Part shown: positions 1 through 61,834 of the stretch, in pieces | How the letters are laid out: every line of letters starts with the position of its first letter | How positions within the stretch are numbered: position 1 is the stretch's first letter | DNA from: a virus | Taxonomy: Duplodnaviria > Caudoviricetes | Strand: one strand, 5' to 3' | IMG/VR virus record: IMGVR_UViG_3300025000_000104 | Location: 1 to 61,834 of that record | DNA length: 61,834 nt | The notes under the pieces: generated by a model | The model's input: the letters and a program-made list of their open reading frames with translations, nothing else | What the model was told of the DNA's origin: nothing | Databases searched by the model: none | Position numbers and translations under genes: made by a program

Positions 1-525
1 AGTTTTTTGATGTTACATTGGGCATTACAACAATTAGAAACAGGATATAAATATAATAAAATGTATTTTGTAAAGAGTGATTCACCTCCACGTAATAGGA
101 GGGAATACCCTGCTATCCCAGGTGGAATTATGGACAAGAGTGAAGGATTGTTAGGGGTATTGTGTGATACTACTTCCGAAGAGAATCTAAATGATTTTAC
201 AAGTAGAAATAGTAAAGTAGAGGTATTACCAATCCAATTTGCTAAGTCTAGAAGTTTAAGAAAATCAATTCTATTTATTACTGAGTGTCAGGATTTTACA
301 CCTTCTGAAATGGAAAGATTACTTTCTAGAATTGGAGATGACACCGTAGTTTTATTAGATGGGTCTACAAAACAAATTGACAATAAATATTGTGGATATA
401 GAAATGGATTAACAATTGCTAGTGAAAACTTTAAGAATAAAGCAATCTCGGCACAGGTTAATATGATTACCGATTTCAGAAGTGAAATTAGCAAGATGGT
501 AAGTGAAATGGATTGGCATGATTAG
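1..525 (+). CDS. phoH: PhoH-family ATPase, C-terminal part (gene begins upstream of the window)
   Basis: PhoH-like motifs: IEVLPIQFAKSRSL-type stretch, ITECQD (Walker B-like), LLSRIG, LDGSTKQID, NGL, RSEIS. Confidence 0.85.
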   Translation, partial: SFLMLHWALQQLETGYKYNKMYFVKSDSPPRNRREYPAIPGGIMDKSEGLLGVLCDTTSEENLNDFTSRNSKVEVLPIQFAKSRSLRKSILFITECQDFTPSEMERLLSRIGDDTVVLLDGSTKQIDNKYCGYRNGLTIASENFKNKAISAQVNMITDFRSEISKMVSEMDWHD

Positions 526-607
526 GTAGTATATTATAACAATAACACGGGTCTGGTACTAAAAGTACACAGATACTATTAAAGAATAAAAAGGGGATAT
601 ATTAATA

Positions 608-883
608 ATGAATAAGCAAGCGACGATTAACAAGATGCAAGAATTGGTAGAAGGTAGCACAAAGAAAGAATGTGAGAAATATTTAACAGCATTTCTCCAA
701 GCAATGGAGTTCGCAATTAAAAATAAAGAGGAAATTAAAATTGCTGGATATTTTGGAATGGAAGTTGTAGAAAGAGCTAGTAGGACTGGAAGAAATCCCC
801 AAAATGGTGAGGTAATTCAAATTCCTGCTAAGAATGCAATTAAGACCACTATTTATAAGGTTCTTAAAGAATTGTCTCTGTAA
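608..883 (+). CDS. hup: HU/IHF-family histone-like DNA-binding protein
   Basis: MNK start, GYFGMEVVERASRTGRNPQNGEVIQIPAK signature; SD GGGGA upstream. Confidence 0.92.
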   Translation: MNKQATINKMQELVEGSTKKECEKYLTAFLQAMEFAIKNKEEIKIAGYFGMEVVERASRTGRNPQNGEVIQIPAKNAIKTTIYKVLKELSL

Positions 884-900
884 ATTAACATAAAACAATT

Positions 901-1034
901 TTGTGCTACTACAGTAAGTCCTTATATTCAATAGATATCATTGGATATAAGGCAAAAGTAGCACAATTACATAAGTCGGAATGGAGACTTTAAACCCATA
1001 TCCATTGGTCTGGATGGATACCTAAATTCATTCC
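901..1034 (+). ncRNA. Candidate structured RNA (two long interrupted hairpins)
   Basis: TTGTGCTACT 901-910 pairs AGTAGCACAA 957-966 around inner stem 920-932/940-952; GGAATGGA 978-985 pairs TTCATTCC 1027-1034 around inner stem 999-1006/1013-1020. Confidence 0.4.
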
Positions 1035-1088
1035 CATTATAGCAATAATAAAATAAATAATAAAATAAAAAGGTGGAATAAATCAATA

Positions 1089-1325
1089 ATGGCAAAATCT
1101 AAACTTACGGAAACTAAGAAGATCACACATAAACTTGCTTCTGAAGGCGAATTAACAATTACTGATCAGATTGCTGTAATTGCGATACCAGATGAAGGTG
1201 TTAAAAATCTGATTGAATTACTTAAAAATTTCTCAGGCAAATATGTTAAGTTTTCTTTTACAGAAGAAGAAATTGAGGATGTAGTAGATGAGGAAAATGA
1301 AGAACAAGAACCTGATGATGAATAA
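1089..1325 (+). CDS. YonK-like small protein
   Basis: Position between HU and phosphoesterase as in SPbeta; LLKNFSGKYVKFSFTEEE resembles the YonK C-terminus as recalled; SD AAGGTGG. Confidence 0.6.
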   Translation: MAKSKLTETKKITHKLASEGELTITDQIAVIAIPDEGVKNLIELLKNFSGKYVKFSFTEEEIEDVVDEENEEQEPDDE

Positions 1326-1526
1326 TTAATATTAAATTAAATATAAATGGATGGTGATTATGGTGATTATTATGTTCTATGAAGATGAAAGAGGTAAATC
1401 TTTAGAATCTAGCAGAGGTTAATCAATCATTCAACTAGGATCTATGAAGATGCTAGTATTTATAATAATTATTTCCCTCTATAAATTGTTGTGGTAATTT
1501 TTGAAAAACTATGCTTCATTATTAGA

Positions 1527-1900
1527 AAAACTAAGTGTAGAATGAGTTTTGTATATGGCGAAATTGAAGATTAAATATCTGATAAGACGCACTATTTTTA
1601 GATTTCTACAATTATCATAAAGATCATAGTTCATCAAAAGGCATTACACCTCCTGAATTTAATTTTAGACTTAATAAGATGTTAATAATATTCATCTTAC
1701 ACATGAGAACAAAGGTTATATTTGACTACGGTTAAGAAATATAACCTCTCATGGATATACACTTAGTTTTGACTAAGAGAATCTATTTCATATTTCACAT
1801 TTAGTGTGGTTATAAAAGTCTTTTGTGCTTTTATAAGTAGGTATGGTTGTCTAAACAGAACCCATCACGCTTAATTTACTTATTTGTAAATGCGTACCAC
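1527..1900 (+). ncRNA. Candidate large structured non-coding element
   Basis: 13-bp long-range inverted repeat 1527-1539/1758-1770; hairpins 1675-1699, 1702-1753, 1810-1836, 1867-1895; no long ORF; strand assumed. Confidence 0.35.
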
Positions 1901-1964
1901 GATGTGTCATTTTAATTATTATGCATCCCCTATTCTCTTTTTAAGGAGATGAGACAAAACAAAA

Positions 1965-2144
1965 ATGATTAAAGTAGAAAAACCTATTGATAATAAACTA
2001 AACAGATATAATAACTATGACATTGAAAATGCTGATACATTGTGCCCAGTGTGTAAAAATGAGAAACAGCGATTCTGGTTGGCATTTTATTGTGGAGAGA
2101 CTTTGTTGGTGTGTCGTGATTGCGGTTATCACGAGGAAATTTAA
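1965..2144 (+). CDS. 59-aa zinc-ribbon protein (missed by ORF track)
   Basis: Manual translation MIKVEKPIDNKLNRYNNYDIENADTLCPVCKNEKQRFWLAFYCGETLLVCRDCGYHEEI; CxxC...CxxC. Confidence 0.7.
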   Translation: MIKVEKPIDNKLNRYNNYDIENADTLCPVCKNEKQRFWLAFYCGETLLVCRDCGYHEEI

Positions 2145-2225
2145 TATTTAGTATTTAGTAATTAATATATCACATTGGTCGATTGTGATATTGAAGTTGA
2201 AAATAATAAATTCTAAGGGGAATTT

Positions 2226-3560
2226 ATGGAATATATAAGAAAAGAAAATGAGTCATTTTTACAATTTGCTGAAAGATTACTATCTAACAGAAAAGAATAT
2301 GATTTAGATAAAGTTGAAGTGTATGAGATATTATACGGAGAACAAGTTTCAGCAGATCATGCAAGAAAATGTTTGACAAGCTTAGAAAAAACAATTGAAC
2401 AAGATAAAATGTGTAAAGTTGACGTACAATCTTATGTACAATCTGATGAAGTTAAACCAAATTATAAAGAATCTGTAGAAATTAAAAGCAATGGTGAACA
2501 AATTTCCGATAAATTATTGGAAATGAGTCTTGAAGAATCAAAAGATCCTGAATTTGTTTTGAGGAGTCATGGATATTCTTCTTCTGAGTGGGTTATTACA
2601 TCTGCTAAAAATTCAATGTGGCATATGAATACTAAAGCAGATGGGGTTAAGGTACTTTACAGTTCAAAGATTAGTGTAAAACCTAGGATTGAATATCAAT
2701 GGAATGAAGAAGATGCAAAAAAGATATTCTCTAGGTTAGAAACATATACAAGAAATAAGTCAAGTATTAAACCATTACAATATAAACAAAATGGTAAATT
2801 ACTTATTGTACCTATCGCTGATTTTCACTTGAATCTTTTATCGGATGAATTATCTACGGGAAATGAATATAATATGCAAATTGCTGAAGATATTTTCTTT
2901 CAAGTAATTAACGATATTATAGATAGAGTTGAAGACAAACATTTTGAGAAGGTTTTATTTGCTGTCGGAAACGATTTTATTAATGCAGATAATCTAAATG
3001 GTACTACAACTCGTGGAACGCCTCAAGATAATGCAGAATCGTGGTTTAAAGCTGTACATAAGGCTACAGAATTAATTATTAGAGCAACTGATATGCTTAC
3101 ATATATTGCACCAGTAGACGTAGTTCTAGTTCCTTCTAATCATGATTTACATACAATGTTTGGAGTAATTCAAACTGTAAAAGCATGGTACAGAGACGAT
3201 AATAATGTTCATGTAGATGATAGTCCTTTGCCAAGAAAATATTATGAATTTGGGAAAACACTTATTTCTTTATCTCATGATATCAAAGTAAAAGATGCTT
3301 TACAGATAATCACTACTGAAGCAAAAGAAAAATGGAGTAATTGTGAACATATTATTTTAATGCTTGCTCATTTTCATCAAAGTATAGTATATGAAAAACA
3401 AGGATATTTAGAGGTATTGAGATTACCTTGTGTTAGTGGTTGGTCTAGATGGACTAATGACAAAGGATATATTCAATCAGAGAAAAAGAATCAGAGTTTT
3501 ATTATTGATAAAGAACTTGGAATTACAGATATTATGAATACAATTATTGTTGATTATTAA
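2226..3560 (+). CDS. Calcineurin-like metallophosphoesterase (YonJ-like position)
   Basis: IADFH, VGNDFI, PSNHD, SHD, AHFH metallophosphoesterase motifs. Confidence 0.8.
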   Translation: MEYIRKENESFLQFAERLLSNRKEYDLDKVEVYEILYGEQVSADHARKCLTSLEKTIEQDKMCKVDVQSYVQSDEVKPNYKESVEIKSNGEQISDKLLEMSLEESKDPEFVLRSHGYSSSEWVITSAKNSMWHMNTKADGVKVLYSSKISVKPRIEYQWNEEDAKKIFSRLETYTRNKSSIKPLQYKQNGKLLIVPIADFHLNLLSDELSTGNEYNMQIAEDIFFQVINDIIDRVEDKHFEKVLFAVGNDFINADNLNGTTTRGTPQDNAESWFKAVHKATELIIRATDMLTYIAPVDVVLVPSNHDLHTMFGVIQTVKAWYRDDNNVHVDDSPLPRKYYEFGKTLISLSHDIKVKDALQIITTEAKEKWSNCEHIILMLAHFHQSIVYEKQGYLEVLRLPCVSGWSRWTNDKGYIQSEKKNQSFIIDKELGITDIMNTIIVDY

Positions 3561-3585
3561 AATAATAAATAATATGTTATTTTTG

Positions 3586-3618
3586 GGATATGTCATGTCG
3601 TGAGACACACCGCTATCC
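3586..3618 (+). promoter_or_regulatory. Reduced leader hairpin upstream of GIY-YIG gene (element A)
   Basis: GGATA/TATCC stem enclosing TGTC-GTGA-GACA hairpin; CTATCC 3613-3618 is complementary to GGATAG 3642-3647 beside the start. Confidence 0.45.
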
Positions 3619-3648
3619 ATCTTTTATATTAAATTAAAGGAGGATAGG

Positions 3649-4607
3649 ATGGTAAAAGAAAAGGTTTGTGGAATATATTGTATTAAGAATTTAATCAATA
3701 ATAAAATGTATATAGGTTTAAGTACTAATATTTATACAAGATGGGATAGTCATAGGAATATGTTAAATAGAAATGACCATTTCAATATATTTCTTCAAAG
3801 ATCGTGGAATAAATATAAAGAAAATAATTTCAAATTTAGTATAATTGAAATCTGTATAGAAGATGAATTGTCTCAAAAGGAAATTTATTATATTAAACTA
3901 TATGATGCCAATAATGATAAATATGGTTATAATTTATCATCTGGTGGAGATAAACCTAAAATAAATGAAGAATCTTTAATTAGAAAGTCTTTAAAATATT
4001 CTAAAAGAGTATTGCAATTTGCTAAAGATGGATTATTTATTGCTGAACATTTAAATTCTCATAAAGTTGGTGAATTATATAAAGTATCTCCTTCAGCTAT
4101 TCATCAATGTTGTTTGGGTAATACAAAATCTGCTTACGGGTATATATGGAAATTTAAAGAAGATTGTTGTGATATCGTCAGCAAGTTAAATGATAATACA
4201 GATATTCCAAATTTATATTATATAGCACCAGTTTCTAAAATTGTATATCAAATTGACTTAGAAGGAAATTTTCTTAAAGAATGGTATAGTTGTGATACTA
4301 TAGGAGAATTTTATAATATTGTATCTGAAAATATTCGTTCATGTTGTGATAAAAAATATGGCAGAAAAACTTATATAGGATATATGCTGATGATTATAAC
4401 ATAAATGGAATAGATTTACAATATTATACACGTCAAAAGAGTACAAAACCAGTTGAACAATATGACTTAGAAGGAAATTACATAGAAACTTTTGAATCAG
4501 CAAGAGAAGCAGAACGAGTAACTGGTATAGGTTATAAAATGATTTCTAGAGTATGCAAAGGTGAAAGACCTTATACTCATGGATTCATATGGAAATTTGC
4601 TAGTTAA
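3649..4607 (+). pseudogene. GIY-YIG homing endonuclease with NUMOD1-type repeats, frameshifted near 4385
   Basis: GIYCIKN...MYIG motif; ORF stops at 4404, but another frame (4386-4607) encodes a further repeat KPVEQYDLEGNYIETFESAREAERVTG...HGFIWKFAS. Confidence 0.8.
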
Positions 4608-4645
4608 AAATTAAAATAAATAATTGCCAGAAAGGTAATATACAT

Positions 4646-5236
4646 ATGGAAATATTAATGCCAACTGATAAAATTATTGACGAGATGAAATTAACTTCTG
4701 CTATTAGAGATCGTCGCATTTTTGTAAATGAGGTAATAGACAACGATATCTCATTCAAGACAGTTTATTTTTTAGATAGAATTGTCTCATTAGATAATAA
4801 ATCCAATATTCCTATGTCTGAAAGAGAAAGTATAGAAATACTTATTGACTCGCCAGGAGGCAGTATTAATTCAGGTCTAAGTATCATTTCTAAAGTCGAA
4901 GAATTAAAGGATATAGGATATAAGATTATCACTACTAATCAAGCTTCCTCTGCATCTATGGCATTCATGCTCCTTATAGTTGGATCTGAGCGTAGAGCTT
5001 ATCGCTATTCTTATGCACTTGCACATCAACCTTCAACGTGGATGGGTGGAGTTCTTCAAGAATTAGAAGATGAAGTAACTGAGCTAAAAAGATTATGGGG
5101 TTTAATGAAAATGCTAATTATGAAATATACTGATATTCCAGAATCAAAATTAGATGAATTTAAAGAAAAGAAACAAGATTGGATTTTAAATCCGTCTCAA
5201 TGTTTGGATATGGGTGTAATTGATTATATTATGTAA
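4646..5236 (+). CDS. clpP: ClpP-like serine protease
   Basis: IDSPGG, ASMA (catalytic Ser), HQP (His), DWIL (Asp), C-terminal MGVIDYI. Confidence 0.88.
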   Translation: MEILMPTDKIIDEMKLTSAIRDRRIFVNEVIDNDISFKTVYFLDRIVSLDNKSNIPMSERESIEILIDSPGGSINSGLSIISKVEELKDIGYKIITTNQASSASMAFMLLIVGSERRAYRYSYALAHQPSTWMGGVLQELEDEVTELKRLWGLMKMLIMKYTDIPESKLDEFKEKKQDWILNPSQCLDMGVIDYIM

Positions 5237-5255
5237 AATTTAAGGAGAATTATAT

Positions 5256-5627
5256 ATGTGCGATAATTGCAAAGAAATACAAGGTAAAGTAGATTCAATT
5301 ATTGAACCAACTGAAATCCTAGCAGAATTAAAATCAACCTCTCTCCCATCTTCTGATGAACCAATAATGTTTTTTGAACCTATAGATATAAATGGAACGG
5401 AAAAGTTAGATTTGGATGAATTTTCAAGAGGTATTAAAGAAGCATCGTTTGCATGTGGTATGTATACTGCATTATTAAATGTTGGATTTACTCAAGAAGA
5501 TGCAATTGCTTATATTTTCAATCGAATGAACATTGATAATAATATTGAGATTGGAAAAATTTCAGCTAATGCTACTATTGAATCTAGTAAAAATGTTAAT
5601 TTAGCAAAAGAGAAAGAAATGCTGTAA
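5256..5627 (+). CDS. Hypothetical protein
   Basis: ORF with SD AAGGAG, co-oriented. Confidence 0.7.
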   Translation: MCDNCKEIQGKVDSIIEPTEILAELKSTSLPSSDEPIMFFEPIDINGTEKLDLDEFSRGIKEASFACGMYTALLNVGFTQEDAIAYIFNRMNIDNNIEIGKISANATIESSKNVNLAKEKEML

Positions 5628-5676
5628 TTTTAATATTTACAATACAAAATAATAAATAAAGGTAGGAAATCACAAA

Positions 5677-6087
5677 ATGAGAGTATTTAATGCAGAATCA
5701 GTATGGGATAAAGAAGAACAAAAGTGGATGCAATGTCTAACTATTGATGGTTTTGAAGTAGATTTAGAAACTTATGCTTTGGAATTAAATAATGAAACAT
5801 ATGATAATGAAGAAGGCGTAATTGCTTGTACTTGTGATGATTGTGAAGAAGTAAATAGTAATGAGGATAATGATACTCATGGAGAAGATTGTACATGTGA
5901 GGACTGCCTAGAAGATAGGAAGAATATTTATTTAGCCGAAGCTGTAAAATATATGTTTGAGAATCAACTATGTCCTAAACATGTATTCGAAATGCTTGGA
6001 GATATTTATGATAAGGCAAATTATGAAGGTTACGAAGAAGGTTATGATGCAATGAAGGAAGATATGCGAGAGTTTTTAGAGGATTGA
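5677..6087 (+). CDS. Acidic Cys-rich hypothetical protein (possible metal binding)
   Basis: CTCDDC, HGEDCTCEDC and CPKH motifs. Confidence 0.7.
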   Translation: MRVFNAESVWDKEEQKWMQCLTIDGFEVDLETYALELNNETYDNEEGVIACTCDDCEEVNSNEDNDTHGEDCTCEDCLEDRKNIYLAEAVKYMFENQLCPKHVFEMLGDIYDKANYEGYEEGYDAMKEDMREFLED

Positions 6088-6160
6088 TGAAAACCAAATC
6101 AAATCAATTTTAGATTTTAATGGGATTTTTGTTAGGAATATATAAAGTTTTGTGGATTAT

Positions 6161-6190
6161 AGGCACTTCAATTTATTTTGGAGTGTCTTT
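6161..6190 (+). terminator. Intrinsic terminator-like hairpin (GCACTTC/GAAGTGTC family)
   Basis: AGGCACTTCAA...TTGGAGTGTCTTT. Confidence 0.55.
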
Positions 6191-6213
6191 GTGTCTTCAA
6201 AAATATTGTTGAC

Positions 6214-6310
6214 TTGGGGGTTAGGTTTTGTAATAGGGTAGCTCTCTATTTTCTGTGTTGCCTATCCCCTATTTATCCTTTAACACAGAGAGGATTATAA
6301 CACAGAAAGA
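6214..6310 (+). ncRNA. Antisense-loop leader RNA B with two targets
   Basis: GGGG-TTAGG/CCTA-TCCCC outer stem; inner hairpin with TAGCT loop; TTCTGTGTT 6251-6259 complementary to TAACACAGA repeats at 6281-6289 and 6298-6306. Confidence 0.7.
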
Positions 6311-6322
6311 AGGAATTAGAGA

Positions 6323-7519
6323 ATGTTAATTAGTAAAGAGGTAGAAGTTTTAGTAAAAAGAGGAAATATAAGATGGGTCGGAAAAATATATAATGTAAAA
6401 ATTGGTGATACAATTAATATCCCTATTGATAATTTACCAGTAAACTCTAAGGAATATATTGATTATTCATGTGATTATTGTGGAAAAGAAACAGGTAATA
6501 CATATCAGAATTACTATAAAAATCATAATAAATCAACCATACGAAAAGATGCTTGTAAAGAATGTGTAGCAGAAAAAAGAAAAGAAGTTGTTTTAGATAA
6601 ATATGGTGTTTCTAATATTAGTCAATTAGATGAAGTTAAAAGTAAAAAGGAGATTACATGTTTAGAGCATTTTGGTGTTTTTTGTAATTTAATTGCAGAC
6701 GATACAAAGAACAAAATCAAAAATACGAATCAAAAAATATATGGAGTAGACAATGTTGCAAAGAACAGTAATGTAAAAGAAAAAGCTCGTCAAACAAATT
6801 TGGATCGTTACGGGGTAGAATGGACTTCTCAGTCGCAACAAATGAGAAACAATACATTAATTACAATGAATGAGAGATACGGAGAAGATTATGGTATCAA
6901 TGTTCCAGAAATCAGAAATAAAATAGAAAAAACAAATTTAGATAGATATGGTTCTAAATGTGTTTTTGGTTCTGAATATTTTAAAGACAAATCAAAACAG
7001 ACGATACAAGATAAATTTGGAGTAGATAATGTATCTCAATGCGAAGAAATAAAAATGAAAAAAGCAGAAACATTTTATAAGAATGGAACGATTGCAACTT
7101 CAAGACAACAAATGTATATTCATCAATTATTTGGTGGTATTTTAAATTATTCTAATAATACACCAAGTTTAGATATTGCTTTCCCTGAAGATAAAATTTA
7201 TATTGAAGTAAACGGGTCTGGCCATGACCTATGTGTAAAAATGGGAACAATGACACAAAAAGAATTTGAACAAAGAGAATTAAGAAGATATAAATATTTA
7301 AAAGGGCATGGGTGGAAAGGTATTTTTATTAATACTGGTAGGGATTATTTGCCTTCTGACGATGTTTTGTTGGAAGAATACAGAAATGCTTTAGAATGGT
7401 TTAAATCTACTGATAAATATCATTCACATTATAATATTGATATTGGTGGAATTATTAATGATAACAAATATGGAAGATTAAGAAGAATTACAGAAAACGA
7501 TTTAGAAGAAGTTAGTTAA
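6323..7519 (+). CDS. Putative homing endonuclease: CDYC zinc module, (K/R)YGV-type repeats, C-terminal Vsr/PD-(D/E)xK-like nuclease
   Basis: Repeats DKYGVSNISQ, KIYGVDNVAK, DRYGVEWTSQ; SLDIAF...IYIEVNGSGH; paralog of 53140-54507. Confidence 0.7.
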   Translation: MLISKEVEVLVKRGNIRWVGKIYNVKIGDTINIPIDNLPVNSKEYIDYSCDYCGKETGNTYQNYYKNHNKSTIRKDACKECVAEKRKEVVLDKYGVSNISQLDEVKSKKEITCLEHFGVFCNLIADDTKNKIKNTNQKIYGVDNVAKNSNVKEKARQTNLDRYGVEWTSQSQQMRNNTLITMNERYGEDYGINVPEIRNKIEKTNLDRYGSKCVFGSEYFKDKSKQTIQDKFGVDNVSQCEEIKMKKAETFYKNGTIATSRQQMYIHQLFGGILNYSNNTPSLDIAFPEDKIYIEVNGSGHDLCVKMGTMTQKEFEQRELRRYKYLKGHGWKGIFINTGRDYLPSDDVLLEEYRNALEWFKSTDKYHSHYNIDIGGIINDNKYGRLRRITENDLEEVS

Positions 7520-7536
7520 TATCAACTTCTTCTTTA
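7503..7536 (+). terminator. Hairpin/terminator at end of endonuclease gene
   Basis: AGAAGAAGTT...AACTTCTTCT followed by T-rich tract. Confidence 0.5.
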
Positions 7537-7551
7537 TTTAATTAAAAAGAG

Positions 7552-8586
7552 GTGAGACCTATTCCAAGAATAAAATCGACACAGCAAAAACAAGCACATA
7601 TTCCAAAAAAGGATTTAAATTTAACTTGTGCTGCCTGTACTGATTTAAAACACGAAAGAGAATACTATGTAAGCTATAATAAAATCCATTCTTCTGGACG
7701 TATTCCTTATTGTAAGGCTTGCTTAAAGAAAATGATAAGTGATGATAATGGAAATGTAACTCTAGATAAATTACAATCAACAATGCAATTAATAGATAGA
7801 CCATTTATTTTTGATCTTTATAAAATTTCATTAGAAGATAAAAATGACACATTTGGATGCTATATGAAAAATTTATGTCTTAAACAAAATCGTGAATTAA
7901 CATGGAAAGACTCTCTTTTTAGACCTCAATTAAATAGTGAGTTGAATTATGATAGTTCATTAAGCACAAATAAAACCTATGATTATACTAAACAAAATAA
8001 TTCACACATGGATGGATTCATTATAACTAATGAAATAATTGATAAATGGAATTACGGATATACAAATGAAGAGTATTATTATTTTGAAAAAAAATATAAC
8101 CAACTTAAAAACAATTACTCTGAAAAAACTGCTATGCATACCGAAGCACTTCTAAATTATATTAGATATAGAGTTAAAGAAGAATTAGCAACTGCAAAAG
8201 GAGACGTTAAAGAAGCTAAAGAATGGGGTGGTCTTGCTAAAGATGCAGCAACCGCAGCAAAAATAAATCCTAGTCAATTATCTGCTGCTGATTTAACGGA
8301 TGGTTTAAGTGGGTTTGGTCAATTAGTAAGGGCAGTAGAACAAGTTGTTGATATTGTTGAGATATTACCTAAATTCAAACAAAAACCGCAGGATAATGTT
8401 GATTTTACTTTATGGTGCTATATTAATTATGTAAGAGGGTTAAAAGGTTTAGGTGATTGTGAATATAAAGAGATATACGGATTTTACGAACAAAAAAAGA
8501 AAGATTTAGCTAATAAAATAATAAATAATGATGATATAATCGAAGAAGACATTGATGTCGAAGGTGAACATAATGGGGTCACATAA
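7552..8586 (+). CDS. Terminase small subunit-like protein (YonG-like position)
   Basis: N-terminal CAAC...PYCKAC zinc motif; overlaps the start of the large terminase. Confidence 0.6.
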   Translation: MRPIPRIKSTQQKQAHIPKKDLNLTCAACTDLKHEREYYVSYNKIHSSGRIPYCKACLKKMISDDNGNVTLDKLQSTMQLIDRPFIFDLYKISLEDKNDTFGCYMKNLCLKQNRELTWKDSLFRPQLNSELNYDSSLSTNKTYDYTKQNNSHMDGFIITNEIIDKWNYGYTNEEYYYFEKKYNQLKNNYSEKTAMHTEALLNYIRYRVKEELATAKGDVKEAKEWGGLAKDAATAAKINPSQLSAADLTDGLSGFGQLVRAVEQVVDIVEILPKFKQKPQDNVDFTLWCYINYVRGLKGLGDCEYKEIYGFYEQKKKDLANKIINNDDIIEEDIDVEGEHNGVT

Positions 8587-10336
8587 AAATTTTCAGTCAG
8601 ATAATAAAAAATATAAGACTAAAGAAAGTCGTACAAATATATATAATCCAGACTTTCAACCTACAGTTAAAGCTTTTGGAGATAAACAATCAGATAGTTT
8701 TACTAAAAATTTACCAAAATGGATTGATTTTATATCATGGGCTAGGTGGAATCCAGACTTATGGTACGATTTGATAACTCCAGAAACAGGAGGAATAAGA
8801 TTAGATTTAGATCAAAGAGTGTTTTTGAGGTCTATAGCTAGATTTGTATCGACATATGGTGTATTCCCAAGAGGATATGGAAAAACTTTTGTGGAGGATT
8901 TAGGTATATATCATGCTTGTGTTTTTCATCCAGATATTGAGATATCTCTTTCGGCCCAAACAAAAGAATCTGCTTCTAAATTGTTAGAAGATAAACATAG
9001 AGAAATTATAAAATTTTATCCCTTAATGGCAAATGAAATAACAAAATCGAGTTTTGCAAAAGATTCTGCTGAAGTAATTTTTACTTCAGGAGCTAGACTG
9101 GATAATCTTGCCAATGCTCAATCATCAAAAGGTCAAAGACGCAAAAGATTAAATATTGAAGAATCAAATTTATTGAATTCTGCACTCTATGAAGATGTTT
9201 TAGAACCAATTCCTAATGTACCTAGAAGAACAATAGGTAGATTAGCTCTAATAAATCCTGAAGAATTAAATGGTCAAATTAATTTTTTTACTACTTCTGG
9301 TTTTAGAGGTTCTACTGAATTTGATAGAAATTTAAGTCAATTAGACGAAATGGCTGAATTAAAAGGTAAAGTTTTAATAGGTTCTGATTGGCAACTAGCT
9401 TGTGAATATGGAAGAGGAGAAACTAAATCTCAAATTCTTAACAAAAAAGAAAAAGCATCACCAATATTCTTTGCAATGAATTATGAATCAAAATGGGTTG
9501 GAGCGACCAATGATGCACTTGTAGATATAAATAAATTATTAAAATTAAGGACTTTAACCAAACCAGAACTAAAATCAGACGGAAAATCAGATTATTATGT
9601 TTCAATGGATATTGCTCGTTCTCAAAAATCTAGTAATAATCAATCTTCAATAGCTGTTTTAAAAGCAAAACGCAATAAAGATGATAGAATTATATGTATT
9701 CAATTGGTTAATTTGGTAAATTTACCAACAGGGTTAAATTTTACATCTCAAGCAATTGAATTTAAACGAATGTTTAAAATATATAATGCAAAGGCAGGAA
9801 TTTTAGATAATAATGGATTAGGAAAAGGTTGTACAGATGAATTATTAAAAGAACATATAGATCCATTAACAGGAGAAATACTAGATTGTATGGATACGAT
9901 CAATACAGAGGATATCCCAGAAATTAAAGGTGCTAAAAAATGCCTATATGCATTACAATCACAAGGTATTAATTCTGATATCATAGTTAATTTTATTGAT
10001 ATGGTAGAAGGAGAAAAATTACAAATATTAGAAAAAGTGTCTAATAGTAATTATGATTTAAATGATAAGGATTATTTTAATAACACATTGATGCCATCCG
10101 TTAATACTGATTTATTTGTTGAGGAAGTTTCAAATTTAAAACTAAAACCAATAAGTGCTGGAAAGTTAAGTGTTGAACAATTAACAAAAAGAGTTGACAA
10201 AGATCGCTTTTCGGCTGTTTCATACGGTTTATGGTATATCAAAACATTTGAGGATAAAGTAAAAAGAGTTAATATGAATATCTCACCATCATCATACTTC
10301 GCAATAGCAAATAAATCAAGTCGTGCAAGATGCTAA
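8573..10336 (+). CDS. terL: Terminase large subunit
   Basis: Walker A PRGYGKT, Walker B LNIEES, nuclease SMDIAR and KDRFSA; start ATG 8573 after SD AAGGTG; no intein. Confidence 0.92.
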   Translation: MGSHKNFQSDNKKYKTKESRTNIYNPDFQPTVKAFGDKQSDSFTKNLPKWIDFISWARWNPDLWYDLITPETGGIRLDLDQRVFLRSIARFVSTYGVFPRGYGKTFVEDLGIYHACVFHPDIEISLSAQTKESASKLLEDKHREIIKFYPLMANEITKSSFAKDSAEVIFTSGARLDNLANAQSSKGQRRKRLNIEESNLLNSALYEDVLEPIPNVPRRTIGRLALINPEELNGQINFFTTSGFRGSTEFDRNLSQLDEMAELKGKVLIGSDWQLACEYGRGETKSQILNKKEKASPIFFAMNYESKWVGATNDALVDINKLLKLRTLTKPELKSDGKSDYYVSMDIARSQKSSNNQSSIAVLKAKRNKDDRIICIQLVNLVNLPTGLNFTSQAIEFKRMFKIYNAKAGILDNNGLGKGCTDELLKEHIDPLTGEILDCMDTINTEDIPEIKGAKKCLYALQSQGINSDIIVNFIDMVEGEKLQILEKVSNSNYDLNDKDYFNNTLMPSVNTDLFVEEVSNLKLKPISAGKLSVEQLTKRVDKDRFSAVSYGLWYIKTFEDKVKRVNMNISPSSYFAIANKSSRARC

Positions 10337-10390
10337 AACAAAAAAAATAATAAATAAAATTACAACAATAATTAGAAAGGAGGTCATTCC

Positions 10391-12007
10391 TTGTCAGACC
10401 AAAATAAAACTCCATCAAATCAATCATCTCCCCTCTCACCCAATCTATTCGCACTAAAAGAATTATGGGAACCATCTAAATCAAACAAATTTTCTCTCTC
10501 TCGCGTTGCATCATTTTTCTCTAATAAACTAAAAACAAAAAACTCCAAAAATATAACAATAGATAAAATTAAATTGTGGTTAGCAAATCCAATTAAATAT
10601 CAAACAGAAATATTAGATTTATCAGATACATTGTATGCTCCTGAAGGAATCTATAAAACTTTAGTAAATTTAACTTCAAATATGGCAACTTTAGATAACT
10701 ATCTTCAACCAACAAAATCTACAATGAGAAAACTTAATCTAGAACTGAAATCAAAAATAGAGTTTGATGAATTTGGTGATCCTATAGATCAAGAAGTTTT
10801 TGACAAAATTCTAAATAACTTTGAAAATGAATTTGATACAGTTAGAACTTATATTGAAAATATTGATATAAAAAAAACTGGAAGAAGGATTATTGAAAGT
10901 ATTGTTAGATATGGTGCATATTGTGGATTTGAAAAAAATGATGGAAATTTTCCTTATCTTTGGGATCTACCAATAAAGTATATTAGATTATTTTCTATAA
11001 AAAGTGGACAATACAAAGTGGAATTTAATTTCAAATATTTTGATGATTTATCAAGAGATAATGAATTAAGTGAATTTGCTTGGGGAGTATATCCTGCTGA
11101 ATTTAAGATTCTGTATGATAGATATAAAAAGAATCCAGACAAATTAAGATATCCAGAATGGCAACCTTTGCCTAATGAAAAAGTATGTTGCATTAAATTA
11201 GGTGGAGATAATGATACTTTCTTTTTGCCATTGTATAGCCAATTATTTACAGAGTTATTTTTGCTTAATGATTTAATTGATGAGGAAATAGAAAACTCGC
11301 GTGACGATAAAATTAAGATGTTGGCAGTTGAGTTCCCACATGATCCAGAGACCGGAATCCCATTAATCGAACCTGATCGTGTGCAAGAATGGGTTCAAGT
11401 TGTTGCAAATGGATGCTCCGAAAATGTGTGTGTAATTGGAGCACCTTATAAAATCAATGAGATTCCTTTTAAATCTATACAAAATGAAAAAACTTCATTA
11501 GCTGAATTTGCTAAGTCAATGGCTTATATGCAAGCAGGAGCTAATCCTTTGCTACTTGGTGGTTCAAGTACAAATTCATCAGTTGGTGTAACTCAAAATC
11601 TAGTATATATTCAATCCAATGTTTTTAGTATACTTGATAAAATTCAGAGTTGGTTTAATTATAGAATTAGCAATGTAAACTTAAGGAAAAAATACACATT
11701 TAAATTAAATATTTGGAAAATCACTTGGTATAATCAAAATGAACAGATTGAACAGGAATATAAATTGACTACAATAGGCGGGTCATTTTCTATACTTTCA
11801 AGCAAGGCAGGACACAACAGTAATGATTATTTAGCTAGTCTTGAGTATGAAAATTTAACAAAATCAAAAGAATCATGGATAACTCCTATTAATATGAACC
11901 AAAATTCTGGTAATCAAGACGATACTGGTGGTCGCCCAACTAAGGCAGATGGTGATTTAAGTGATGGTGGAGTGACTACTCGTGATAAGGAAAATAATAA
12001 ACGATAA
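10391..12007 (+). CDS. Portal protein
   Basis: Follows terL, 538 aa, C-terminal GGRP motif; SD AAAGGAGG. Confidence 0.8.
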   Translation: MSDQNKTPSNQSSPLSPNLFALKELWEPSKSNKFSLSRVASFFSNKLKTKNSKNITIDKIKLWLANPIKYQTEILDLSDTLYAPEGIYKTLVNLTSNMATLDNYLQPTKSTMRKLNLELKSKIEFDEFGDPIDQEVFDKILNNFENEFDTVRTYIENIDIKKTGRRIIESIVRYGAYCGFEKNDGNFPYLWDLPIKYIRLFSIKSGQYKVEFNFKYFDDLSRDNELSEFAWGVYPAEFKILYDRYKKNPDKLRYPEWQPLPNEKVCCIKLGGDNDTFFLPLYSQLFTELFLLNDLIDEEIENSRDDKIKMLAVEFPHDPETGIPLIEPDRVQEWVQVVANGCSENVCVIGAPYKINEIPFKSIQNEKTSLAEFAKSMAYMQAGANPLLLGGSSTNSSVGVTQNLVYIQSNVFSILDKIQSWFNYRISNVNLRKKYTFKLNIWKITWYNQNEQIEQEYKLTTIGGSFSILSSKAGHNSNDYLASLEYENLTKSKESWITPINMNQNSGNQDDTGGRPTKADGDLSDGGVTTRDKENNKR

Positions 12008-12014
12008 TAATTTT

Positions 12015-12096
12015 GTGGCTAGATCGACGGATCGAAAAGAAGTTTCCCTACTTCCTGCCACTTTATAATATATTAGGGATTTCTATATGAAGGGAG
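12015..12096 (+). ncRNA. Antisense-loop leader RNA C with two targets
   Basis: GTGGC-TA-[GATC-GACG-GATC]-GAAAA-[GAAGT-TTCCCT-ACTTC]-CT-GCCAC; loop complementary to AGGGA at 12075-12079 and 12091-12095 (SD). Confidence 0.75.
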
Positions 12097-12103
12097 ATAT
12101 AAT

Positions 12104-13501
12104 ATGAGCAATAAATTGGAAACAAAGGATGTTAGAATATATTTAAATTCATTTGGATATGAACTGGTTAGTAAAGAATACACAGGAAGTAAAGGAATAC
12201 TTATTATTAAAGATAGTAAAGGTTATTATTATACAATTGTTTGGAACTCATTTCGTGATGGTATAAGACCAAAATTTGTACATTCATCTAATCCATATTC
12301 CATACAAAACATAAAACTATTTTTAAAAAATTATAAGGCTAAATATAATTTAATATCTGATGAATATAAAAATGAAGATTATCATTTAATTTTATGTGAC
12401 ATTGATGGATATTATTACAATTTAACTTGGAGGACATTACATAAAAATATTGATAGCAATCATGCTTTTGTTAGTGAGAAAAATATTTATTCAACTCAAA
12501 ATATTAAATTATTCTTAAACAAAAACAGTCTTGATTTAATACTATTAAATGAATTTAAAAACAATAAAGATAAATTAATTTTAGTAGACAAATATGGATA
12601 TAGATATACAAGAACTTGGTCAGATTTAAAAAGATTAAGTAATTTTCACATAGCAGATGATGGTAATTATTATTCTATACAAAACATAAAATTGTGGTGT
12701 AAATTAAATAATAAACCATTTGAATTAATAAGTACAGAATATAAAAATAATCGTGAAAAACTCCAATGGAGATGTCTAAAAGAAGTTTGTAAAGAAGAAT
12801 TTTATCAATCATGGGATAATATTTCAAGTGGCTATGGTAGCGGTTGTTCATATTGTGCTGGAAAACAAGTAGGATTATCAAACTGTCTCGCAACAAGAAA
12901 TCCAGAAATTGCTCTTCAATGGCATCCGACCAAAAATGGAAATTTAACACCTTGGAATGTGACTTATGGTAGTGAAAAAGAAGTATGGTGGGTATGTGAA
13001 GAGTGCAGTCACGAATGGAGTGTAACGCCAAATAATAGAACTTTTAACAATAGTGGATGCCCAGAATGTAATAAACCTAAAGGAGAAAAAGAATGCAAAA
13101 GAATTTTTCTTTTTAAAGGATTTATTGAAATTTCCCAAGATGATTATGATAAGTTATCAGAAATAAATAAAAATATTAATACATATTTCATACCTCAAAA
13201 AACATTTGAAGGATTAGTAGGTTTAGGTGGAGGTCTATTATCTTATGACTTTTATGTGCCAAAATATAATTTTCTTATAGAATATCAGGGTGAATACCAC
13301 GATCATGCAATATTAAATTATAAAGGAGAACCTTTAGAATTAGCTGAAGCAAGATTAGTAAAACAACAAGAACATGATAGACGTAAGAAAGAATATGCAG
13401 AGCAAAATAGATATAATTTTCTAGAAATTTGGTATAAAAACTTCAATAAAATCGAATCTATCCTAGAAAAAGAATTAAACATATTATCTAAAGTATCTTA
13501 A
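12104..13501 (+). CDS. Putative homing endonuclease with zinc-ribbon (treble-clef-like) domain and C-terminal PD-(D/E)xK nuclease
   Basis: Three YSIQNIK repeats; CSYC...PEIALQWHPTKN...VWWVCEECSHEW...GCPEC; SYDFY...LIEYQGEYH...LEIWY. Confidence 0.75.
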   Translation: MSNKLETKDVRIYLNSFGYELVSKEYTGSKGILIIKDSKGYYYTIVWNSFRDGIRPKFVHSSNPYSIQNIKLFLKNYKAKYNLISDEYKNEDYHLILCDIDGYYYNLTWRTLHKNIDSNHAFVSEKNIYSTQNIKLFLNKNSLDLILLNEFKNNKDKLILVDKYGYRYTRTWSDLKRLSNFHIADDGNYYSIQNIKLWCKLNNKPFELISTEYKNNREKLQWRCLKEVCKEEFYQSWDNISSGYGSGCSYCAGKQVGLSNCLATRNPEIALQWHPTKNGNLTPWNVTYGSEKEVWWVCEECSHEWSVTPNNRTFNNSGCPECNKPKGEKECKRIFLFKGFIEISQDDYDKLSEINKNINTYFIPQKTFEGLVGLGGGLLSYDFYVPKYNFLIEYQGEYHDHAILNYKGEPLELAEARLVKQQEHDRRKKEYAEQNRYNFLEIWYKNFNKIESILEKELNILSKVS

Positions 13502-13530
13502 CTCAGAAATAAATAAAACACAAAAAGTAG

Positions 13531-13725
13531 GTGAATAAGATTTTCATATATTGTTTTGATGAACAAGAAAAAATAAAACTTCAATCACAACAATTAAAAC
13601 TTTTCCAAGAAACTCACATTGACAATAAACAATGTTGGGTTTTTGCTATTGATACCAACAATAAATTTAATTTTAATCAAATTGATAAGAGTAAATGCGT
13701 TGTTAGTAATAGAATAATGTTTTAG
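13531..13725 (+). CDS. Small hypothetical protein
   Basis: Co-oriented ORF filling the gap before the protease gene. Confidence 0.55.
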   Translation: MNKIFIYCFDEQEKIKLQSQQLKLFQETHIDNKQCWVFAIDTNNKFNFNQIDKSKCVVSNRIMF

Positions 13726-13752
13726 TTTAATTAACAGAAAGGTGGTGAAAAA

Positions 13753-15693
13753 TTGGATAAAAAAGTACGTCATAATTTTAAAGTAAAGTTTAATAATGAT
13801 TTTAAAAAAGTAAAAAACTCTGAATTTGTCGAAGGAACTGCATTAATAGCTTATAGTGGAGATAATAGAAATTCATCTGACATTACAGAGTTAGCATTTA
13901 CTGATGCTTTACCATCATTAGGTCTTGTTCCTTTAGTTGGGCATTGGTTGTCTGAAAAACAAAATTTTGGTGGACACGATGTAACAATTGAATTTATAGG
14001 AAATCAATTAGTATTAAAAGACAATACTGTGCCTTATGGTGTAGTAAAAGAAAATAATAATGCTGAATGGGTTGAGATTGAAGATAATGGAGTAATACAT
14101 AATTATCTAAAAGCAGAAGTTGTTCTTTGGTATGGCAGATATCCAGAACCAGTACAAAAAGTAATTGATGATGGAATTAATCAATCAATGGAAATAAATA
14201 TTCAATCATATTCTGAAAAGGAAAATGGTAATTTTCAAATTGATAAATTCGAGTTTTCTGCACTTTGCTTACTTGGGAAAGACAAAGATGAATTTGGTAA
14301 TATAGGAGATCAAAATGTCGAACCTTGTTTTGAGAGTTCATCTGTAACTATTAATAAATTTACAGTAAACAGTGAATTTAAAGAAAAATTTAATCAATTA
14401 CTTTTTGCTTTAAATCCTTCCTTCAAAATATCATCTTACTTCATTTCTCACGAACAAGCAGATAAACTAGTTCAAAAAGCAAATACAATATTTACACAAT
14501 TGGGTTTTGAATGTTCAGAGTATATTGTAGATGGTAAAGAATATGAAATTACTGGTATTATAAACAAAACTCTAAATGAAGAAGCAACTAAGGCATGGGG
14601 TTTTGATATTTATGATAAAGATACAATTACTATTCATTCCTTAGATTTTGAAACAATTGATACATCTTCTGTCAGTATAAGTTCTGTTGAATTGTTGATG
14701 AATAAGAATATTAATACAAGTCAACAGCATTTTACTTTGAAAATAAATAATACCCTGAAAGGGGGTGAAACAGAAGAAATGAAAAATGAAGGAGGTAGTC
14801 AAGTGGAAGAAAAATTAATTATATTGGGAAAATACAATATTACTATTGAAGAGTTATCTTTTGATATTGAAGAACTTTCAGTAGAAGAATTAGAAGAAAA
14901 ACTACAAGAATTTTCTAATGAAGAAAATAAAGTTGCATCTACATTTTCTGCAACATATCGTCAAAAAAGAGATGCTTTATCAAATGCGTTAGATCCAAAA
15001 ATTGAAAGAGATGTTGATGGAAACCTAACATATGAGGAATATTTATGGGTTGAAGATTTTGATGATACATACGTTTATGTAGAGAAAAGCATCTGGACAG
15101 CAAGTGACCATGAACGTAAGTATGGTAGATTTACTTATACATTTGATGAAACTACTATAACTGCAACAATATCTGGTGAATTTGAAGAGATGCTTTTAGT
15201 GTGGTTGACATTAGAAGAAAACCAAAAACTTCAAGATGAAAGAAATACTGCTACAGTGGTCTCGGAAGAATTCGAAACACTCAAATCTAAAGTAACAGAA
15301 TATGAAACAAACATCTCTACTCTAACTGAGCAATTCAACACTCTCAAATCAGAAAATGAAACTCTCACTCAATCTAATCAATCTCTAGCAGAATTTAAAT
15401 CAAATATCGAAACTGCACAGCAAGAAGCATTTGAGCAAAAACAATTACAGCTTAAAACAGAACTAATTGAAAACTTCTCTAAGGTGTTAACGGAAGAAGA
15501 AGTAAAATCTGTACAAGACAAAGACATTTCTATTGATGAAATGGAAAAAGAATTTAAACTTCTTTATGCAGATAAAGATTTGCAAGTAAAATTCAATAAA
15601 AAACAAAAGAAAACAGAAGTTGAAACAGAAATTCCATTAAATAGTTTTACTTGTAAGAAAAAAGATGATTGGACATCTTGTATTAAAAAGTAA
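13753..15693 (+). CDS. Prohead protease/scaffold (YonD-like)
   Basis: Between portal and capsid; GDNRN, QSMEI, FSALCLLG..VEPCFE protease-like N-terminus; coiled-coil acidic C-terminus. Confidence 0.75.
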   Translation: MDKKVRHNFKVKFNNDFKKVKNSEFVEGTALIAYSGDNRNSSDITELAFTDALPSLGLVPLVGHWLSEKQNFGGHDVTIEFIGNQLVLKDNTVPYGVVKENNNAEWVEIEDNGVIHNYLKAEVVLWYGRYPEPVQKVIDDGINQSMEINIQSYSEKENGNFQIDKFEFSALCLLGKDKDEFGNIGDQNVEPCFESSSVTINKFTVNSEFKEKFNQLLFALNPSFKISSYFISHEQADKLVQKANTIFTQLGFECSEYIVDGKEYEITGIINKTLNEEATKAWGFDIYDKDTITIHSLDFETIDTSSVSISSVELLMNKNINTSQQHFTLKINNTLKGGETEEMKNEGGSQVEEKLIILGKYNITIEELSFDIEELSVEELEEKLQEFSNEENKVASTFSATYRQKRDALSNALDPKIERDVDGNLTYEEYLWVEDFDDTYVYVEKSIWTASDHERKYGRFTYTFDETTITATISGEFEEMLLVWLTLEENQKLQDERNTATVVSEEFETLKSKVTEYETNISTLTEQFNTLKSENETLTQSNQSLAEFKSNIETAQQEAFEQKQLQLKTELIENFSKVLTEEEVKSVQDKDISIDEMEKEFKLLYADKDLQVKFNKKQKKTEVETEIPLNSFTCKKKDDWTSCIKK

Positions 15694-15735
15694 AAATAAA
15701 AAATAATTAAATTAATTAGAAGGAGGAAATAAACA

Positions 15736-16287
15736 ATGGCTAATGTAAATAATGTAGTAACTGGTAGATATGGAATTGTGAATCTTCGTAAAGTGGCAGG
15801 GGTTAAAACAGGTGAACACAACATTCAATATGCTTTGAATGCAACTGATTTTGCTGCTACAGCTTGTCAAAATGGATTTCTTTTGGTAGAAAACAACTAT
15901 GGAAAAACTCTTGACCTTCCTGGTGCTGCAACTGATCGAGTTGGTTTGGTAGCATGTGTAGAAAAAATGTATGATGAAAGTGATATGTCTCTTGGTAATT
16001 TCCGTTTAAATATTGGTGAATTTTTACCTCGTATTTATCGTTTTCATATGTATGATGCATTTGATACAAATAACTTTAAATATGATGATGGGGATTATGC
16101 AAACTATGCTGCAATTGTTGCTGCTATTACCGCAGGTACTACTGTATATGCTTATCCATCTACTAATGGTCAAATTGAACTAGAACCTATCCAAAATGCT
16201 GGTGCTGCAATTGAATTGCAAGCAACTAGAGTTGTAACTTTGCCCGCCGGAGAATCCGCGCTTTGTTTCACTTGCACAAAAGCTTAA
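15736..16287 (+). CDS. Capsid decoration/cement protein (YonC-like position)
   Basis: Directly upstream of the major capsid gene; strong SD AGGAGG. Confidence 0.6.
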   Translation: MANVNNVVTGRYGIVNLRKVAGVKTGEHNIQYALNATDFAATACQNGFLLVENNYGKTLDLPGAATDRVGLVACVEKMYDESDMSLGNFRLNIGEFLPRIYRFHMYDAFDTNNFKYDDGDYANYAAIVAAITAGTTVYAYPSTNGQIELEPIQNAGAAIELQATRVVTLPAGESALCFTCTKA

Positions 16288-16363
16288 TAAAAATAAATAA
16301 ATAAATAAATAAAATATTTTTTATAATATCAAATTAATAATTAGAAGGAGGAATTAGATTAAC

Positions 16364-17365
16364 ATGGAAAAAAAATATTTCGAACTTGCAAAACAAGCAT
16401 ATAATCGTAAAGATACTGTAGAGAACGGGGTTACATATACTTCTGATGAAAAGAATAGTGCGTTAAGAGATGCTTTTAAAGAATTAGTTCCTGATGGTAA
16501 GAATCGGTATAAAAGCTTCCGTCAAAATAAGATTGAAATCTTTGAACTTGTTGAAGAAAATGTAGACGAAATCCTTCCTAAGAGAGTTGATGATGCTTAC
16601 GGTGGTTTTGTTGAGTATCAAATTCTTGACCAAGGACAAAAACCCAAGTTTAAAACCAAAAAGGGCAAACGTGGATTGCTCAATTTCATTACAAAAGTTG
16701 GTTTGGGTGGAGTAATTGAAAGAACAAGACTTGATGTAGATTATATCAATATGACTATGGAAGCTTATGGTGGTGCAGTTTATGTCGAATTTGAGCGTTT
16801 CTTGGATGGTGTCGTAGATTGGACTGATTTAGTTAATGCTATTATTGATGGCATTATGGAAAAAATTAATCTTCAAATTCAAACTACTTTAATTGCTTCA
16901 TTTACTGGTTTATCTGCTAACATGAAAGTTCAAGCAAATGCTTTTGTTCCAAGTCAAATGGGTCAATTAATTACTAACGTTCAATCCTATGGAGACAATG
17001 TTGTAATTTTCTGTACTCCTACATTTGCAGGAACAATTGAAGAAACTCCTGGTTTTATAACAGATATGGACAAAACTGAACGCAGAGAATTTGGTAGAAT
17101 TGGTAAATTTAGAGGTGCAAGTGTAATTGTGTTGCCTAATGCCTTTGCCGATGATACTAATACAAGTAAAGTGTTAAGTGATCAATATGCGATTGTAATT
17201 GCAACGAATGAGACAAAAATTGTAAAAGTTGCATTTGAAGGAGATACCATTGTAAGAGACAATGAAAATGCTGATATGAGTATTGATTTCGAATCATATC
17301 GCAAATTTGGTATCGCTATTGTTTACAGTAATTATTATTCTATGTTTCGTAATACCTCGCTCTAA
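16364..17365 (+). CDS. Major capsid protein
   Basis: 333 aa, position after protease and decoration genes, strong SD, G..GKFRGASVIVLPN motif. Confidence 0.85.
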   Translation: MEKKYFELAKQAYNRKDTVENGVTYTSDEKNSALRDAFKELVPDGKNRYKSFRQNKIEIFELVEENVDEILPKRVDDAYGGFVEYQILDQGQKPKFKTKKGKRGLLNFITKVGLGGVIERTRLDVDYINMTMEAYGGAVYVEFERFLDGVVDWTDLVNAIIDGIMEKINLQIQTTLIASFTGLSANMKVQANAFVPSQMGQLITNVQSYGDNVVIFCTPTFAGTIEETPGFITDMDKTERREFGRIGKFRGASVIVLPNAFADDTNTSKVLSDQYAIVIATNETKIVKVAFEGDTIVRDNENADMSIDFESYRKFGIAIVYSNYYSMFRNTSL

Positions 17366-17375
17366 GGATTATTTT

Positions 17376-17477
17376 AAAGCAAAGATAGGATAAATAGCGC
17401 AATTTGTCTTAAAAGAGGGTATCCTTTCTACCCTCTTCTTTGTTTTATTTAAATTTGAAAGGTTTTCATAGAAAGGA
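17376..17477 (+). ncRNA. Antisense-loop leader RNA D with two targets
   Basis: AAAGCAAAGA/TCTTTGTTTT outer stem; hairpin with AGCGCA loop; AAAA; GAGGGTA-TCCTTTC-TACCCTC; loop complementary to GAAAGG 17457-17462 and GAAAGGA 17471-17477 (SD). Confidence 0.75.
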
Positions 17478-17484
17478 TGATAAA

Positions 17485-18306
17485 TTGGAACAAATAGAAT
17501 CTAAAATTATTACAAACAACATGAAATATTCAGGTATTTATCTAATTATAAATTTAGTAAATAATAAATTTTATGTTGGTAGTGCCAAAAATTTATGGTC
17601 ACGTAAATTAAGTCACTATAGAGATTTAAGGAATAATAAACATAAAAACACTTATTTACAACACTCTTATAATAAATATGGTTCACAAAATTTTATAATA
17701 GTATTATTAGAAAAAGTAGAGTCTAAAAATGATTTAACTAAATGTGAACAGCATTGGATAGATACATTGGATGCTTGTAATAAGGATATTGCTTATAATA
17801 TATGCCCTACTGCCGAAAGTAAATTAGGTCTCCATCATTCCGAAGAAACTAAAAGCAAAATGAGTAAATCAATGAAGGGGATTAAGCGTACAGACGAAGG
17901 TAAGAAAAATATGAGTATATCTAAAAGCAAAACTATAGTTCAATGTGCAATTGACGGTATGTTTATTAAAGAATGGGAAAGTGCTAATTATGCTTCTAAA
18001 ATATTAAACTTATCACAAACAAATATATCTGGAGCATGTGTCCATAAACACGAATATGCTCATAATTTTCTATGGTTTTTTAAATCAGAATATGAAGAAA
18101 AAGATTTTAATATTAATAAATACATACCAACTATTGGTAAAAAGATTAATCAATTTGATTTAGATGGTAAATTGATTAAAACATGGGACACCTACAAGGA
18201 TATAAGAATAGACCATAAATTTAGAACAACTTATATTCTTGGTTGTTGTGAAGGAATATATAAAAGTCATAAAGGTTTCACATGGAAATATGCTCAAACG
18301 GCATAA
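17485..18306 (+). CDS. GIY-YIG homing endonuclease with NUMOD3/NUMOD1-type motifs
   Basis: SGIYLIINLVNNKFYVGSA; HSEETKSKMS; QFDLDGKLIKTW; start TTG 17485 after SD GAAAGGA. Confidence 0.88.
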   Translation: MEQIESKIITNNMKYSGIYLIINLVNNKFYVGSAKNLWSRKLSHYRDLRNNKHKNTYLQHSYNKYGSQNFIIVLLEKVESKNDLTKCEQHWIDTLDACNKDIAYNICPTAESKLGLHHSEETKSKMSKSMKGIKRTDEGKKNMSISKSKTIVQCAIDGMFIKEWESANYASKILNLSQTNISGACVHKHEYAHNFLWFFKSEYEEKDFNINKYIPTIGKKINQFDLDGKLIKTWDTYKDIRIDHKFRTTYILGCCEGIYKSHKGFTWKYAQTA

Positions 18307-18362
18307 TACCTAAGATAAATACAATATAACACTAAAATAAATAAAAAGGAATTGAAAACAAT

Positions 18363-18863
18363 ATGGCAACTCAACCAAAAACACAACCATTAGACGCAGA
18401 TACGAAAGTAAGAATAATCAACAATTCTAATAGTAAAATTCATTGGATTCAATTAAATGGTAGACCTATTACCTTGTTAAAAATAGGAACACCCTCAACT
18501 TTACCATTTATTGAATTAGAAAATATGGCTTATACTAGCGATTTAATACAAACTGGAGATATTTATGTTCAAGACAAGAATGTATTTGATGCATTAGGAC
18601 TTAATGTAAAGTACGAAGATATTAAACTTCATACTCAATTAAAGACGATGTTAGCAAATCTAAGTTCTGAAGAGTTAAAAGAAGAAATAGAAAAATTACC
18701 TAATGGTAATAAAGAATTGTTGGCAGAATTGGCTGTTGAAAATTACAATGATTTAAAAGGGTCTGTAGTTGATACAATTGAAGATGGCACAAAGGTAAAA
18801 GTAACATTAATCAAAGAAGATGAGAAAGCAAATAAACAAAATCAACAAAAGAATGATAAATAA
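18363..18863 (+). CDS. Hypothetical head-associated protein (YonA-like position)
   Basis: Synteny after the capsid gene. Confidence 0.55.
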   Translation: MATQPKTQPLDADTKVRIINNSNSKIHWIQLNGRPITLLKIGTPSTLPFIELENMAYTSDLIQTGDIYVQDKNVFDALGLNVKYEDIKLHTQLKTMLANLSSEELKEEIEKLPNGNKELLAELAVENYNDLKGSVVDTIEDGTKVKVTLIKEDEKANKQNQQKNDK

Positions 18864-18877
18864 AGGATGTGAATTAA

Positions 18878-19315
18878 TTGGGAACATCCTATGACTTAAT
18901 TTTTCCTAAATTCATGCATGAAATAAATGATTTTGATTTAACATCTTTAACTGAGGAACAAATGTTTGTAGAAAATAAATTAACCCTATCTAAAGCAGTA
19001 ACATTATTTAAAAAATGTAAACAAAATTTAGTTAGAGATGATATTACTGAAACATTCACAAACACATTAACTGAAGAAGAAATGTGGATTCTTGCGGATT
19101 ATATGCGAAAAGTTTGGTTAGATGAGAAAATTAATAATGGTGAATTATTGAAATTGAGATTAACAGACAAAGATTTTAAAACATTTAGTCCTGCTGATCA
19201 ATTAGGAACTATGAATAAAATAAAGTCATCTTATGATAAAGAGTTAAAATTAAAGGTTAATGATTATCTATATGATGGATATTTGTATTCTAAGTTTTAT
19301 AAGTCTGGAAGTTAA
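18878..19315 (+). CDS. Head-tail adaptor protein
   Basis: Helical 145-aa protein with LTEEEMWILA and DKDFKTFSPA; position in the head-tail module. Confidence 0.6.
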   Translation: MGTSYDLIFPKFMHEINDFDLTSLTEEQMFVENKLTLSKAVTLFKKCKQNLVRDDITETFTNTLTEEEMWILADYMRKVWLDEKINNGELLKLRLTDKDFKTFSPADQLGTMNKIKSSYDKELKLKVNDYLYDGYLYSKFYKSGS

Positions 19316-19353
19316 TATTATAGAAGAGATATTTAATATAAGGAGGTTAGAAA

Positions 19354-19737
19354 ATGAGTGAATTTGAATATAAGGTAGTTTCAGAATCAGAATTAAATGT
19401 GCTTGATGGACTTACAGTGACAACTGCTAAAATTAATCTATTAACTCAAGGAGTAGCATCAGGATATAAAATCGCACGAGGAGTTGCTACTATTGGAAGT
19501 GCTTCAGATACTATTGTGACAGGTTTAGCAACTGTTGTTGATGCTGTGGTTTCTTTAGTTGGTGATCCATCAATGACACATATGAGTTCTACTTGTACAG
19601 TTGGAAATCAAACTGGTCAACCAGTTGCAGGAAGTATTGTAATTAAATCTTGGAAACCTACTGCTGTTGGTGATGTAACACCTATAGCTGCGTCAGATGT
19701 ATTCGCCAATGTAGCATGGATTGCAATTGGTACTTAA
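19354..19737 (+). CDS. Small virion protein (beta-rich, fibre-tip-like)
   Basis: Ala/Thr/Val-rich, ends VAWIAIGT; SD AAGGAGG. Confidence 0.55.
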   Translation: MSEFEYKVVSESELNVLDGLTVTTAKINLLTQGVASGYKIARGVATIGSASDTIVTGLATVVDAVVSLVGDPSMTHMSSTCTVGNQTGQPVAGSIVIKSWKPTAVGDVTPIAASDVFANVAWIAIGT

Positions 19738-19867
19738 TAAATATAGAAAACTAATTCATTGTTAGAGAATTAACTCTCTAACTTTTGTATTTTATGAAGA
19801 TATTTTAAGGAGTATAAGCCTTAATATCTCCACAAAAATAATTAATTATTAAGAGGAGGAATAAATA

Positions 19868-20143
19868 ATGGCAAATATAACTGGGTATGTAAGCAAAAAA
19901 CTGACCGCGAATATTGCGGAACAAAATGTAGCACTTGGGGTAAATATTTTTCAATTAATTAAAAATGAGTCTGCTAATACGGTAACTATTAATATTGACA
20001 ATTTAACGACAGAAGAAAACGCTATAGAACTTGTAGCAGGTGCTAGTATTACAAATTTTGAAACTTATTGCAAAACATTATATTATAAAGCCACTGCTGA
20101 TGGTTCCGTTTTAAAAGTTATTGCTTTACGTGAAAAAGAGTAA
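19868..20143 (+). CDS. Hypothetical virion protein
   Basis: SD GAGGAGG; within structural operon. Confidence 0.6.
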   Translation: MANITGYVSKKLTANIAEQNVALGVNIFQLIKNESANTVTINIDNLTTEENAIELVAGASITNFETYCKTLYYKATADGSVLKVIALREKE

Positions 20144-20226
20144 TTGTACTTTAATAAGAGAGTGCTAAATCAACACTCTCTTTTCTAATTATAATTTGCA
20201 GAATATAGAAAGGAGTTGATATTAAA

Positions 20227-21399
20227 TTGACTTGGTGGACGGATTATCAAGCAAGAAGAGGAGTAGATAGAAAAATTCTATTTACAGATAACATGAAGAA
20301 TTTAGTATCAACCGAATTTGAAAATTCTACAAGTTATAATTTGGTTAAAATTAGTGGTATTGATAGAAAAACTCGTATTGTAGAAGAAAGTTCAATTATT
20401 AAGAATCCAAATAGGAAAAGATTATTATGTTTTCCTAATGAAACTATAATTGTTGGTGAGCCAGTTGAATATGACGATTCCAATTGGATTTGTGTAATGA
20501 ATGATACTACTTCTCAAATATCTGATGTTGGGATTATTGAGAGGTGTAACAACACCATCTCCTTCTACGACTCAACCTCTTCCCTCCACACAATCCCTTG
20601 CATAATAAGCAAAGGACTAATTTCCCTAGATGAACAAAAAATAATATCAACATTAGATTCTGAAATTGCAGTACAAATAAGTAACACTTCAATTACAAGA
20701 CAAATTGAAATTAATGATGTGTACAAAATTGGAATGCGTAATTATATCGTTACGGACATTAATGATATTACAATTAATGGATTGTTGTTAATGAAGATGG
20801 TGTATAGCGAAGTTGAACAACAAATTCCAACATTCACATTAGAAATTCTAAATGGAAATTCCATCCAAGTAAATGAAAATGATCCATTAACAATTAATGT
20901 TCAAATAAAAATAGATGGAATAGTTGCTTCAACTATGCCTGATTTGGTGTTTAGTAGTAGCGATATTACAAAAGCAACTATAAATTCTATGACAGGTGTT
21001 GTAACAATTTTAGATGTTGGAAATGTTATTTTTAGTTGTAAAATGGCAGATGATATTAGTGTGATGGATGTAATTAATGTTGAGATTGTTAGTGTACCAC
21101 AAAATAATTATACAGTATCACTCAGTGGTAGTACAAGTATAGTCAAAAGTTACACTAAAGAATATTTAGCAATATTTAAAAATAATGGCTTGCCTCTAGT
21201 TAAAGAATCAACTTTCTGGTTAACAGGAATTGATAATTTATCAACTACATTAGCAGTTATTGTGTCGCAAAATTCGGTAAATAATACTTGTGTGGTTAGA
21301 GGTGATGTGCTAGGTAGTGTGAAACTGTGGTGTAAAAGTGTGGATGAAGAAATTGTTAGTCAAGATGGAATGGTTGTTCAAATTAAGAGTTTGTTTTAG
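20227..21399 (+). CDS. Head-closure/connector protein with C-terminal Ig-like extensions
   Basis: Synteny; FSSSDITKATINSMTGVVT Ig-like (Big_2) motif. Confidence 0.55.
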   Translation: MTWWTDYQARRGVDRKILFTDNMKNLVSTEFENSTSYNLVKISGIDRKTRIVEESSIIKNPNRKRLLCFPNETIIVGEPVEYDDSNWICVMNDTTSQISDVGIIERCNNTISFYDSTSSLHTIPCIISKGLISLDEQKIISTLDSEIAVQISNTSITRQIEINDVYKIGMRNYIVTDINDITINGLLLMKMVYSEVEQQIPTFTLEILNGNSIQVNENDPLTINVQIKIDGIVASTMPDLVFSSSDITKATINSMTGVVTILDVGNVIFSCKMADDISVMDVINVEIVSVPQNNYTVSLSGSTSIVKSYTKEYLAIFKNNGLPLVKESTFWLTGIDNLSTTLAVIVSQNSVNNTCVVRGDVLGSVKLWCKSVDEEIVSQDGMVVQIKSLF

Positions 21400-21415
21400 G
21401 AAGTGATTAGGTAAA

Positions 21416-21892
21416 ATGAGTAGATTTGAAGAATTAAATGACAATATTATGTCAGTATTATTTAAATTAATTGATAATCAAAATTTGTGCAAACTATTAA
21501 ATTATGCTTCATATGACCCACTTTCTGAAGCAGACGTACAAAATACTGCTACACTACTATTTGATAAAATATACCCATTCCCATTTTCTCCAGACGTAGA
21601 AACTGAAGCAAGATCACAACTTAATGTTTTATTTGAAGATTTTAAATTAGGAAAAGATAATCCTGCATTTAAAAATAATCAAGTAACATTTGTAATTGTT
21701 TGCCATAGTTCTTTATGGAGAATAAGTGGTATGTTGAGACCATTTGCTATCATGAAGGAGATTGATACATTATTTAACTCTAAAAAAGTAATCGGCATAG
21801 GGAAAATGGAGTTTAGCGGTGGAAGTTTAGCATGGGTAAATGAAAAATATTCTGGATATAGAGTTTCATATAAAGTTTATGATTTTAATTAA
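21416..21892 (+). CDS. Tail completion/terminator-like protein
   Basis: LIDNQNLCKLLNY...LRPFAIMKEID..FN; upstream of the tail tube. Confidence 0.55.
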   Translation: MSRFEELNDNIMSVLFKLIDNQNLCKLLNYASYDPLSEADVQNTATLLFDKIYPFPFSPDVETEARSQLNVLFEDFKLGKDNPAFKNNQVTFVIVCHSSLWRISGMLRPFAIMKEIDTLFNSKKVIGIGKMEFSGGSLAWVNEKYSGYRVSYKVYDFN

Positions 21893-22636
21893 TTGTTTAT
21901 ATCAAAGGATGTGGTTAGGGTGGTGGTTGATGAATTACAGTTAATGCGAGGTAGAGGGATAAAAGTTGGTGATTTATTAATTAAACCATTAACAATAGGT
22001 GAGATTGAAGAATTAACAGAATCTAAATATTTTCAGTATGTGAGTATACTAGCAATAAATAAAGATTCTTTTCAAGTTAAAGATGAAGAGATAACTTTAT
22101 TTGATTTGGTATTTGCTGTTTGTGTAAAAGAAGAAGAATTTAGAAGTTTATTCTTAAAAAGCATGGGTTATTTTCTGAGAGAAGAAATAAAAATGTATGC
22201 TAACAGCAATGGGTTTTTCTTTTATACAGAGAATGAAGAAATTTGTAGTTTTATTACAAAAGATAATTATAGCGATATTATAGAAGTTATAAAATTACAA
22301 AATTGTTTGACAAAAAAAATAGAAGAAGAAGAAAATCCTGCAAATGAAAAAGCACGTCAAATTCTTGAAAGACAAAAAAGAGCGAGAGCGTTGCTTGCAA
22401 AGGCAAAAAAGCAAGGAGACGGTGAGCCACTTACATTAGCAGATTTGATTTCTATTTTAACATCAAATGGCAATGGAGTTACTGCGTTTAACGTTTGGGA
22501 TATGAATTTTTACATGTTTAATAATCAATTTAATCGTATGAAAATGCTTGATGAATATGACATTAATATAAGGTCATTACTCGCAGGGGCAAAATCTGAG
22601 GATATTCAATTAAAGCACTGGATGAGTAAAATATAA
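21893..22636 (+). CDS. Hypothetical tail-module protein (true start may be a GTG near 21920)
   Basis: ENPANEKA...SLLAGAK...KHW; synteny. Confidence 0.6.
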   Translation: MFISKDVVRVVVDELQLMRGRGIKVGDLLIKPLTIGEIEELTESKYFQYVSILAINKDSFQVKDEEITLFDLVFAVCVKEEEFRSLFLKSMGYFLREEIKMYANSNGFFFYTENEEICSFITKDNYSDIIEVIKLQNCLTKKIEEEENPANEKARQILERQKRARALLAKAKKQGDGEPLTLADLISILTSNGNGVTAFNVWDMNFYMFNNQFNRMKMLDEYDINIRSLLAGAKSEDIQLKHWMSKI

Positions 22637-22658
22637 TAATTGCTATGTAATAATAATC

Positions 22659-22687
22659 TAGACTTTCCGAAAGGATAGTCTTTTTTA
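22659..22687 (+). terminator. Intrinsic terminator
   Basis: AGACTTTCC-GAAA-GGATAGTCT followed by T tract. Confidence 0.7.
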
Positions 22688-22727
22688 TATGTAACTAAAA
22701 ATTAAAATAATAAGGAGGAATAATAAT

Positions 22728-23540
22728 ATGGCAGGTAGTGACAAATTTGGCGCGAAGGAAGTTATGGATGTAACATTTTATGATACAGTTACTGGAAAAC
22801 CAGTTCTATTTTGTGACACATTAAAAGTCTCAACAATGGAAATAACAGCAAGTCAATCATATGCGAGAGGGGGAAAAGGAAATCCAAAACTATTAGTGTG
22901 GGACTTCGATAAAGAGGCAAAATTCAATATTACTGATGCTTTAATGTCTCCAAAATCATTTCAAATTCTTTCTGGAAACGCAGTTACTACAGGAGTACAA
23001 AAGATTTATATGCGTCAAGATACTGTTTGGATTGCAGACCCTAATGATGGAACTAAAATGATAGACCAAGGTGCATTATATCCACTGACTGCAACAGCAG
23101 GAGGAGCAATTACATTAGGATTTACTCCAAATGAGGCAGCAGCAGATATTCTTGTGTATGAAATTACTGATGATGGTGGTGCTGCGTTGGCAGCAGGGGC
23201 ATTGGTTGGAAAAGTATTAACTAATGTTGCTTGGGCTAATAAAAAGCTTGTTGCGTATTATTCTGTTAATCAGACTGGAGTACAAACATATTTAATTACA
23301 GCTAGTAATTTCCCTTCTTCTTATCGTATTGTTGGAGATACAGTTGTTAGAAATGCTACAACTGGTAAAGATGAGGCATTTCAATTAGTTGTAAATAATG
23401 CCAAAGTTTTATCGAATTTTACATTTACTTTCCAATCAGACGGAGATCCGTCAGCATTCGACATGAATCTCGAAGTGCTGAAAGAAAGTAGCTCAGATAA
23501 AATGGTAACAATGTCTCAATATATTAATAATACAATTTAA
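22728..23540 (+). CDS. Major tail tube protein
   Basis: FGAKEVMDVTFY, ARGGKGNPKL..WD, DGDPSAFDMNLEVL; strong SD. Confidence 0.8.
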   Translation: MAGSDKFGAKEVMDVTFYDTVTGKPVLFCDTLKVSTMEITASQSYARGGKGNPKLLVWDFDKEAKFNITDALMSPKSFQILSGNAVTTGVQKIYMRQDTVWIADPNDGTKMIDQGALYPLTATAGGAITLGFTPNEAAADILVYEITDDGGAALAAGALVGKVLTNVAWANKKLVAYYSVNQTGVQTYLITASNFPSSYRIVGDTVVRNATTGKDEAFQLVVNNAKVLSNFTFTFQSDGDPSAFDMNLEVLKESSSDKMVTMSQYINNTI

Positions 23541-23579
23541 TATAAATAGATAGTAGTAATACCATCTATTTTAAAGGAG

Positions 23580-23789
23580 TTGAAATGGTTGAACTATAAA
23601 GTAATGGATTTTAAGGTTGGATTCTATGATTCTGACACTGTGTTTATTGATGTAGACAAAGAAATTTATCAAATTCCGGTCAGTAAAAAAGTAAAAGAGT
23701 CGAAAGACTTAATAGGTAAGTTGATTACTATTGATAATCTATATAAGGTTCCTCTAGATAAAATTGTTTTGGCAATCGTTAATAAATAA
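23580..23789 (+). CDS. Small hypothetical protein
   Basis: SD AAGGAG; co-oriented. Confidence 0.5.
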   Translation: MKWLNYKVMDFKVGFYDSDTVFIDVDKEIYQIPVSKKVKESKDLIGKLITIDNLYKVPLDKIVLAIVNK

Positions 23790-23795
23790 TTACAT

Positions 23796-23896
23796 ATGGT
23801 TTACTATTTGATTTTGCAAGATTAAATAGTAGTAATTAAGAAGGCTATATAATCCGAAATATAGTCTTCTTTCCCATTGTCTCTAATCGGAAGGAG
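23796..23896 (+). ncRNA. Antisense-loop leader RNA E (single target)
   Basis: Hairpin 23802-23831 with TTGCAA loop; hairpin 23838-23871 with AATCCGAA loop complementary to TCGGA 23887-23891 abutting SD AAGGAG; ATGG/CCAT closing stem. Confidence 0.6.
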
Positions 23897-23905
23897 AATG
23901 AAAAA

Positions 23906-25498
23906 ATGTTAATAACTAAAGAAGTAACTACAACATGGAATCCAACAACAAGAAAATATTATGAGGACTTAGGATATGTCTATACAAAACATAATGAAAA
24001 ATTTATTGTAAAAATAGAAGATTTACATAAAGGTTCTAATTCAAAAATAGATTATCAATGTGATTTATGTGGAGAATTAGCAAACACAATATATTGTAAA
24101 TATAATGAGATGAAAAATAAATATGGCAAAGATATGTGTAGAAAATGTATATCTAGTAATATTATTCAAAACACAAGAAAACAAAATGATGACAATTATT
24201 CCAGACATGACACTCATGAAAAAAGAAAAGCAGACTTACAAAATTATCTATTGGAGTATAAAACTTTAAACAAAATGACAACAAATACATTTGGTAAAAG
24301 ATTGTATGACAATTTTAAAAGTTACAAAGATGATGTATATGATACCGCAATGGAGTTAGGATATAAAATAGAAGATATTTCTAAATCAATGCCTAAAGAT
24401 TATTATATAAAATATCCAGAAATATTAAAAGAAAAATTAATATCTTTTACAACTGAACATAAAAGATTTCCTAGAATAAAAGAAATGGAAAAAGTATTAC
24501 AAATCAATACTCATTTTATTAGTGATTTTGGAGGACTTGATGAGTTTAAGAAATTAATAAATTATGATGATAGTAAAGATTTGATAGATTTAAGAGGAGA
24601 CTACAACCGTTCGATAGTAGAGTTAATAACGGCGAATTACTTCTGTTCACAAAGTTTAAAAGATAAATATACTAGAGAACAATATCCATTTCCAAAAGAA
24701 GAAGGTTATTTTAGGTCTGATTTTACTTTTTATTTAGATAATAATAAAGAATTACATGTTGAGGTATGGGGTTTTAGAGAATGTGAAAAAACTTCTGAGA
24801 AAGCAATTCGCTACCATAAGGTTAGAAAAATTAAAGAAGATTTATATGAAAAATACTCTGATGATATAATATTAATCAGTATAAATTATGAACTTTTTGA
24901 TAAAAAGTATGATGAAATACAAAAACATTTGTATAAATTATTTTCTCCATATATTGCTTTAAGATTTAAAGACGTATCTTATAAAAAGTTACTATCTCCT
25001 TCTTTGCTTAGTGATGAAGAGTTATTTAATGAAGTTATGGTTATAAGTCCAGATGGAATAACACTTCCTACAGCGTCAGATTTATCTTCACATAGTGCAG
25101 GTTTGTATTATCAAATATTAAAAAGGGGTTATACATATAATGGATTTGCTAAGAAGTATGGAGTTAAGACAAAAAACAATAAAACTGAATGGTCTAAAAA
25201 ATTAGTATTTGAATATTTTGGGAAGATAATAGAAGTTGGAAAAATAATTAATAGAAAATCTATGAACGAACAACATAGTAATCTCGCAGGTGCTCTTAAA
25301 AAATATGGGCAGGTAACTAAATTAAAATTAGAGTATTTTAATAAAATTAATATAATTCCTATACAAGAGTTAAGATGGATTAAAAATTTAATAAATAATG
25401 ATATTGGTACTACAGCAAAATATTCTAATAAAGACATTGATAAAGCAAAACAAATCTTAGATAAATACAATAACAATCTTCAACTTAGTGCTAAATAG
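23906..25498 (+). CDS. Putative homing endonuclease-like protein (PD-(D/E)xK-type)
   Basis: Shared MLITKEV..W...YY...GY...VKIEDL...CDLC N-terminus; YFRSDFTFY...LHVEVWG. Confidence 0.65.
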   Translation: MLITKEVTTTWNPTTRKYYEDLGYVYTKHNEKFIVKIEDLHKGSNSKIDYQCDLCGELANTIYCKYNEMKNKYGKDMCRKCISSNIIQNTRKQNDDNYSRHDTHEKRKADLQNYLLEYKTLNKMTTNTFGKRLYDNFKSYKDDVYDTAMELGYKIEDISKSMPKDYYIKYPEILKEKLISFTTEHKRFPRIKEMEKVLQINTHFISDFGGLDEFKKLINYDDSKDLIDLRGDYNRSIVELITANYFCSQSLKDKYTREQYPFPKEEGYFRSDFTFYLDNNKELHVEVWGFRECEKTSEKAIRYHKVRKIKEDLYEKYSDDIILISINYELFDKKYDEIQKHLYKLFSPYIALRFKDVSYKKLLSPSLLSDEELFNEVMVISPDGITLPTASDLSSHSAGLYYQILKRGYTYNGFAKKYGVKTKNNKTEWSKKLVFEYFGKIIEVGKIINRKSMNEQHSNLAGALKKYGQVTKLKLEYFNKINIIPIQELRWIKNLINNDIGTTAKYSNKDIDKAKQILDKYNNNLQLSAK

Positions 25499-25532
25499 CT
25501 AATAGCACTAATCAACACCAACCAAAATCAAA

Positions 25533-25583
25533 ATAAGGAGAAGACAGACAAACATAAAATTGTCTTCTTCTCCTTATTTTTTT
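25533..25583 (+). terminator. Intrinsic terminator
   Basis: ATAAGGAGAAGA...TCTTCTCCTTAT followed by T tract. Confidence 0.7.
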
Positions 25584-25662
25584 ACTAATTACAACCAAAA
25601 ACTTTTCTCTAAAACAAACCAATAACCACAACCAACCCAAACAAAGAAAGGAATGATAAATA

Positions 25663-25974
25663 ATGGGAGTAGGAAGTCTTTTACATTCAGGATTTTATTC
25701 ATATTGTAAATATAACGACTTAAAAGAGTGGTACACATCAACGGCAGAAAATGAGGTAATTAACTTTACAGACTCTAATGGAAATAAATATGGTTTAAAT
25801 TCATTATTTATAGAAGCAGAAAATACTTCCTTATACATAAGAATTTTACCATCAGATTACATTCTTTTTGTACCAGCAAATGAATCAAGAAATTGTGACT
25901 TTGAAAAAGTACAATCTATTCAAGTAATGAATGCTTTAGGGATTAAGCTTCGATTTTCAGGACAATATTTCTAA
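25663..25974 (+). CDS. Hypothetical virion protein
   Basis: SD GAAAGGA; precedes fibre-like gene. Confidence 0.6.
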   Translation: MGVGSLLHSGFYSYCKYNDLKEWYTSTAENEVINFTDSNGNKYGLNSLFIEAENTSLYIRILPSDYILFVPANESRNCDFEKVQSIQVMNALGIKLRFSGQYF

Positions 25975-25995
25975 ATAGAAAGAAGGAGGTTTAAA

Positions 25996-28530
25996 ATGCC
26001 AGTAACTAGTAATAAAGTTGATGCTTACGCAAGACAATTAGCATCTCAAAGCGCAGTATATATTTCTCCAACTGGTTCAGGTTTAATGGTGAGTTCTGGA
26101 ACAATAGTAAAACCAACAATTGCATATAATGCTGGTGGAACTGTAACAATTGGCTCAACTGGAACATATAGATTTTATCACACACCAAATTATTTTGGTG
26201 AAATAACTGAACATACAATAACTGGAACTACATTAAGTATACCAGACCAAATTACATCATACATTGTAGCAAATTATAATTCAGGGACTCCTCAATATTC
26301 AGTAACTACAGATTTATCAACTATAAATTTCTCAAATAATGTTGCTGTTTACACTTGTAGCCGAGTAGGAGATACAAATATTGATTTTTTAGATTGGGAT
26401 GAACCTGCACTTTCTTTGGCAAATAAGCTTCTTCGTAGAGATATGGAATGTCGTAGGTTTGAAAGAGTAACTGGATTAAGCTTAAGTGAAGATGTAGGAA
26501 GAAAAGTAATTATATCTGCTGGCGTAGTATGGCAAGGTTCTTTTAGAAATTCATTAATAGAAGTTAATTCAAGCATAAATAATTGTGTTCAGGTAGTTAC
26601 AGATGTTAATGGTGATTGGGTAATTACACCAGTTACTACTTATAATAACTCTCAATATGATAATGGAAATGGAGTATCAACTCTCACAGATGGAAATTAT
26701 GCTGTAAACTGGATATATAGAGGAATGGGTATTGATGCAAATTCTATTATTATATATTTAGGTACTGGAGACTATGATTTAAATGAAGCAAAAACAGCAC
26801 AGCCTCCAAGTGTTGCGTTAATAACTTCAACAAATGCAATGTTAATTGGGAAAATTATTGTATTAAAGGGAGAATTAACATCAATACAAATAGATAGCAC
26901 TTTTATGACTCAGTTTGTACCATCTACTACGACTTCACACGATGGACTCACTGGACTCCAGGGTGGAAATGAAACATATCACTATCATTCAGATCAACTT
27001 ATAAATACTGATTCAGATGTTGAGTTTTTATCAATTATAGGCAAAGCTACCACTAATGATGGAAGTACAAATGTTTTTGAAGGAAAAGATTCTAATGAAG
27101 CAACTGTATTTTCTGTAAATTCTGATGGTAAAGTAGGTATTGGCGGAACACCTTCAACAGTTTCTACAACTAAGTTGAATGTAGTTGGAGATGCTGTAGT
27201 AACTGAAAATATGGGTATAGGTGGATTACCTGATAGTGTTGCAAGTCTTAAAGTGACAGGTGATACAATAATAACAGGCGATTTGCAAGTAACTGGTACA
27301 ACTACAACAGTAAATAGTACGGATTTAGAAGTTTTAAACAATCAAATATCATTGTCTGTAGTTGAAACTCCTTTGGATTCTCTTGCAGATGGCGGCGGAG
27401 TAGTTTTAAAAGGAACAACTGATAAGACTATTCTATATAATGATGGAACTAAAAGTTGGGATGTTTCAGAAAATGTAATTATACCTACTGGTAAAAAATT
27501 AACTACCGAAAATATTTCTAGTGATACAGATATAACTTTAACTGCAACAGGTAGTATTATAAACGCTTCTGATATTGTTCCTAATACTACAAATACTCGT
27601 TCTCTTGGATCACTATTAAAAGTATTTGCAAATATATTTACAAGAAAAATTGAATCTGACGATGCTATTTTGATTAAATCTGCTTCAAATAAGGCTATAA
27701 ATATTACGTCTGGCAGTGCCGGAGCAGTTTCTATAAGCTCTGAGGGTAGTGGGGCTATCAATATCGCTACAGATGCTCATGCAAAAACAGTTACAATAGG
27801 TAATAATTATACAACATCAGCAGTAAATATTATTTCTGGCACAGGTAATGTAAATATTTCTGGTACTGGTAATGTTGGGATAAATACTACTGATTTAGAT
27901 GGCACACCAGCAGTTGGAAAATTAATTGTCAAAGGAGTTACAAATGATGGTTCTACTAATATTTTAGTTGGTAGAGATTCTGATGAAGTTAATGTATTTT
28001 CTGTTGATACAAATGGGAAGGTAACAACTAAAGATGTTGTTGCTAATACAATTAGCACTGCCAATGAAACTAATGGTTATGTAACTATGAATGCTGGTGG
28101 AGTTAGAACTGGTTTTTTTGAGTGGAAAAAAGGTGATGGTACTCGTTTAGGATTTATGGGTGATGGTGAAACTGACGTAACTCTTGCATTGGAGAATGGT
28201 GCTAACTTTGTAGTAAATGGATTTACTAAACTTGGTAATGACGCTCCTGCAATTAAAACAAAAAAAATCACTGGAACAACTCCTAGTACAGTTCTTACTC
28301 TTGGTAGTTATCCTCATGGATTAACGAAATCAAAAATACTAGGTTATCAAATGATAGTAGAATCAGGAGCTGACAACATTTTAATTCCACCTAATAATGG
28401 CGACCATCCAACGGATCTTCATTATTATTTCACGTATATAGATAATACTAATTTAACAATTTATCCAGGAAGTTCAGCCACTACTATATTAGGAAAGCCG
28501 TTTAGAGCAATAATAACTTATGAAGAGTAA
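25996..28530 (+). CDS. Tail fibre/spike-like structural protein
   Basis: Gly/Thr/Ser-rich beta repeats (GKVGIG, GNVGIN), duplicated TNDGSTN..G.DS.E..VFSV...GKV module. Confidence 0.65.
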   Translation: MPVTSNKVDAYARQLASQSAVYISPTGSGLMVSSGTIVKPTIAYNAGGTVTIGSTGTYRFYHTPNYFGEITEHTITGTTLSIPDQITSYIVANYNSGTPQYSVTTDLSTINFSNNVAVYTCSRVGDTNIDFLDWDEPALSLANKLLRRDMECRRFERVTGLSLSEDVGRKVIISAGVVWQGSFRNSLIEVNSSINNCVQVVTDVNGDWVITPVTTYNNSQYDNGNGVSTLTDGNYAVNWIYRGMGIDANSIIIYLGTGDYDLNEAKTAQPPSVALITSTNAMLIGKIIVLKGELTSIQIDSTFMTQFVPSTTTSHDGLTGLQGGNETYHYHSDQLINTDSDVEFLSIIGKATTNDGSTNVFEGKDSNEATVFSVNSDGKVGIGGTPSTVSTTKLNVVGDAVVTENMGIGGLPDSVASLKVTGDTIITGDLQVTGTTTTVNSTDLEVLNNQISLSVVETPLDSLADGGGVVLKGTTDKTILYNDGTKSWDVSENVIIPTGKKLTTENISSDTDITLTATGSIINASDIVPNTTNTRSLGSLLKVFANIFTRKIESDDAILIKSASNKAINITSGSAGAVSISSEGSGAINIATDAHAKTVTIGNNYTTSAVNIISGTGNVNISGTGNVGINTTDLDGTPAVGKLIVKGVTNDGSTNILVGRDSDEVNVFSVDTNGKVTTKDVVANTISTANETNGYVTMNAGGVRTGFFEWKKGDGTRLGFMGDGETDVTLALENGANFVVNGFTKLGNDAPAIKTKKITGTTPSTVLTLGSYPHGLTKSKILGYQMIVESGADNILIPPNNGDHPTDLHYYFTYIDNTNLTIYPGSSATTILGKPFRAIITYEE

Positions 28531-28586
28531 ATAAAATCCAAACCCAATAAAACAACAATTTAAACATAAAATAAATTATAAAGTAG

Positions 28587-28781
28587 GTGGTGTTAGTGGC
28601 AAAAGGTAAAGGGAATAAGAATAATCCTGATAATAAAGGTGGAAATGTAAAACAAAATAAACTTAGAGATTCTGCTTATTGTGAGAATAATTGTAAGGAT
28701 GTTTTGAGTTGTGAGAAGTATAAAAATTATGTCTTGAGGATGATTGGCAGAGCTTGCTATGGAATTTCTTGTTCAAAATAA
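28587..28781 (+). CDS. Small basic Cys-containing hypothetical protein
   Basis: Co-oriented ORF followed by a terminator. Confidence 0.5.
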   Translation: MVLVAKGKGNKNNPDNKGGNVKQNKLRDSAYCENNCKDVLSCEKYKNYVLRMIGRACYGISCSK

Positions 28782-28820
28782 ATAATAAATATGATTAATT
28801 TAATATTTTGTGATTGATTA

Positions 28821-28852
28821 AAAGACACTTCTTAATAAAGAAGTGTCTTTTT
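28821..28852 (+). terminator. Intrinsic terminator (GACACTTC/GAAGTGTC family)
   Basis: AAAGACACTTCT...AGAAGTGTCTTTTT. Confidence 0.75.
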
Positions 28853-28891
28853 GATGTGTTACAAAGTAATACAAATTTATGTTGAAAGGAA

Positions 28892-29074
28892 GTGATAAAA
28901 GTGACAGAAAAATATGTTTATATTTACAACCCAGAACAAGCTTCATTCTATATGTCTCAAGGAATTATAGCAAAGGCGACAGGTGTGCATCCCACTACTA
29001 AGAGAGTATGGTATAAGTTTTCTTTTCAGGAAAGCACAGACGCATATGACAAATGGTGTAGTAGGCGTAAATAG
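28892..29074 (+). CDS. Small hypothetical protein
   Basis: YIYNPEQASFY...G.HP.T..VWYKF; SD GAAAGGAAGTG. Confidence 0.6.
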   Translation: MIKVTEKYVYIYNPEQASFYMSQGIIAKATGVHPTTKRVWYKFSFQESTDAYDKWCSRRK

Positions 29075-29131
29075 TTTTATATGTGAATTTAACAAAAAAT
29101 AATAAATTAAAAGTGAAAGAAGGAATTAATA

Positions 29132-29989
29132 ATGGAAAATAACAATAATGAACTAATAGTCAAAGGTAAAATAAAAGTTTGTGGTATTGAAGTCCCTAAT
29201 GTTTATGGTGGTTTTGGCGGTGATCAAAGGGTAATATTAGCAAAGACCGTTTCTGAATTACATGGAGTAGAATTAAAAAGTATTAATCAAAATATTAATA
29301 GACATATTGAAGATAATTATTTTGAAGAAGGAATTGATTTCGTTGATATAAAAGGAACAGAATTCGAGGTAACTCTGAGTGACAGCAAAATTTATACTAA
29401 AAATGCGTTGAATGCTAGTAAAAATATCTATCTCCTGTCTCAACAAGGCTATACACTTTTGCTAAAATTGATGAATTCAGAATTAGCAAGAAAACAATAT
29501 AAGAAAGTAATAAGAGATTATTTTACAATTAAGAGTTCTATTCAAATTCTAACACAAGAAGAACTAAAACAACTTATTGCAAGAGAAGATGGGATTATTA
29601 GAAGAAATAGAGAAACTTCTGCAATATCAAAATTCATTCAAAACGGAGAACTACCTGATGGTAGATATACATACGCATCAGTGACGAATCTTACTTATGA
29701 AATATTATATGGTATGTATGCAAAAGAAATTAAAAGTAATTTAAATTTAAAACAACAAGATAATCTTAGGGATTTTCTTTCGACTCAAGACTTATCAGTA
29801 ATTAGAGAAATAGAAGATGAGATACATTGGATGAGTAAAAAGGAATATTCTTGGAAAGAAATTTATGCTGATTTGGTTAAAGAATATCCGAATAAAATTG
29901 AACCAATTAGAGCAGAAAAGTCTATTAAGGAATTAAAGAAAGTTGGAAATATTGCTATTGATGGAAATGATATTAAGAAATTGAAGTAA
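29132..29989 (+). CDS. ORF6N-type antirepressor-like DNA-binding protein
   Basis: GGFG..QRVILAKTVSELH...INQNIN...FEEGIDFVD...IYLLSQQGY..LLKLM. Confidence 0.75.
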   Translation: MENNNNELIVKGKIKVCGIEVPNVYGGFGGDQRVILAKTVSELHGVELKSINQNINRHIEDNYFEEGIDFVDIKGTEFEVTLSDSKIYTKNALNASKNIYLLSQQGYTLLLKLMNSELARKQYKKVIRDYFTIKSSIQILTQEELKQLIAREDGIIRRNRETSAISKFIQNGELPDGRYTYASVTNLTYEILYGMYAKEIKSNLNLKQQDNLRDFLSTQDLSVIREIEDEIHWMSKKEYSWKEIYADLVKEYPNKIEPIRAEKSIKELKKVGNIAIDGNDIKKLK

Positions 29990-30086
29990 TTTAATTAAAC
30001 ACAAAATATTAACAATTAATAAATAAATTTTGTAAAAGTCATATACTTAATTGTGTATGACTTCTTATTATATTGGAGTGAAATAA

Positions 30087-30617
30087 TTGGCAAATTACAT
30101 ACATGCATATGATCTTTCTATGGAATCAACTGGGTTTTGTATATTTGATGAGAATATGAATCCAGTTTTAATTGATTCTATACCAACTAAAAAAAGTCAA
30201 TCTCATGGCAAGAGACTTAAGGTAATTGCAACAAAAATGGCAGAATTAAAAACTAATTATCCAACAAAAACAATTGTGATTGAAAGAGGATTTAGTAGAT
30301 TTAATATGGCAACTCAGGTTATTTACAGAGTCCATGGTTGCTGTAACTTGATTTTTCATGATTGTGAACAGATTTACTATCCTCCTAAAACAGTTAAAGA
30401 AGCGATTTTAAAAGGTGATGCTACCAAGAAACAAGTGCAAGAAGAGATTAAGAAAAGATATCCTGATGTTGTTTTTAAGAACGACGATGAATCAGATGCA
30501 TTTGCGGTTTGTTTGACATATTTTATTAAGAGTGGGAAATTGGAATGGATTAAGGATGTTGTTGTGAAAGAAAAGAAGGTTAGGAAGAAGAAAGATAAGG
30601 ATGAGGTTGATAAATAA
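30087..30617 (+). CDS. ruvC: RuvC-like Holliday junction resolvase
   Basis: AYDLSMESTG, IVIER, PKTVK...GDATKKQV, DDESDAFAV acidic catalytic set. Confidence 0.85.
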   Translation: MANYIHAYDLSMESTGFCIFDENMNPVLIDSIPTKKSQSHGKRLKVIATKMAELKTNYPTKTIVIERGFSRFNMATQVIYRVHGCCNLIFHDCEQIYYPPKTVKEAILKGDATKKQVQEEIKKRYPDVVFKNDDESDAFAVCLTYFIKSGKLEWIKDVVVKEKKVRKKKDKDEVDK

Positions 30618-30626
30618 ATAATTTAA

Positions 30627-30684
30627 TTTGTCATAGAACTTGAGGCATTTCATTTAGAAGTGTCTTTCTTTGTTGTATGACAAA
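30627..30684 (+). terminator. Extended terminator-like hairpin (same family as 6161 and 28821)
   Basis: TTTGTCATA/TATGACAAA outer stem around GAGGCATTTC...GAAGTGTCTT. Confidence 0.55.
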
Positions 30685-30697
30685 TTTTAGTTGTACA

Positions 30698-30805
30698 AGT
30701 AAGTGGACTAAGGAGAGCTACCTGAAAAGACACAATCCTTAGTGTCCTGTCCACTTATTATTCTTTTTAGAATAGAGGATTAAGGAAATAAAAATATTAA
30801 AGGAG
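30698..30805 (+). ncRNA. Antisense-loop leader RNA F
   Basis: AGTAAGTGGAC-TA-[AGG-AGAGCTA-CCT]-GAAAA-[GACAC-AATCCTTA-GTGTC]-CT-GTCCACTTATT; loop complementary to AGGATT/TAAGGA 30776-30786 and AAGGA of the SD near 30800. Confidence 0.75.
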
Positions 30806-30815
30806 ATGTTGAAAA

Positions 30816-32366
30816 ATGTTAATTAGTACAGAAGTAGAAGTGGTTTGGTCTAAGTGGAAAAAAGAATATTATATTCTAAGAGGTTATTGTTTTACAAAAA
30901 TAGGTGATATATTTATAGTTAAAATTGAAGATGTTGATCCAAATTCTAGTACAACCATCGAATATAAATGTGATTATTGTAAAACACCTCAAAAAATATA
31001 TATTAGAGATTATAATAAACAAAAAAGAGATGTCATAAACAAAGACTGTTGTGGAAAATGTGCTCATCTAAAAAATATTGCAATTAAGGAGGAAAAATCT
31101 GAATTAGGATTATTAAACAAAAGTGATTATGGTTACTGGAAATTTTATTCAAGTAGATTAAAAGAATTGAGTATATTTTTAAAAGAGAATAAAGTTGAAG
31201 ATTTACACAATGACAAATATTCACCACTTACTGAGTCTATTTATAGAAATAAAGATAATATTATAGATATGATACTTGAGTTAAAATTAAATGTGTATGA
31301 TGTTTGTGATGATTTACATAATTTGTACTTTCATATAAATAAAAATAACATTGAAAATATAATTGCTATATTTATTGATAAGAATAAGTATTTCCCTTCT
31401 TTGTTAGAAATGTCAAATATTTTACAACTTTCATATAGAATTTTGGTTAAATGTGGAGGATATTACTGTATTAAAAACAACATGGGTTTCAATAGTGATA
31501 TTTCTAATACTAAATTAATAAACATTAAAAGTAACATGGAAACCTTAGAAAAATATAAGGGCATTAGTGGAGTTTATAAAATAACAAATATAATTAATGG
31601 TAAAGTTTATATAGGCCAAGCAATGGATTTATGGAATAGAATTAATTCTGGATATATTTATTCGTTGCCAAAAGGAAGTTGTCATAATATTCATCTTCAA
31701 AGAGCATGGGATAAAGATGGAGGAGAAAATTTTTATATTGATATTATTGAGACATGTGATATTAAAATTTTAACAGAAAGAGAACAATTTTGGATTAATC
31801 AAACTCAATGTTTTAATAATAAGTTTGGTTACAATATTCTAGAATTCGCAGATAGTAATAGAGGTGCTAAAATCTCTGAAGAAACAAGAAAGAAGATAAG
31901 TGATGCTTCTAAATTAAGATTTGGGTGGCATCATACACAGGATGTCAAAGATCATCTATCTGATATACGTTCCAAATCTATTATTCAGTTAGATTTAGAT
32001 GGAAATTATATCAAGGAATGGAGAAATTCTAATGACGCATCAATTGCATTAACTGGAAAGAATACGAACGCTACGAATATAAGAGAATGTGCAAATGGGA
32101 GAGGAGCTTCATCTTGTGGATTTTTATGGATAAATAAAGATGAGTATAATAAAGAAACATTTAATAAAATGGATTATGAAAATAGAGATAAAACTAAAAG
32201 AAGAGTTGTTCAGTTAAGTCTAGATTGTGAATATTTAAAAACATTTAGAACAATGACAGAAGCGAAGAACGAAACAAAAGCAAGTAATATAAGTGCATGT
32301 CTATGTGGATTACAACATAAAAGTGGTGGATTTAAATGGATGTATGAAGAAGATTATTTAAAATAA
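30816..32366 (+). CDS. GIY-YIG homing endonuclease with N-terminal CDYC extension and NUMOD motifs
   Basis: SGVYKITNIINGKVYIGQA at mid-protein; ISEETRKKIS; QLDLDGNYIKEW; GGFKWMY. Confidence 0.85.
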   Translation: MLISTEVEVVWSKWKKEYYILRGYCFTKIGDIFIVKIEDVDPNSSTTIEYKCDYCKTPQKIYIRDYNKQKRDVINKDCCGKCAHLKNIAIKEEKSELGLLNKSDYGYWKFYSSRLKELSIFLKENKVEDLHNDKYSPLTESIYRNKDNIIDMILELKLNVYDVCDDLHNLYFHINKNNIENIIAIFIDKNKYFPSLLEMSNILQLSYRILVKCGGYYCIKNNMGFNSDISNTKLINIKSNMETLEKYKGISGVYKITNIINGKVYIGQAMDLWNRINSGYIYSLPKGSCHNIHLQRAWDKDGGENFYIDIIETCDIKILTEREQFWINQTQCFNNKFGYNILEFADSNRGAKISEETRKKISDASKLRFGWHHTQDVKDHLSDIRSKSIIQLDLDGNYIKEWRNSNDASIALTGKNTNATNIRECANGRGASSCGFLWINKDEYNKETFNKMDYENRDKTKRRVVQLSLDCEYLKTFRTMTEAKNETKASNISACLCGLQHKSGGFKWMYEEDYLK

Positions 32367-32383
32367 ATAAAGGAAGTGAATTA

Positions 32384-33391
32384 ATGACAAGAGGTAGAGT
32401 TTATAATTACATATATAATGAAGAGGATTGGCAAAATGTCAATCCTTTAAATAAAGAAATAATGGAAGATTATAAAGCAGAGTTAAAACAAAATCAAAAA
32501 TCAAATGGTACTATTCTTCAATACTACGGGGATTGGCGTATCGTAATGCTTTATATCTACAGAAAATTAAATAATAAATATATCCTTGAATTATCTAAAA
32601 AAGATTTTAGGAGATATAGTTTATGGATAACTGAAGAACTTAAAGTTTCTAATGCTAGACATAATAGACTTATGAGTGCATTAAGAAGCCTATTAACTTA
32701 TTGTGAAGAAGATGATGATCTTGATTATGAAAATAATACAGCTAGAAAAGTGAAAGGGTTGAGAAAAGATCCAGTAAAAGATATTGTATTTTTAACAAAC
32801 GAACAAGTAATGAATTTAAAAGAAGAGTTAATTAAATCAGAAAAATATATGTTAGCTACAATTTTGATGCTTGCTTATGATTCCGCAGGACGAAAGAATG
32901 AATTATTTCAAGTGCTAAAAGAATGTTTTTATGATAAAAGTAGAAATCACACCAATATAGTAATTGGCAAACGTGCTAAGAAATTTTCATTACTTTATTT
33001 TGACGCAACAAAAGAATGTGTTGAATTGTATTTAAAACAACGTGGTGAAGATGATTTAAAAGAAATGTGGATTACAGGGAAGGGTGATAATAAAACACCT
33101 GTCACACTAGGTACAATATATGATTGGTTTGTAGAAATGAGTAATTTATTAAGTAAATTAGAAGGAAAGAAAATTGAATTTAACGTTCATAGTTTTAGGC
33201 ATATTTCTTTAGAAAATTATTCTACAGGAGAACATTATATGTGCGAAAAATTAGGGAAAGAAGATGGATTCCAACTTTCTGATTTACAGTTAATTGCTCA
33301 TCACGATTCAAGTGAGGTAACTAGCGGATATTTAAAAGATAAGAAAGATGAAAGATTACAAGAAATGTTTGGAATTAAGATTGTGGACTAG
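32384..33391 (+). CDS. Tyrosine recombinase (XerC/D-like; YomM-like position)
   Basis: Catalytic residues R (AGRKNE), K (GKRAK), HSFR, H (AHHDS), Y (TSGY). Confidence 0.88.
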   Translation: MTRGRVYNYIYNEEDWQNVNPLNKEIMEDYKAELKQNQKSNGTILQYYGDWRIVMLYIYRKLNNKYILELSKKDFRRYSLWITEELKVSNARHNRLMSALRSLLTYCEEDDDLDYENNTARKVKGLRKDPVKDIVFLTNEQVMNLKEELIKSEKYMLATILMLAYDSAGRKNELFQVLKECFYDKSRNHTNIVIGKRAKKFSLLYFDATKECVELYLKQRGEDDLKEMWITGKGDNKTPVTLGTIYDWFVEMSNLLSKLEGKKIEFNVHSFRHISLENYSTGEHYMCEKLGKEDGFQLSDLQLIAHHDSSEVTSGYLKDKKDERLQEMFGIKIVD

Positions 33392-33451
33392 AGAATAGAA
33401 AAGCACATTTAATTTTAATTTAATTTTTAATAATTCTCCCATAAATAATCC

Positions 33452-33558
33452 CATCATATCAATCCACACGCATCAGAATCGCCTGTGTTGAGTCAGAATT
33501 TATCATCAATATGATTGTATAGGTCTGATTAATCTAAACGCTTAAAACAGATTTCATA
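33452..33558. repeat. ~105-bp candidate recombination site, copy 1
   Basis: Colinear (one indel) with 36752-36861: shared TGT..TGAGT...AATT, TATGATTGTA..GGT, GCTTA.AA..GATTT. Confidence 0.5.
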
Positions 33559-33679
33559 CAAATTCTATACAATAATTTTAATAACATCAAACAAAAAATA
33601 AATATAATTTATCACAACAATTATAACATTATATTCTTATTATATCCAATTTAACTCTATTTAACAACAAAATCTATTA

Positions 33680-33709
33680 TTGACCATCATCCTCCCCTTA
33701 CTATATAAT
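33680..33709 (+). promoter_or_regulatory. SigA-type promoter for the Ig-domain gene
   Basis: TTGACC-18 nt-TATAAT. Confidence 0.55.
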
Positions 33710-33758
33710 AAACACAGAATTACATTATTACAATAAATAGTAAGAGGAGGAAAACAAT

Positions 33759-34964
33759 ATGAAAAAACTGTTAACCACAATCACATTATCTCTATCCTTA
33801 TTATTAACTCCTATCTTAACAACTCCTACATTAGCATCAGAGGTTATTTCGCCACAATCACAACAATCTATTTTATCGACAAAAACAATAAAACCAACAA
33901 AAGTAACACTAAATTGCAAAACAACAACCTTAAACACAGGTTCAACCGCAACATTAACACCAATTATATCACCGTCAACAGTCACAAATAAGTCAGTTAC
34001 TTGGAAATCTAGTAATACTAAAATTGCTACTGTAGACTCATCAGGATTAATCACTGGAATTAAAGCAGGGAAAGCAAATATTACAGTAACTACTATAGAT
34101 GGTAAAAAGAAAGCGACATGTAAAGTTACGATAAAAACTGCACCAATTGTAAAAGTAACTGGAATCAGTTTAGATAAAAGTTCAATGACTATTAATGTAG
34201 GAGATACTGAAACATTAATTCCTACAATAACACCAGATAATGCGACAAGTCAAAATATCACTTGGGAATCAAGTAATAATAAAGTAGTTAAAGTTGATTC
34301 AAATGGGAAAATTCAAGGTTTAAAAGCTGGAAATGCAACTATAGCTGCAATAAGTAAAGATGGTAGTAAAAAAGCTAGGTGTAGTGTAACCGTAAGAGAT
34401 ATTCAAATTCCTACTATTGTTTCAATCGTTGATATAACTCAAACTATAACTCAAGGCGATAACTATACTTTACCATCAATGGTCGAAGCTATAATGTCAG
34501 ATGAAACAAAGAAACAAGTTGCAATAACTTGGAGTTCATTAATTGTTGATACTAATAAAACAGGAACATATATATTTTATGGTACTGTCCAAGGATGGAA
34601 TAAAGATGTTAAATTAACATTGATTGTAACCTCCAAAGTTCAAACAATTGAAGATGTACAACAATTAATTGTAGGTAATTGGGTAACCTCGAATTATAAA
34701 ATAGGACTTGAATTTTCTAATAATGGATCTTTAATACAATCTTACTATTACACCAATTCATGGTACACAAAAGATGAAATAGAGTATAGTATCATAAGTC
34801 CTACAGAAATGAAATTTAAATATATTAGATGGTATGATAGTATGTTTGACAGATGGTTTATTAGTAAGGATGATGATAAAATATTTAATTTCACAATTAA
34901 TGATAAAGAGTTAACTATTTTAAATTGGAGTCAATATGGAGGGGCGACATTTAAAAAATGGTAG
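33759..34964 (+). CDS. Secreted Ig-like domain protein (two Big_2 plus one Big_4-type repeat), moron-like
   Basis: Signal peptide MKKLL...TLA; TWKSSNTKIATVDSSGLITG and TWESSNNKVVKVDSNGKIQG; YTLPSMVEA...GTYIFYGTV. Confidence 0.85.
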   Translation: MKKLLTTITLSLSLLLTPILTTPTLASEVISPQSQQSILSTKTIKPTKVTLNCKTTTLNTGSTATLTPIISPSTVTNKSVTWKSSNTKIATVDSSGLITGIKAGKANITVTTIDGKKKATCKVTIKTAPIVKVTGISLDKSSMTINVGDTETLIPTITPDNATSQNITWESSNNKVVKVDSNGKIQGLKAGNATIAAISKDGSKKARCSVTVRDIQIPTIVSIVDITQTITQGDNYTLPSMVEAIMSDETKKQVAITWSSLIVDTNKTGTYIFYGTVQGWNKDVKLTLIVTSKVQTIEDVQQLIVGNWVTSNYKIGLEFSNNGSLIQSYYYTNSWYTKDEIEYSIISPTEMKFKYIRWYDSMFDRWFISKDDDKIFNFTINDKELTILNWSQYGGATFKKW

Positions 34965-34997
34965 TTTTATAGTTATTTGATTATTATTTAGTTATCT

Positions 34998-35050
34998 GAC
35001 CTCTGTGTTTACAGGGGTTTTTTATTGTGATTGTAAAATTAATTTACAAG
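34998..35050 (+). repeat. Terminator plus left arm of site copy 2, duplicated at 36715-36772
   Basis: GACCTCTGTGTTT(A)CAGGGGT...TTTATTGTGATT...TAAAAT(T/C)AATTT(A/G)CAAG present twice. Confidence 0.75.
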
Positions 35051-35113
35051 GATGTGCGGAAAGTCCACTCCTTCAGGTGTGGGATGGATAGCACAATAAT
35101 GTGTATAAAATAG

Positions 35114-35142
35114 TTTACAACATACACATTATATAGTATAAT
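35114..35142 (+). promoter_or_regulatory. IS promoter, probably leaderless for tnpA
   Basis: TTTACA-17 nt-TATAAT with ATG at 35149; overlapping inverted repeat AATGTGTAT/ATACACATT. Confidence 0.6.
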
Positions 35143-35148
35143 TATTTT

Positions 35149-35190
35149 ATGGAAAATAAATATCGAAAAACTAACACAACAGTATCTTTA
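35149..35190 (+). pseudogene. tnpA: N-terminal stub of IS200-type TnpA (Y1 transposase)
   Basis: MENKYRKTNTTVSL resembles Firmicutes TnpA N-termini that continue ...NYHFVFCP; the rest is absent. Confidence 0.6.
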
Positions 35191-35243
35191 GCAGTGGATT
35201 ATAATAAACCATATATAATTAATATATTGGAGGTGAATATCAA

Positions 35244-36377
35244 TTGCTTAAAGCATTCAAATTCAGACTATATCCAAACAAAGAACAAACAACATCAATC
35301 AACAAACATTTAGGTTCAAATAGGTTTGTCTATAATCATTTTCTTGCTAAACGAATTGAAATGTATAAAGATAATAAACAGACTTTAACTTACAATCAAT
35401 GTGCAAATTCCCTTCCCCAACTTAAAAAAGAATTTGAATGGCTTAAGGAAATTGATAGTATATCCCTTCAGCAAACTCTTAAAAACTTAGATTTAGCTTA
35501 TCAGAATTTCTTTAGAGAAATTAAAAAATGTAATAGTAATCAAGGATTTCCTAAATTCAAATCTAAAAAAGATAATCATAAATCTTATAGAACCAACGTA
35601 ACTAATAATAATATTAGAGTTGAAGAAAATAGAGTTAAATTACCCAAACTTGGTTTAGTAAAATTTGCTAAATCAAAAGAAGTTTTAGGACAAATTAAAA
35701 ACGTAACAATATCTCAAGTACCTAGTGGAAAGTATTTTATTTCTATTCTTTGTGAAGTTATGGAGCCTATTAAACTACCAAAATCAGATTTAAATATTGG
35801 TATTGATTTAGGCATTAAAGATTTTGCCATCACATCTGAAGCAGAAATTATTGATAACCCAAAATACTACCGTAAATATGAAGACAAACTAGCTAAACTC
35901 CAAAGAAAACTTTCCAAGAAACAAAAAGGAAGTAAAAATAGGAATAAAGTCAGAATTAAAGTAGCTAAACTTCATGAAAAAATAACTAATACTAGAAAAG
36001 ATTTTCTTCAAAAAATATCTACTAGACTTATTAATGAGAACAAAATTATTTGTTTAGAAGATTTAAATGTTGAAGGGATGGTTAAAAATCATAAATTAGC
36101 AAAAAGCATTTCAGATGCATCTTGGAGCATTTTTATTACAATGCTTACTTATAAAGCTAATTGGTATGGTAGAGAAGTTGTTATAATAGACAGATATTTT
36201 CCATCTTCACAATTGTGTCATGTTTGTGGATATAAGAATGTTGAAATAAAAGATTTGAATGTCAGAGAATGGACTTGTCCAGAGTGTGATTCACATCATC
36301 ATAGAGATATAAATGCAGCTATTAATATTAGAAATGAAGGACTAAGAACTGTTAGGATTAGTAGTGTAAATAAGTGA
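35244..36377 (+). CDS. tnpB: TnpB RNA-guided endonuclease
   Basis: [14 protein letters not shown]-terminus; RuvC triad intact ([18 protein letters not shown]); CHVCG...CPECD zinc finger. Confidence 0.95.
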
Positions 36378-36507
36378 AATTAATAAATAAAATAATAACC
36401 GTAGGAACTATGGGGATAGCCTGTGGAGATGGAGATTACGAAATTGATGAAACAGGAATCATGCGATTTAAGTCGTGTGAGGTTCAATATTATGATATGT
36501 ATGCTTT
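36378..36507 (+). ncRNA. TnpB omega RNA 3' scaffold plus predicted guide (36488-36507, TATTATGATATGTATGCTTT)
   Basis: ACCGTAGGAACTATGGGGATAGCCTGTGGAG and GAAACAGGAATC...TTCAA are typical of tnpB 3' ends; 5' boundary uncertain. Confidence 0.7.
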
Positions 36508-36673
36508 TAGCTATGCTAGTTTTTCAGAATCAATAAAACCTTATGGATGGACATATTATAAAACTGATGTTGATTATCAAGGTTATTCTATTTTCTATTT
36601 TAGAAAAGGAAGTTCATTAATAGGAATGGCATGGATCGGATATGATAGAGTTATTTATGGGAAGATTCGTTAG
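36488..36673 (+). pseudogene. 3' remnant of a gene truncated at the IS right end
   Basis: Open frame YYDMYAF...GWTYYKTD...IYGKIR* followed by the same terminator as the Ig gene. Confidence 0.55.
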
Positions 36674-36712
36674 AATTTATTGGATTTAGTTTGGGTGAGA
36701 TTGTGTTGTGCT

Positions 36713-36739
36713 AAGACCTCTGTGTTTCAGGGGTCTTTT
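36713..36739 (+). terminator. Intrinsic terminator (near copy of 34998-35023)
   Basis: AAGACCTCTG-TGTTT-CAGGGGTCTT-TT. Confidence 0.75.
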
Positions 36740-36751
36740 ATTGTGATTCTG

Positions 36752-36861
36752 ATTATAAAATCAATTTGCAAGCGTGAGGATTCAGTGTACTGAGTTTAAA
36801 TTGTTTGTTGGTATGATTGTAAGGGTATTGTGGTTTGATGGCTTAGAATTGATTTTATGAT
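36752..36861. repeat. ~105-bp candidate recombination site, copy 3, with imperfect terminal inverted repeats
   Basis: ATTATAAAATCAATTTGCAAGC ... GCTTAGAATTGATTTTATGAT. Confidence 0.55.
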
Positions 36862-36934
36862 ATTTAGTTAAAAAAAGAGGCTCTGTGAGATAGAGTCTCT
36901 TTAATATATTTATTTATTACTTATACTAAATTCC

Positions 36935-37747
36935 TTATCCAAATACAACTAAATTCTTACTTTTCTCCTTTCTATCTAACAATATATCATAAATATAATC
37001 AATTCCAATTGTTTTAACTCTTGTTAATTCTGAATCAATATCATCTCTATCATCATTGTCACCAGAAATATTGAAGTAATTTTCAAAACCGCTATTTGGT
37101 AAGTTCTTATATCTTCCTTTGATTTTATTTTTGCTAATAATACCACAATCTCTAAGAATACTTGGTAGAGTTTTCTTATTGACTTTAATATTACTACCTT
37201 CCTCTTTACTTCTAGTGCTTAACATTTTTGAAACTTGCTCAAATGTATATGTACCTTCTGCATCAAGAAATACTCCATATTTATCAAGTTTAGGTTGTGC
37301 TTCTTCTAATTGTTGCTCGACAAATAATCTTTTTTGTCTTTCTTCTTTGAGTTGAGTTGCTAATTGGATAATAAAATCTGGATCAGTAAGAGTTTTTTCT
37401 ATTACTTCTTCTGTCATATAAGCACCGTGTTTTTGAATTGTAGGAAGAACTTCGTCAAATATCCAAGATTCAAATTTTTCAGCAGAAGATAGTTCGCTAC
37501 TTGCTACAAGTCTATAAATATCTCCTTCGGGAATAATATTTACTTCGATTGTCTTAGTTTTACTTTGTGGATGCGGTAGGTTGTGTTTTGCCACCCACTT
37601 GCAATGACGTTTAATTGCATTGATTGTATCTTTATATCCAAGTGCGGTAGCAATATCTTTTGCTACAAAGAAGATTTTACCTTTTACATCTACTGTTCTA
37701 ATTAGACCGAATTCCTCACTATTGAAAATTTGTAAATTGTTTGTCAT
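36935..37747 (-). CDS. BRO-N domain antirepressor
   Basis: LQIFNSEEFGLIRTV...FVAKDIATALGY...IPEGDIYRL...FESWIFDEVLPTIQKHGAY...PDFIIQLATQLKEER. Confidence 0.88.
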   Translation of the reverse strand: MTNNLQIFNSEEFGLIRTVDVKGKIFFVAKDIATALGYKDTINAIKRHCKWVAKHNLPHPQSKTKTIEVNIIPEGDIYRLVASSELSSAEKFESWIFDEVLPTIQKHGAYMTEEVIEKTLTDPDFIIQLATQLKEERQKRLFVEQQLEEAQPKLDKYGVFLDAEGTYTFEQVSKMLSTRSKEEGSNIKVNKKTLPSILRDCGIISKNKIKGRYKNLPNSGFENYFNISGDNDDRDDIDSELTRVKTIGIDYIYDILLDRKEKSKNLVVFG

Positions 37748-38011
37748 GTTTTTAACTACCTCTTTCTTTTAATTTAATTATTTTTGTATTTTATATATTA
37801 TTTTAATTTACAATTATTGGTAGAATTTTTACATTACTTCAAAGATAGCGTACATTTTATATTCTCCTTTCTATTATTATTCCTTATGTAATCTATTACT
37901 CAGGCCCATCTCTAATGATAATTATCAACTCCTTCCTATCCTTGTGTATTATAGCACGATGGGAGGATGCTTGTAAAGTAATAAATAAATATTAGAAAGG
38001 TTTTGATCATA

Positions 38012-38149
38012 ATGAAACTAGAAAAAGCAACTATAGCAGAAGGTGAATATGCAGATAAGATTAGAGAAGAGTTGTTGAGAAAACCAAGTGATAAGGCAAT
38101 TGCAAGGAATAAAAGAGCAAATGAATTGTTGAAGAAGTTAAGAAGTTAA
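38012..38149 (+). CDS. 45-aa hypothetical protein (missed by ORF track)
   Basis: MKLEKATIAEGEYADKIREELLRKPSDKAIARNKRANELLKKLRS; SD GAAAGG. Confidence 0.5.
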   Translation: MKLEKATIAEGEYADKIREELLRKPSDKAIARNKRANELLKKLRS

Positions 38150-38314
38150 GTTTTGGTTGTTTTAAATTGGATTGTTAAAGTAATAAATAAATATATTTGA
38201 CACGAATATGTCCTATATGATATGCTAACTACGAGGTAAAGGTTACACTCCTTTATACATATGTTTTGATTTTGATAGGCATATGAGTAATGTGGTATAA
38301 TAGGTGGATAAGGA

Positions 38315-38545
38315 GTGATTTGGATGAAGATTATTATCCATAATAAGATAGAAGAAAAAGTAATTGAATATCAGGAGAGAACTGGGACTACAAAAAGTTG
38401 GTTGGCTAATAGGATGAGTATGAGTCCACAAAATATGTATAAACTAATGCAATCTAATAACATAACTATTGAAACATTGATAAAATTTAGTTGTGTTTTA
38501 GGTTGTAATAAAGAAGAACTGTATGAGTATGAAATTATAGAATAA
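38315..38545 (+). CDS. XRE/Cro-type HTH regulator
   Basis: TKSWLANRMSMSPQNMYKL...TIETLIKFSCVLGC...ELY; likely start ATG 38324. Confidence 0.8.
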   Translation: MIWMKIIIHNKIEEKVIEYQERTGTTKSWLANRMSMSPQNMYKLMQSNNITIETLIKFSCVLGCNKEELYEYEIIE

Positions 38546-38602
38546 TTAATAAATAATTTTCTCCAAATGTTTATATTATTTAAACAATATTTTTAAAAAG
38601 TA

Positions 38603-38642
38603 TCAACCATTGGTTGACATATGTAAGATTACCCCTTATACT
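38603..38642 (+). promoter_or_regulatory. SigA promoter with overlapping palindromic operator
   Basis: TTGACA 38614-38619, 17 nt, TATACT 38637-38642; palindrome TCAACCA-T-TGGTTGA 38603-38617. Confidence 0.7.
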
Positions 38643-38690
38643 AAACATTGTAAGGAGATTAATTCTCTTTAACAAAAATTAGTAAAGGGG

Positions 38691-39176
38691 ATGTTTGTAT
38701 TGAGAGAAATTGAAGTTAATGAGTTAATTACTGAGTCAGATGCTTTTACTGGTAAAGAGGTTCAGGTGTTCTTATCTCCCATTAATTCCAAAAACACTTA
38801 TAAACAATTTAGGTTGAGAAATGCTGGAGATAATCTGGAATTATATGACATTAATATTGATAATCCTACTATGCAAGAATTGATTATTCCAAAAGATGCT
38901 ATTAAAGAAATTACGTATTTTGAAGGGGAAAATATCTATAATTCAGTATTTTCAATCGCATTGAATCATGGTCAAATTGATTTTTGTGTTAGTGAAAAAC
39001 CAATGGTTTGTAAGAAATGTAAAAAATTATTAGATAGACATTATGACCCTTGTTGGCAAATTAATCAGGTTGGTAGATATGGTAGTTTATGGGACAATGA
39101 TCGAGTTGTGATTGATTTATGTGAAGATTGTTTATTGAAGTTTCTTGGTTATAAAGATGGTGATTCGGATGAGTGA
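38691..39176 (+). CDS. Hypothetical protein with C-terminal zinc finger
   Basis: CKKC...GRYGSLWD...DLCEDC. Confidence 0.65.
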   Translation: MFVLREIEVNELITESDAFTGKEVQVFLSPINSKNTYKQFRLRNAGDNLELYDINIDNPTMQELIIPKDAIKEITYFEGENIYNSVFSIALNHGQIDFCVSEKPMVCKKCKKLLDRHYDPCWQINQVGRYGSLWDNDRVVIDLCEDCLLKFLGYKDGDSDE

Positions 39177-39879
39177 TTTAACATTGTTTAGAAAAGAAAG
39201 TTTTAATGGTGTTGAATGTGACTTCTGGAGTAATGAGAATGATGATGTATTTATGACCAGTGAGCAATTAGGCATGGTTTTAGGATATATAAATCCTAAA
39301 AAGGGAATAAGTAATTTAGTTGGGAGAAATGAATATCTAAAAGAAGCAGAGTTTTCTTCGTTCCTCGCTGTGAGGACTGAAGCAGGAGATCGTGAAACAA
39401 GAGTTTTTACAGAAGATGGAATTTATGAAGTCGCATTACTTGCAGGAACTGAAAAAGCTAAAGAATTTCGTTCATGGGTAAGGAGAATCCTTAAAGGACT
39501 TAGAACAGGAGAATTAGAATTATTAAGAAAACAAATTGAAGAAGACAGACCAAAAGTTCTACTATATGATCAAGCAATGTCATCTAAAACAAATAAGACT
39601 ATGATGATTGTTGCAAAGGAATTAAAGTTAAGTGGCAGGAATAAATTGTTTTGTTTTCTTCGCTCAGAAAGAATATTGATGTCAGGTAAAGGGAAACAAA
39701 ACATTCCTTATCAACAATTTTGTGAGTCTGGATATTTTGAAGTAGTGTTAAAATCCAAGATAATTGATGGAGAAGTTGTGAATTTCCCTGTGACTCTTGT
39801 GACAAGTAAGGGTATGGACTATATATTCAAGAGGTTAGAAAAGAGCAAAGAAAAAGGCTTGCTGAAACAAGCCAATTAA
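39169..39879 (+). CDS. BRO-N/ANT(KilAC)-type antirepressor
   Basis: MTSEQLGMVLGY...VFTEDGIYEV...AKEFRSWV; GRNKLFCFLR...PYQQF...GYFEV...TLVTSKG. Confidence 0.85.
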   Translation: MSDLTLFRKESFNGVECDFWSNENDDVFMTSEQLGMVLGYINPKKGISNLVGRNEYLKEAEFSSFLAVRTEAGDRETRVFTEDGIYEVALLAGTEKAKEFRSWVRRILKGLRTGELELLRKQIEEDRPKVLLYDQAMSSKTNKTMMIVAKELKLSGRNKLFCFLRSERILMSGKGKQNIPYQQFCESGYFEVVLKSKIIDGEVVNFPVTLVTSKGMDYIFKRLEKSKEKGLLKQAN

Positions 39880-40076
39880 GGGATATTTAAAGAATTCATG
39901 CAAGCAAATTATATCATAGACTAAGGAAAGAATCCACATGATTATTTTATTGTTTAAATTTATTATCTCCTTGATTATCTTAATATGTATACCCCATATC
40001 CTTTATTGGAAATAATGTTGATATATGGAAAGGAAGGTGATATGATATGTTTAAAAAGATAAAGGGAGGAAAGTCG

Positions 40077-40373
40077 ATGTATGCTATAGCTTTTGATCTG
40101 GATACTCAAATTTTAAGTGAAAACTATGATAAGCAACATTATAACAATGCATACAATGAGATTAAGCTTTATTTGTCAAGTAAAGGTTTTGATCGACAGC
40201 AAGGAAGTGTTTATTTTGGAAATGAATCTATTGATGCTGTCAAAACAGTTTTAGCTGTTCAAGGATTGGCAAGAAAGTATTCATGGTTTGCACCGTCTGT
40301 AAAAGATATTCAAATGTTGAGAATTGAAGAAAATGGTGACTTGTTACCAGCTATTTTAGGAGCTAATGATTAA
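40077..40373 (+). CDS. vapD: VapD (Cas2-fold) endoribonuclease
   Basis: MYAIAFDLD...AYNEI...GFDRQQGSVYFG...WF..SVKDIQMLRIEE; SD GGGAGG before ATG 40077. Confidence 0.88.
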   Translation: MYAIAFDLDTQILSENYDKQHYNNAYNEIKLYLSSKGFDRQQGSVYFGNESIDAVKTVLAVQGLARKYSWFAPSVKDIQMLRIEENGDLLPAILGAND

Positions 40374-40419
40374 GTAGAGAGATGAGAAGATTGGATAATA
40401 ATTTAATTTAGTAATCTGA

Positions 40420-40449
40420 AAAGAATCTGTAGAAATGCAGGTTCTTTTT
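40420..40449 (+). terminator. Intrinsic terminator
   Basis: AAAGAATCTGTA-GAAA-TGCAGGTTCTTTTT. Confidence 0.75.
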
Positions 40450-40482
40450 GTATTAGTTGGTTAATTTTAATATTGATAATTT

Positions 40483-40651
40483 TAGCAGACTTTGGACGCT
40501 TAGTTTGCTATTTTATATGGGAAGTGATTGCCTCCAACGTCACTTCTTTTGTTTTGGGAGGGTGGGAAACTGCTCTCTCTTTTTGTATTTGTTTTGTTGG
40601 AGGTTGATTAAGTGGTTAAAGATGATAAATAATAATTTAGAAAGTTGGAGG
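40483..40651 (+). ncRNA. Antisense-loop leader RNA G with terminator and two targets
   Basis: Hairpin 40483-40510; hairpin 40520-40547 with loop TGCCTCCAAC; terminator 40556-40584; GTTGGAGG at 40596-40603 and 40644-40651 (SD). Confidence 0.75.
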
Positions 40652-40659
40652 AATGTAAA

Positions 40660-43230
40660 ATGAGTAATAATGTTGAAACAAAGGTTTGTAAGGTTTGTGG
40701 TAATGAGAAGTCGGTTAGTGAGTTCGGTTCAAAAAGGAATATGGTTTGTAAAACATGTAAATGGATAGAAGATCATGAAGATTTAGATATGATTAACGAT
40801 TTATCCAAAGATGAAAATGTTATAATTCTAGATTATATTCTAAACAGTAGAATAAACTTTTTAAATGAATTTGAAACCATTTTACATAAACCATTAAATG
40901 ATATTCTTATTAATATCCAAAAATTAAATATAAGAAATTATAATTTGACAGTTAAAATAAATTGCAATGCCTGTGGCAAAGAAATTTCTTATAAACTTAC
41001 GTCTTATTTAAATAGAGACAATTATTTTTGTAGTAGGGAATGCCAAAATTATTTTCAAAGTTATTCTTATGGATGTAAAGATGGTTATCAGAAATGCGGA
41101 TTTTGTACTCAAGAAAAACCCTATGATGAATTCAGTAAAAATGGTAAAGACAAATATGCCACTGTTTGTAAAGTATGTGAGGCTATCAATAAAAGAAATA
41201 TAATTTATGACAATATTTTCACAGAACAAATAGTGCATATGATATTTGACAATATATTAAATAGCAAAATTGAATCACTTAATCAATTATCTTTATTAAT
41301 AAATATAGAATTAGATTTATTAATACCTTTTGTCAAAATTATTAATATTAGTAAGAAGCCAATTAAGTTGGAATTTAATTGTCCAGTTTGTAGCAAACAA
41401 GTTTTTAGGATTATTTCTTTAATGGAAAGTGCAAATGAGCATTATTGTAGCAAGGAATGTTTTGATATTGATCAATCAATGGAAATATTAATGGAGTGCA
41501 AATGGTGTGGAAAAGAGTTTAATAAAACTCCATTAAAAGATCAAGAGAATTATTTTTGTTGCCATGATTGTTCTACAAAATATCATGCCAAAAAGAGAAC
41601 AAAGGATTTAATAGTTGCTAATTGTGAATTTTGCGGAGAAGAATTTGAAAGAAAAGAATATAATACAGGTAAAATATATTGTTCAGATGAATGTAGGGCT
41701 AAAGGATTTAATTTAAAAATGAGTGGTAAAAACAATCCTAAATATGTAGAAAGATTGACTATTAAATGCGACTGGTGTAAAACAGAATTTGGAGAAACTG
41801 AGAATAGTTATAATCAGTCTACAAATCATTTTTGTAGCAAAGATTGTGCTCGTGCTTACCACGCCAATGTATTTTCTCAAACTCCTGAGTGGAAAGAGTT
41901 CATGAGAGTTGAGATGGTCAATAGATTATCAGATGGCATTATGTCACATACAGATACCAAACCGCAGTTAGCAGTAAATGATATATTGAAGGAATTAGAC
42001 GTAGAAAATGAAAATGAATATAATTGTAAATATTACGCTATTGATAATCATTTAACTGAGTCTAATCTTTTCATAGAAGTAATGGGGAGTTTTTGGCACA
42101 CAGATCATCGAATATTTGATAAAATAAATTATCTTTCTCAAGCAACGGGTATTAGTAAAGACAAAGCAAAGAAAACATATATTAAGAAATATTATCATAT
42201 AAATATGTTATATCTTTGGGAATATGATATAAATAATGATAGAGGACTGTGTAAGGAACTGATAACATTATATGTAAATAATAAAGGTGTGTTAGATAAT
42301 TATCATAGTTTTAATTATCATCTAAATAATGGAATTTTAACAATAAACAAGAATATTGAAATTCCATATATGGACTATGATATTGAAGATTTAAATAAGA
42401 TAATTGATCTGTCTGTTAGGGAGGCTAGAAGTACATATCAACCAGAAAAACATATTACATATAATTGTGAATATTGTGGCACAGAAACATCTTGCATGTT
42501 GACACAATATGATAGAGTAGGTCATCATTTTTGTTCAAACAAATGTAATACAGCTTATTATGGAGCAAAAAGATTGAAATCAAAACAACTGTGTAATGTT
42601 TGTGGTAATAATATACCTCATAAGAATGGTTTGTGCAAAGTTTGTACATATAAAAATACTCATGATATATTATATTCTGAAATATGGACAGAAGAAATAG
42701 GAGATATAATTTTAAATAATGTTTTATATAAAAGAATTGAGTATTTAAATGAATTGGAGGAGATATTAAATATACCATTAAAGGATATATGTGAATATAT
42801 AAAATTAATAGGTTATGCTTCAACATTGAGAACACAAAGAGTGTGTTTACAGTGCGGTGAAGAATTTACTTTGCCTATGAACAGAATTATAAGTGGCAAG
42901 GATAAATTTTGTTCTCCTGAATGCAGTCAATTATCCAAAAGAGATAGAATTAAATTAGATTGTGAATGTTGTGGAAAGGAAATAAGCAGAACACAAAGTC
43001 AATATGATAAATCAAAAAATCACTTCTGCTCTCATGAATGTTCTGACAAGTGGATGAAGGAAAATAGAGTTTCTACTAAGATTGACAAAGTATGTGAAAT
43101 TTGTGAAATAGATTATCAGGTAGTTCCATCTCAATCTGAGTCAGTAGTGTGTTCTAGAGAATGCCAAGGTAAGTGGCAATCGTTACATTTGGTTGGAGAA
43201 AATGCTAATGGGTATAAAGGTAATAAATAG
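40660..43230 (+). CDS. Large multi-zinc-finger endonuclease (central Vsr/PD-(D/E)xK-like domain)
   Basis: Many CxxCG...FCSxxC repeats flanking YAIDNHL...LFIEVMGSFWH...LYLWEYDI; start ATG 40660. Confidence 0.7.
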   Translation: MSNNVETKVCKVCGNEKSVSEFGSKRNMVCKTCKWIEDHEDLDMINDLSKDENVIILDYILNSRINFLNEFETILHKPLNDILINIQKLNIRNYNLTVKINCNACGKEISYKLTSYLNRDNYFCSRECQNYFQSYSYGCKDGYQKCGFCTQEKPYDEFSKNGKDKYATVCKVCEAINKRNIIYDNIFTEQIVHMIFDNILNSKIESLNQLSLLINIELDLLIPFVKIINISKKPIKLEFNCPVCSKQVFRIISLMESANEHYCSKECFDIDQSMEILMECKWCGKEFNKTPLKDQENYFCCHDCSTKYHAKKRTKDLIVANCEFCGEEFERKEYNTGKIYCSDECRAKGFNLKMSGKNNPKYVERLTIKCDWCKTEFGETENSYNQSTNHFCSKDCARAYHANVFSQTPEWKEFMRVEMVNRLSDGIMSHTDTKPQLAVNDILKELDVENENEYNCKYYAIDNHLTESNLFIEVMGSFWHTDHRIFDKINYLSQATGISKDKAKKTYIKKYYHINMLYLWEYDINNDRGLCKELITLYVNNKGVLDNYHSFNYHLNNGILTINKNIEIPYMDYDIEDLNKIIDLSVREARSTYQPEKHITYNCEYCGTETSCMLTQYDRVGHHFCSNKCNTAYYGAKRLKSKQLCNVCGNNIPHKNGLCKVCTYKNTHDILYSEIWTEEIGDIILNNVLYKRIEYLNELEEILNIPLKDICEYIKLIGYASTLRTQRVCLQCGEEFTLPMNRIISGKDKFCSPECSQLSKRDRIKLDCECCGKEISRTQSQYDKSKNHFCSHECSDKWMKENRVSTKIDKVCEICEIDYQVVPSQSESVVCSRECQGKWQSLHLVGENANGYKGNK

Positions 43231-43232
43231 TA

Positions 43233-43268
43233 AAAGTTAGGATTAGTTAATTAAGCTAATCCTAACTT
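43233..43268. terminator. Bidirectional terminator-like hairpin between convergent genes
   Basis: AAGTTAGGATTAG...CTAATCCTAACTT. Confidence 0.7.
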
Positions 43269-43279
43269 ACCATTTTGTA

Positions 43280-43774
43280 TTAACTTCTGGCGAACATATT
43301 TAAATACATTAAATGTGAAATATCCTCTAATGCAAACAAAGTATTTTGCTCAATTCCATTATCATCTATATAATTTAAAGTTAAAAAATGTACTAATTCA
43401 ATTGTTTGTTTATTTCCAATTCCACTGATTCCTCCAACTATTGCACCTAATGGCCCTGCAACCACAATGCCAACCAAGGATCTTTGAATTACACTCTTTT
43501 GCTTATCAGTTAGCATTTTTGAATTAGTAACAGTTTTATACTTAATTCTTTCTTTTGGGATTAAATATTTATTGTCTATTTTTACAGATATTTTATCACT
43601 TGATATTCTTACTATTTCGCCTTCTATTAAATTTGGCATCCCTTGTATATGTCTGAATTTTATAGGTGTAAGTTTTCCTTGTTTCGCATTTTTTAAAGCA
43701 GTTATTATCGCAATTAGGCTAACAATAAAAATTAAAATAAGTCCAATAAGAATTTTGTTCATAGAATAAAGCAC
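43280..43774 (-). CDS. Membrane-anchored hypothetical protein (moron-like)
   Basis: N-terminal transmembrane segment; GIVVAGPLGAIVGGISG glycine-zipper motif. Confidence 0.75.
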   Translation of the reverse strand: MLYSMNKILIGLILIFIVSLIAIITALKNAKQGKLTPIKFRHIQGMPNLIEGEIVRISSDKISVKIDNKYLIPKERIKYKTVTNSKMLTDKQKSVIQRSLVGIVVAGPLGAIVGGISGIGNKQTIELVHFLTLNYIDDNGIEQNTLFALEDISHLMYLNMFARS

Positions 43775-43842
43775 CTTCCTTCCTATGTATTAATATTACC
43801 CTATTTTGTAAAATATGTCTATAAAAAAAGGAGATTGATAAT

Positions 43843-44391
43843 ATGAAATTTAATGAATTAAAAGAACAAATCCAATTAGGTGTAAATGTATCTGAACTTA
43901 TTAACTTTGAATATGTTCCACTTATGTCTCAAAAAATAATAATAGACAATATAAAATCTATTTGCTTAAAGGAAGATAATAATGGTATTTTAAGCATAGA
44001 TTATGTTTTTAAAAATTTGTTCACATTGCTTTATGTTTCAGTAAATTTCACAAATATTGAATTTGAAGAATTATACGATGAAGAATATAATCTAAATTCT
44101 AATTTTGCATTTGAGATCTATGATTTATTTAAGGAATATAAAATAGATAAATTTATATTTAATCAAGATGACTGCAAAGATTTTGTTGAAATATTAGAAA
44201 ATGATATAACACAAGAAATTAATATTAAAAATAGTGTAAGTTCTGTTTTGTCGCAAGTATTAAATAGTATTGCTGGTAAACTTCCATCAGAAAATAGTGT
44301 AAATTCTTTGATTGGGGATCTTCCTGCATTATTAAATTCATTCAATCAACAAGTTAAAAAGAAAACTCCTTCCAAGAAGAATCAAGGTTAA
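43843..44391 (+). CDS. Hypothetical protein, possible tail assembly chaperone
   Basis: Position just before tape measure; SD AAGGAG. Confidence 0.55.
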   Translation: MKFNELKEQIQLGVNVSELINFEYVPLMSQKIIIDNIKSICLKEDNNGILSIDYVFKNLFTLLYVSVNFTNIEFEELYDEEYNLNSNFAFEIYDLFKEYKIDKFIFNQDDCKDFVEILENDITQEINIKNSVSSVLSQVLNSIAGKLPSENSVNSLIGDLPALLNSFNQQVKKKTPSKKNQG

Positions 44392-44394
44392 ATT

Positions 44395-44886
44395 ATGGCA
44401 AAAACATTTAATACTATTGAAGAATTGATGATATACTTACAAAATCAAATTCCCGTTAGTTTAGAAACGATCGGAGAAGAAGTTAAAAAAATATTAAGAG
44501 ATAATGTTCAGCAACTTTGGTACGACAGACCATTTACTCCAACTCACTATACTAGAAGTATGGAGTATATAAATTCAATTGTATGTTCAAAAGCTACAAA
44601 AATTTCAAATGGTCAATATAAGGTTGAGATATATTTTGCTACAGATTTGATTCAGCCTTATATAAGTCAAAATAGTGAATGGAATCAACATGCAAGTATT
44701 TATGGAGAAGATGTTTCTGCTCAAATTCCATATTATATTGAAGAGGGCAATAATTCTCCTTTATTTGAGTATCAAGGAGTACATCCTGTAAAAATAACAA
44801 AGGAGTGGATCGAAGATAATGATTATTTAAGAAAAAGAATGATTAAATTTTTAGGAAAATATGGATTTAATTGCTCAGTGATATAA
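44395..44886 (+). CDS. Tail/neck protein preceding tape measure
   Basis: WYD..FTPTHYTRS motif; synteny. Confidence 0.5.
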   Translation: MAKTFNTIEELMIYLQNQIPVSLETIGEEVKKILRDNVQQLWYDRPFTPTHYTRSMEYINSIVCSKATKISNGQYKVEIYFATDLIQPYISQNSEWNQHASIYGEDVSAQIPYYIEEGNNSPLFEYQGVHPVKITKEWIEDNDYLRKRMIKFLGKYGFNCSVI

Positions 44887-44954
44887 GTATTTATCCCCTA
44901 CTTTTAGTGGGGGTGTATTTTTTATACCCCAAATTAAAAGAGAGGTGATGTTAT

Positions 44955-47900
44955 ATGAGTGAAAATATAGGAATTAATTTACAAGCAGGATTGAATGTAT
45001 CTCAGTCAACAATTATTATAAAACAACAAGTACAAAAAGTTCAAGACCTTTTAAAACCATTGAATATAAAAATAAATAGCGATACTTTAGTAAAAGAATT
45101 CGACAAAGTTTCAACTAGTATTAAAGTTGCTACAGATGGAACTTCGAGAATACAAAAAAACATTATTAACATAGCAACTGAAGAAGGAAAATTAGTACAG
45201 ATAACCCAAGCATACAATAAAGAAATAAATGCTATGGCCGTTTCTGGGATTAAAATAGTTGATAACCTAAAAGCTCAAGCAAATGAGGCAAAAAAAGTTA
45301 CTGAAGCAGTAAAGAAATCTCAACAAACTATTTCTGATACAGCCAGAAAAATGAGTGTAGATGAAGAGAATAAAAGAATATCTACTGTTACAGAAGCGCA
45401 AAAAAGAATTGAGCAAAGAATACTAGGCAGTAATCAAACTATATCAGAACAGCAAAAACGAATGAATTCTGTGAATGCAAATAACTATGAGCAAGTTTGG
45501 TTAAAAGCATTTCAAAGAGTAGAAGCAGAAGAATTAAGATTAGCAAATATGATGGGTAGAATGAACGAGCAATCACAAGCGAGGGTTTCAAGTCAAAACA
45601 ATAGAAGTGATTTAGCTCAAAACACAGCAATTAATAATGCTTCTGACAGTGCTTATGTCCAAGCGCAAAGAGATGAACAATCAAGACTTAGGGCAAGACA
45701 AGAAGCAAGTGATACTGCTCGTAGAATGATGGCAGATGAAGAAAATCAAAGGGTAGCAACTACAACTAATGCTCAGAGAAGAATTGAACAAGCAATTTTA
45801 GGATCTAATGAAACCATTACTCAACAACAAGCAAGAATGAACTCATCTCAAGCAAATGGCTATAGATATGAGCAAATGTTTTTACAAGCAAGTAGAGAAC
45901 GAGGAGCATTAGATACTAGAAATGCTGAACTTGAATCTCAAAGACTCATTGCTTCTACTAGAAATTTACAAGCAGAAAGACAGCAAACGGCAGAATTACA
46001 AAGACAAGTTGCATTATATCAAGAACAAAATGCAATACAACTTAGGAATCTACAATCACAATATGGTAGTTTAGCTAGAACACCTGAAATACAGTCTCAA
46101 ATTTCTGCTATTCGTGGAACAGTTGGCGGTTTAAGCAGTTCTGTTTTAGATGCAAATGGTTTTAGAACTCAATCTGCCCAAATAAATACAGCTATAAGTG
46201 GAATTAGAGCAAGTTTAAATGAAGCAAGAACTGCATCTGATAATTTTGGAAACGACTTGGTAAAAAATGGAATTAAAATGCTTCAATGGGGAGTTATAGG
46301 AGGAATTCTGTTCGGAACCCTAAGGCAAATAAAGGAAGGATTTTCCTTTATAAATGACCTCGATAAAGCAATGACAAATATTTCCATGATAACAGGAGAA
46401 TCTAGAAACTCTATTGTCGAGATGACCAAGGCATATGCTGATTTAGCGACACAATTACATACCACTACTGGCGAAGCAATGAAATCTGCAGAAGAATTCT
46501 TAAGGGCTGGTCACAACCAAGAAGAAACTTTAAAATTAATTCAATCTGCTACTGTGATGGGTGCTATTGCTGGACAAGACTCAAAGTCAAGTGCAGATCA
46601 ATTAATTGCAATTACAAATGGTTTTAAAATGTCTGCTGATCAGGCTATAGATGTTGTTGATAAATTGACAACAGTCGACAATATGTCTGCTACTTCGACA
46701 AAAGAATTAGGAACTGCATTAGAACGAACTTCGGTTTCGGCACAGATGGCAGGAACCTCATTTTCAGAATTAGTTTCATATATTGGTACGGTTTCTAGCA
46801 TTTCCAGAAAAAGTGCGAGTTCTATTGGCGAAAGCTTTAAGACAATATTTTCCAGATTTCAAGATGTACGTGGTGGAAAGAATTTTGATGCAGAAAATCA
46901 AGATATCTCAAACGTAGAACGTGATTTTAAAAAATATGCTGATATATCTATAAGAGAAACATCTGGTGAGTTCAAGGATTTCTCAATTGTGATAAATGAG
47001 TTAAGTTCTAAGTGGAATACGCTTTCCGAAGTGGCCCAGAGTGCGGCTTCAAAAGCTCTGGCAGGAACGAGACAAAGAGAGAATTTCTTAATTCTTATGA
47101 ACAATATGGATACAGCATTAAAATTACAATCAGCTCAATTGGATTCAAGTGGTTCAAGTATGACTCGCTACGGAGAATTTGCAAAATCTACAGAAGCAAA
47201 GTTGAATGATCTAACAAATGCAGTTCAGAAAATTTGGCTTAATTTATTGTCATCTGAAGCTATAAATAGTGCAATTGAGGGAATGACTAAATTTGTTGGT
47301 GTTATTGATAACGCCACATCGATTTTTGGTGGATTTAATACTGCATTATATTTAGTGATTGCAACATTATCGATATTTAAAGGTCAAGCAATTGCTGGAG
47401 CTATTGCTGCTTTAGGTAAATTCGCATTAGCTAATGGGATTGCCGCAACAGCAACTAAAGGCTTTGCTGTTGCGTTAGAATTTTTAAATGCTAACCCAAT
47501 AATTCTAGCTCTTACTGCAGTTGCTGCAATAACTGCTGGACTTGTTCATTACGCTAACCAACAAGCTAAAGTAAAAGAACAATTAGAAGCAACGGTAGTA
47601 GCACAAGAAAGTTTTAATTCTATTCTTAAAGATTTCCAAAACACTCTTGATCCTAAAAAAATAGATGAACTATCTACCAGTCTTGAAAAATTAAAACAAA
47701 GTTCAAACTATGATGAAACAATTAAAAAAATTCAAACATTAAAAGATGAAATAGCAGGATTACAGGAATCTGAAGTTGAACAAGGAGCAGACTGGACAAA
47801 AACAATTGCAAGTAAAACCAAAGAAATAGAGACTTTAACCGCATCAATAAAACCATATACAGATGCACAGTCTAAATATAACGAACAACAAAAAATCGCT

Positions 47901-50900
47901 ACTGCATTGGATTATGAGTCTGTCCAAGCAGGAAATAAGAAAATTGCGTTAAAAATTCGTGAGAATGAGTCTAATAGACAATTAATTGATAGTTATCAAA
48001 AAGTTCATGATAAAATTGCACAAGGAAATGAATTAACTCAAGAAGAATCTAATTTAAATCAAAAGATGATTGATAAATATCCTGAATATACTAAAGTATT
48101 AAATGATAAAACTACAGCAGTTGGACTTGATATTGATGCTTTGAAATTAAATCAAACCGCAGAGGAAGCATTAGCAATAGTTTCATTTAATGCAATGAAA
48201 ACAAAAGCGGAGTCAAGTGCATTAGCCACAAAACAAATAATTGCAGATACAGAGGCAAGAATACGTGCAATCCAAGCAGAAATTGATGCCCTTCAGGGTA
48301 AAAATGAAGCAATGGGGTCTGCTAATGCAAATATACAATATCAAAAATTATTAGAACAAGGTTCTGCTCAGACTTTTATGGAGTTTAAAAATGGCACCAT
48401 ATTTAATGACACTATTACTCCAAAGTTAAAAATAGACTTAAGTAGTGCTTGGAAGCAATTACAAACGGCTAAACAAACTTTGGGTGCTTGGAATACATTA
48501 TCAAATATGAGTATTGATGATTTGAAAAAAGGTGTTTCAGATAGTAGTGGTAACAGTTTTGATCCTCCTAGTTCTGATAAAGACAAAGACAAAAAAGAAC
48601 TCTCAATAGAATCAATCACACAGGCTCTTCTTGATCAAATTGAAGCAGAACATCTTTTGACTAAAACTCAATCTGATAAGATATCTAAAGAATTGGAACA
48701 GGCCAAGTCTGCTAAAGATTACACTTTAATCCTTGAAAAACAAAATGAACTCATCTCAAATCAAGCGAAAGAACTGTCTCAACTCCAATCAGCAAGAGAC
48801 AAAATAAATTCCTTAAAAGATTCTGCTTTGTCATCTTCTAAATTTGGTGATATTAATCGTTGGTACACGGGGCAAGATAATAAAGAAAGCGTAACGTTTG
48901 TACAAGAGAAAAATGCTCAGTCTGAAGAAGTTCGCAAAGCGATGGATGAAGAATTTAAATCTTCGCAAATACTTAGAAATGGCTGGATGTCTGTCACTAA
49001 AGCCATTGAAGAAAATATTGAAAAATCCAGAGAATTCGCAAAGCAATCTCGCGAAGACCTAATAAAATCCCTAGAAGAACAATCATCCCTCCTATCCTCA
49101 AAAGAAACCACTTCTCTAGAATCCTCCTTTAAAAACCTAGACATCGAATCATGGATAAAGAAAAACGTCTCGACTACAAAAACATGGGCAGAGACAATAT
49201 CAGAACTTCAAGAAGAATTAGCAAAGCTAGGTAATCCAACAACATTAGAAGGTCAAAAAAAGTTTAATGAACTAATGGTTCAAAGTGCAAAACTTGCTGC
49301 TGATGCGAAAAAAGCTCAGGATGAGTATGCAAAATCTGTAGATAAAATGAGACAAGAAAAACTCTTCGAATCCACAGATGCAAATCTTCAAGCTATAATG
49401 GACGAAATTGACTCCATAGACCAACAGCAACAATTATCAAAAGGTGGAATATCATCTGCTGTACCTAAAATTGATATGGAAATCATCCCTCGCATAGATT
49501 ATAAATCTGTTGAAGAAGCAATAGAAGAGATTCCTAAACCAAATGAAGACCTCTACTCATATAAACCCCCTCTCTCCTTCGTTGAATTCATAAATAATGA
49601 ATTTACAAATGCTGTATCATTAGCAAATAATAATATATCTCAACTCAAATCAAAAATCACAGCATTAGGTGCAGTCACTCCTGAAAATAAAGATCAAATA
49701 CTATCATATTATCAACAAATCCAAAATCAAGTCCAAATATTAGCTGATGTTGCTAAAAATGCTCAAGATTCTCTTAAATTAAAATTAGATTCGGGAGAAA
49801 TATCCCAAGATGATTTTAATAATAAGATGCAAGCAATTCAAACAGCTTCAATTGAAGTTCTCGCAATCCCAAAAATAGAAATCACAGCAGAAGCAACTCA
49901 AGGGATTCAAACTTTACAAGATCAAATGAAAGATATTGTAGTTGATGCTGATACAAAATTAGCAGATGATAAATTATTGGCATTAATTAGTAAACAGTAT
50001 GAAACCATTATCACAATAAATGCTGATGATATTGCTGCGACACAATCCATATTAATGTTACAACAACCAACATCATCAATTCATACAATTTATGTTCAAA
50101 CTGTAGAGGGAGAAAAACCAGAAGGTTATGCCAAAGGAACAAAAAATCATCCTGGAGGATTGGCATATGTCGATGATGAATTAGGTGGAAAAAGAGAATT
50201 AATAGTTCTACCTAATGGAAGTATTATGTTGGGTGATAATTCTGGGCCAAAATTAGTTAATCTTCCAAAAGGCACAGAAGTAATTCCCAATGATGAAACT
50301 GAAAGAATATTAAAATCTAACAATGGTAAAATTCCTGCATATGCTGATGGTACTGGTTCTCATATCACTGATATTGATTTTCTCAATGATAGTTTAGAAG
50401 AATTTGCTCAATCAATTTCTGATGTTTCTAAAGAAATTGCTAAAACAACAAAGATTGTTGCAAAAGACAATACTGCTGTAGAAAAATCAGATAAAAAAAT
50501 TGCTGGATATGAAAAAACTCTATCAAAATATTTGAATGAAGATGGATCATATAAGGATAAATATGTTGGTTCAAGAAGTGCTGAAAGAGCTGTTGATAGA
50601 ACACAAAAAAATATTGATAAAGAAACAATTAAAAATGAGCAATTAGTAACAAAAGCAGAATCAGATCAAGCTATTCTTGATGGTCAGAAAGCTTCAAAAA
50701 CAGATTTTACTCAGAAACTTATAGCAACTCAAAAAGCATTAGCCAATTTAAATTCTGCACAATATATTGAACAAAAGATTGACCTTTATCAAGAAGCAAT
50801 AACTGTAGCATCTGCAAATATTGATGAGCTATATGATTCTATTGCTAAATATAAAAACGATGATGGAACATATGAAGATAATGAAACTACTAGAGAAGTT

Positions 50901-52967
50901 TTGGGGAAAATCAAATCTAATTTTGAGGCTTCAAAGTCCGCGCAGCTCTCAATAAAACAATTAGTCAAAGAGAGATTCGAAGCTGAATATGAAGGATTTG
51001 ACAAAGCTCAGGAAAAAGCCGAAGCTCAAGTTTCATATTTGCAAAAAACCTTAGAATATCAAAAATTAATTGGAGCAAGTATTGAAGATCAATTAGCAAC
51101 TGAGCAAGCGATTCAAGAAGAAAATCAAACTAAAGTAGATTCTCTTCAAGCTGAAAAAACACAATTAGAAACAGATTTGGCTGAAGCTGAAGCAAGTGTA
51201 AAAGCAGATTTAGCAAAAGTTGATCCTAATTATACTGATGCTGATTTAGCAAATGCATTAGCAAATTCACAAGAGTTTAATCAAGCATCTGATAAACTTG
51301 ATGAGGTAAATGGTAAAATTATTGATGCTAATATTACAATTAAGCAAACTGCACAAGAGATTGAAAAAATTAAATTTGATAAATTGGTAAAACCATTTGA
51401 TGACGCAATATCTCGTCTAGAAGTTTTATTAAAGTTATTAGATGAAACTGATTTTGCAGGAAGCATTGAAAATATAGAATCTCAAATGGCAGAAACGGCT
51501 TCTAAAATTGAAACAATTAAACAACAAATTGCTACTGAGATGGCTAGGACAGATATTACCGCAGGCGAAAAAGCAACAAATGTAGCAAAGTATACAACAG
51601 ACCTTGAGAATGCAGAACTTGCAATGAAAGGTTTAATAGATGCTGAGAAGGATTTTCAAAATAAAGCTCTTGCTCAAACTTTTAAAACTCAATATGAAGC
51701 AATTGAAAAGACTTTATTTAATGGAAGTACTGAGCAAGAAGCACAAGACGCATTAAATCAGAGAATTAAGTTGCAAGAAAAATATCTTTCAGGTGCTGAG
51801 AAAGACTTAGAGATTAGCAAAATTAGAACTCAAATCCAATCTGAAGGATTAACTCTAACTGCTGAACAAACTGCATTATTAAATACTCAAGGTGACATTG
51901 AAAAATCTTCTATTGAACGATTGCAAAAACAACTTGATATTCAACAATTGCAATTAAAAGTAAAAAATCTAATGGAAAATGAATCCATACAACAATTAAC
52001 AAAAAATGCAGATGGGACATGGGATTTTGCTTATGTTGCAGACCAAGAAGCAATTGCATCAGCACAAGAAGAATTAGCGAATAGTCAAGTTGATTTGATT
52101 AATTGGGAACAAGATGAAATTAATGAAGCAGATCAAGAGAAACTTGATGAAAAGTCTAAGTATTTAGCAAGAGTTAAAACCATAATGGATAGAGCTTTAA
52201 ATGGTGAATATGCTAGTTTCGAAGATTTTCAAAGAGATATGACTAATTTAAATAGAGAATATATGGGTAATATGGACTTAATAAATTCGACTGAATGGAA
52301 TAATATTTTTACTTCCACTCAGACTAATTTAGATAGTATTGAATCTGCGTATTCTACTTATGTTACTAATTTAGAAGCATTAGCAGTTAGAGCCGAACAA
52401 GCATTACAGGAGATTCTTAATGCGCAAGCTGCTGCACAGGCTGCAAATGAAGCCGCAGAGAATGAAACTGCAACAACTCCAACTACACCAGAAACAACTA
52501 CACCAGAAACTCCAACGACAACTACTACAACAACTACTATTGAATTAGAAAGAGATCCAAATGGGCCAAGTACTAAGGTTGTTAAAGTTAAAACTGGTTC
52601 ATATGCTGAAGGTGGGGAGACTCAGAAAACTGGATGGCACTTTTTGGACGGAAAAACTGGTTCTCCTGAAAGAGTTTTGACATCAGAACAGACAGCGTCA
52701 TTTAATAGATTAGTTGATATGTTACCAACTCTTGATATTACTAAGATAATGAATGATTCTGTTTTAAAAATTAGGAATATGGCAGACATATTTAAACCAG
52801 TTGACCTTGTTAGAAATATTAGTGGTCTTTTGAAGCAAACCCCTCAAGTCACTCAACAAATATTTAATATTGACAAATTAGAATTTCCAAATATAAAAGA
52901 CGGTAGTAACGTGGAAAGTCTAATTAATGGGTTAACCTCATATGCGATTCAGTATTCTAAAAAATAG
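44955..52967 (+). CDS. Tail tape measure protein (2670 aa)
   Basis: TP901-type core (LDKAMTNI...VVDKLTTVDN...IGESFKTIFSR...LAGTRQRE), hydrophobic segments, long coiled coils. Confidence 0.93.
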   Translation: MSENIGINLQAGLNVSQSTIIIKQQVQKVQDLLKPLNIKINSDTLVKEFDKVSTSIKVATDGTSRIQKNIINIATEEGKLVQITQAYNKEINAMAVSGIKIVDNLKAQANEAKKVTEAVKKSQQTISDTARKMSVDEENKRISTVTEAQKRIEQRILGSNQTISEQQKRMNSVNANNYEQVWLKAFQRVEAEELRLANMMGRMNEQSQARVSSQNNRSDLAQNTAINNASDSAYVQAQRDEQSRLRARQEASDTARRMMADEENQRVATTTNAQRRIEQAILGSNETITQQQARMNSSQANGYRYEQMFLQASRERGALDTRNAELESQRLIASTRNLQAERQQTAELQRQVALYQEQNAIQLRNLQSQYGSLARTPEIQSQISAIRGTVGGLSSSVLDANGFRTQSAQINTAISGIRASLNEARTASDNFGNDLVKNGIKMLQWGVIGGILFGTLRQIKEGFSFINDLDKAMTNISMITGESRNSIVEMTKAYADLATQLHTTTGEAMKSAEEFLRAGHNQEETLKLIQSATVMGAIAGQDSKSSADQLIAITNGFKMSADQAIDVVDKLTTVDNMSATSTKELGTALERTSVSAQMAGTSFSELVSYIGTVSSISRKSASSIGESFKTIFSRFQDVRGGKNFDAENQDISNVERDFKKYADISIRETSGEFKDFSIVINELSSKWNTLSEVAQSAASKALAGTRQRENFLILMNNMDTALKLQSAQLDSSGSSMTRYGEFAKSTEAKLNDLTNAVQKIWLNLLSSEAINSAIEGMTKFVGVIDNATSIFGGFNTALYLVIATLSIFKGQAIAGAIAALGKFALANGIAATATKGFAVALEFLNANPIILALTAVAAITAGLVHYANQQAKVKEQLEATVVAQESFNSILKDFQNTLDPKKIDELSTSLEKLKQSSNYDETIKKIQTLKDEIAGLQESEVEQGADWTKTIASKTKEIETLTASIKPYTDAQSKYNEQQKIATALDYESVQAGNKKIALKIRENESNRQLIDSYQKVHDKIAQGNELTQEESNLNQKMIDKYPEYTKVLNDKTTAVGLDIDALKLNQTAEEALAIVSFNAMKTKAESSALATKQIIADTEARIRAIQAEIDALQGKNEAMGSANANIQYQKLLEQGSAQTFMEFKNGTIFNDTITPKLKIDLSSAWKQLQTAKQTLGAWNTLSNMSIDDLKKGVSDSSGNSFDPPSSDKDKDKKELSIESITQALLDQIEAEHLLTKTQSDKISKELEQAKSAKDYTLILEKQNELISNQAKELSQLQSARDKINSLKDSALSSSKFGDINRWYTGQDNKESVTFVQEKNAQSEEVRKAMDEEFKSSQILRNGWMSVTKAIEENIEKSREFAKQSREDLIKSLEEQSSLLSSKETTSLESSFKNLDIESWIKKNVSTTKTWAETISELQEELAKLGNPTTLEGQKKFNELMVQSAKLAADAKKAQDEYAKSVDKMRQEKLFESTDANLQAIMDEIDSIDQQQQLSKGGISSAVPKIDMEIIPRIDYKSVEEAIEEIPKPNEDLYSYKPPLSFVEFINNEFTNAVSLANNNISQLKSKITALGAVTPENKDQILSYYQQIQNQVQILADVAKNAQDSLKLKLDSGEISQDDFNNKMQAIQTASIEVLAIPKIEITAEATQGIQTLQDQMKDIVVDADTKLADDKLLALISKQYETIITINADDIAATQSILMLQQPTSSIHTIYVQTVEGEKPEGYAKGTKNHPGGLAYVDDELGGKRELIVLPNGSIMLGDNSGPKLVNLPKGTEVIPNDETERILKSNNGKIPAYADGTGSHITDIDFLNDSLEEFAQSISDVSKEIAKTTKIVAKDNTAVEKSDKKIAGYEKTLSKYLNEDGSYKDKYVGSRSAERAVDRTQKNIDKETIKNEQLVTKAESDQAILDGQKASKTDFTQKLIATQKALANLNSAQYIEQKIDLYQEAITVASANIDELYDSIAKYKNDDGTYEDNETTREVLGKIKSNFEASKSAQLSIKQLVKERFEAEYEGFDKAQEKAEAQVSYLQKTLEYQKLIGASIEDQLATEQAIQEENQTKVDSLQAEKTQLETDLAEAEASVKADLAKVDPNYTDADLANALANSQEFNQASDKLDEVNGKIIDANITIKQTAQEIEKIKFDKLVKPFDDAISRLEVLLKLLDETDFAGSIENIESQMAETASKIETIKQQIATEMARTDITAGEKATNVAKYTTDLENAELAMKGLIDAEKDFQNKALAQTFKTQYEAIEKTLFNGSTEQEAQDALNQRIKLQEKYLSGAEKDLEISKIRTQIQSEGLTLTAEQTALLNTQGDIEKSSIERLQKQLDIQQLQLKVKNLMENESIQQLTKNADGTWDFAYVADQEAIASAQEELANSQVDLINWEQDEINEADQEKLDEKSKYLARVKTIMDRALNGEYASFEDFQRDMTNLNREYMGNMDLINSTEWNNIFTSTQTNLDSIESAYSTYVTNLEALAVRAEQALQEILNAQAAAQAANEAAENETATTPTTPETTTPETPTTTTTTTTIELERDPNGPSTKVVKVKTGSYAEGGETQKTGWHFLDGKTGSPERVLTSEQTASFNRLVDMLPTLDITKIMNDSVLKIRNMADIFKPVDLVRNISGLLKQTPQVTQQIFNIDKLEFPNIKDGSNVESLINGLTSYAIQYSKK

Positions 52968-53031
52968 TTAAAATGAAAGAGTATGTGAAAACCATACTCT
53001 TTTGTGTACATAAATAAAGCATACAAATTTT

Positions 53032-53134
53032 AGCAAGCAGATGGAGATTGCAACTCCACTTTCCTCATTCACTCCGAGGAATTCTGCTTGCTTTTTATAT
53101 TGTCAAAAAATGGAGTGAAACTATGAAGGAGTGA
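53032..53134 (+). ncRNA. Antisense-loop leader RNA H with two targets
   Basis: AGCAAGCAGA-[TGGAG-ATTGCAA-CTCCA]-CT-[TTCCTC-ATTCACTCC-GAGGAA]-T-TCTGCTTGCT-TTTT; loop complementary to GGAGTGAA 53112-53119 and GGAGTGA 53128-53134 (SD). Confidence 0.8.
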
Positions 53135-53139
53135 TGATT

Positions 53140-54507
53140 ATGTTGCTAACAAAAACCGTAATGGTAAAATGGAATCCTGCAAATGCAGAATATTATAAAG
53201 AGAAAGGATACACTTTTACAAAATGGAGAGATGGATTTGAGGTAAAAATTGAAGATTTATCTAAAGGTTCTCATGCAAAAATAGATATATTATGTGATTA
53301 TTGTAACCTTAATATAATTACTAGAGAATATAAAGACTATCTAACTAAAAAGAAAAATTCAGCAATACAAAAAGACTGCTGTTTAGATTGTAAATCGTTA
53401 AAAACAAAAGAAAGCAATCTAATGAATTATAATGTTGAATCTGTTTTAAATATCCCAGAAGTTAAATATAAAATTAGCAAAACTCGGAAACAAACGAGTA
53501 ATGATGTTGTATTAAGTAAGGCAATACAAGATAAAAGAAAAGCAACAAATAGAGCAAGATTTGGAGTTGATCATCCATCTCAAAATGAAGAAATTAATCA
53601 GAAAATGAAACAGACTAATTTAGATAGGTATGGTTTTGAAAATGTTTTTCAAAATGAAGAAATCAAAGAAAAAAGTCGTAATACAAATATGTTAAGGTAT
53701 GGATTTGAATATCCTATGCAAAACAAAGAAGTTAGAGAAAAAGGTATCTCTACAAATCAAAAAATATATGGTGTGGACAATTATACTCAAACCGAGGAAT
53801 ATAAAATAAGATCAGTTGCTATTTCTTTAGAGCACTGGGGCACTAAACACCCTATGCAGAATGAAGAAGTGAAAGCAAGAGTAACAAACACAATGTTGAA
53901 AAATTGGGGAGTAGAAAATTCTATGCAAAATGAAGAATTGAGAAATAAAGCTTTTACTACCAATATTGAAAGATATGGATTTAAATGTTCTTTGCAAAAC
54001 GAGGAAGTTAGAGCAAAAGCTATAATGACAATGTTTTTATCTGATACTTGCCCAACTTCTAAACAGCAAAGATATGTTTACGAAGTAATTAAAAAACAAG
54101 AAATAGATGTAGTGTTGAATTACCCTGTTGGTTCATGTAGTTTAGATATGGCATTCCCTAATAAAATGGTGTTTATAGAGTGGGATGGCGGTGGACATGA
54201 TTTAGATGTAAAATTAGGTAGTATGTCTAAGGAAGAATTTGATGCAAAAGAAAGAAGACGATACTATTACCTTAATAAATTAGGTTGGAAAAGTATTAGA
54301 ATTATTAGTAAAAAAGATGTAGTTCCTACTGAAGATAAAATATTAGAAATACTAAATCATGCAGAATTAACATTTAAAGAAGGACATTCGTGGATTACTT
54401 TTGATATTGATGATAACACTGCAACTAATCGTAATGGGTTTATACTTTATGATTTTGGAGAATTAAAAAGAGTTAAAACTGAACAAGTATTAAATAAAAT
54501 AATTTAA
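53140..54507 (+). CDS. Putative homing endonuclease, paralog of 6323-7519
   Basis: MLLTKTV..KW...VKIEDL...CDYC; repeats (R/K)YG....QNEE; SLDMAF...FIEWDGGGH. Confidence 0.7.
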   Translation: MLLTKTVMVKWNPANAEYYKEKGYTFTKWRDGFEVKIEDLSKGSHAKIDILCDYCNLNIITREYKDYLTKKKNSAIQKDCCLDCKSLKTKESNLMNYNVESVLNIPEVKYKISKTRKQTSNDVVLSKAIQDKRKATNRARFGVDHPSQNEEINQKMKQTNLDRYGFENVFQNEEIKEKSRNTNMLRYGFEYPMQNKEVREKGISTNQKIYGVDNYTQTEEYKIRSVAISLEHWGTKHPMQNEEVKARVTNTMLKNWGVENSMQNEELRNKAFTTNIERYGFKCSLQNEEVRAKAIMTMFLSDTCPTSKQQRYVYEVIKKQEIDVVLNYPVGSCSLDMAFPNKMVFIEWDGGGHDLDVKLGSMSKEEFDAKERRRYYYLNKLGWKSIRIISKKDVVPTEDKILEILNHAELTFKEGHSWITFDIDDNTATNRNGFILYDFGELKRVKTEQVLNKII

Positions 54508-54565
54508 AGCTATGCGTTACAGTATTCAAAGAAATAAAAGTACAATTTATATGGTTTGTGTTTTA

Positions 54566-54600
54566 AAGAGTTGGAGGATTAATTTCTTCTAACTCTTTTT
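54566..54600 (+). terminator. Intrinsic terminator
   Basis: AAGAGTTGGAGGA...TCTTCTAACTCTTTTT. Confidence 0.7.
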
Positions 54601-54698
54601 GATAAATTAAAGATATTAGATTTGAAAGGAGATGATTATTTTTAATTTAGAAATAGCAATACGAAAACAATATAAATAATAATTTAAGGAGGATTAAA

Positions 54699-56324
54699 AT
54701 GGGACGCATTTCTCAAAATGAGTTAAATGATGCTGTTAATACACAGCTTAATAAAACTTCCGACATAGGAGATAAAACACAATTACAAACTACAAATAAG
54801 ACAGATTTGGTTAGTGCTACAAATGAAGTCGTAGCAACGCTTACGGGGCATTTGGCGGATTATATCTATCAGACACCTACAATTGTAGGTACGCAAATCC
54901 AGATCACTAAGCAATCTGATACGACACGATTATACTTTAAACTTGATGCTGATTTAACAGGTGGGGCAATAACAATATCTCTTGATGGCGGTACAAGTAA
55001 TTTACCACTTAAGGATATCGACGGCAACGCATTAACGGAACTTTCAAAAGGCTATGTGGAGGTAGTAGATAACACAACTTTTTTTACTTTGCGCCCTAGA
55101 GGCGCTAGTTTAAAAGGTGTTACTAAAAATACTTTCACGATTGAAAATGGAGTAACGATTCAAAAGGATTACCCTGTTTCATTATCTCCAACAGGAACAC
55201 TAGTTAATTTATTGAAAAATAATATTTTTGCAAGTGGGGATTCTACTGTTATTGAGTCTTATGTGGCATATGCGCTAAAGATAGCCAAGATAGATGCTAC
55301 ACATTTTTTGTTAATTACTTCTGATAATGCTAATACAAAATGCTGGGCAACAATCATAACATTAACTGCTAGTGGATATACGGTTGGAATAAAATATCAA
55401 ATACTAAGCCAGTTTACCAACGATATGTCAGTGATAGTAATGCTAACACCATCCAAGGCTATATTTGCTTATAGGGATTCTAATTTATATGTTGCATCAT
55501 TGGATGTTAATGTTTCTACTGGCGTTGTGTCTTTGGATGTTAATCACATTCTGTATGCCTCAAATACCTCTCCTTCTGGTATTACCCGAGTTTCTAATAC
55601 AAAAGCAATAGTAGGGTATGATTCTAGTGCAATAGCAATCGAAATAACATCTGGAAGTATTGTGCATGGGACAGCCTTAGCCTCTGGTTATACCGTCAAT
55701 AGTTCTTTTATGGGCAGGGTTGATGACACACATTGTTTTTGGGTATTGCGTAACAGTACTATCATGACACTTTCACTTATTTTGACAGTTGATGCAAGCA
55801 ATAATTTAGCTAAGAGTTCTGGATTTACGATTGTTAGTGGACAAAATAGCCTTTTAGCAATGGCTAATTTGAGTGATTCCAAAAAAGTAGTGTTTAACAA
55901 TAACACTGCTACTATGACGGGAACAGCGGGGACAGTTATTGATATTGATGGTTCTTATGTAATGGCTAAAGGCACTTTTGCAACGATTGATGCTGATACA
56001 GTTTTGTATTCAGGGGTTCCAAACTTAGATAATTCAGAAAATGTTTATCTTTTTCAGGATAGTTCAAGCCCTGCAATATTCACCTCTGTCTATGCTGTTG
56101 GTACTAAGATATATATTGGAACTGCTAAAATGCCTTTTGCTCCTACAAATATATTGAATGCTAGTTATAGTTATTATATTTTGGGAAACTTATTAATATT
56201 TGCATACAAAGACCCATCTACAAGTTATCCAAGATTAATTATTGTGAATTTAATCGGTAATGCTTGTGGAGTAGCTTTGCAAAGTGGTATTGGTGGGGAT
56301 ACCATCAATATAAATCAATTTTAG
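54699..56324 (+). CDS. Tail fibre/receptor-binding protein
   Basis: IGDKTQLQTTNKTDLVSATNE fibre N-terminus, HLADY junction, beta-rich repeats; followed by chaperone-like small genes. Confidence 0.7.
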   Translation: MGRISQNELNDAVNTQLNKTSDIGDKTQLQTTNKTDLVSATNEVVATLTGHLADYIYQTPTIVGTQIQITKQSDTTRLYFKLDADLTGGAITISLDGGTSNLPLKDIDGNALTELSKGYVEVVDNTTFFTLRPRGASLKGVTKNTFTIENGVTIQKDYPVSLSPTGTLVNLLKNNIFASGDSTVIESYVAYALKIAKIDATHFLLITSDNANTKCWATIITLTASGYTVGIKYQILSQFTNDMSVIVMLTPSKAIFAYRDSNLYVASLDVNVSTGVVSLDVNHILYASNTSPSGITRVSNTKAIVGYDSSAIAIEITSGSIVHGTALASGYTVNSSFMGRVDDTHCFWVLRNSTIMTLSLILTVDASNNLAKSSGFTIVSGQNSLLAMANLSDSKKVVFNNNTATMTGTAGTVIDIDGSYVMAKGTFATIDADTVLYSGVPNLDNSENVYLFQDSSSPAIFTSVYAVGTKIYIGTAKMPFAPTNILNASYSYYILGNLLIFAYKDPSTSYPRLIIVNLIGNACGVALQSGIGGDTININQF

Positions 56325-56339
56325 AAAGGAAAATGGTAA

Positions 56340-56669
56340 ATGAAAGTATTAACTAATAAAATCACTAATGAAATTTTAGTTATTGGGCAAAAAGCAGATA
56401 TAGTTTCTAATGGTATTGATTTAGGTGGAACTATATTGGGGATTGCAGTTAATGACGGTGTATTTGTAGAAGATTTACCTAATATCATTGATGTTGAAGT
56501 CGTCCCCGATGAGGTAATTCCACATAAGTATTGCTACACTGTTGCACATGGATTTGTCTTGAATCAAAATTACTCTATTCCTGAAAGCGAGCAAATATCA
56601 GCCTTAAAGAGGCAAGTAAGCCTTATGCAAACAGCTCTCGACGAACTAATCCTCGGAGGTGCATTTTAA
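56340..56669 (+). CDS. Tail fibre assembly-like protein
   Basis: VPDEVIPHKYCY...GFVLN; C-terminal MQTALDELILGG. Confidence 0.6.
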   Translation: MKVLTNKITNEILVIGQKADIVSNGIDLGGTILGIAVNDGVFVEDLPNIIDVEVVPDEVIPHKYCYTVAHGFVLNQNYSIPESEQISALKRQVSLMQTALDELILGGAF

Positions 56670-56809
56670 TGGCGGCGTATATGGGGCAAAGAATTATTGA
56701 TGGTGTATACACTTATGATTATGTCATTGGGAAACGTTCTGATCTAAAGGTTGGCATTGATGCCTACTTAACCGAAAAAGGCAGGCAAGATTTAATTACT
56801 GCTGCGTAG
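56669..56809 (+). CDS. 46-aa small fibre-associated protein (XkdX-like position; missed by ORF track)
   Basis: TAATG overlap with the upstream stop, SD GGAGGT; MAAYMGQRIIDGVYTYDYVIGKRSDLKVGIDAYLTEKGRQDLITAA. Confidence 0.7.
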   Translation: MAAYMGQRIIDGVYTYDYVIGKRSDLKVGIDAYLTEKGRQDLITAA

Positions 56810-56940
56810 TAGACTCATTATGTCTAGTAACACAATTTAAATAAAAATAAAAAAGAGAAGATAATTATGAGTTATCTTCTCTAATATCATAAATATAAAA
56901 TCCCAAAATAATAATCCCAAAATAAAGGACTGATAAATAA

Positions 56941-57204
56941 ATGTCACATGAAAAAGAAATTTTAATGGAATCTATTGATATATTAATTGCCGAAAGATTA
57001 AGGAAATTAAGGTTTGTTCGTCTTCTAACGGGAGTAATAATCGCAGTTATTGACCCTGTAAATTATACTGTTCTAATAGATGATTCAGAAACTAGCGCAA
57101 AGGCAACAAATGGTATTACATATTTAGTTAACGATGTTGTAGAGATTCTAGCAGAAAATAATAATTTACAAAATAAGAGAATTCTTTGGAAACGTCCATC
57201 ATAA
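56941..57204 (+). CDS. Small baseplate-module protein
   Basis: OB-fold-like pattern; synteny. Confidence 0.55.
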   Translation: MSHEKEILMESIDILIAERLRKLRFVRLLTGVIIAVIDPVNYTVLIDDSETSAKATNGITYLVNDVVEILAENNNLQNKRILWKRPS

Positions 57205-57220
57205 AGGCAGGTGAAAATAA

Positions 57221-58258
57221 TTGGCATTGATACCTACATTGAGAAAAGTAACTCCTTTTCCCTCAACTATAGCTTATACTTTTCAATTTGATGTTTCAGG
57301 AATTAGCACACAAATTGTATATAATGAATTAGAAATAACGTTAAGTTCAGATACATCAACAATAATATATCAGCAAAGGATACAAGAATTTAGATATCAA
57401 CATATATTACCATTAAATACTTTAATCAATGGTAATCAATATGTAGCAAAAATACGTGTTTATGATATTAATAATCTGAATCCATTAGGTGAGTCTTCTT
57501 CTTTATTTTTTTATTGTTTTAGTTATCCTAATTTAACAATACCAACTATTGTAAACGGAGAAGTAAATAATCAAACCGTAACTTTTGAAGGAACGTATAC
57601 TCAAGCAGAAGAGGAATCATTACAAAGTTACATATTTTATTTATATGATAGTAGTCAATATCTTATTGCTCAATCCCCAGAAATCTATAGTGAAACAATT
57701 TCTTATGAATTCACCGAATTAGAGAATTCCGAAACATATTATATAGAATTAAAAATAGTTACAGATAATGAAATGCAATACTCTACAGGTTTAATAGAAT
57801 TTGTTCCAAGATATATTTCGCCTAGATTTGCCAGTGCTATTGAATTAGAAAATTCACCATCAGATGCTAGTGTTTTTGTAAAATGTAACGTGATAAGAAT
57901 TATTGGTACAACTGGTGTTGCCCCTGTTTATATAGATGATAATATGATTGATTTAACCAATGATGTCGCAACATTTAGTCAAGGATTTTCTGTAAAAGGT
58001 GATTTTGATTTACGAGTATGGGCAAAAAATATTATTGAAAACGAAGTATTTTTGACTATAAAATCTTTGAATAACGATAGATTAGAGTTAAAGTTAATTG
58101 AGAATAAAGTCTATCTATATAAATATTTAGGTGATACTTACATATTACAAAAATTAATCAGCGATGTGTTAATAGGCATTGCGGGAAATATATTGTTTAT
58201 AAATGTAAAACATTCAAATAATTTATATGATTTATACTGTGAGGTGATTGTACTATGA
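57221..58258 (+). CDS. Baseplate/tail protein with FN3-like domains
   Basis: LINGNQYVAKIRV and LENSETYYIELKI FN3-like strands. Confidence 0.6.
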   Translation: MALIPTLRKVTPFPSTIAYTFQFDVSGISTQIVYNELEITLSSDTSTIIYQQRIQEFRYQHILPLNTLINGNQYVAKIRVYDINNLNPLGESSSLFFYCFSYPNLTIPTIVNGEVNNQTVTFEGTYTQAEEESLQSYIFYLYDSSQYLIAQSPEIYSETISYEFTELENSETYYIELKIVTDNEMQYSTGLIEFVPRYISPRFASAIELENSPSDASVFVKCNVIRIIGTTGVAPVYIDDNMIDLTNDVATFSQGFSVKGDFDLRVWAKNIIENEVFLTIKSLNNDRLELKLIENKVYLYKYLGDTYILQKLISDVLIGIAGNILFINVKHSNNLYDLYCEVIVL

Positions 58259-59163
58259 TAATTTTAGATTATAAACCCTTTGCTACTAATTCTGAATATA
58301 ATATAGTTTTAAATGAGGTCACTAGGTTTAATTCTATCATAGCTAAAAAAGCAATATTTGATGAAATTCATATAATTGAAAATATAACTACACCCATCAC
58401 AACTGATAAATTACAATGGCAATATGATACTGTCTTTTTATGGATGTGTAATTCTATGGAGGCTGGAAATCTCTCATTATCGGGGGAAATTCCCATTAAC
58501 AATTTAAAAATTAGACGAAGAAAAAAAGATGATTTGGTTTTTGAAGATATTAAGATTTTTGATTTTGACATAAATGAGCAAACATATGAATTTAAAGATC
58601 GCTATGTCGAAAGCTTAGAGGATTATGTATATGCCATTCAACCTATGGGTGGTTCTACAGAAAATCCAATCTTAGGTGAGAATACTATAGCAGAAGTATA
58701 TTGTGAATTTGAATCAACATGGATTATTGGTAAAGATAAACAATATAAATTGATGTATGATTTATCTGTTGGTGATTATGAAACAGTAATTCCTAGTGGA
58801 TTAATTGAGACTGTTGGTAGGCAATATCCATTCATAACAAAGAATGGTAATATTAAATACAAAAAGGGTAGTTTAAAGTGTAAACTTATATCTGACGCAA
58901 CGATACTTGCAGGAAGTACAAATGCAAAAGAAGAGAAAAAATATAGAAGAGCAATTGAGAAATTTCTTACTGATAACAAACCAAAGCTATACAAAGATGG
59001 TTCAGGACAAATGATGTTAATTTCTTTAGTAGATGCTCCAACTTTAACCCCGAACAACGATTTAAATCAATTAATTTATGATATTAGCATTAATTTTGTT
59101 GAAATTGCAAATGTAGATACACAATCATTGATAAACAATGGATTGTTGGTGTTGAATCAATGA
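58255..59163 (+). CDS. Distal tail/baseplate protein
   Basis: Overlapping operon; QYPFITKNG..KYKKG, FLTDNKPKLYKD. Confidence 0.6.
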   Translation: MIILDYKPFATNSEYNIVLNEVTRFNSIIAKKAIFDEIHIIENITTPITTDKLQWQYDTVFLWMCNSMEAGNLSLSGEIPINNLKIRRRKKDDLVFEDIKIFDFDINEQTYEFKDRYVESLEDYVYAIQPMGGSTENPILGENTIAEVYCEFESTWIIGKDKQYKLMYDLSVGDYETVIPSGLIETVGRQYPFITKNGNIKYKKGSLKCKLISDATILAGSTNAKEEKKYRRAIEKFLTDNKPKLYKDGSGQMMLISLVDAPTLTPNNDLNQLIYDISINFVEIANVDTQSLINNGLLVLNQ

Positions 59164-60344
59164 TTACAAATGAAATGTATCAAGTTCATTTTCAATCAAT
59201 TAGAGAAATTTATATTAGATTATCATTATTGCAAAACTATTTTGTAATTGAAGATGGTAAGAAAGTAAGAAAGTTTAGGAAAGTTGGAGAAATCCAAGGT
59301 AATGCTATAGGTGGGGATATTAATATTGATGCAAATTCTGCTATAAGAAGAAGATGTTCAATTAATTTAGCAATTACTGATAGCAGTTTTTTAATTTCTG
59401 AGGATAGTAAAATATGGTTAGATAAATTGTTTAGAGTTGAAATAGGAATTAAAAACTTAATTACAGATGAAATTGTATGGTTCAATAAAGGAATTTATGC
59501 AATTAATTCTCCATCTGTAAAATATAGTGCAACAGAAAAAACATTGAGTTTAGAAGGATTGGACTTGATGTGTACATTTGACGGAACTTTAGGTGGTTCT
59601 TTAGAAGCTGTAACAATAAAAATCCCTGCCAATACTCCTGTTTTTGATGCTGTAAAAACTATTGCAACATCATTTGGGTATATTAGTAAAAATAATCTAT
59701 ATATCGAACAAAATACGGCAACTATTCCTTATGAATTAGAAGTGCAAGCTGGAGATTCTGTTTATTCTTTATTGGAAAAAATTAGGGATCTATATATGGA
59801 CTTTGAGATGTTTTTTGACGAGGGTGGGCGGTTCATTTATCAAAAAATAAAAAGCAGATATGTCTCTACTAATCCTAGTATAAATGATATTGTTTCTTAT
59901 AGTTTCCTAGAAGAAAATGATTTAGCAGTGGATTATTCTATTGATTATAATTTTAGTAATGTTCGCAACAAAATTATTATTTATGGGAAAATGTTGGATA
60001 ATGGCATACAGGTAAAATATATATTAGAAAATACTGATGAAAACAGTCCATTTAATATTAATAAACCAATGGGTATAATTCCTTTTGTTTTTAAGGATGA
60101 TAACATATTCACAGAAGATCAAGCAGAACAACGAGCGAATTATGAATACTATTTGCACAATAATATGTGTGAGAAAGTAAATATTGATTTGGCACCATTA
60201 TATTTTCTAGAATGCAATTTGATGGTTGAGTTCAATAAATCAGAAATAAATTTATTTGGAAAATATTTAATTGATTCAATATCCATACCACTTTCGCATG
60301 ATGGAAATAGCAGTCTTAGCACACACAAGGTTTATGAACAATAA
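59160..60344 (+). CDS. Baseplate hub/tail-tip protein
   Basis: INIDANSAIRRRCSI...GKYLIDSISIPL; hub-like size and position. Confidence 0.65.
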   Translation: MITNEMYQVHFQSIREIYIRLSLLQNYFVIEDGKKVRKFRKVGEIQGNAIGGDINIDANSAIRRRCSINLAITDSSFLISEDSKIWLDKLFRVEIGIKNLITDEIVWFNKGIYAINSPSVKYSATEKTLSLEGLDLMCTFDGTLGGSLEAVTIKIPANTPVFDAVKTIATSFGYISKNNLYIEQNTATIPYELEVQAGDSVYSLLEKIRDLYMDFEMFFDEGGRFIYQKIKSRYVSTNPSINDIVSYSFLEENDLAVDYSIDYNFSNVRNKIIIYGKMLDNGIQVKYILENTDENSPFNINKPMGIIPFVFKDDNIFTEDQAEQRANYEYYLHNNMCEKVNIDLAPLYFLECNLMVEFNKSEINLFGKYLIDSISIPLSHDGNSSLSTHKVYEQ

Positions 60345-60365
60345 ATAGAAAAAGGAGGAATTTAA

Positions 60366-61834
60366 TTGCCGACAAATGAGGAATCTAGCTTCGTATCACC
60401 ATTATATCTTGTAGATACGTTTGAAGAGCTTCAAGATTTGAGATATTCAGATTTGGCAACAATTGATGAATATCGTGAATTAAAGATGAAGAAAAATGAC
60501 GGAATAGCAGTTGATGAAATAAGATTAGCAGAATTAGAATTGATATTTCAAAATAAGATTGTTACAAGTTCAAGATGGAATAAATTTCAAAATGCATTAT
60601 TAGGAATGCAAAATTTTATAAAAACCGAAGTGCAGGACTATGTAGTAGACAAACAAACTGAGATGGAAATATTTGTAACAACAAAAGAAGCTGAATTTCA
60701 AACCGAAATTAATAAATTTACAGACAAAGGTACTTTTAATCCTGATATTCTATATTACAAAAATAATTTTGTTTCGTACAATGACGGGACAGGAATTAAA
60801 ACTTATCTAGCAATTCAAAATCCACCTTTAGGAACATTACCAACAAATACTACATATTTCAGACTCCTTACCATAACTGGGCAAAAAGGCGAAGATGGTG
60901 TTGGAATTGGACTTACATTTAAAGGTGCATGGAACAATAGCACAGTATATGCAAAAGACTGGGGTGTGCAATTTGGTGGATTATTATTTGCATCATTAAT
61001 TGATAATAATGTTGGTAATCAACCTGATATTAATGGAGATACTGCTGCTTGGGGAGTTGCCCTAGATGTTACTATTACGACTACAAAATTAAGAGGACAA
61101 AGAACAATTGCTTCAGAATCTAATACAGTTAATTTTATAACTGGGGAAATTATTGCATTTAATCCTTCTATTGATGATTTAGAGGTAATTGTTAATACTA
61201 CAAGTGTTGAAAGAGGAATAGATTATACAATCAATATTGATAATCAAAGTATAACGAAAGCAAGTGGTACTTGGGTAGCAGGTACTACTTTTTATTTTAG
61301 AGTTATACGAAATATGATTAATAATTTGGTATTTGGTGATGGTCAGTCAATTTCTGAGGGAACAGTGACAAAAAATAAATTATCTACAGATGTTCAAACA
61401 ACATTGGATGTTGTAGCTGAAAATACCATTAAAATCTCTGTTTTAAATGGTATAGGAGAAATAGTTGAAAAAGCAAATAAGAGTGCATTGGATACTACTA
61501 ATACTAATGTGACCAATTTAAGTAATACAGTTGTGTCGCATTTGGCAGATTATGCGCATCACTACAAAAAAGATGCAGGTAGTTCAGATGCTTATGTCGT
61601 TGCCCTTAATCCTACTATTACTTCTTACACAGAGGGTATGACGCTAGATATATTCTGTAAAACCGCTAACACAGGAGCAGCTACATTAGATGCTGGTGGT
61701 GGTGCAAAAGATTTAAGGAAATATTACAATGACGCTCTAGAAACTGGGGACATTGAGGCGGGGGCAATTATAACCGTCAAATGGGATTCAGCAAATGATT
61801 GGTGGCAAGTGACGAGTGGCATCAAAGTAACCGT
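60366..61834 (+). CDS. Tail fibre protein, runs off the window end (not in ORF track)
   Basis: SD AAGGAGG, TTG 60366; open frame with GQKGEDG, FKGAWNNSTVY, SHLADY and YTEGMTL..K..NTGAATL fibre motifs. Confidence 0.8.
   Translation, partial: MPTNEESSFVSPLYLVDTFEELQDLRYSDLATIDEYRELKMKKNDGIAVDEIRLAELELIFQNKIVTSSRWNKFQNALLGMQNFIKTEVQDYVVDKQTEMEIFVTTKEAEFQTEINKFTDKGTFNPDILYYKNNFVSYNDGTGIKTYLAIQNPPLGTLPTNTTYFRLLTITGQKGEDGVGIGLTFKGAWNNSTVYAKDWGVQFGGLLFASLIDNNVGNQPDINGDTAAWGVALDVTITTTKLRGQRTIASESNTVNFITGEIIAFNPSIDDLEVIVNTTSVERGIDYTINIDNQSITKASGTWVAGTTFYFRVIRNMINNLVFGDGQSISEGTVTKNKLSTDVQTTLDVVAENTIKISVLNGIGEIVEKANKSALDTTNTNVTNLSNTVVSHLADYAHHYKKDAGSSDAYVVALNPTITSYTEGMTLDIFCKTANTGAATLDAGGGAKDLRKYYNDALETGDIEAGAIITVKWDSANDWWQVTSGIKVT

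What the first reader, a model, noticed from the sequence alone, without database searches (positions are those of the whole stretch)
3586..53140. Family of antisense-loop leader RNAs giving each free-standing endonuclease its own sequence-coded translational lock
Seen: seven of eight endonuclease genes have a 50-100 nt multi-stem leader directly upstream. It usually has a closing stem, a hairpin with a short loop, and a second hairpin or single-stranded segment complementary to downstream repeats at or beside the SD. Pairs: B TTCTGTGTT vs TAACACAGA x2 (6281, 6298); C TTCCCT vs AGGGA x2 (12075, 12091); D TCCTTTC vs GAAAGG(A) x2 (17457, 17471); E AATCCGAA vs TCGGA x1 (23887); F AATCCTTA vs AGGATT/TAAGGA (30776-30786) plus SD; G TGCCTCCAAC vs GTTGGAGG x2 (40596, 40644); H ATTCACTCC vs GGAGTGA(A) x2 (53112, 53128). 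Primary sequences differ, yet loop and targets co-vary. C and F share the linkers TA, GAAAA and CT; D has TA and AAAA. I saw no such leader before core structural genes. Known: P1/P7 C4 and P4 CI RNAs repress by pairing to duplicated downstream targets, and T4 homing endonucleases use simple RBS hairpins. Inference: these are self-contained mobile RNA-plus-nuclease units with orthogonal codes, possibly acting in trans as element-specific immunity that silences the nuclease unless a naive genome is met.
Basis: partly seen in the sequence, partly recalled or inferred. Interest (0 to 1): 0.92.

Follow-up and report, generated by a model that had tools for sequence, protein, structure and literature searches.

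The report
Leader RNAs locking phage endonuclease genes
Most homing-endonuclease genes in this uncultured phage carry their own folded RNA leader whose loop matches the gene's ribosome-binding site, probably a built-in translation brake that travels with the mobile gene; one version is an RNA motif already catalogued without a known function.

Summary
All eight genes are homing-endonuclease-like. Six of the seven cited leaders fold better than shuffles (C, D, E, F, G, H; z -2.8 to -6.0); B does not (z -0.02). C, D, E, F and H are three-way junctions: closing stem, hairpin 1, hairpin 2, T-rich tail. In the window alone only B, D, G and H beat chance for loop/target matching. Relatives settle it. 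In 30 non-redundant leaders the hairpin-2 loop matches its own downstream region better than others' (5.93 vs 4.23 nt; 0 of 20000 permutations). 15 of 30 have two or more targets, against 8.5% of non-cognate pairs. Hairpin-1 loops and 39 non-endonuclease genes show no such signal. Empty insertion sites lack the leader. Leader C is Rfam int-alpA (46.8 bits), and so is an F-ortholog leader. D, E, G, H, B and 20 related loci match no Rfam family. Best reading: a cis anti-Shine-Dalgarno lock carried by the mobile cassette. The trans "orthogonal immunity" idea is not supported: the codes overlap and many pairings are only 5-6 nt. New here: hairpin-1 loops are mostly palindromic (18 of 30). This is a new variant of a known kind.

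The parts
3585..3648 (+). Leader A. A simple hairpin (3613-3647) sequesters the SD of the GIY-YIG gene, with an upstream alternative partner for the same strand. It is not a three-way junction.
   Evidence: MFE -18.3, z -2.67. The same type recurs in L014, L015, L102, L117 and L136.
6215..6322 (+). Leader B. The antisense segment at 6252-6259 lies in an internal loop. Target 1 (6282-6289) sits in a hairpin loop and target 2 (6299-6306) is unpaired, just 5' of the SD.
   Evidence: 8-nt triple, 1/300 shuffles. In one search the fold is no better than shuffles (z -0.02).
12012..12107 (+). Leader C, which is Rfam int-alpA. The three-way junction is 12015-12061, with the hairpin-2 loop at 12044-12049. 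Targets are at 12075-12079 and 12091-12095 (the SD). A mini-ORF at 12087-12107 has a stop that overlaps the endonuclease ATG at 12104.
17375..17484 (+). Leader D. The three-way junction is 17375-17447, with the palindrome-bearing hairpin-1 loop at 17396-17401 and the hairpin-2 loop at 17422-17428. Targets are at 17457-17462 and 17470-17478 (the SD).
   Evidence: 10-nt match, 0/200; z -5.97; R1 15.2 bits
23796..23905 (+). Leader E. A long-armed three-way junction at 23796-23877, with the hairpin-1 loop at 23815-23818 and the hairpin-2 loop at 23851-23858. A single target at 23887-23891 abuts the SD.
   Evidence: z -5.61. Orthologs L066, L067, L044, L046 and L047 change loop and target together.
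30699..30815 (+). Leader F. An int-alpA-like three-way junction at 30699-30758, with the hairpin-2 loop at 30734-30741. Targets are at 30776-30786 and 30800-30804 (the SD).
   Evidence: z -3.06. The ortholog leader L069 scores 39.5 bits for int-alpA. F itself has no Rfam match.
40483..40659 (+). Leader G. Hairpin 1 is 40483-40510. Hairpin 2 is 40515-40552, with its loop at 40529-40538. A terminator-like hairpin at 40556-40579 is followed by a T run. Targets are at 40596-40603 and 40644-40651 (the SD).
   Evidence: z -4.71; 8-nt triple, 0/300; 1/200
53032..53139 (+). Leader H. The three-way junction is 53032-53092, with the palindromic hairpin-1 loop at 53047-53053 and the hairpin-2 loop at 53067-53075. 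Targets are at 53112-53119 and 53128-53134 (the SD).
   Evidence: 0/200; z -5.03; 5/300; R1 13.3 bits
3649..4404 (+). Endonuclease gene A (GIY-YIG)
6323..7519 (+). Endonuclease gene B (DUF7487; PHROG homing endonuclease)
12104..13501 (+). Endonuclease gene C (DUF4379 Zn finger; PHROG HNH endonuclease)
17485..18306 (+). Endonuclease gene D (GIY-YIG). The TTG start at 17485 is inferred from SD spacing; the frame is open from 17440.
23906..25498 (+). Endonuclease gene E (PHROG homing endonuclease, N-terminal part)
30816..32366 (+). Endonuclease gene F (GIY-YIG)
40660..43230 (+). Endonuclease gene G (PHROG HNH endonuclease)
53140..54507 (+). Endonuclease gene H (DUF7487; PHROG homing endonuclease)

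Best explanation
Each free-standing homing-endonuclease cassette brings its own 5' leader RNA. The usual form is a three-way junction: a closing stem, hairpin 1, hairpin 2 and a T-rich tail. The apical loop of hairpin 2 carries an anti-Shine-Dalgarno sequence. That sequence extends into gene-specific flanking bases and pairs in cis with the endonuclease's own ribosome-binding site. Often it can also pair with a second copy 12-48 nt upstream. On any transcript that contains the leader, such as read-through from the upstream phage gene, this long-range pairing hides the SD and keeps endonuclease translation low. The second copy gives the loop another docking place within or beside the ribosome footprint. 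In the C type it serves as the SD of a short leader frame. Shown: the structures, their restriction to endonuclease genes, loop/target co-variation, overlap of the proximal target with the SD, and membership of the leader in the inserted cassette. Inferred: that the pairing forms in vivo, that it represses rather than activates, and what relieves it. Relief might come from a promoter in the spacer, as for T4 endonucleases, or from ribosomes on the leader frame.
For: Structure: z-scores of -2.8 to -6.0 for C-H. In 14 related leaders, 93.9% of cells are paired and 13 of 17 pairs change on both sides. 0 of 500 shuffles reach this, and slid controls give 37-63% paired. Specificity: the three-way-junction criterion is met before 5 of 8 endonuclease genes and 1 of 39 other genes. 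All 14 significant matches of model R2 in 482,728 bases lie just upstream of endonuclease-like ORFs. Co-variation: over 47 non-redundant endonuclease upstream regions, cognate loop-to-initiation-region matches average 5.30 vs 4.38 nt, and duplex energy -6.51 vs -4.80 kcal/mol, with 0 of 20000 permutations reaching either. The 39 other genes show 4.31 vs 4.34 nt (p 0.60). Over 30 automatically found junctions, the hairpin-2 loop scores 5.93 vs 4.23 nt (0/20000), and 15 of 30 have two or more sites against 8.5% of non-cognate pairs (0/20000). The hairpin-1 loop, as an internal control, scores 2.83 vs 3.39 nt (p 0.998). The site nearest the start lies within -21 to -3 in 21 of the 30. F orthologs (73-74% protein identity) and E orthologs (68-84%) change loop and targets together. 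Cassette membership: 10 of 46 related portal junctions are empty and lack the leader. Duplex energies of -11 to -16 kcal/mol for B, C, D, G and H are in the range expected to compete with 16S pairing (the comparison value is from general knowledge). Precedent: T4-family endonucleases are kept silent by RNA structures that sequester the RBS (PMC2988022, passages read).
Against: There is no expression or probing data. No RNA run holds the sequence. Within the window, C, E and F do not exceed shuffles on their own, and B's fold is no better than random. The pairings of E and F are weak (-7.0 and -8.1 kcal/mol). The family is heterogeneous. Model R2 did not recover the window's leaders at E<=5 in the full search, and D and H reach only 15.2 and 13.3 bits with R1 against a 1.3-kb target. 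In related portal loci the automatic criterion separates endonuclease genes from others only weakly (4/19 vs 3/53, p 0.07), largely because it misses C-type variants. A loop bound to the upstream copy would leave the SD free, so the sign of regulation is not determined. The loci were gathered by endonuclease homology and share ancestry, so the permutation tests overstate independence despite an 80% identity filter. Start codons were assigned automatically.
Confidence: 0.55

Rival explanations
1. The junction is released as a discrete small RNA, ending at the T-rich tail or processed. It acts in trans on the two targets of its own element, like the P1/P7 c4 or P4 CI immunity RNAs. It may act as a kissing dimer through the palindromic hairpin-1 loop, so that two loops clamp two targets.
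For: A T-rich tail follows the closing stem in 21 of 30 leaders, against 14% background. Rfam types int-alpA as an sRNA gene, and its consensus has a U run after the closing stem. Duplicated targets occur in 15 of 30 leaders. Hairpin-1 loops are palindromic in 18 of 30. B, D, G and H have 8-10 nt matches. The c4/CI parallel is recalled, not from a call.
Against: Many pairings are only 5-6 nt. The codes are not orthogonal for E, F and H. E-type leaders have one target only. Rfam C4 does not match. The terminator scan of 3000-22999 flagged only D's hairpin 2 among leaders A-D, and found 6 sites against 4.4 expected.
Confidence: 0.15
2. The loop-target pairing activates rather than blocks translation. 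A pseudoknot next to the SD, coupled to translation of a short leader frame, opens or positions the initiation region, as in IncI/IncB plasmid repZ control (recalled).
For: The C type has a conserved upstream ATG. Its frame either ends on the endonuclease ATG (window, L002, L120) or runs in frame into the endonuclease (L006, L007, L086, L118, L124). H and G also have short frames after target 1. B's targets lie beside the SD, not on it.
Against: In most leaders the proximal target covers the SD core itself, which must exclude 16S pairing while it is bound. A start codon 3-13 nt after target 1 is present in only 9 of 15 two-target leaders, which I estimate is near chance in this AT-rich sequence (the estimate is mine, not computed).
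Confidence: 0.1
3. The junction's main role is something other than SD pairing. It could be a transcription terminator or insulator at the 5' edge of the cassette, or a protein-binding site such as a dimeric regulator on the palindromic hairpin 1. Under this reading the anti-SD loop is secondary.
For: T-rich tails. G has a separate terminator-like hairpin. Terminator-like hairpins also precede the B and F leaders. Hairpin-1 loops are palindromic and junction bases are conserved.
Against: It does not explain why the hairpin-2 loop tracks its own downstream targets while the hairpin-1 loop does not. A strong terminator between essential late genes would be polar (inference).
Confidence: 0.12
4. 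The complementarity is chance plus generic SD/anti-SD-like sequence in an AT-rich genome.
For: C, E and F alone are not above shuffles. An unrestricted k-mer test is noisy: cognate 6.79 vs 6.23 nt.
Against: Cognate beats non-cognate in 0 of 20000 permutations, which already controls for generic SD/anti-SD content. Other genes show nothing. Even the noisy test gives p 0.0003, against 6.08 vs 6.19 nt for controls.
Confidence: 0.03

Closest known systems
Rfam int-alpA RNA motif (RF02996), from the Weinberg et al. 2017 candidate-RNA survey
   Same: Leader C matches the full model at 46.8 bits against a threshold of 35.8. Nine of 12 related loci score at or above threshold and two more reach 35.0-35.1, including the F-ortholog leader L069. 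The architecture is the same: a closing stem, UA, hairpin, GAAAA, hairpin, CU, then a U run. The printed consensus even carries CCuU in the second loop and AgGG after the U run.
   Different: No function is assigned to it. By my recall, not a call, it was described near integrase and alpA genes in Proteobacteria and in phage metagenomes. Here it precedes homing endonucleases in a 29% G+C phage. The main text of PMC5737381 does not mention it, and its supplement was closed. Leaders A, B, D, E, F, G and H and 20 related loci do not match the model.
RBS-sequestering hairpins of T4-family homing endonucleases (I-TevI, I-TevII, I-TevIII, segB, Aeh1 mobE)
   Same: Endonuclease translation is limited by RNA structure that hides the SD on long transcripts (PMC2988022, passages read). 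Leader A is of this simple kind.
   Different: In T4 a local hairpin holds the SD in its stem, and a late promoter inside it gives unlocked transcripts. Here the anti-SD sits in the loop of a separate three-way junction that ends 20-77 nt upstream of the start. The pairing is long-range and sequence-coded, and there is often a second target. No promoter could be called here: 129 promoter-like sites were found against 130.3 expected.
P1/P7 c4 and P4 CI antisense immunity RNAs (recalled)
   Same: A structured RNA is encoded upstream in the same transcription unit. Its exposed segments pair with two downstream targets, one at a ribosome-binding site.
   Different: Those RNAs are processed and act in trans on anti-repressor or replication operons. 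Rfam C4 matches nothing here. Many pairings here are too short for trans action, and the codes overlap.
IncI/IncB plasmid repZ/repA leader pseudoknot with leader peptide (recalled)
   Same: A hairpin loop pairs with a sequence next to the RBS, and a short leader frame ends at the start of the regulated gene, as in the C type.
   Different: There the pseudoknot activates translation and is itself the target of an antisense RNA. Here the loop mostly covers the SD core.

Membership tests
Rfam int-alpA (RF02996) | Score at or above the curated gathering threshold (35.8 bits) with the family covariance model | tested here: met
   Met for leader C only (46.8 bits), and for 9 of 12 related loci (35.8-48.4 bits), with two more at 35.0-35.1 and L068 unmatched. 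Not met for A, B, D, E, F, G and H even at E<=10 on 1338 bases, nor for 20 loci with the other leader types.
Rfam int-alpA (RF02996) | Three-way junction with linkers UA / GAAAA / CU and a U run after the closing stem | tested here: met
   C and F have exactly these linkers. D, H, E and the R1-type leaders keep the architecture but with other linkers, such as UA(G), GAUA, GACA and UAAUU.
Rfam int-alpA (RF02996) | Genomic context next to integrase or alpA genes (as the name implies; recalled) | tested here: not met
   Here and in all related loci the downstream gene is a homing endonuclease. A pattern scan of bacterial genomes gave 56 hits and none folds as the motif, so the original context could not be examined.
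c4 / P4 CI antisense RNAs | Match to the Rfam C4 model | tested here: not met
   No C4 match in the window at E<=10 or in the leader snippets.
c4 / P4 CI antisense RNAs | Processed, stable small RNA acting in trans | not testable with these tools
   No RNA run is listed for this sequence. This needs Northern blot, term-seq or trans-complementation.
T4-type endonuclease RBS hairpin | SD lies in the stem of a local hairpin | tested here: met
   Met for A (3613-3647). Not met for C-H, where the SD is outside the folded junction and would pair with a loop.
T4-type endonuclease RBS hairpin | A late promoter inside or after the inhibitory element gives unlocked transcripts | tested here: inconclusive
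   The consensus scan is uninformative: 129 sites against 130.3 expected. TATAAT-like words follow the C-type closing stem in several relatives, but this is an AT-rich genome.

The most novel reading that the evidence does not exclude
The junction is a portable, programmable riboregulator module that mobile nuclease cassettes exchange freely. It terminates at its T-rich tail to give a small RNA. That RNA self-dimerises through the palindromic hairpin-1 loop, as a kissing complex. The dimer's two anti-SD loops then clamp the two target copies on read-through mRNA. This would make nuclease expression depend on the dosage of the element's own RNA, a c4-like immunity or copy-sensing circuit for homing endonucleases. 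It would also give the orphan int-alpA motif its function.
Probability: 0.12. Interest if true: 0.85.

Novelty: new variant of a known kind. Interest (0 to 1): 0.62.

Why it matters
How free-standing homing endonucleases are kept from harming their phage is known in detail only for a few T4-family genes. This finding shows a different, modular solution in an uncultured phage clade. A leader RNA carries a rewritable anti-SD loop, moves with the nuclease gene, and is swapped between nuclease types. It gives a concrete, testable function to an orphan Rfam motif (int-alpA). It extends that motif to several undescribed subfamilies. It also points to a possible RNA dimerisation element. The loop/target logic is simple enough to test with reporters, and it could serve as a compact, programmable translational lock.

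Tried and rejected
Group I introns were considered as the source of the stems. Rfam finds no intron, and the flanking genes are separate, intact genes.

Hammerhead or other ribozyme cores were considered. Rfam gives no match, and the junction lacks the conserved core (my reading).

One covariance model for all leaders was tried. R1 was built from 6 sequences and R2 from 14. They recover 14 leaders of one subfamily but not the window's leaders in the full search. D and H reach only 15.2 and 13.3 bits on small targets. The set is therefore several related subfamilies, not one model-definable family.

The first, unrestricted scans were too noisy in AT-rich sequence and were replaced by loop-restricted tests.

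The first two junction finders often picked spurious AT-rich stems and were superseded.

A leader peptide as a general feature was rejected: 9 of 15 two-target leaders have a start codon after target 1.

RNA evidence: no RNA holder is listed.

Cultured phages: the C leader has no meaningful blastn match, with best E 0.9. Relatives of endonuclease C in cultured phages are distant, at 28-41% identity. Two that I opened are intron-borne. One free-standing case, Thomasclavelia phage TR-TP1, has no such leader by eye.

A pattern scan for int-alpA in bacterial genomes gave 56 hits, and none folds as the motif.

The genome search by handles found no int-alpA in five related records. Rfam does find the copy in L003, which comes from one of those records, so that blank is a false negative.

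The search for related loci found only 2 relatives each for H and E and none for B.

A column-wise pseudoknot count on the E-type alignment was not run, because MAFFT put the loops out of register.

Literature: 'int-alpA' occurs in 2 held papers. One lists it by name among predicted sRNAs in 2 of 5 E. coli strains (PMC12370729, passage). In the other it means the gene order int-alpA-pri, not the RNA (PMC13612085, passage). Two searches on homing endonuclease plus SD, pseudoknot or hairpin terms gave 6 and 3 listed papers, none describing such leaders by title or abstract. The supplement of PMC5737381, which probably describes int-alpA, was closed. It may already note the loop/SD complementarity.

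Full report
WHAT THE WINDOW IS. The window is an entire viral-contig record of 61.8 kb with about 29% G+C, judged 38% complete. DNA runs that hold it are labelled groundwater metagenome. It encodes head, portal, terminase and tail genes on the + strand. Eight free-standing endonuclease genes are interspersed among them. A, D and F are GIY-YIG. B and H are DUF7487. C is a Zn-finger/HNH type. E and G match no Pfam family but match PHROG homing or HNH endonuclease families. No cultured phage is close.

CHECK OF THE OBSERVATION. Folding the leaders gives z-scores of -2.78 (C), -5.97 (D), -5.61 (E), -3.06 (F), -4.71 (G) and -5.03 (H) against 200 shuffles. B scores -0.02.

C, D, E, F and H fold as three-way junctions. 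Each has a closing stem, hairpin 1, hairpin 2 and then a T-rich tail. G has two homologous hairpins without a closing stem, plus a terminator-like third hairpin. B keeps its antisense segment in an internal loop and shows target 1 in a hairpin loop. A is a simple SD-sequestering hairpin.

Inside the window the complementarity beats chance only for some leaders. For loop versus the initiation region, D scored 0/200, H 0/200 and G 1/200, while C, E and F looked like shuffles. For one antisense plus two direct copies, G scored 0/300, B 1/300 and H 5/300, against D 51/300, C 83/300 and F 176/300. An automatic junction criterion is met before 5 of 8 endonuclease genes and 1 of 39 others (p 2e-4). 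That one other hit has no loop complementarity.

COMPARATIVE EVIDENCE. Searches with endonucleases C, E, F and H gave 76 loci. A search with B gave none. With the window's eight leaders these make 63 distinct upstream regions. An automatic RNAfold-based finder that ignores downstream sequence called a junction ending within 100 nt of the start in 34 of the 63, and 30 remain after an 80% identity filter.

In these 30 leaders the hairpin-2 loop matches its own downstream region over 5.93 nt on average. It matches other leaders' regions over only 4.23 nt (0 of 20000 permutations). 15 of 30 have two or more sites of at least 5 nt, against 8.5% of non-cognate pairs (0 of 20000). The hairpin-1 loop, used as an internal control, shows no excess (2.83 vs 3.39 nt; 1 of 30).

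A looser test used all hairpin loops in 47 non-redundant endonuclease upstream regions, including those without a junction. It gives the same answer: 5.30 vs 4.38 nt and -6.51 vs -4.80 kcal/mol, both 0 of 20000. The 39 other genes of the window show nothing: 4.31 vs 4.34 nt (p 0.60) and -3.85 vs -3.60 kcal/mol (p 0.16).

The proximal site lies within -21 to -3 of the start in 21 of the 30 leaders. Orthologs change loop and target together. This holds for the three F-type leaders (window, L068, L069). It also holds for the E-type leaders (window, L066, L067, L044, L046, L047).

The stems co-vary as well. In 14 leaders aligned to model R1, 93.9% of cells pair and 13 of 17 pairs show changes on both sides. 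0 of 500 shuffles reach this, and slid controls give 37-63%. That alignment was fitted to the model, which favours the structure.

WHAT IS KNOWN. Rfam places leader C in int-alpA at 46.8 bits against a threshold of 35.8. Of 12 related loci, 9 score at or above threshold, 2 score 35.0-35.1, and L068 has no match. The hits include L069, the ortholog of leader F.

The printed consensus already shows CCuU in the second loop and AgGG after the U run. The complementarity is therefore built into the family's seed. Its function is unassigned. The main text of the source paper does not mention the motif, and the supplement was closed.

Leaders A, B, D, E, F, G and H have no Rfam match even at E<=10 on 1.3 kb. 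Neither do 20 loci with the other leader types at gathering thresholds. D and H are weakly but correctly aligned by my model of the commonest subfamily, at 15.2 and 13.3 bits. H shares most of its closing-stem sequence with that subfamily. I therefore read the set as related subfamilies of one architecture. Only one of them has been described.

THE LEADER BELONGS TO THE CASSETTE. I compared the junction between the portal gene and the next small gene in 46 related loci. Ten are empty and have neither leader nor endonuclease. Nineteen carry the C-type leader followed by either of two endonuclease types (55-88% or 29-31% identical to C). Fourteen carry a different insert: a small ORF, a hairpin and an endonuclease. 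Three carry an A-type leader plus an endonuclease. Leader and nuclease ORF are thus inserted together but are separable modules.

MECHANISM. The shown facts fit a cis-acting anti-SD lock. They parallel the RBS-sequestering structures of T4-family endonucleases (PMC2988022), but with a loop-displayed, sequence-coded antisense element and often a second target.

I put this at 0.55. The sign of regulation and the release mechanism are inferred. In its favour are the T-rich tails in 21 of 30 leaders, the duplicated targets and the palindromic loops. Against it are the short pairings and the overlapping codes. The own target is best for B, C, D, G and H but not for E and F, and H nearly ties with the E and G regions. 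An activating pseudoknot coupled to a leader frame gets 0.10. A mainly terminator or protein-binding role gets 0.12. Chance gets 0.03.

NEW FEATURES. Hairpin-1 loops hold a 6-nt palindrome in 18 of 30 leaders, with five different palindromes. They hold a 4-nt or longer palindrome in 23 of 30. Shuffled loops give means of 2.87 and 12.4, and 0 of 2000 shuffles reach the observed counts. Hairpin-2 loops hold a 6-nt palindrome in 1 of 30. Related leaders share loops by descent, so these are not 18 independent events. The change of palindrome with retained symmetry still suggests selection for self-complementarity. The layout of one or two purines, six palindromic bases, then A resembles retroviral dimerisation loops (recalled).

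In the C type an upstream ATG and four following codons are conserved. The short frame either stops on the endonuclease ATG or runs in frame into it.

LIMITS. There are no RNA data. The loci share ancestry and were found through the endonuclease. Start codons and junctions were called automatically, and some calls are wrong (L016, L027, L052, L053, L062); they were kept in the counts. The finder misses most C-type variants (4/19 vs 3/53, p 0.07). The original proteobacterial context of int-alpA could not be examined.

VERDICT. This is a new variant of a known kind: SD-occluding leaders of homing endonucleases, overlapping the orphan int-alpA motif. Interest is 0.62.

Noticed in passing
window 17396-17401, 23815-23818, 30714-30720, 53047-53053; loci L010, L021, L024, L044, L046, L061 and others: Hairpin-1 loops of the leaders are mostly palindromic. 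Five different 6-nt palindromes and four 4-nt ones occur. 18 of 30 loops hold a 6-nt palindrome, against 2.87 expected from shuffled loops. This suggests RNA kissing dimers or a dimeric binding partner.
   Followed up: partly
window 12087-12107; L006, L007, L086, L091, L118, L120, L124: C-type leaders keep an upstream ATG plus four codons. The short frame either ends with a stop that overlaps the endonuclease ATG or is in frame with the endonuclease. So the first 'target' acts as a real SD in this subfamily.
   Followed up: partly
L086-L136 (portal gene 3' junction); window 12008-13530: The same intergenic site is empty in 10 of 46 related loci. In the rest it is occupied by at least three different leader-plus-endonuclease cassettes. 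The C-type leader is combined with two unrelated endonuclease types.
   Followed up: yes
window 6161-6188 and 30640-30669; L068 about 1010-1040 upstream region: Similar terminator-like hairpins lie just upstream of the B and F leaders and the F ortholog. This suggests a shared 5' edge of these cassettes.
   Followed up: no
window 40556-40585: Leader G has a G+C-rich hairpin followed by a T run between the antisense hairpin and the first target. This is a plausible intrinsic terminator inside the leader.
   Followed up: no
L089, L096, L101, L110, L114, L115, L121, L123, L129, L135 (first 230 nt after the portal stop): An alternative cassette at the portal junction starts with a conserved ORF of about 65 codons that ends in a hairpin, followed by an endonuclease without a three-way junction. 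The small protein's role is unknown.
   Followed up: no
L010 3359-3417: A second leader of the same subfamily lies downstream of the first endonuclease in L010. It has its own two targets and precedes another endonuclease-like ORF (3472-3933, cut by the locus end; phrog_4538, as for C).
   Followed up: partly
G001 (record of L003): the genome search by handles reported no int-alpA in this record, yet Rfam cmscan finds one at 46.8 bits in locus L003, which comes from the same record. A blank from that route should not be trusted for this short motif.
   Followed up: yes

Follow-up and report, generated by a model that had tools for sequence, protein, structure and literature searches.

Within the 61,834-nt window analysed here (the whole stretch of Caudoviricetes DNA available to us), the stretch between a tyrosine recombinase gene and a convergent anti-repressor-like gene (Ant) appears to be a hypervariable accessory-gene slot of large uncultivated SPbeta-like siphoviruses. 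Its right edge would be a conserved non-coding element, situated immediately before the bidirectional terminator of Ant. The leading reading, at about even odds, is that this slot resembles the promoter-early stem-loop (PeSL) mobile regulatory cassettes described for T4-type phages (Arbiol et al. 2010, PMC2839356; Comeau et al. 2014, PMC4122927), and that its genes are shuffled by general recombination.

The first-pass annotation had read the region as an integron-like array, and the recombinase, sites, promoter, Ig-domain gene, terminators and TnpB gene do lie where it placed them. The recombinase gene (32384..33391, plus strand) encodes Rec1, a short Xer/Cre-like protein of 335 aa. It matches phrog_36816 (E 1.1e-43) and the integrase family phrog_1 (E 3.7e-21), with a PF00589 match (25.8 bits) slightly below the cut-off of 27.1; the XerC model gives 42.6 bits where its cut-off is 335. 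Residues R170, K196, H269, R272, H306/H307 and Y316, whose catalytic role was assigned by eye, are invariant in four orthologues. Further downstream, a sigma-70-like promoter is predicted at 33680..33709 (plus strand; TTGACC-18-TATAAT, 11 of 12 matches), ahead of the Ig-domain accessory gene (allele 1; 33759..34964, plus strand). Its 401-aa product carries Big_2 in two stretches (E 2.5e-34) and Big_4 (E 2.1e-18), has an N-terminus that looks by eye like a signal peptide, and is followed by an intrinsic terminator (34998..35019, plus strand; a 9-pair stem, then a T run). At the slot/Ant boundary lies the bidirectional terminator (36874..36902; 13-pair stem), which is kept 3' of the element in relatives. 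The BRO-N/KilAC anti-repressor-like Ant gene itself (36935..37747, minus strand; Bro-N E 3.4e-19, ANT E 5.9e-8, phrog_130 E 2.3e-61) forms the element's conserved right-hand flank.

Two full copies and one partial copy of the element are present in the window, all on the plus strand. Copy 1 (site 1; 33453..33563; nhmmer 83.7 bits, E 1.1e-24) consists of an A-type left arm and a core, with the core pattern at 33484-33524; a longer model matches it at 33458-33534 only, i.e. over left arm and core. Copy 3 (site 3; 36749..36863; 65.5 bits, E 4.5e-19) has a B-type left arm, a core (36786-36826) and a right arm. Copy 2 (35020..35050) is a B-type left arm that aligns with the copy 3 side and is truncated by an insertion sequence (IS). 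As the annotation had proposed, sites 1 and 3 are homologous direct repeats. Their best local alignment (33453-33557 with 36755-36858) has 64 of 105 columns identical and one gap, and its score of 21 (+1/-1) was reached by none of 500 shuffles (11.7 +/- 1.5). Against a background of 1646 real 150-nt contig segments, taken on both strands, the two sites were each other's best non-self match, the runners-up scoring 16-17. Under +2/-3 scoring only TATGATTGTA.AGG is left, a score equalled by 440 of 1000 shuffles, so that the pair alone is weak; their homology is settled by the element family found in relatives. The strict core pattern (up to 3 mismatches) occurs twice in the window and in none of 100 shuffles, and the two window cores are 68% identical (28/41 positions, counted by eye). 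Terminal inverted repeats had also been ascribed to site 3. A perfect 12-nt repeat does exist there (36755-36766 and 36847-36858; 1 of 1000 shuffles had one as long), but it is not a family feature, since repeats of at least 9 nt are found in just 7 of 36 sequences and at varying positions. The element also contains a weak promoter-like sequence, TTGAGT-16-TATGAT (9/12 at site 1), which did not appear in the promoter scan of site 3 and whose -10 hexamer is variable at its second base across the family.

Searches with the strict core recovered nine stretches in viral contigs, and a relaxed form recovered 41 in metagenome contigs. The family has the consensus core TGTGTTGAGTCAGAATTTATTGTTGGTATGATTGTATGGGT with CAATC/GATTG motifs on its flanks, about 80-135 nt in total. 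These motifs reach 2.49 per 100 nt inside the element (121 in 4860 nt) versus 0.22 outside it (272 in 126050 nt). A minus-strand Ant-like or g272m gene comes next after the element in 32 of the 41 metagenome loci, and the gene upstream is variable (Rec2, Rec2', Ig, g404, the helicase-like g512 and g654, g183m and unknowns). To the left, the slot is always bordered by a recombinase gene, which in 'empty' forms directly adjoins the element: Rec2 in L015, L016, L023 and L054, Rec2' in L005, L006 and L058. Rec1 is the direct neighbour in the window. A single copy of the element is the default. All 16 viral or fetched loci with any nhmmer match had one match, versus two in the window, as did 37 of 41 metagenome loci, and the whole records G001, G003, G004, G005, G008 (118 kb), G009 and G010 hold one element each. 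The non-Ig cargo of relatives, helicase-like genes and genes of no assigned function, has the recombinase on one side and this lone element on the other, and no second site accompanies it. The arms of the element have been reassorted: left arms of A-type and B-type each pair with several right-arm types, and the switch points vary by pair (L047 combines the L005 core with other arms, and L029 and L041 diverge 13 nt past the core). Between L054 and L058 the core differs at 2 of 41 positions, and their Ant-like proteins are 47% identical. To judge from these sequences, the element is strongly constrained and probably a protein-binding or regulatory site.

The Ig gene is the one gene family that is bounded by sites. 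Together with its own promoter and terminator it is bracketed by two 79-nt cores in three contigs, the window included (the others being L038/L039 and L060/L061), and a fourth (L033) is compatible with this order. L001 has the same left context as L038, a single core and no Ig gene; the overlap is 79 nt, and the difference between the two is a clean insertion duplicating exactly the core. The L001 element is 80% identical to copy 1 of the window, the two cores within L038 are 83% identical (34/41, counted by eye), and the upstream copies of the window and L038 stop at the same model position (112-116). The Ig promoter region is common to the Ig genes of L019, L020, L038 and L051, and the window protein is 55% and 53% identical to the homologues of L020 (569 aa) and L019 (574 aa). 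Five contigs combine an Ig gene and one element with ~400 nt or more of upstream sequence (L019, L020, L024, L050, L051), and none of them showed a tandem Ig gene. The expectation of site-bounded cargo in relatives was borne out for the Ig module between its cores but not for other cargo, which lies beside a single element. The two full copies of the window would stem from an Ig-domain moron positioned 3' of the resident copy, bringing its own core at its 3' side.

The IS (35051..36487, plus strand) belongs to the IS200/IS605 family and resembles its tnpB-only members, with a TnpB above the NCBIfam cut-off (NF038281, 555.7 bits vs 425) and a conserved 3' end common to another copy. Its tnpB (35244-36377, plus strand; Pfam OrfB_IS605, Cas12f1-like_TNB and HTH_OrfB_IS605) is its only gene, there being no tnpA and no second ORF of at least 60 aa in the ORF listing. 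The right end was placed by aligning the IS with a copy from Clostridioides phage ES-S-0173-01, the similarity stopping at ...GAGGTTCA, and the left end has a 3-nt ambiguity. The left flank reads TTTAC(AAG) and the end TTCA(A); IS608 inserts 3' of TTAC and ends in TCAA. Behind the IS lies a 61-codon 3' remnant (36488..36673, plus strand), corresponding to the last 61 residues of an Ig gene that is full length in L019 and L020. It is 87% identical to their C-termini and 29% identical to that of the window's own Ig protein. Scanned as a 99-aa ORF (36374-36673) it had no Pfam or PHROG match, and phage tblastn with the 61 residues gave none. This 'second gene' is thus a further allele of the Ig gene already present, and an array of different cassettes is not seen. 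It is followed by its own terminator (36713..36737, plus strand; a 10-pair stem, then a T run), and from 36488 to 37308 the copy 3 region is colinear with L020 at 82.8%.

The terminator is indeed duplicated along with the left arm (~34998-35050 vs 36715-36773; score 66 vs 20.9 +/- 3.0, 0 of 1000 shuffles), and this similarity halts at 35048-35051, where the IS cuts site 2. The two IS flanks cannot be joined into a single target, which points to a rearrangement after IS insertion, and the partial site 2, IS and remnant are best read as its product. This event would have fused allele 1, its terminator and left arm to the last 61 codons of allele 2 with terminator and element, leaving the third partial copy as a by-product; the simplest route, we infer, would be a crossover of two IS copies from two co-infecting genomes.

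It is very improbable that the repeat structure is a chimeric assembly of strains differing in this region. The region is strain-variable, many community contigs break at or near the element, and Logan unitigs too break near 32857-33202 and 36549-36622. Against this, unitigs of run X1 identical to the window cover site 1 plus both flanks (33202-33924), Ig to IS (33900-35522), IS to remnant (35495-36549) and site 3 with its flanks (36622-37045). Matching unitigs of run X3 cross the same four junctions, from Rec through site 1 to Ig, from Ig to IS, from IS to remnant and from remnant through site 3 to Ant (both runs belong to a single study, each with its own sample, and X1 is possibly the sample of origin), which argues that the arrangement is genuine. 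The double-core order also recurs on independent contigs.

A more serious contender, though still an unlikely one, is that the Xer-like recombinase at the left edge of the slot inserts and excises circular modules carrying the ~79-nt core at a resident core, the Ig module being such a cassette. The order recombinase, element, Ig module, element, the two-core contigs, the exact core duplication between L001 and L038 and the common end point of the upstream copies in the window and L038 all fit this. So do an intact Rec1 with conserved catalytic-type residues and, as far as sequence goes, CAATC/GATTG repeats resembling a protein-binding array; the 68-83% identity between copies in one genome could be tolerated by a site-specific enzyme. 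However, Rec1, Rec2 and Rec2' are only 23-29% identical and yet each directly adjoins A-type elements, with Rec2-side and Rec2'-side cores differing at 2 of 41 positions and the Rec1-adjacent core of the window at 6-7, so the element does not covary with the recombinase. Moreover, the element is missing from a 141-kb record whose Rec1 orthologue is 76% identical, the remaining cargo lies beside a single element, and arm switch points are scattered. No lox/dif-type 30-bp inverted-repeat core stands out in the element, its fold check gave no attC-like structure, and the integron-integrase model had no match to Rec1. Less probable again is that the element serves the recombinase itself as a housekeeping site for genome circularisation or multimer resolution, as lox does for Cre, or difSL next to xerS, with the duplication around Ig incidental. 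Gene and element do adjoin at a convergent junction in cargo-free forms with all three recombinases, the element is single, strongly conserved and symmetric in motif layout, and in the cultured relatives Ldl1 and GR1, as well as in SPBc2, the homologous gene is likewise last in its rightward operon, where transcription units converge. Against this reading stand the absent covariation, the up to 5.7 kb of cargo between gene and element in G008 and G009, and G006, where no element was found, and two active direct-repeat sites would delete the Ig gene between them.

The PeSL-like slot has parallels and differences among known systems. As in the published PeSL descriptions, a short conserved non-coding unit adjoins the stem-loop of a terminator, in a region that is hyperplastic and crowded with non-essential genes; it bounds the genes that closely related phages have gained or lost, and accompanies accessory genes with their own promoter and terminator. 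Compared with those descriptions, the element is longer, CAATC/GATTG-rich and, by sequence, weak as a promoter; its slot is always bordered by a tyrosine recombinase gene, and it belongs to SPbeta-like siphoviruses rather than T4-like myoviruses. PeSLs are described there in many copies per genome, and the reading is weakened by an element found once or twice and by its poor promoter likeness. Integron parts have been reported in phage genomes (PMC9892861), and the tyrosine recombinase gene next to a site, with a gene between two related direct-order sites, recalls them. The integron-like interpretation is supported by the core-bounded Ig gene-plus-terminator module of the window and two contigs, but not beyond it: there is no IntI-type protein or attC-like hairpin, the module comes with a promoter and terminator of its own, sites bound just one gene family, and relatives are single-site. 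SPBc2 does carry yomM, whose annotation is site-specific integrase, in the equivalent position; it is a short tyrosine recombinase gene between head and tape-measure genes followed by stem-loops and a convergent gene, and the DNA-binding protein, exonuclease, terminase and portal genes of SPBc2 follow one another as they do in the window. YomM is only 24% identical to Rec1, and a literature search on its function found nothing.

Under the PeSL-like reading, slot genes would turn over when related phages infect one cell and their genomes undergo general recombination, crossing over within the conserved core and flanks, as PeSL cassettes do in T4-type phages. Illegitimate and IS-mediated events would add to this, and the recombinase would not be required. 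Against general recombination, cores 68% and 83% identical within a genome make a poor substrate for homologous exchange at present, and site-specific recombination between unlike sites fits this divergence at least as well. The clean L001/L038 duplication counts against it too, as recombinase-mediated circle insertion gives the same outcome, and so does the constant place of the recombinase at the slot's left edge, beside the element in 'empty' forms. Nothing ties the recombinase to the element copies. What emerges for these phages is a conserved element of about 80-135 bases that would mark a slot of accessory-gene turnover 3' of a recombinase gene.

All features listed in the first-pass annotation lie where it had placed them. 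The window (61,834 bases, G+C 29.7%, without a terminal repeat) comes from runs that are groundwater metagenomes, with no RNA run listed, and carries in order PhoH-like, DNA-binding protein, exonuclease, terminase, portal, head and virion protein genes, a RuvC-like resolvase, a tyrosine recombinase (Rec1), a 2670-aa tape-measure protein and tail genes. SPBc2 (SPbeta) has the same gene order (yonN, yonJ, yonF, yonE ... yomM ... yomI, against window positions 1–30000 and 44955–60344), which bears out the earlier statement that SPbeta carries a tyrosine recombinase, yomM, at the equivalent position; the literature searched held nothing relevant on yomM. The two differ between the recombinase and the tail genes, where the window has about 11.5 kb of early-type genes (an anti-repressor-like gene named Ant here, an HTH gene, a second Ant and an 861-aa HNH protein) and SPBc2 about 3 kb. 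Related records of 29–50 kb were rated 15–29% complete and those of 118–141 kb 72%, so that the full genomes are probably well above 150 kb. The gene order of the window is broken up, across the head and tail blocks, by an unusually dense load of at least eight homing-endonuclease-like genes of GIY-YIG, HNH and phrog_12131 types (3649–4404, 6323–7519, 12104–13501, 17440–18306, 23906–25498, 30816–32366, 40645–43230 and 53131–54507).

Rec1 (32384–33391, plus strand) matched PF00589 over residues 136–317 at 25.8 bits, just under the cut-off of 27.1, and phrog_1 with an E value of 3.7e-21. Residues R170, K196, H269, R272, H306/H307 and Y316, assigned to catalysis by eye, are invariant in four orthologues, and the protein is predicted to have a tyrosine recombinase catalytic domain with the R..K..HxxR..H/W..Y residues. 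Homologues are present in 170 phage records, in 157 of them over at least 80% of the protein, and those at 40–47% identity belong to siphoviruses of about 74–93 kb of lactobacilli, enterococci, staphylococci, Leuconostoc and Geobacillus. In phages Ldl1 and GR1 the homologous gene also closes the rightward late operon at a convergent junction, and a paper on Lactobacillus brevis phages (PMC6563214) treats such a gene as one trace of temperate ancestry in predicted obligately virulent phages. No match to the integron-integrase model TIGR02249 was obtained for Rec1 in NCBIfam at E up to 0.001 (the best model was XerC, 42.6 bits against a cut-off of 335), and phmmer found none among PDB sequences. 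In a collection of 185,579 species with one genome each there was no Rec1 relative (none of 114 peptide-pattern matches was confirmed), and no integrated copy or attB of a temperate-phage int/attP module was found in these genomes, where the host may simply be missing.

The recombinase gene is followed by copies of a non-coding unit, which we call the element: copy 1 (site 1), a partial copy 2 and copy 3 (site 3). As had been claimed, the two sites are colinear: 33453–33557 aligns with 36755–36858 over 105 columns, of which 64 are identical, and a single gap is needed. None of 500 shuffles matched their score under +1/−1 scoring, and each was the best match of the other among 1646 real segments of the contig; under harsh pairwise scoring the alignment was not significant (440 of 1000 shuffles reached an equal score), so that the pair on its own argues weakly, and a permissive control with genome segments was uninformative. 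The duplication of the terminator plus left arm before the insertion sequence (IS) and again before site 3 is unmistakable (score 66 against 20.9 ± 3.0). Since each junction is spanned by window-identical unitigs in two samples of one study, the arrangement is not an assembly chimera. Copy 3 is bracketed by a perfect 12-nt inverted repeat (36755–36766 and 36847–36858), a length reached in one of 1000 shuffles. A related pair, AAATCAATCC ... GGATTGATTT, occurs in some copies with the A-type left arm, and most sequences lack any repeat of at least 9 nt. In the region as a whole, the longest inverted repeat measures 39 nt at 77% complementarity and pairs 33422–33460, just left of copy 1, with 36639–36677 at the 3' end of the remnant ORF that follows the IS.

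Joints were examined in the assembled contigs of the runs. Neither an in-register joint from 33502 to 36805 (run X3, shorter side 20 nt) nor one from 36742 to 33483 with 35 letters between was counted as an excision or circle product, because the single element of a relative, aligned to two diverged copies, would give both. In one low-depth contig (3.5, run X1) position 36866, where copy 3 ends, is joined back to 34965, the first base behind the stop codon of the Ig-domain gene, with nine other letters between and out of register with the repeats.

In L001, a related locus with a recombinase 93% identical to Rec1, a single copy of the element, 80% identical to site 1, stands just before the Ant gene. 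A 41-nt core pattern built from this copy and copies 1 and 3 had two matches in the window with up to three mismatches, against none in 100 shuffles. It found nine stretches in viral contigs and, when relaxed, 41 stretches on 39 metagenome contigs, with none in the genome contigs of the 185,579 species (one genome per species). Leaving out instances too close to a contig end, 52 had full flanks, of which 36 were distinct. The loci were fetched by the core pattern, which in itself accounts for part of the invariance of its positions; four loci reached through their proteins instead (L001, L019, L020 and L021) all fit the relaxed pattern as well. The core is conserved more than its neighbours: between L054 and L058 it changes at 2 of 41 positions, against an identity of 47% for their Ant-like proteins. 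The motif CAATC/GATTG is enriched eleven-fold in the element (2.49 per 100 nt inside, 0.22 outside), and A- and B-type left arms reassort with right arms at differing switch points. DNA folds of six sites gave z values from −0.07 to −2.98 with differing structures and no attC-like hairpin, and the consensus fold of nine sites (−2.96 kcal/mol, with the covariation term against it) showed no conserved structure. A micro-ORF from the core ATG was discarded, not being conserved across the instances inspected by eye. The right arm in L062 has a tandem duplication of about 19 nt (GGTCTGATTGATTTCG.. twice, at about 2042–2080 as oriented). The element, for which Rfam at E up to 1 returned only three chance-level matches far under their gathering scores, is a new, strongly conserved non-coding landmark.

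Its position is also regular. Of the 41 metagenome loci, 32 continue with a BRO/Ant-like or g272m gene on the minus strand as the next ORF, corresponding to the convergent BRO-N/KilAC gene Ant of the window (36935–37747, minus strand), and three more with another minus-strand ORF; the others end first or are a second entry of the same contig. On the upstream side the neighbour varies. A recombinase gene takes this place in 3 of 41 loci and a member of the Ig family on about 11 of 39 contigs; the others include a 404-aa gene without known function, helicase-like genes (ResIII/DEAD), a 183-aa gene on the minus strand and several unknowns. The recombinase gene adjoins the element in the window (Rec1 stop at 33391, copy 1 from 33453), as do the genes of the recombinases Rec2 and Rec2' in relatives, and PF00589 genes lie 5.7 and 5.6 kb upstream of the single element in the records G008 (118 kb) and G009. 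The picture is of a slot that lies between a recombinase gene to its left and a single element to its right and holds from none to about 6 kb of varied cargo. The 141-kb record G006, with a Rec1 orthologue at 76%, lacks the element; it also has a second, stronger PF00589 gene (52580–53074 of its contig C1, 115.8 bits, 301-aa frame). PADLOC, run on five cargo proteins of relatives, the window Ig gene and a 161-aa ORF (38691–39176), gave only a weak Cas3-like match, to a helicase-like gene (E 3.8e-4).

Records carry one or two copies. An element profile matched once in every locus that had any match among 21 earlier loci, and once in 37 of the 41 metagenome loci. Two copies occur only in the window, L038/L039 and L060/L061, in each case with the Ig gene between them; L033 begins likewise with an upstream copy and the Ig gene, and its contig ends too soon to show a second. 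Relatives therefore do not bear out the predicted arrays of differing site-bounded cargo downstream of the recombinase: a single element is the rule, and only the Ig gene lies between two cores. A profile of the Ig protein found no viral contigs beyond the two already known.

The window Ig gene (401 aa, 33759–34964) has its own predicted promoter, scoring 11 of 12, and its own terminator. What had been taken for the remnant of a second gene, and hence of a second cassette, proved to be an allele of the same one: its 61 codons (36488–36673) are 87% identical to the last 61 residues of the proteins of L020 (569 aa) and L019 (574 aa), themselves full-length homologues of the window protein at 55% and 53% identity. 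From the remnant to Ant the window is colinear with L020 (82.8%), and its own Ig C-terminus, at 29% identity, is a remote variant of this domain. A tblastn search of phage records with the remnant gave no match. The IS (35051–36487), of the IS200/IS605 kind, carries tnpB only (NF038281, 555.7 bits against a cut-off of 425). Its right end was placed at 36486/36487 against the copy in Clostridioides phage ES-S-0173-01, the alignment running to ...GAGGTTCA with a conserved 3' end, and its left end at 35048–35051, where likeness to site 3 stops; the two flanks do not fit as one target. Relatives of the IS at 65–70% nucleotide identity occur in phages of Clostridioides, Clostridium botulinum (c-st), Geobacillus, Enterococcus, Brochothrix and Listeria and in Lak megaphages. 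When phage records were searched by blastn with the region, tnpB accounted for nearly all matches; the sole other one listed was weak and lay in the recombinase gene.

We read the partial copy 2, IS and remnant as a probable IS-associated rearrangement between two Ig alleles. The simplest route would be a crossover between IS copies at different TTAC-type targets, a preference we take to be that of IS608, in two co-infecting genomes. A deletion beside the IS could have left the same sequence if two Ig cassettes once stood there in tandem; no tandem Ig gene is seen in the five single-element contigs that carry an Ig gene with sufficient sequence upstream.

The comparison of L038 with L001 shows how a double-copy form differs from a single-copy one. 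On the left, the 404-aa gene, hairpin, left arm and core are continuous between L038 438–2041 and L001 8367–9960 (84%); on the right, L038 3618–4015 matches L001 9882–10292 from the core to the Ant gene (78%). L038 is thus L001 plus an Ig module (leader, promoter, gene and terminator) with a 79-nt core duplication, and in the model the upstream copies of the window and L038 end at the same position. An inserted circle with one core would give this pattern, whether through a site-specific enzyme or homologous exchange. L051 (about 690–760) lacks the upstream copy of L038 (about 1900–2060); the two are homologous on either side of that copy, at a similar hairpin to its left and at the Ig leader to its right. 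A MITE-like reading of this copy, suggested by an 8-nt repeat (TAATGATT/TAATCATT) around it in the same comparison, was dropped given one copy per genome at one locus and the AT-rich sequence.

An integron has a recombinase gene beside its primary insertion site, and so does the window. Integrons carry arrays of different, mostly promoterless site-bounded cassettes, an IntI-type integrase and attC-type folding sites, whereas here only an Ig gene with its own promoter and terminator is bounded by two cores, and neither Rec1 nor the element matched those types. The integron-like interpretation has partial support in structure, from one site-bounded module, and none for the array and the enzyme; most of it is deflated. 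Repeat-bounded indels between close relatives, as known for PeSLs, are seen in L038 against L001, with the 79-nt core duplication and the reassorting arms. PeSLs differ in being present in many copies across hyperplastic regions, against one or two per record here. They combine a terminator stem-loop with a strong sigma-70 promoter; in the window terminators stand directly before copies 2 and 3 and the promoter-like match is weak. This match, TTGAGT-16-TATGAT in the core, scores 9 of 12 at site 1, with none listed for site 3, and matches of its kind show no excess over shuffles (51 against 44.2 ± 7.3). As an active promoter it would produce a short rightward RNA that runs into the bidirectional terminator and is antisense to Ant, and in double-copy forms would read toward the Ig gene. 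PeSLs form mini-circles by exchange between neighbouring copies; according to PMC2839356, these are thought to move by insertion of a circle with one repeat copy. The slot belongs to a kind already known, the hyperplastic regions of phages that have a conserved repeat, whether boundary or regulatory.

As to what moves the module, general recombination at a conserved boundary element is the reading we give about an even chance. Capture driven by the recombinase seems unlikely. The recombinase gene is a constant border of the slot and stands right next to the element in cargo-free forms, the two copies within a genome are diverged (by eye, the window has 28 and L038 34 core matches of 41), and the element appears to resemble a protein-binding array, all of which speak for the recombinase. 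Against this, Rec1, Rec2 and Rec2', all with PF00589 and all beside A-type elements, are mutually only 23–29% identical, and yet the cores beside Rec2 and Rec2' differ at 2 of 41 positions and the core beside Rec1 from them at 6–7; the Rec1 orthologue of the 141-kb record does without an element; site-bounded gene families number one; the arms reassort at differing switch points; and there is neither an integron-integrase signature nor an attC-like fold. Its specific form, a minimal integron-like capture in large SPbeta-like phages, in which a short Xer-like recombinase would insert circular self-expressed modules at a core of about 79 nt at the head/tail gene junction, we consider rather improbable. 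A housekeeping, lox/dif-like role of the element, with the duplication incidental, is given a slimmer chance still.

The element pins down a slot for accessory genes in a family of uncultivated phages from groundwater and serves as a search handle. It led to about 40 contigs, whose cargo varies and includes secreted Ig-like proteins, helicase-like proteins and genes of unknown function. The slot is probably a siphovirus counterpart of the PeSL-driven plasticity of T4-type phages. If capture were true, it would be an exchangeable accessory-gene slot, with a function for an 'orphan' recombinase widespread in large siphoviruses and syntenic with the uncharacterised YomM of SPbeta; and if the neighbouring recombinase acts on the element at all, this would give a function to the YomM-like recombinases of many large Firmicutes siphoviruses.
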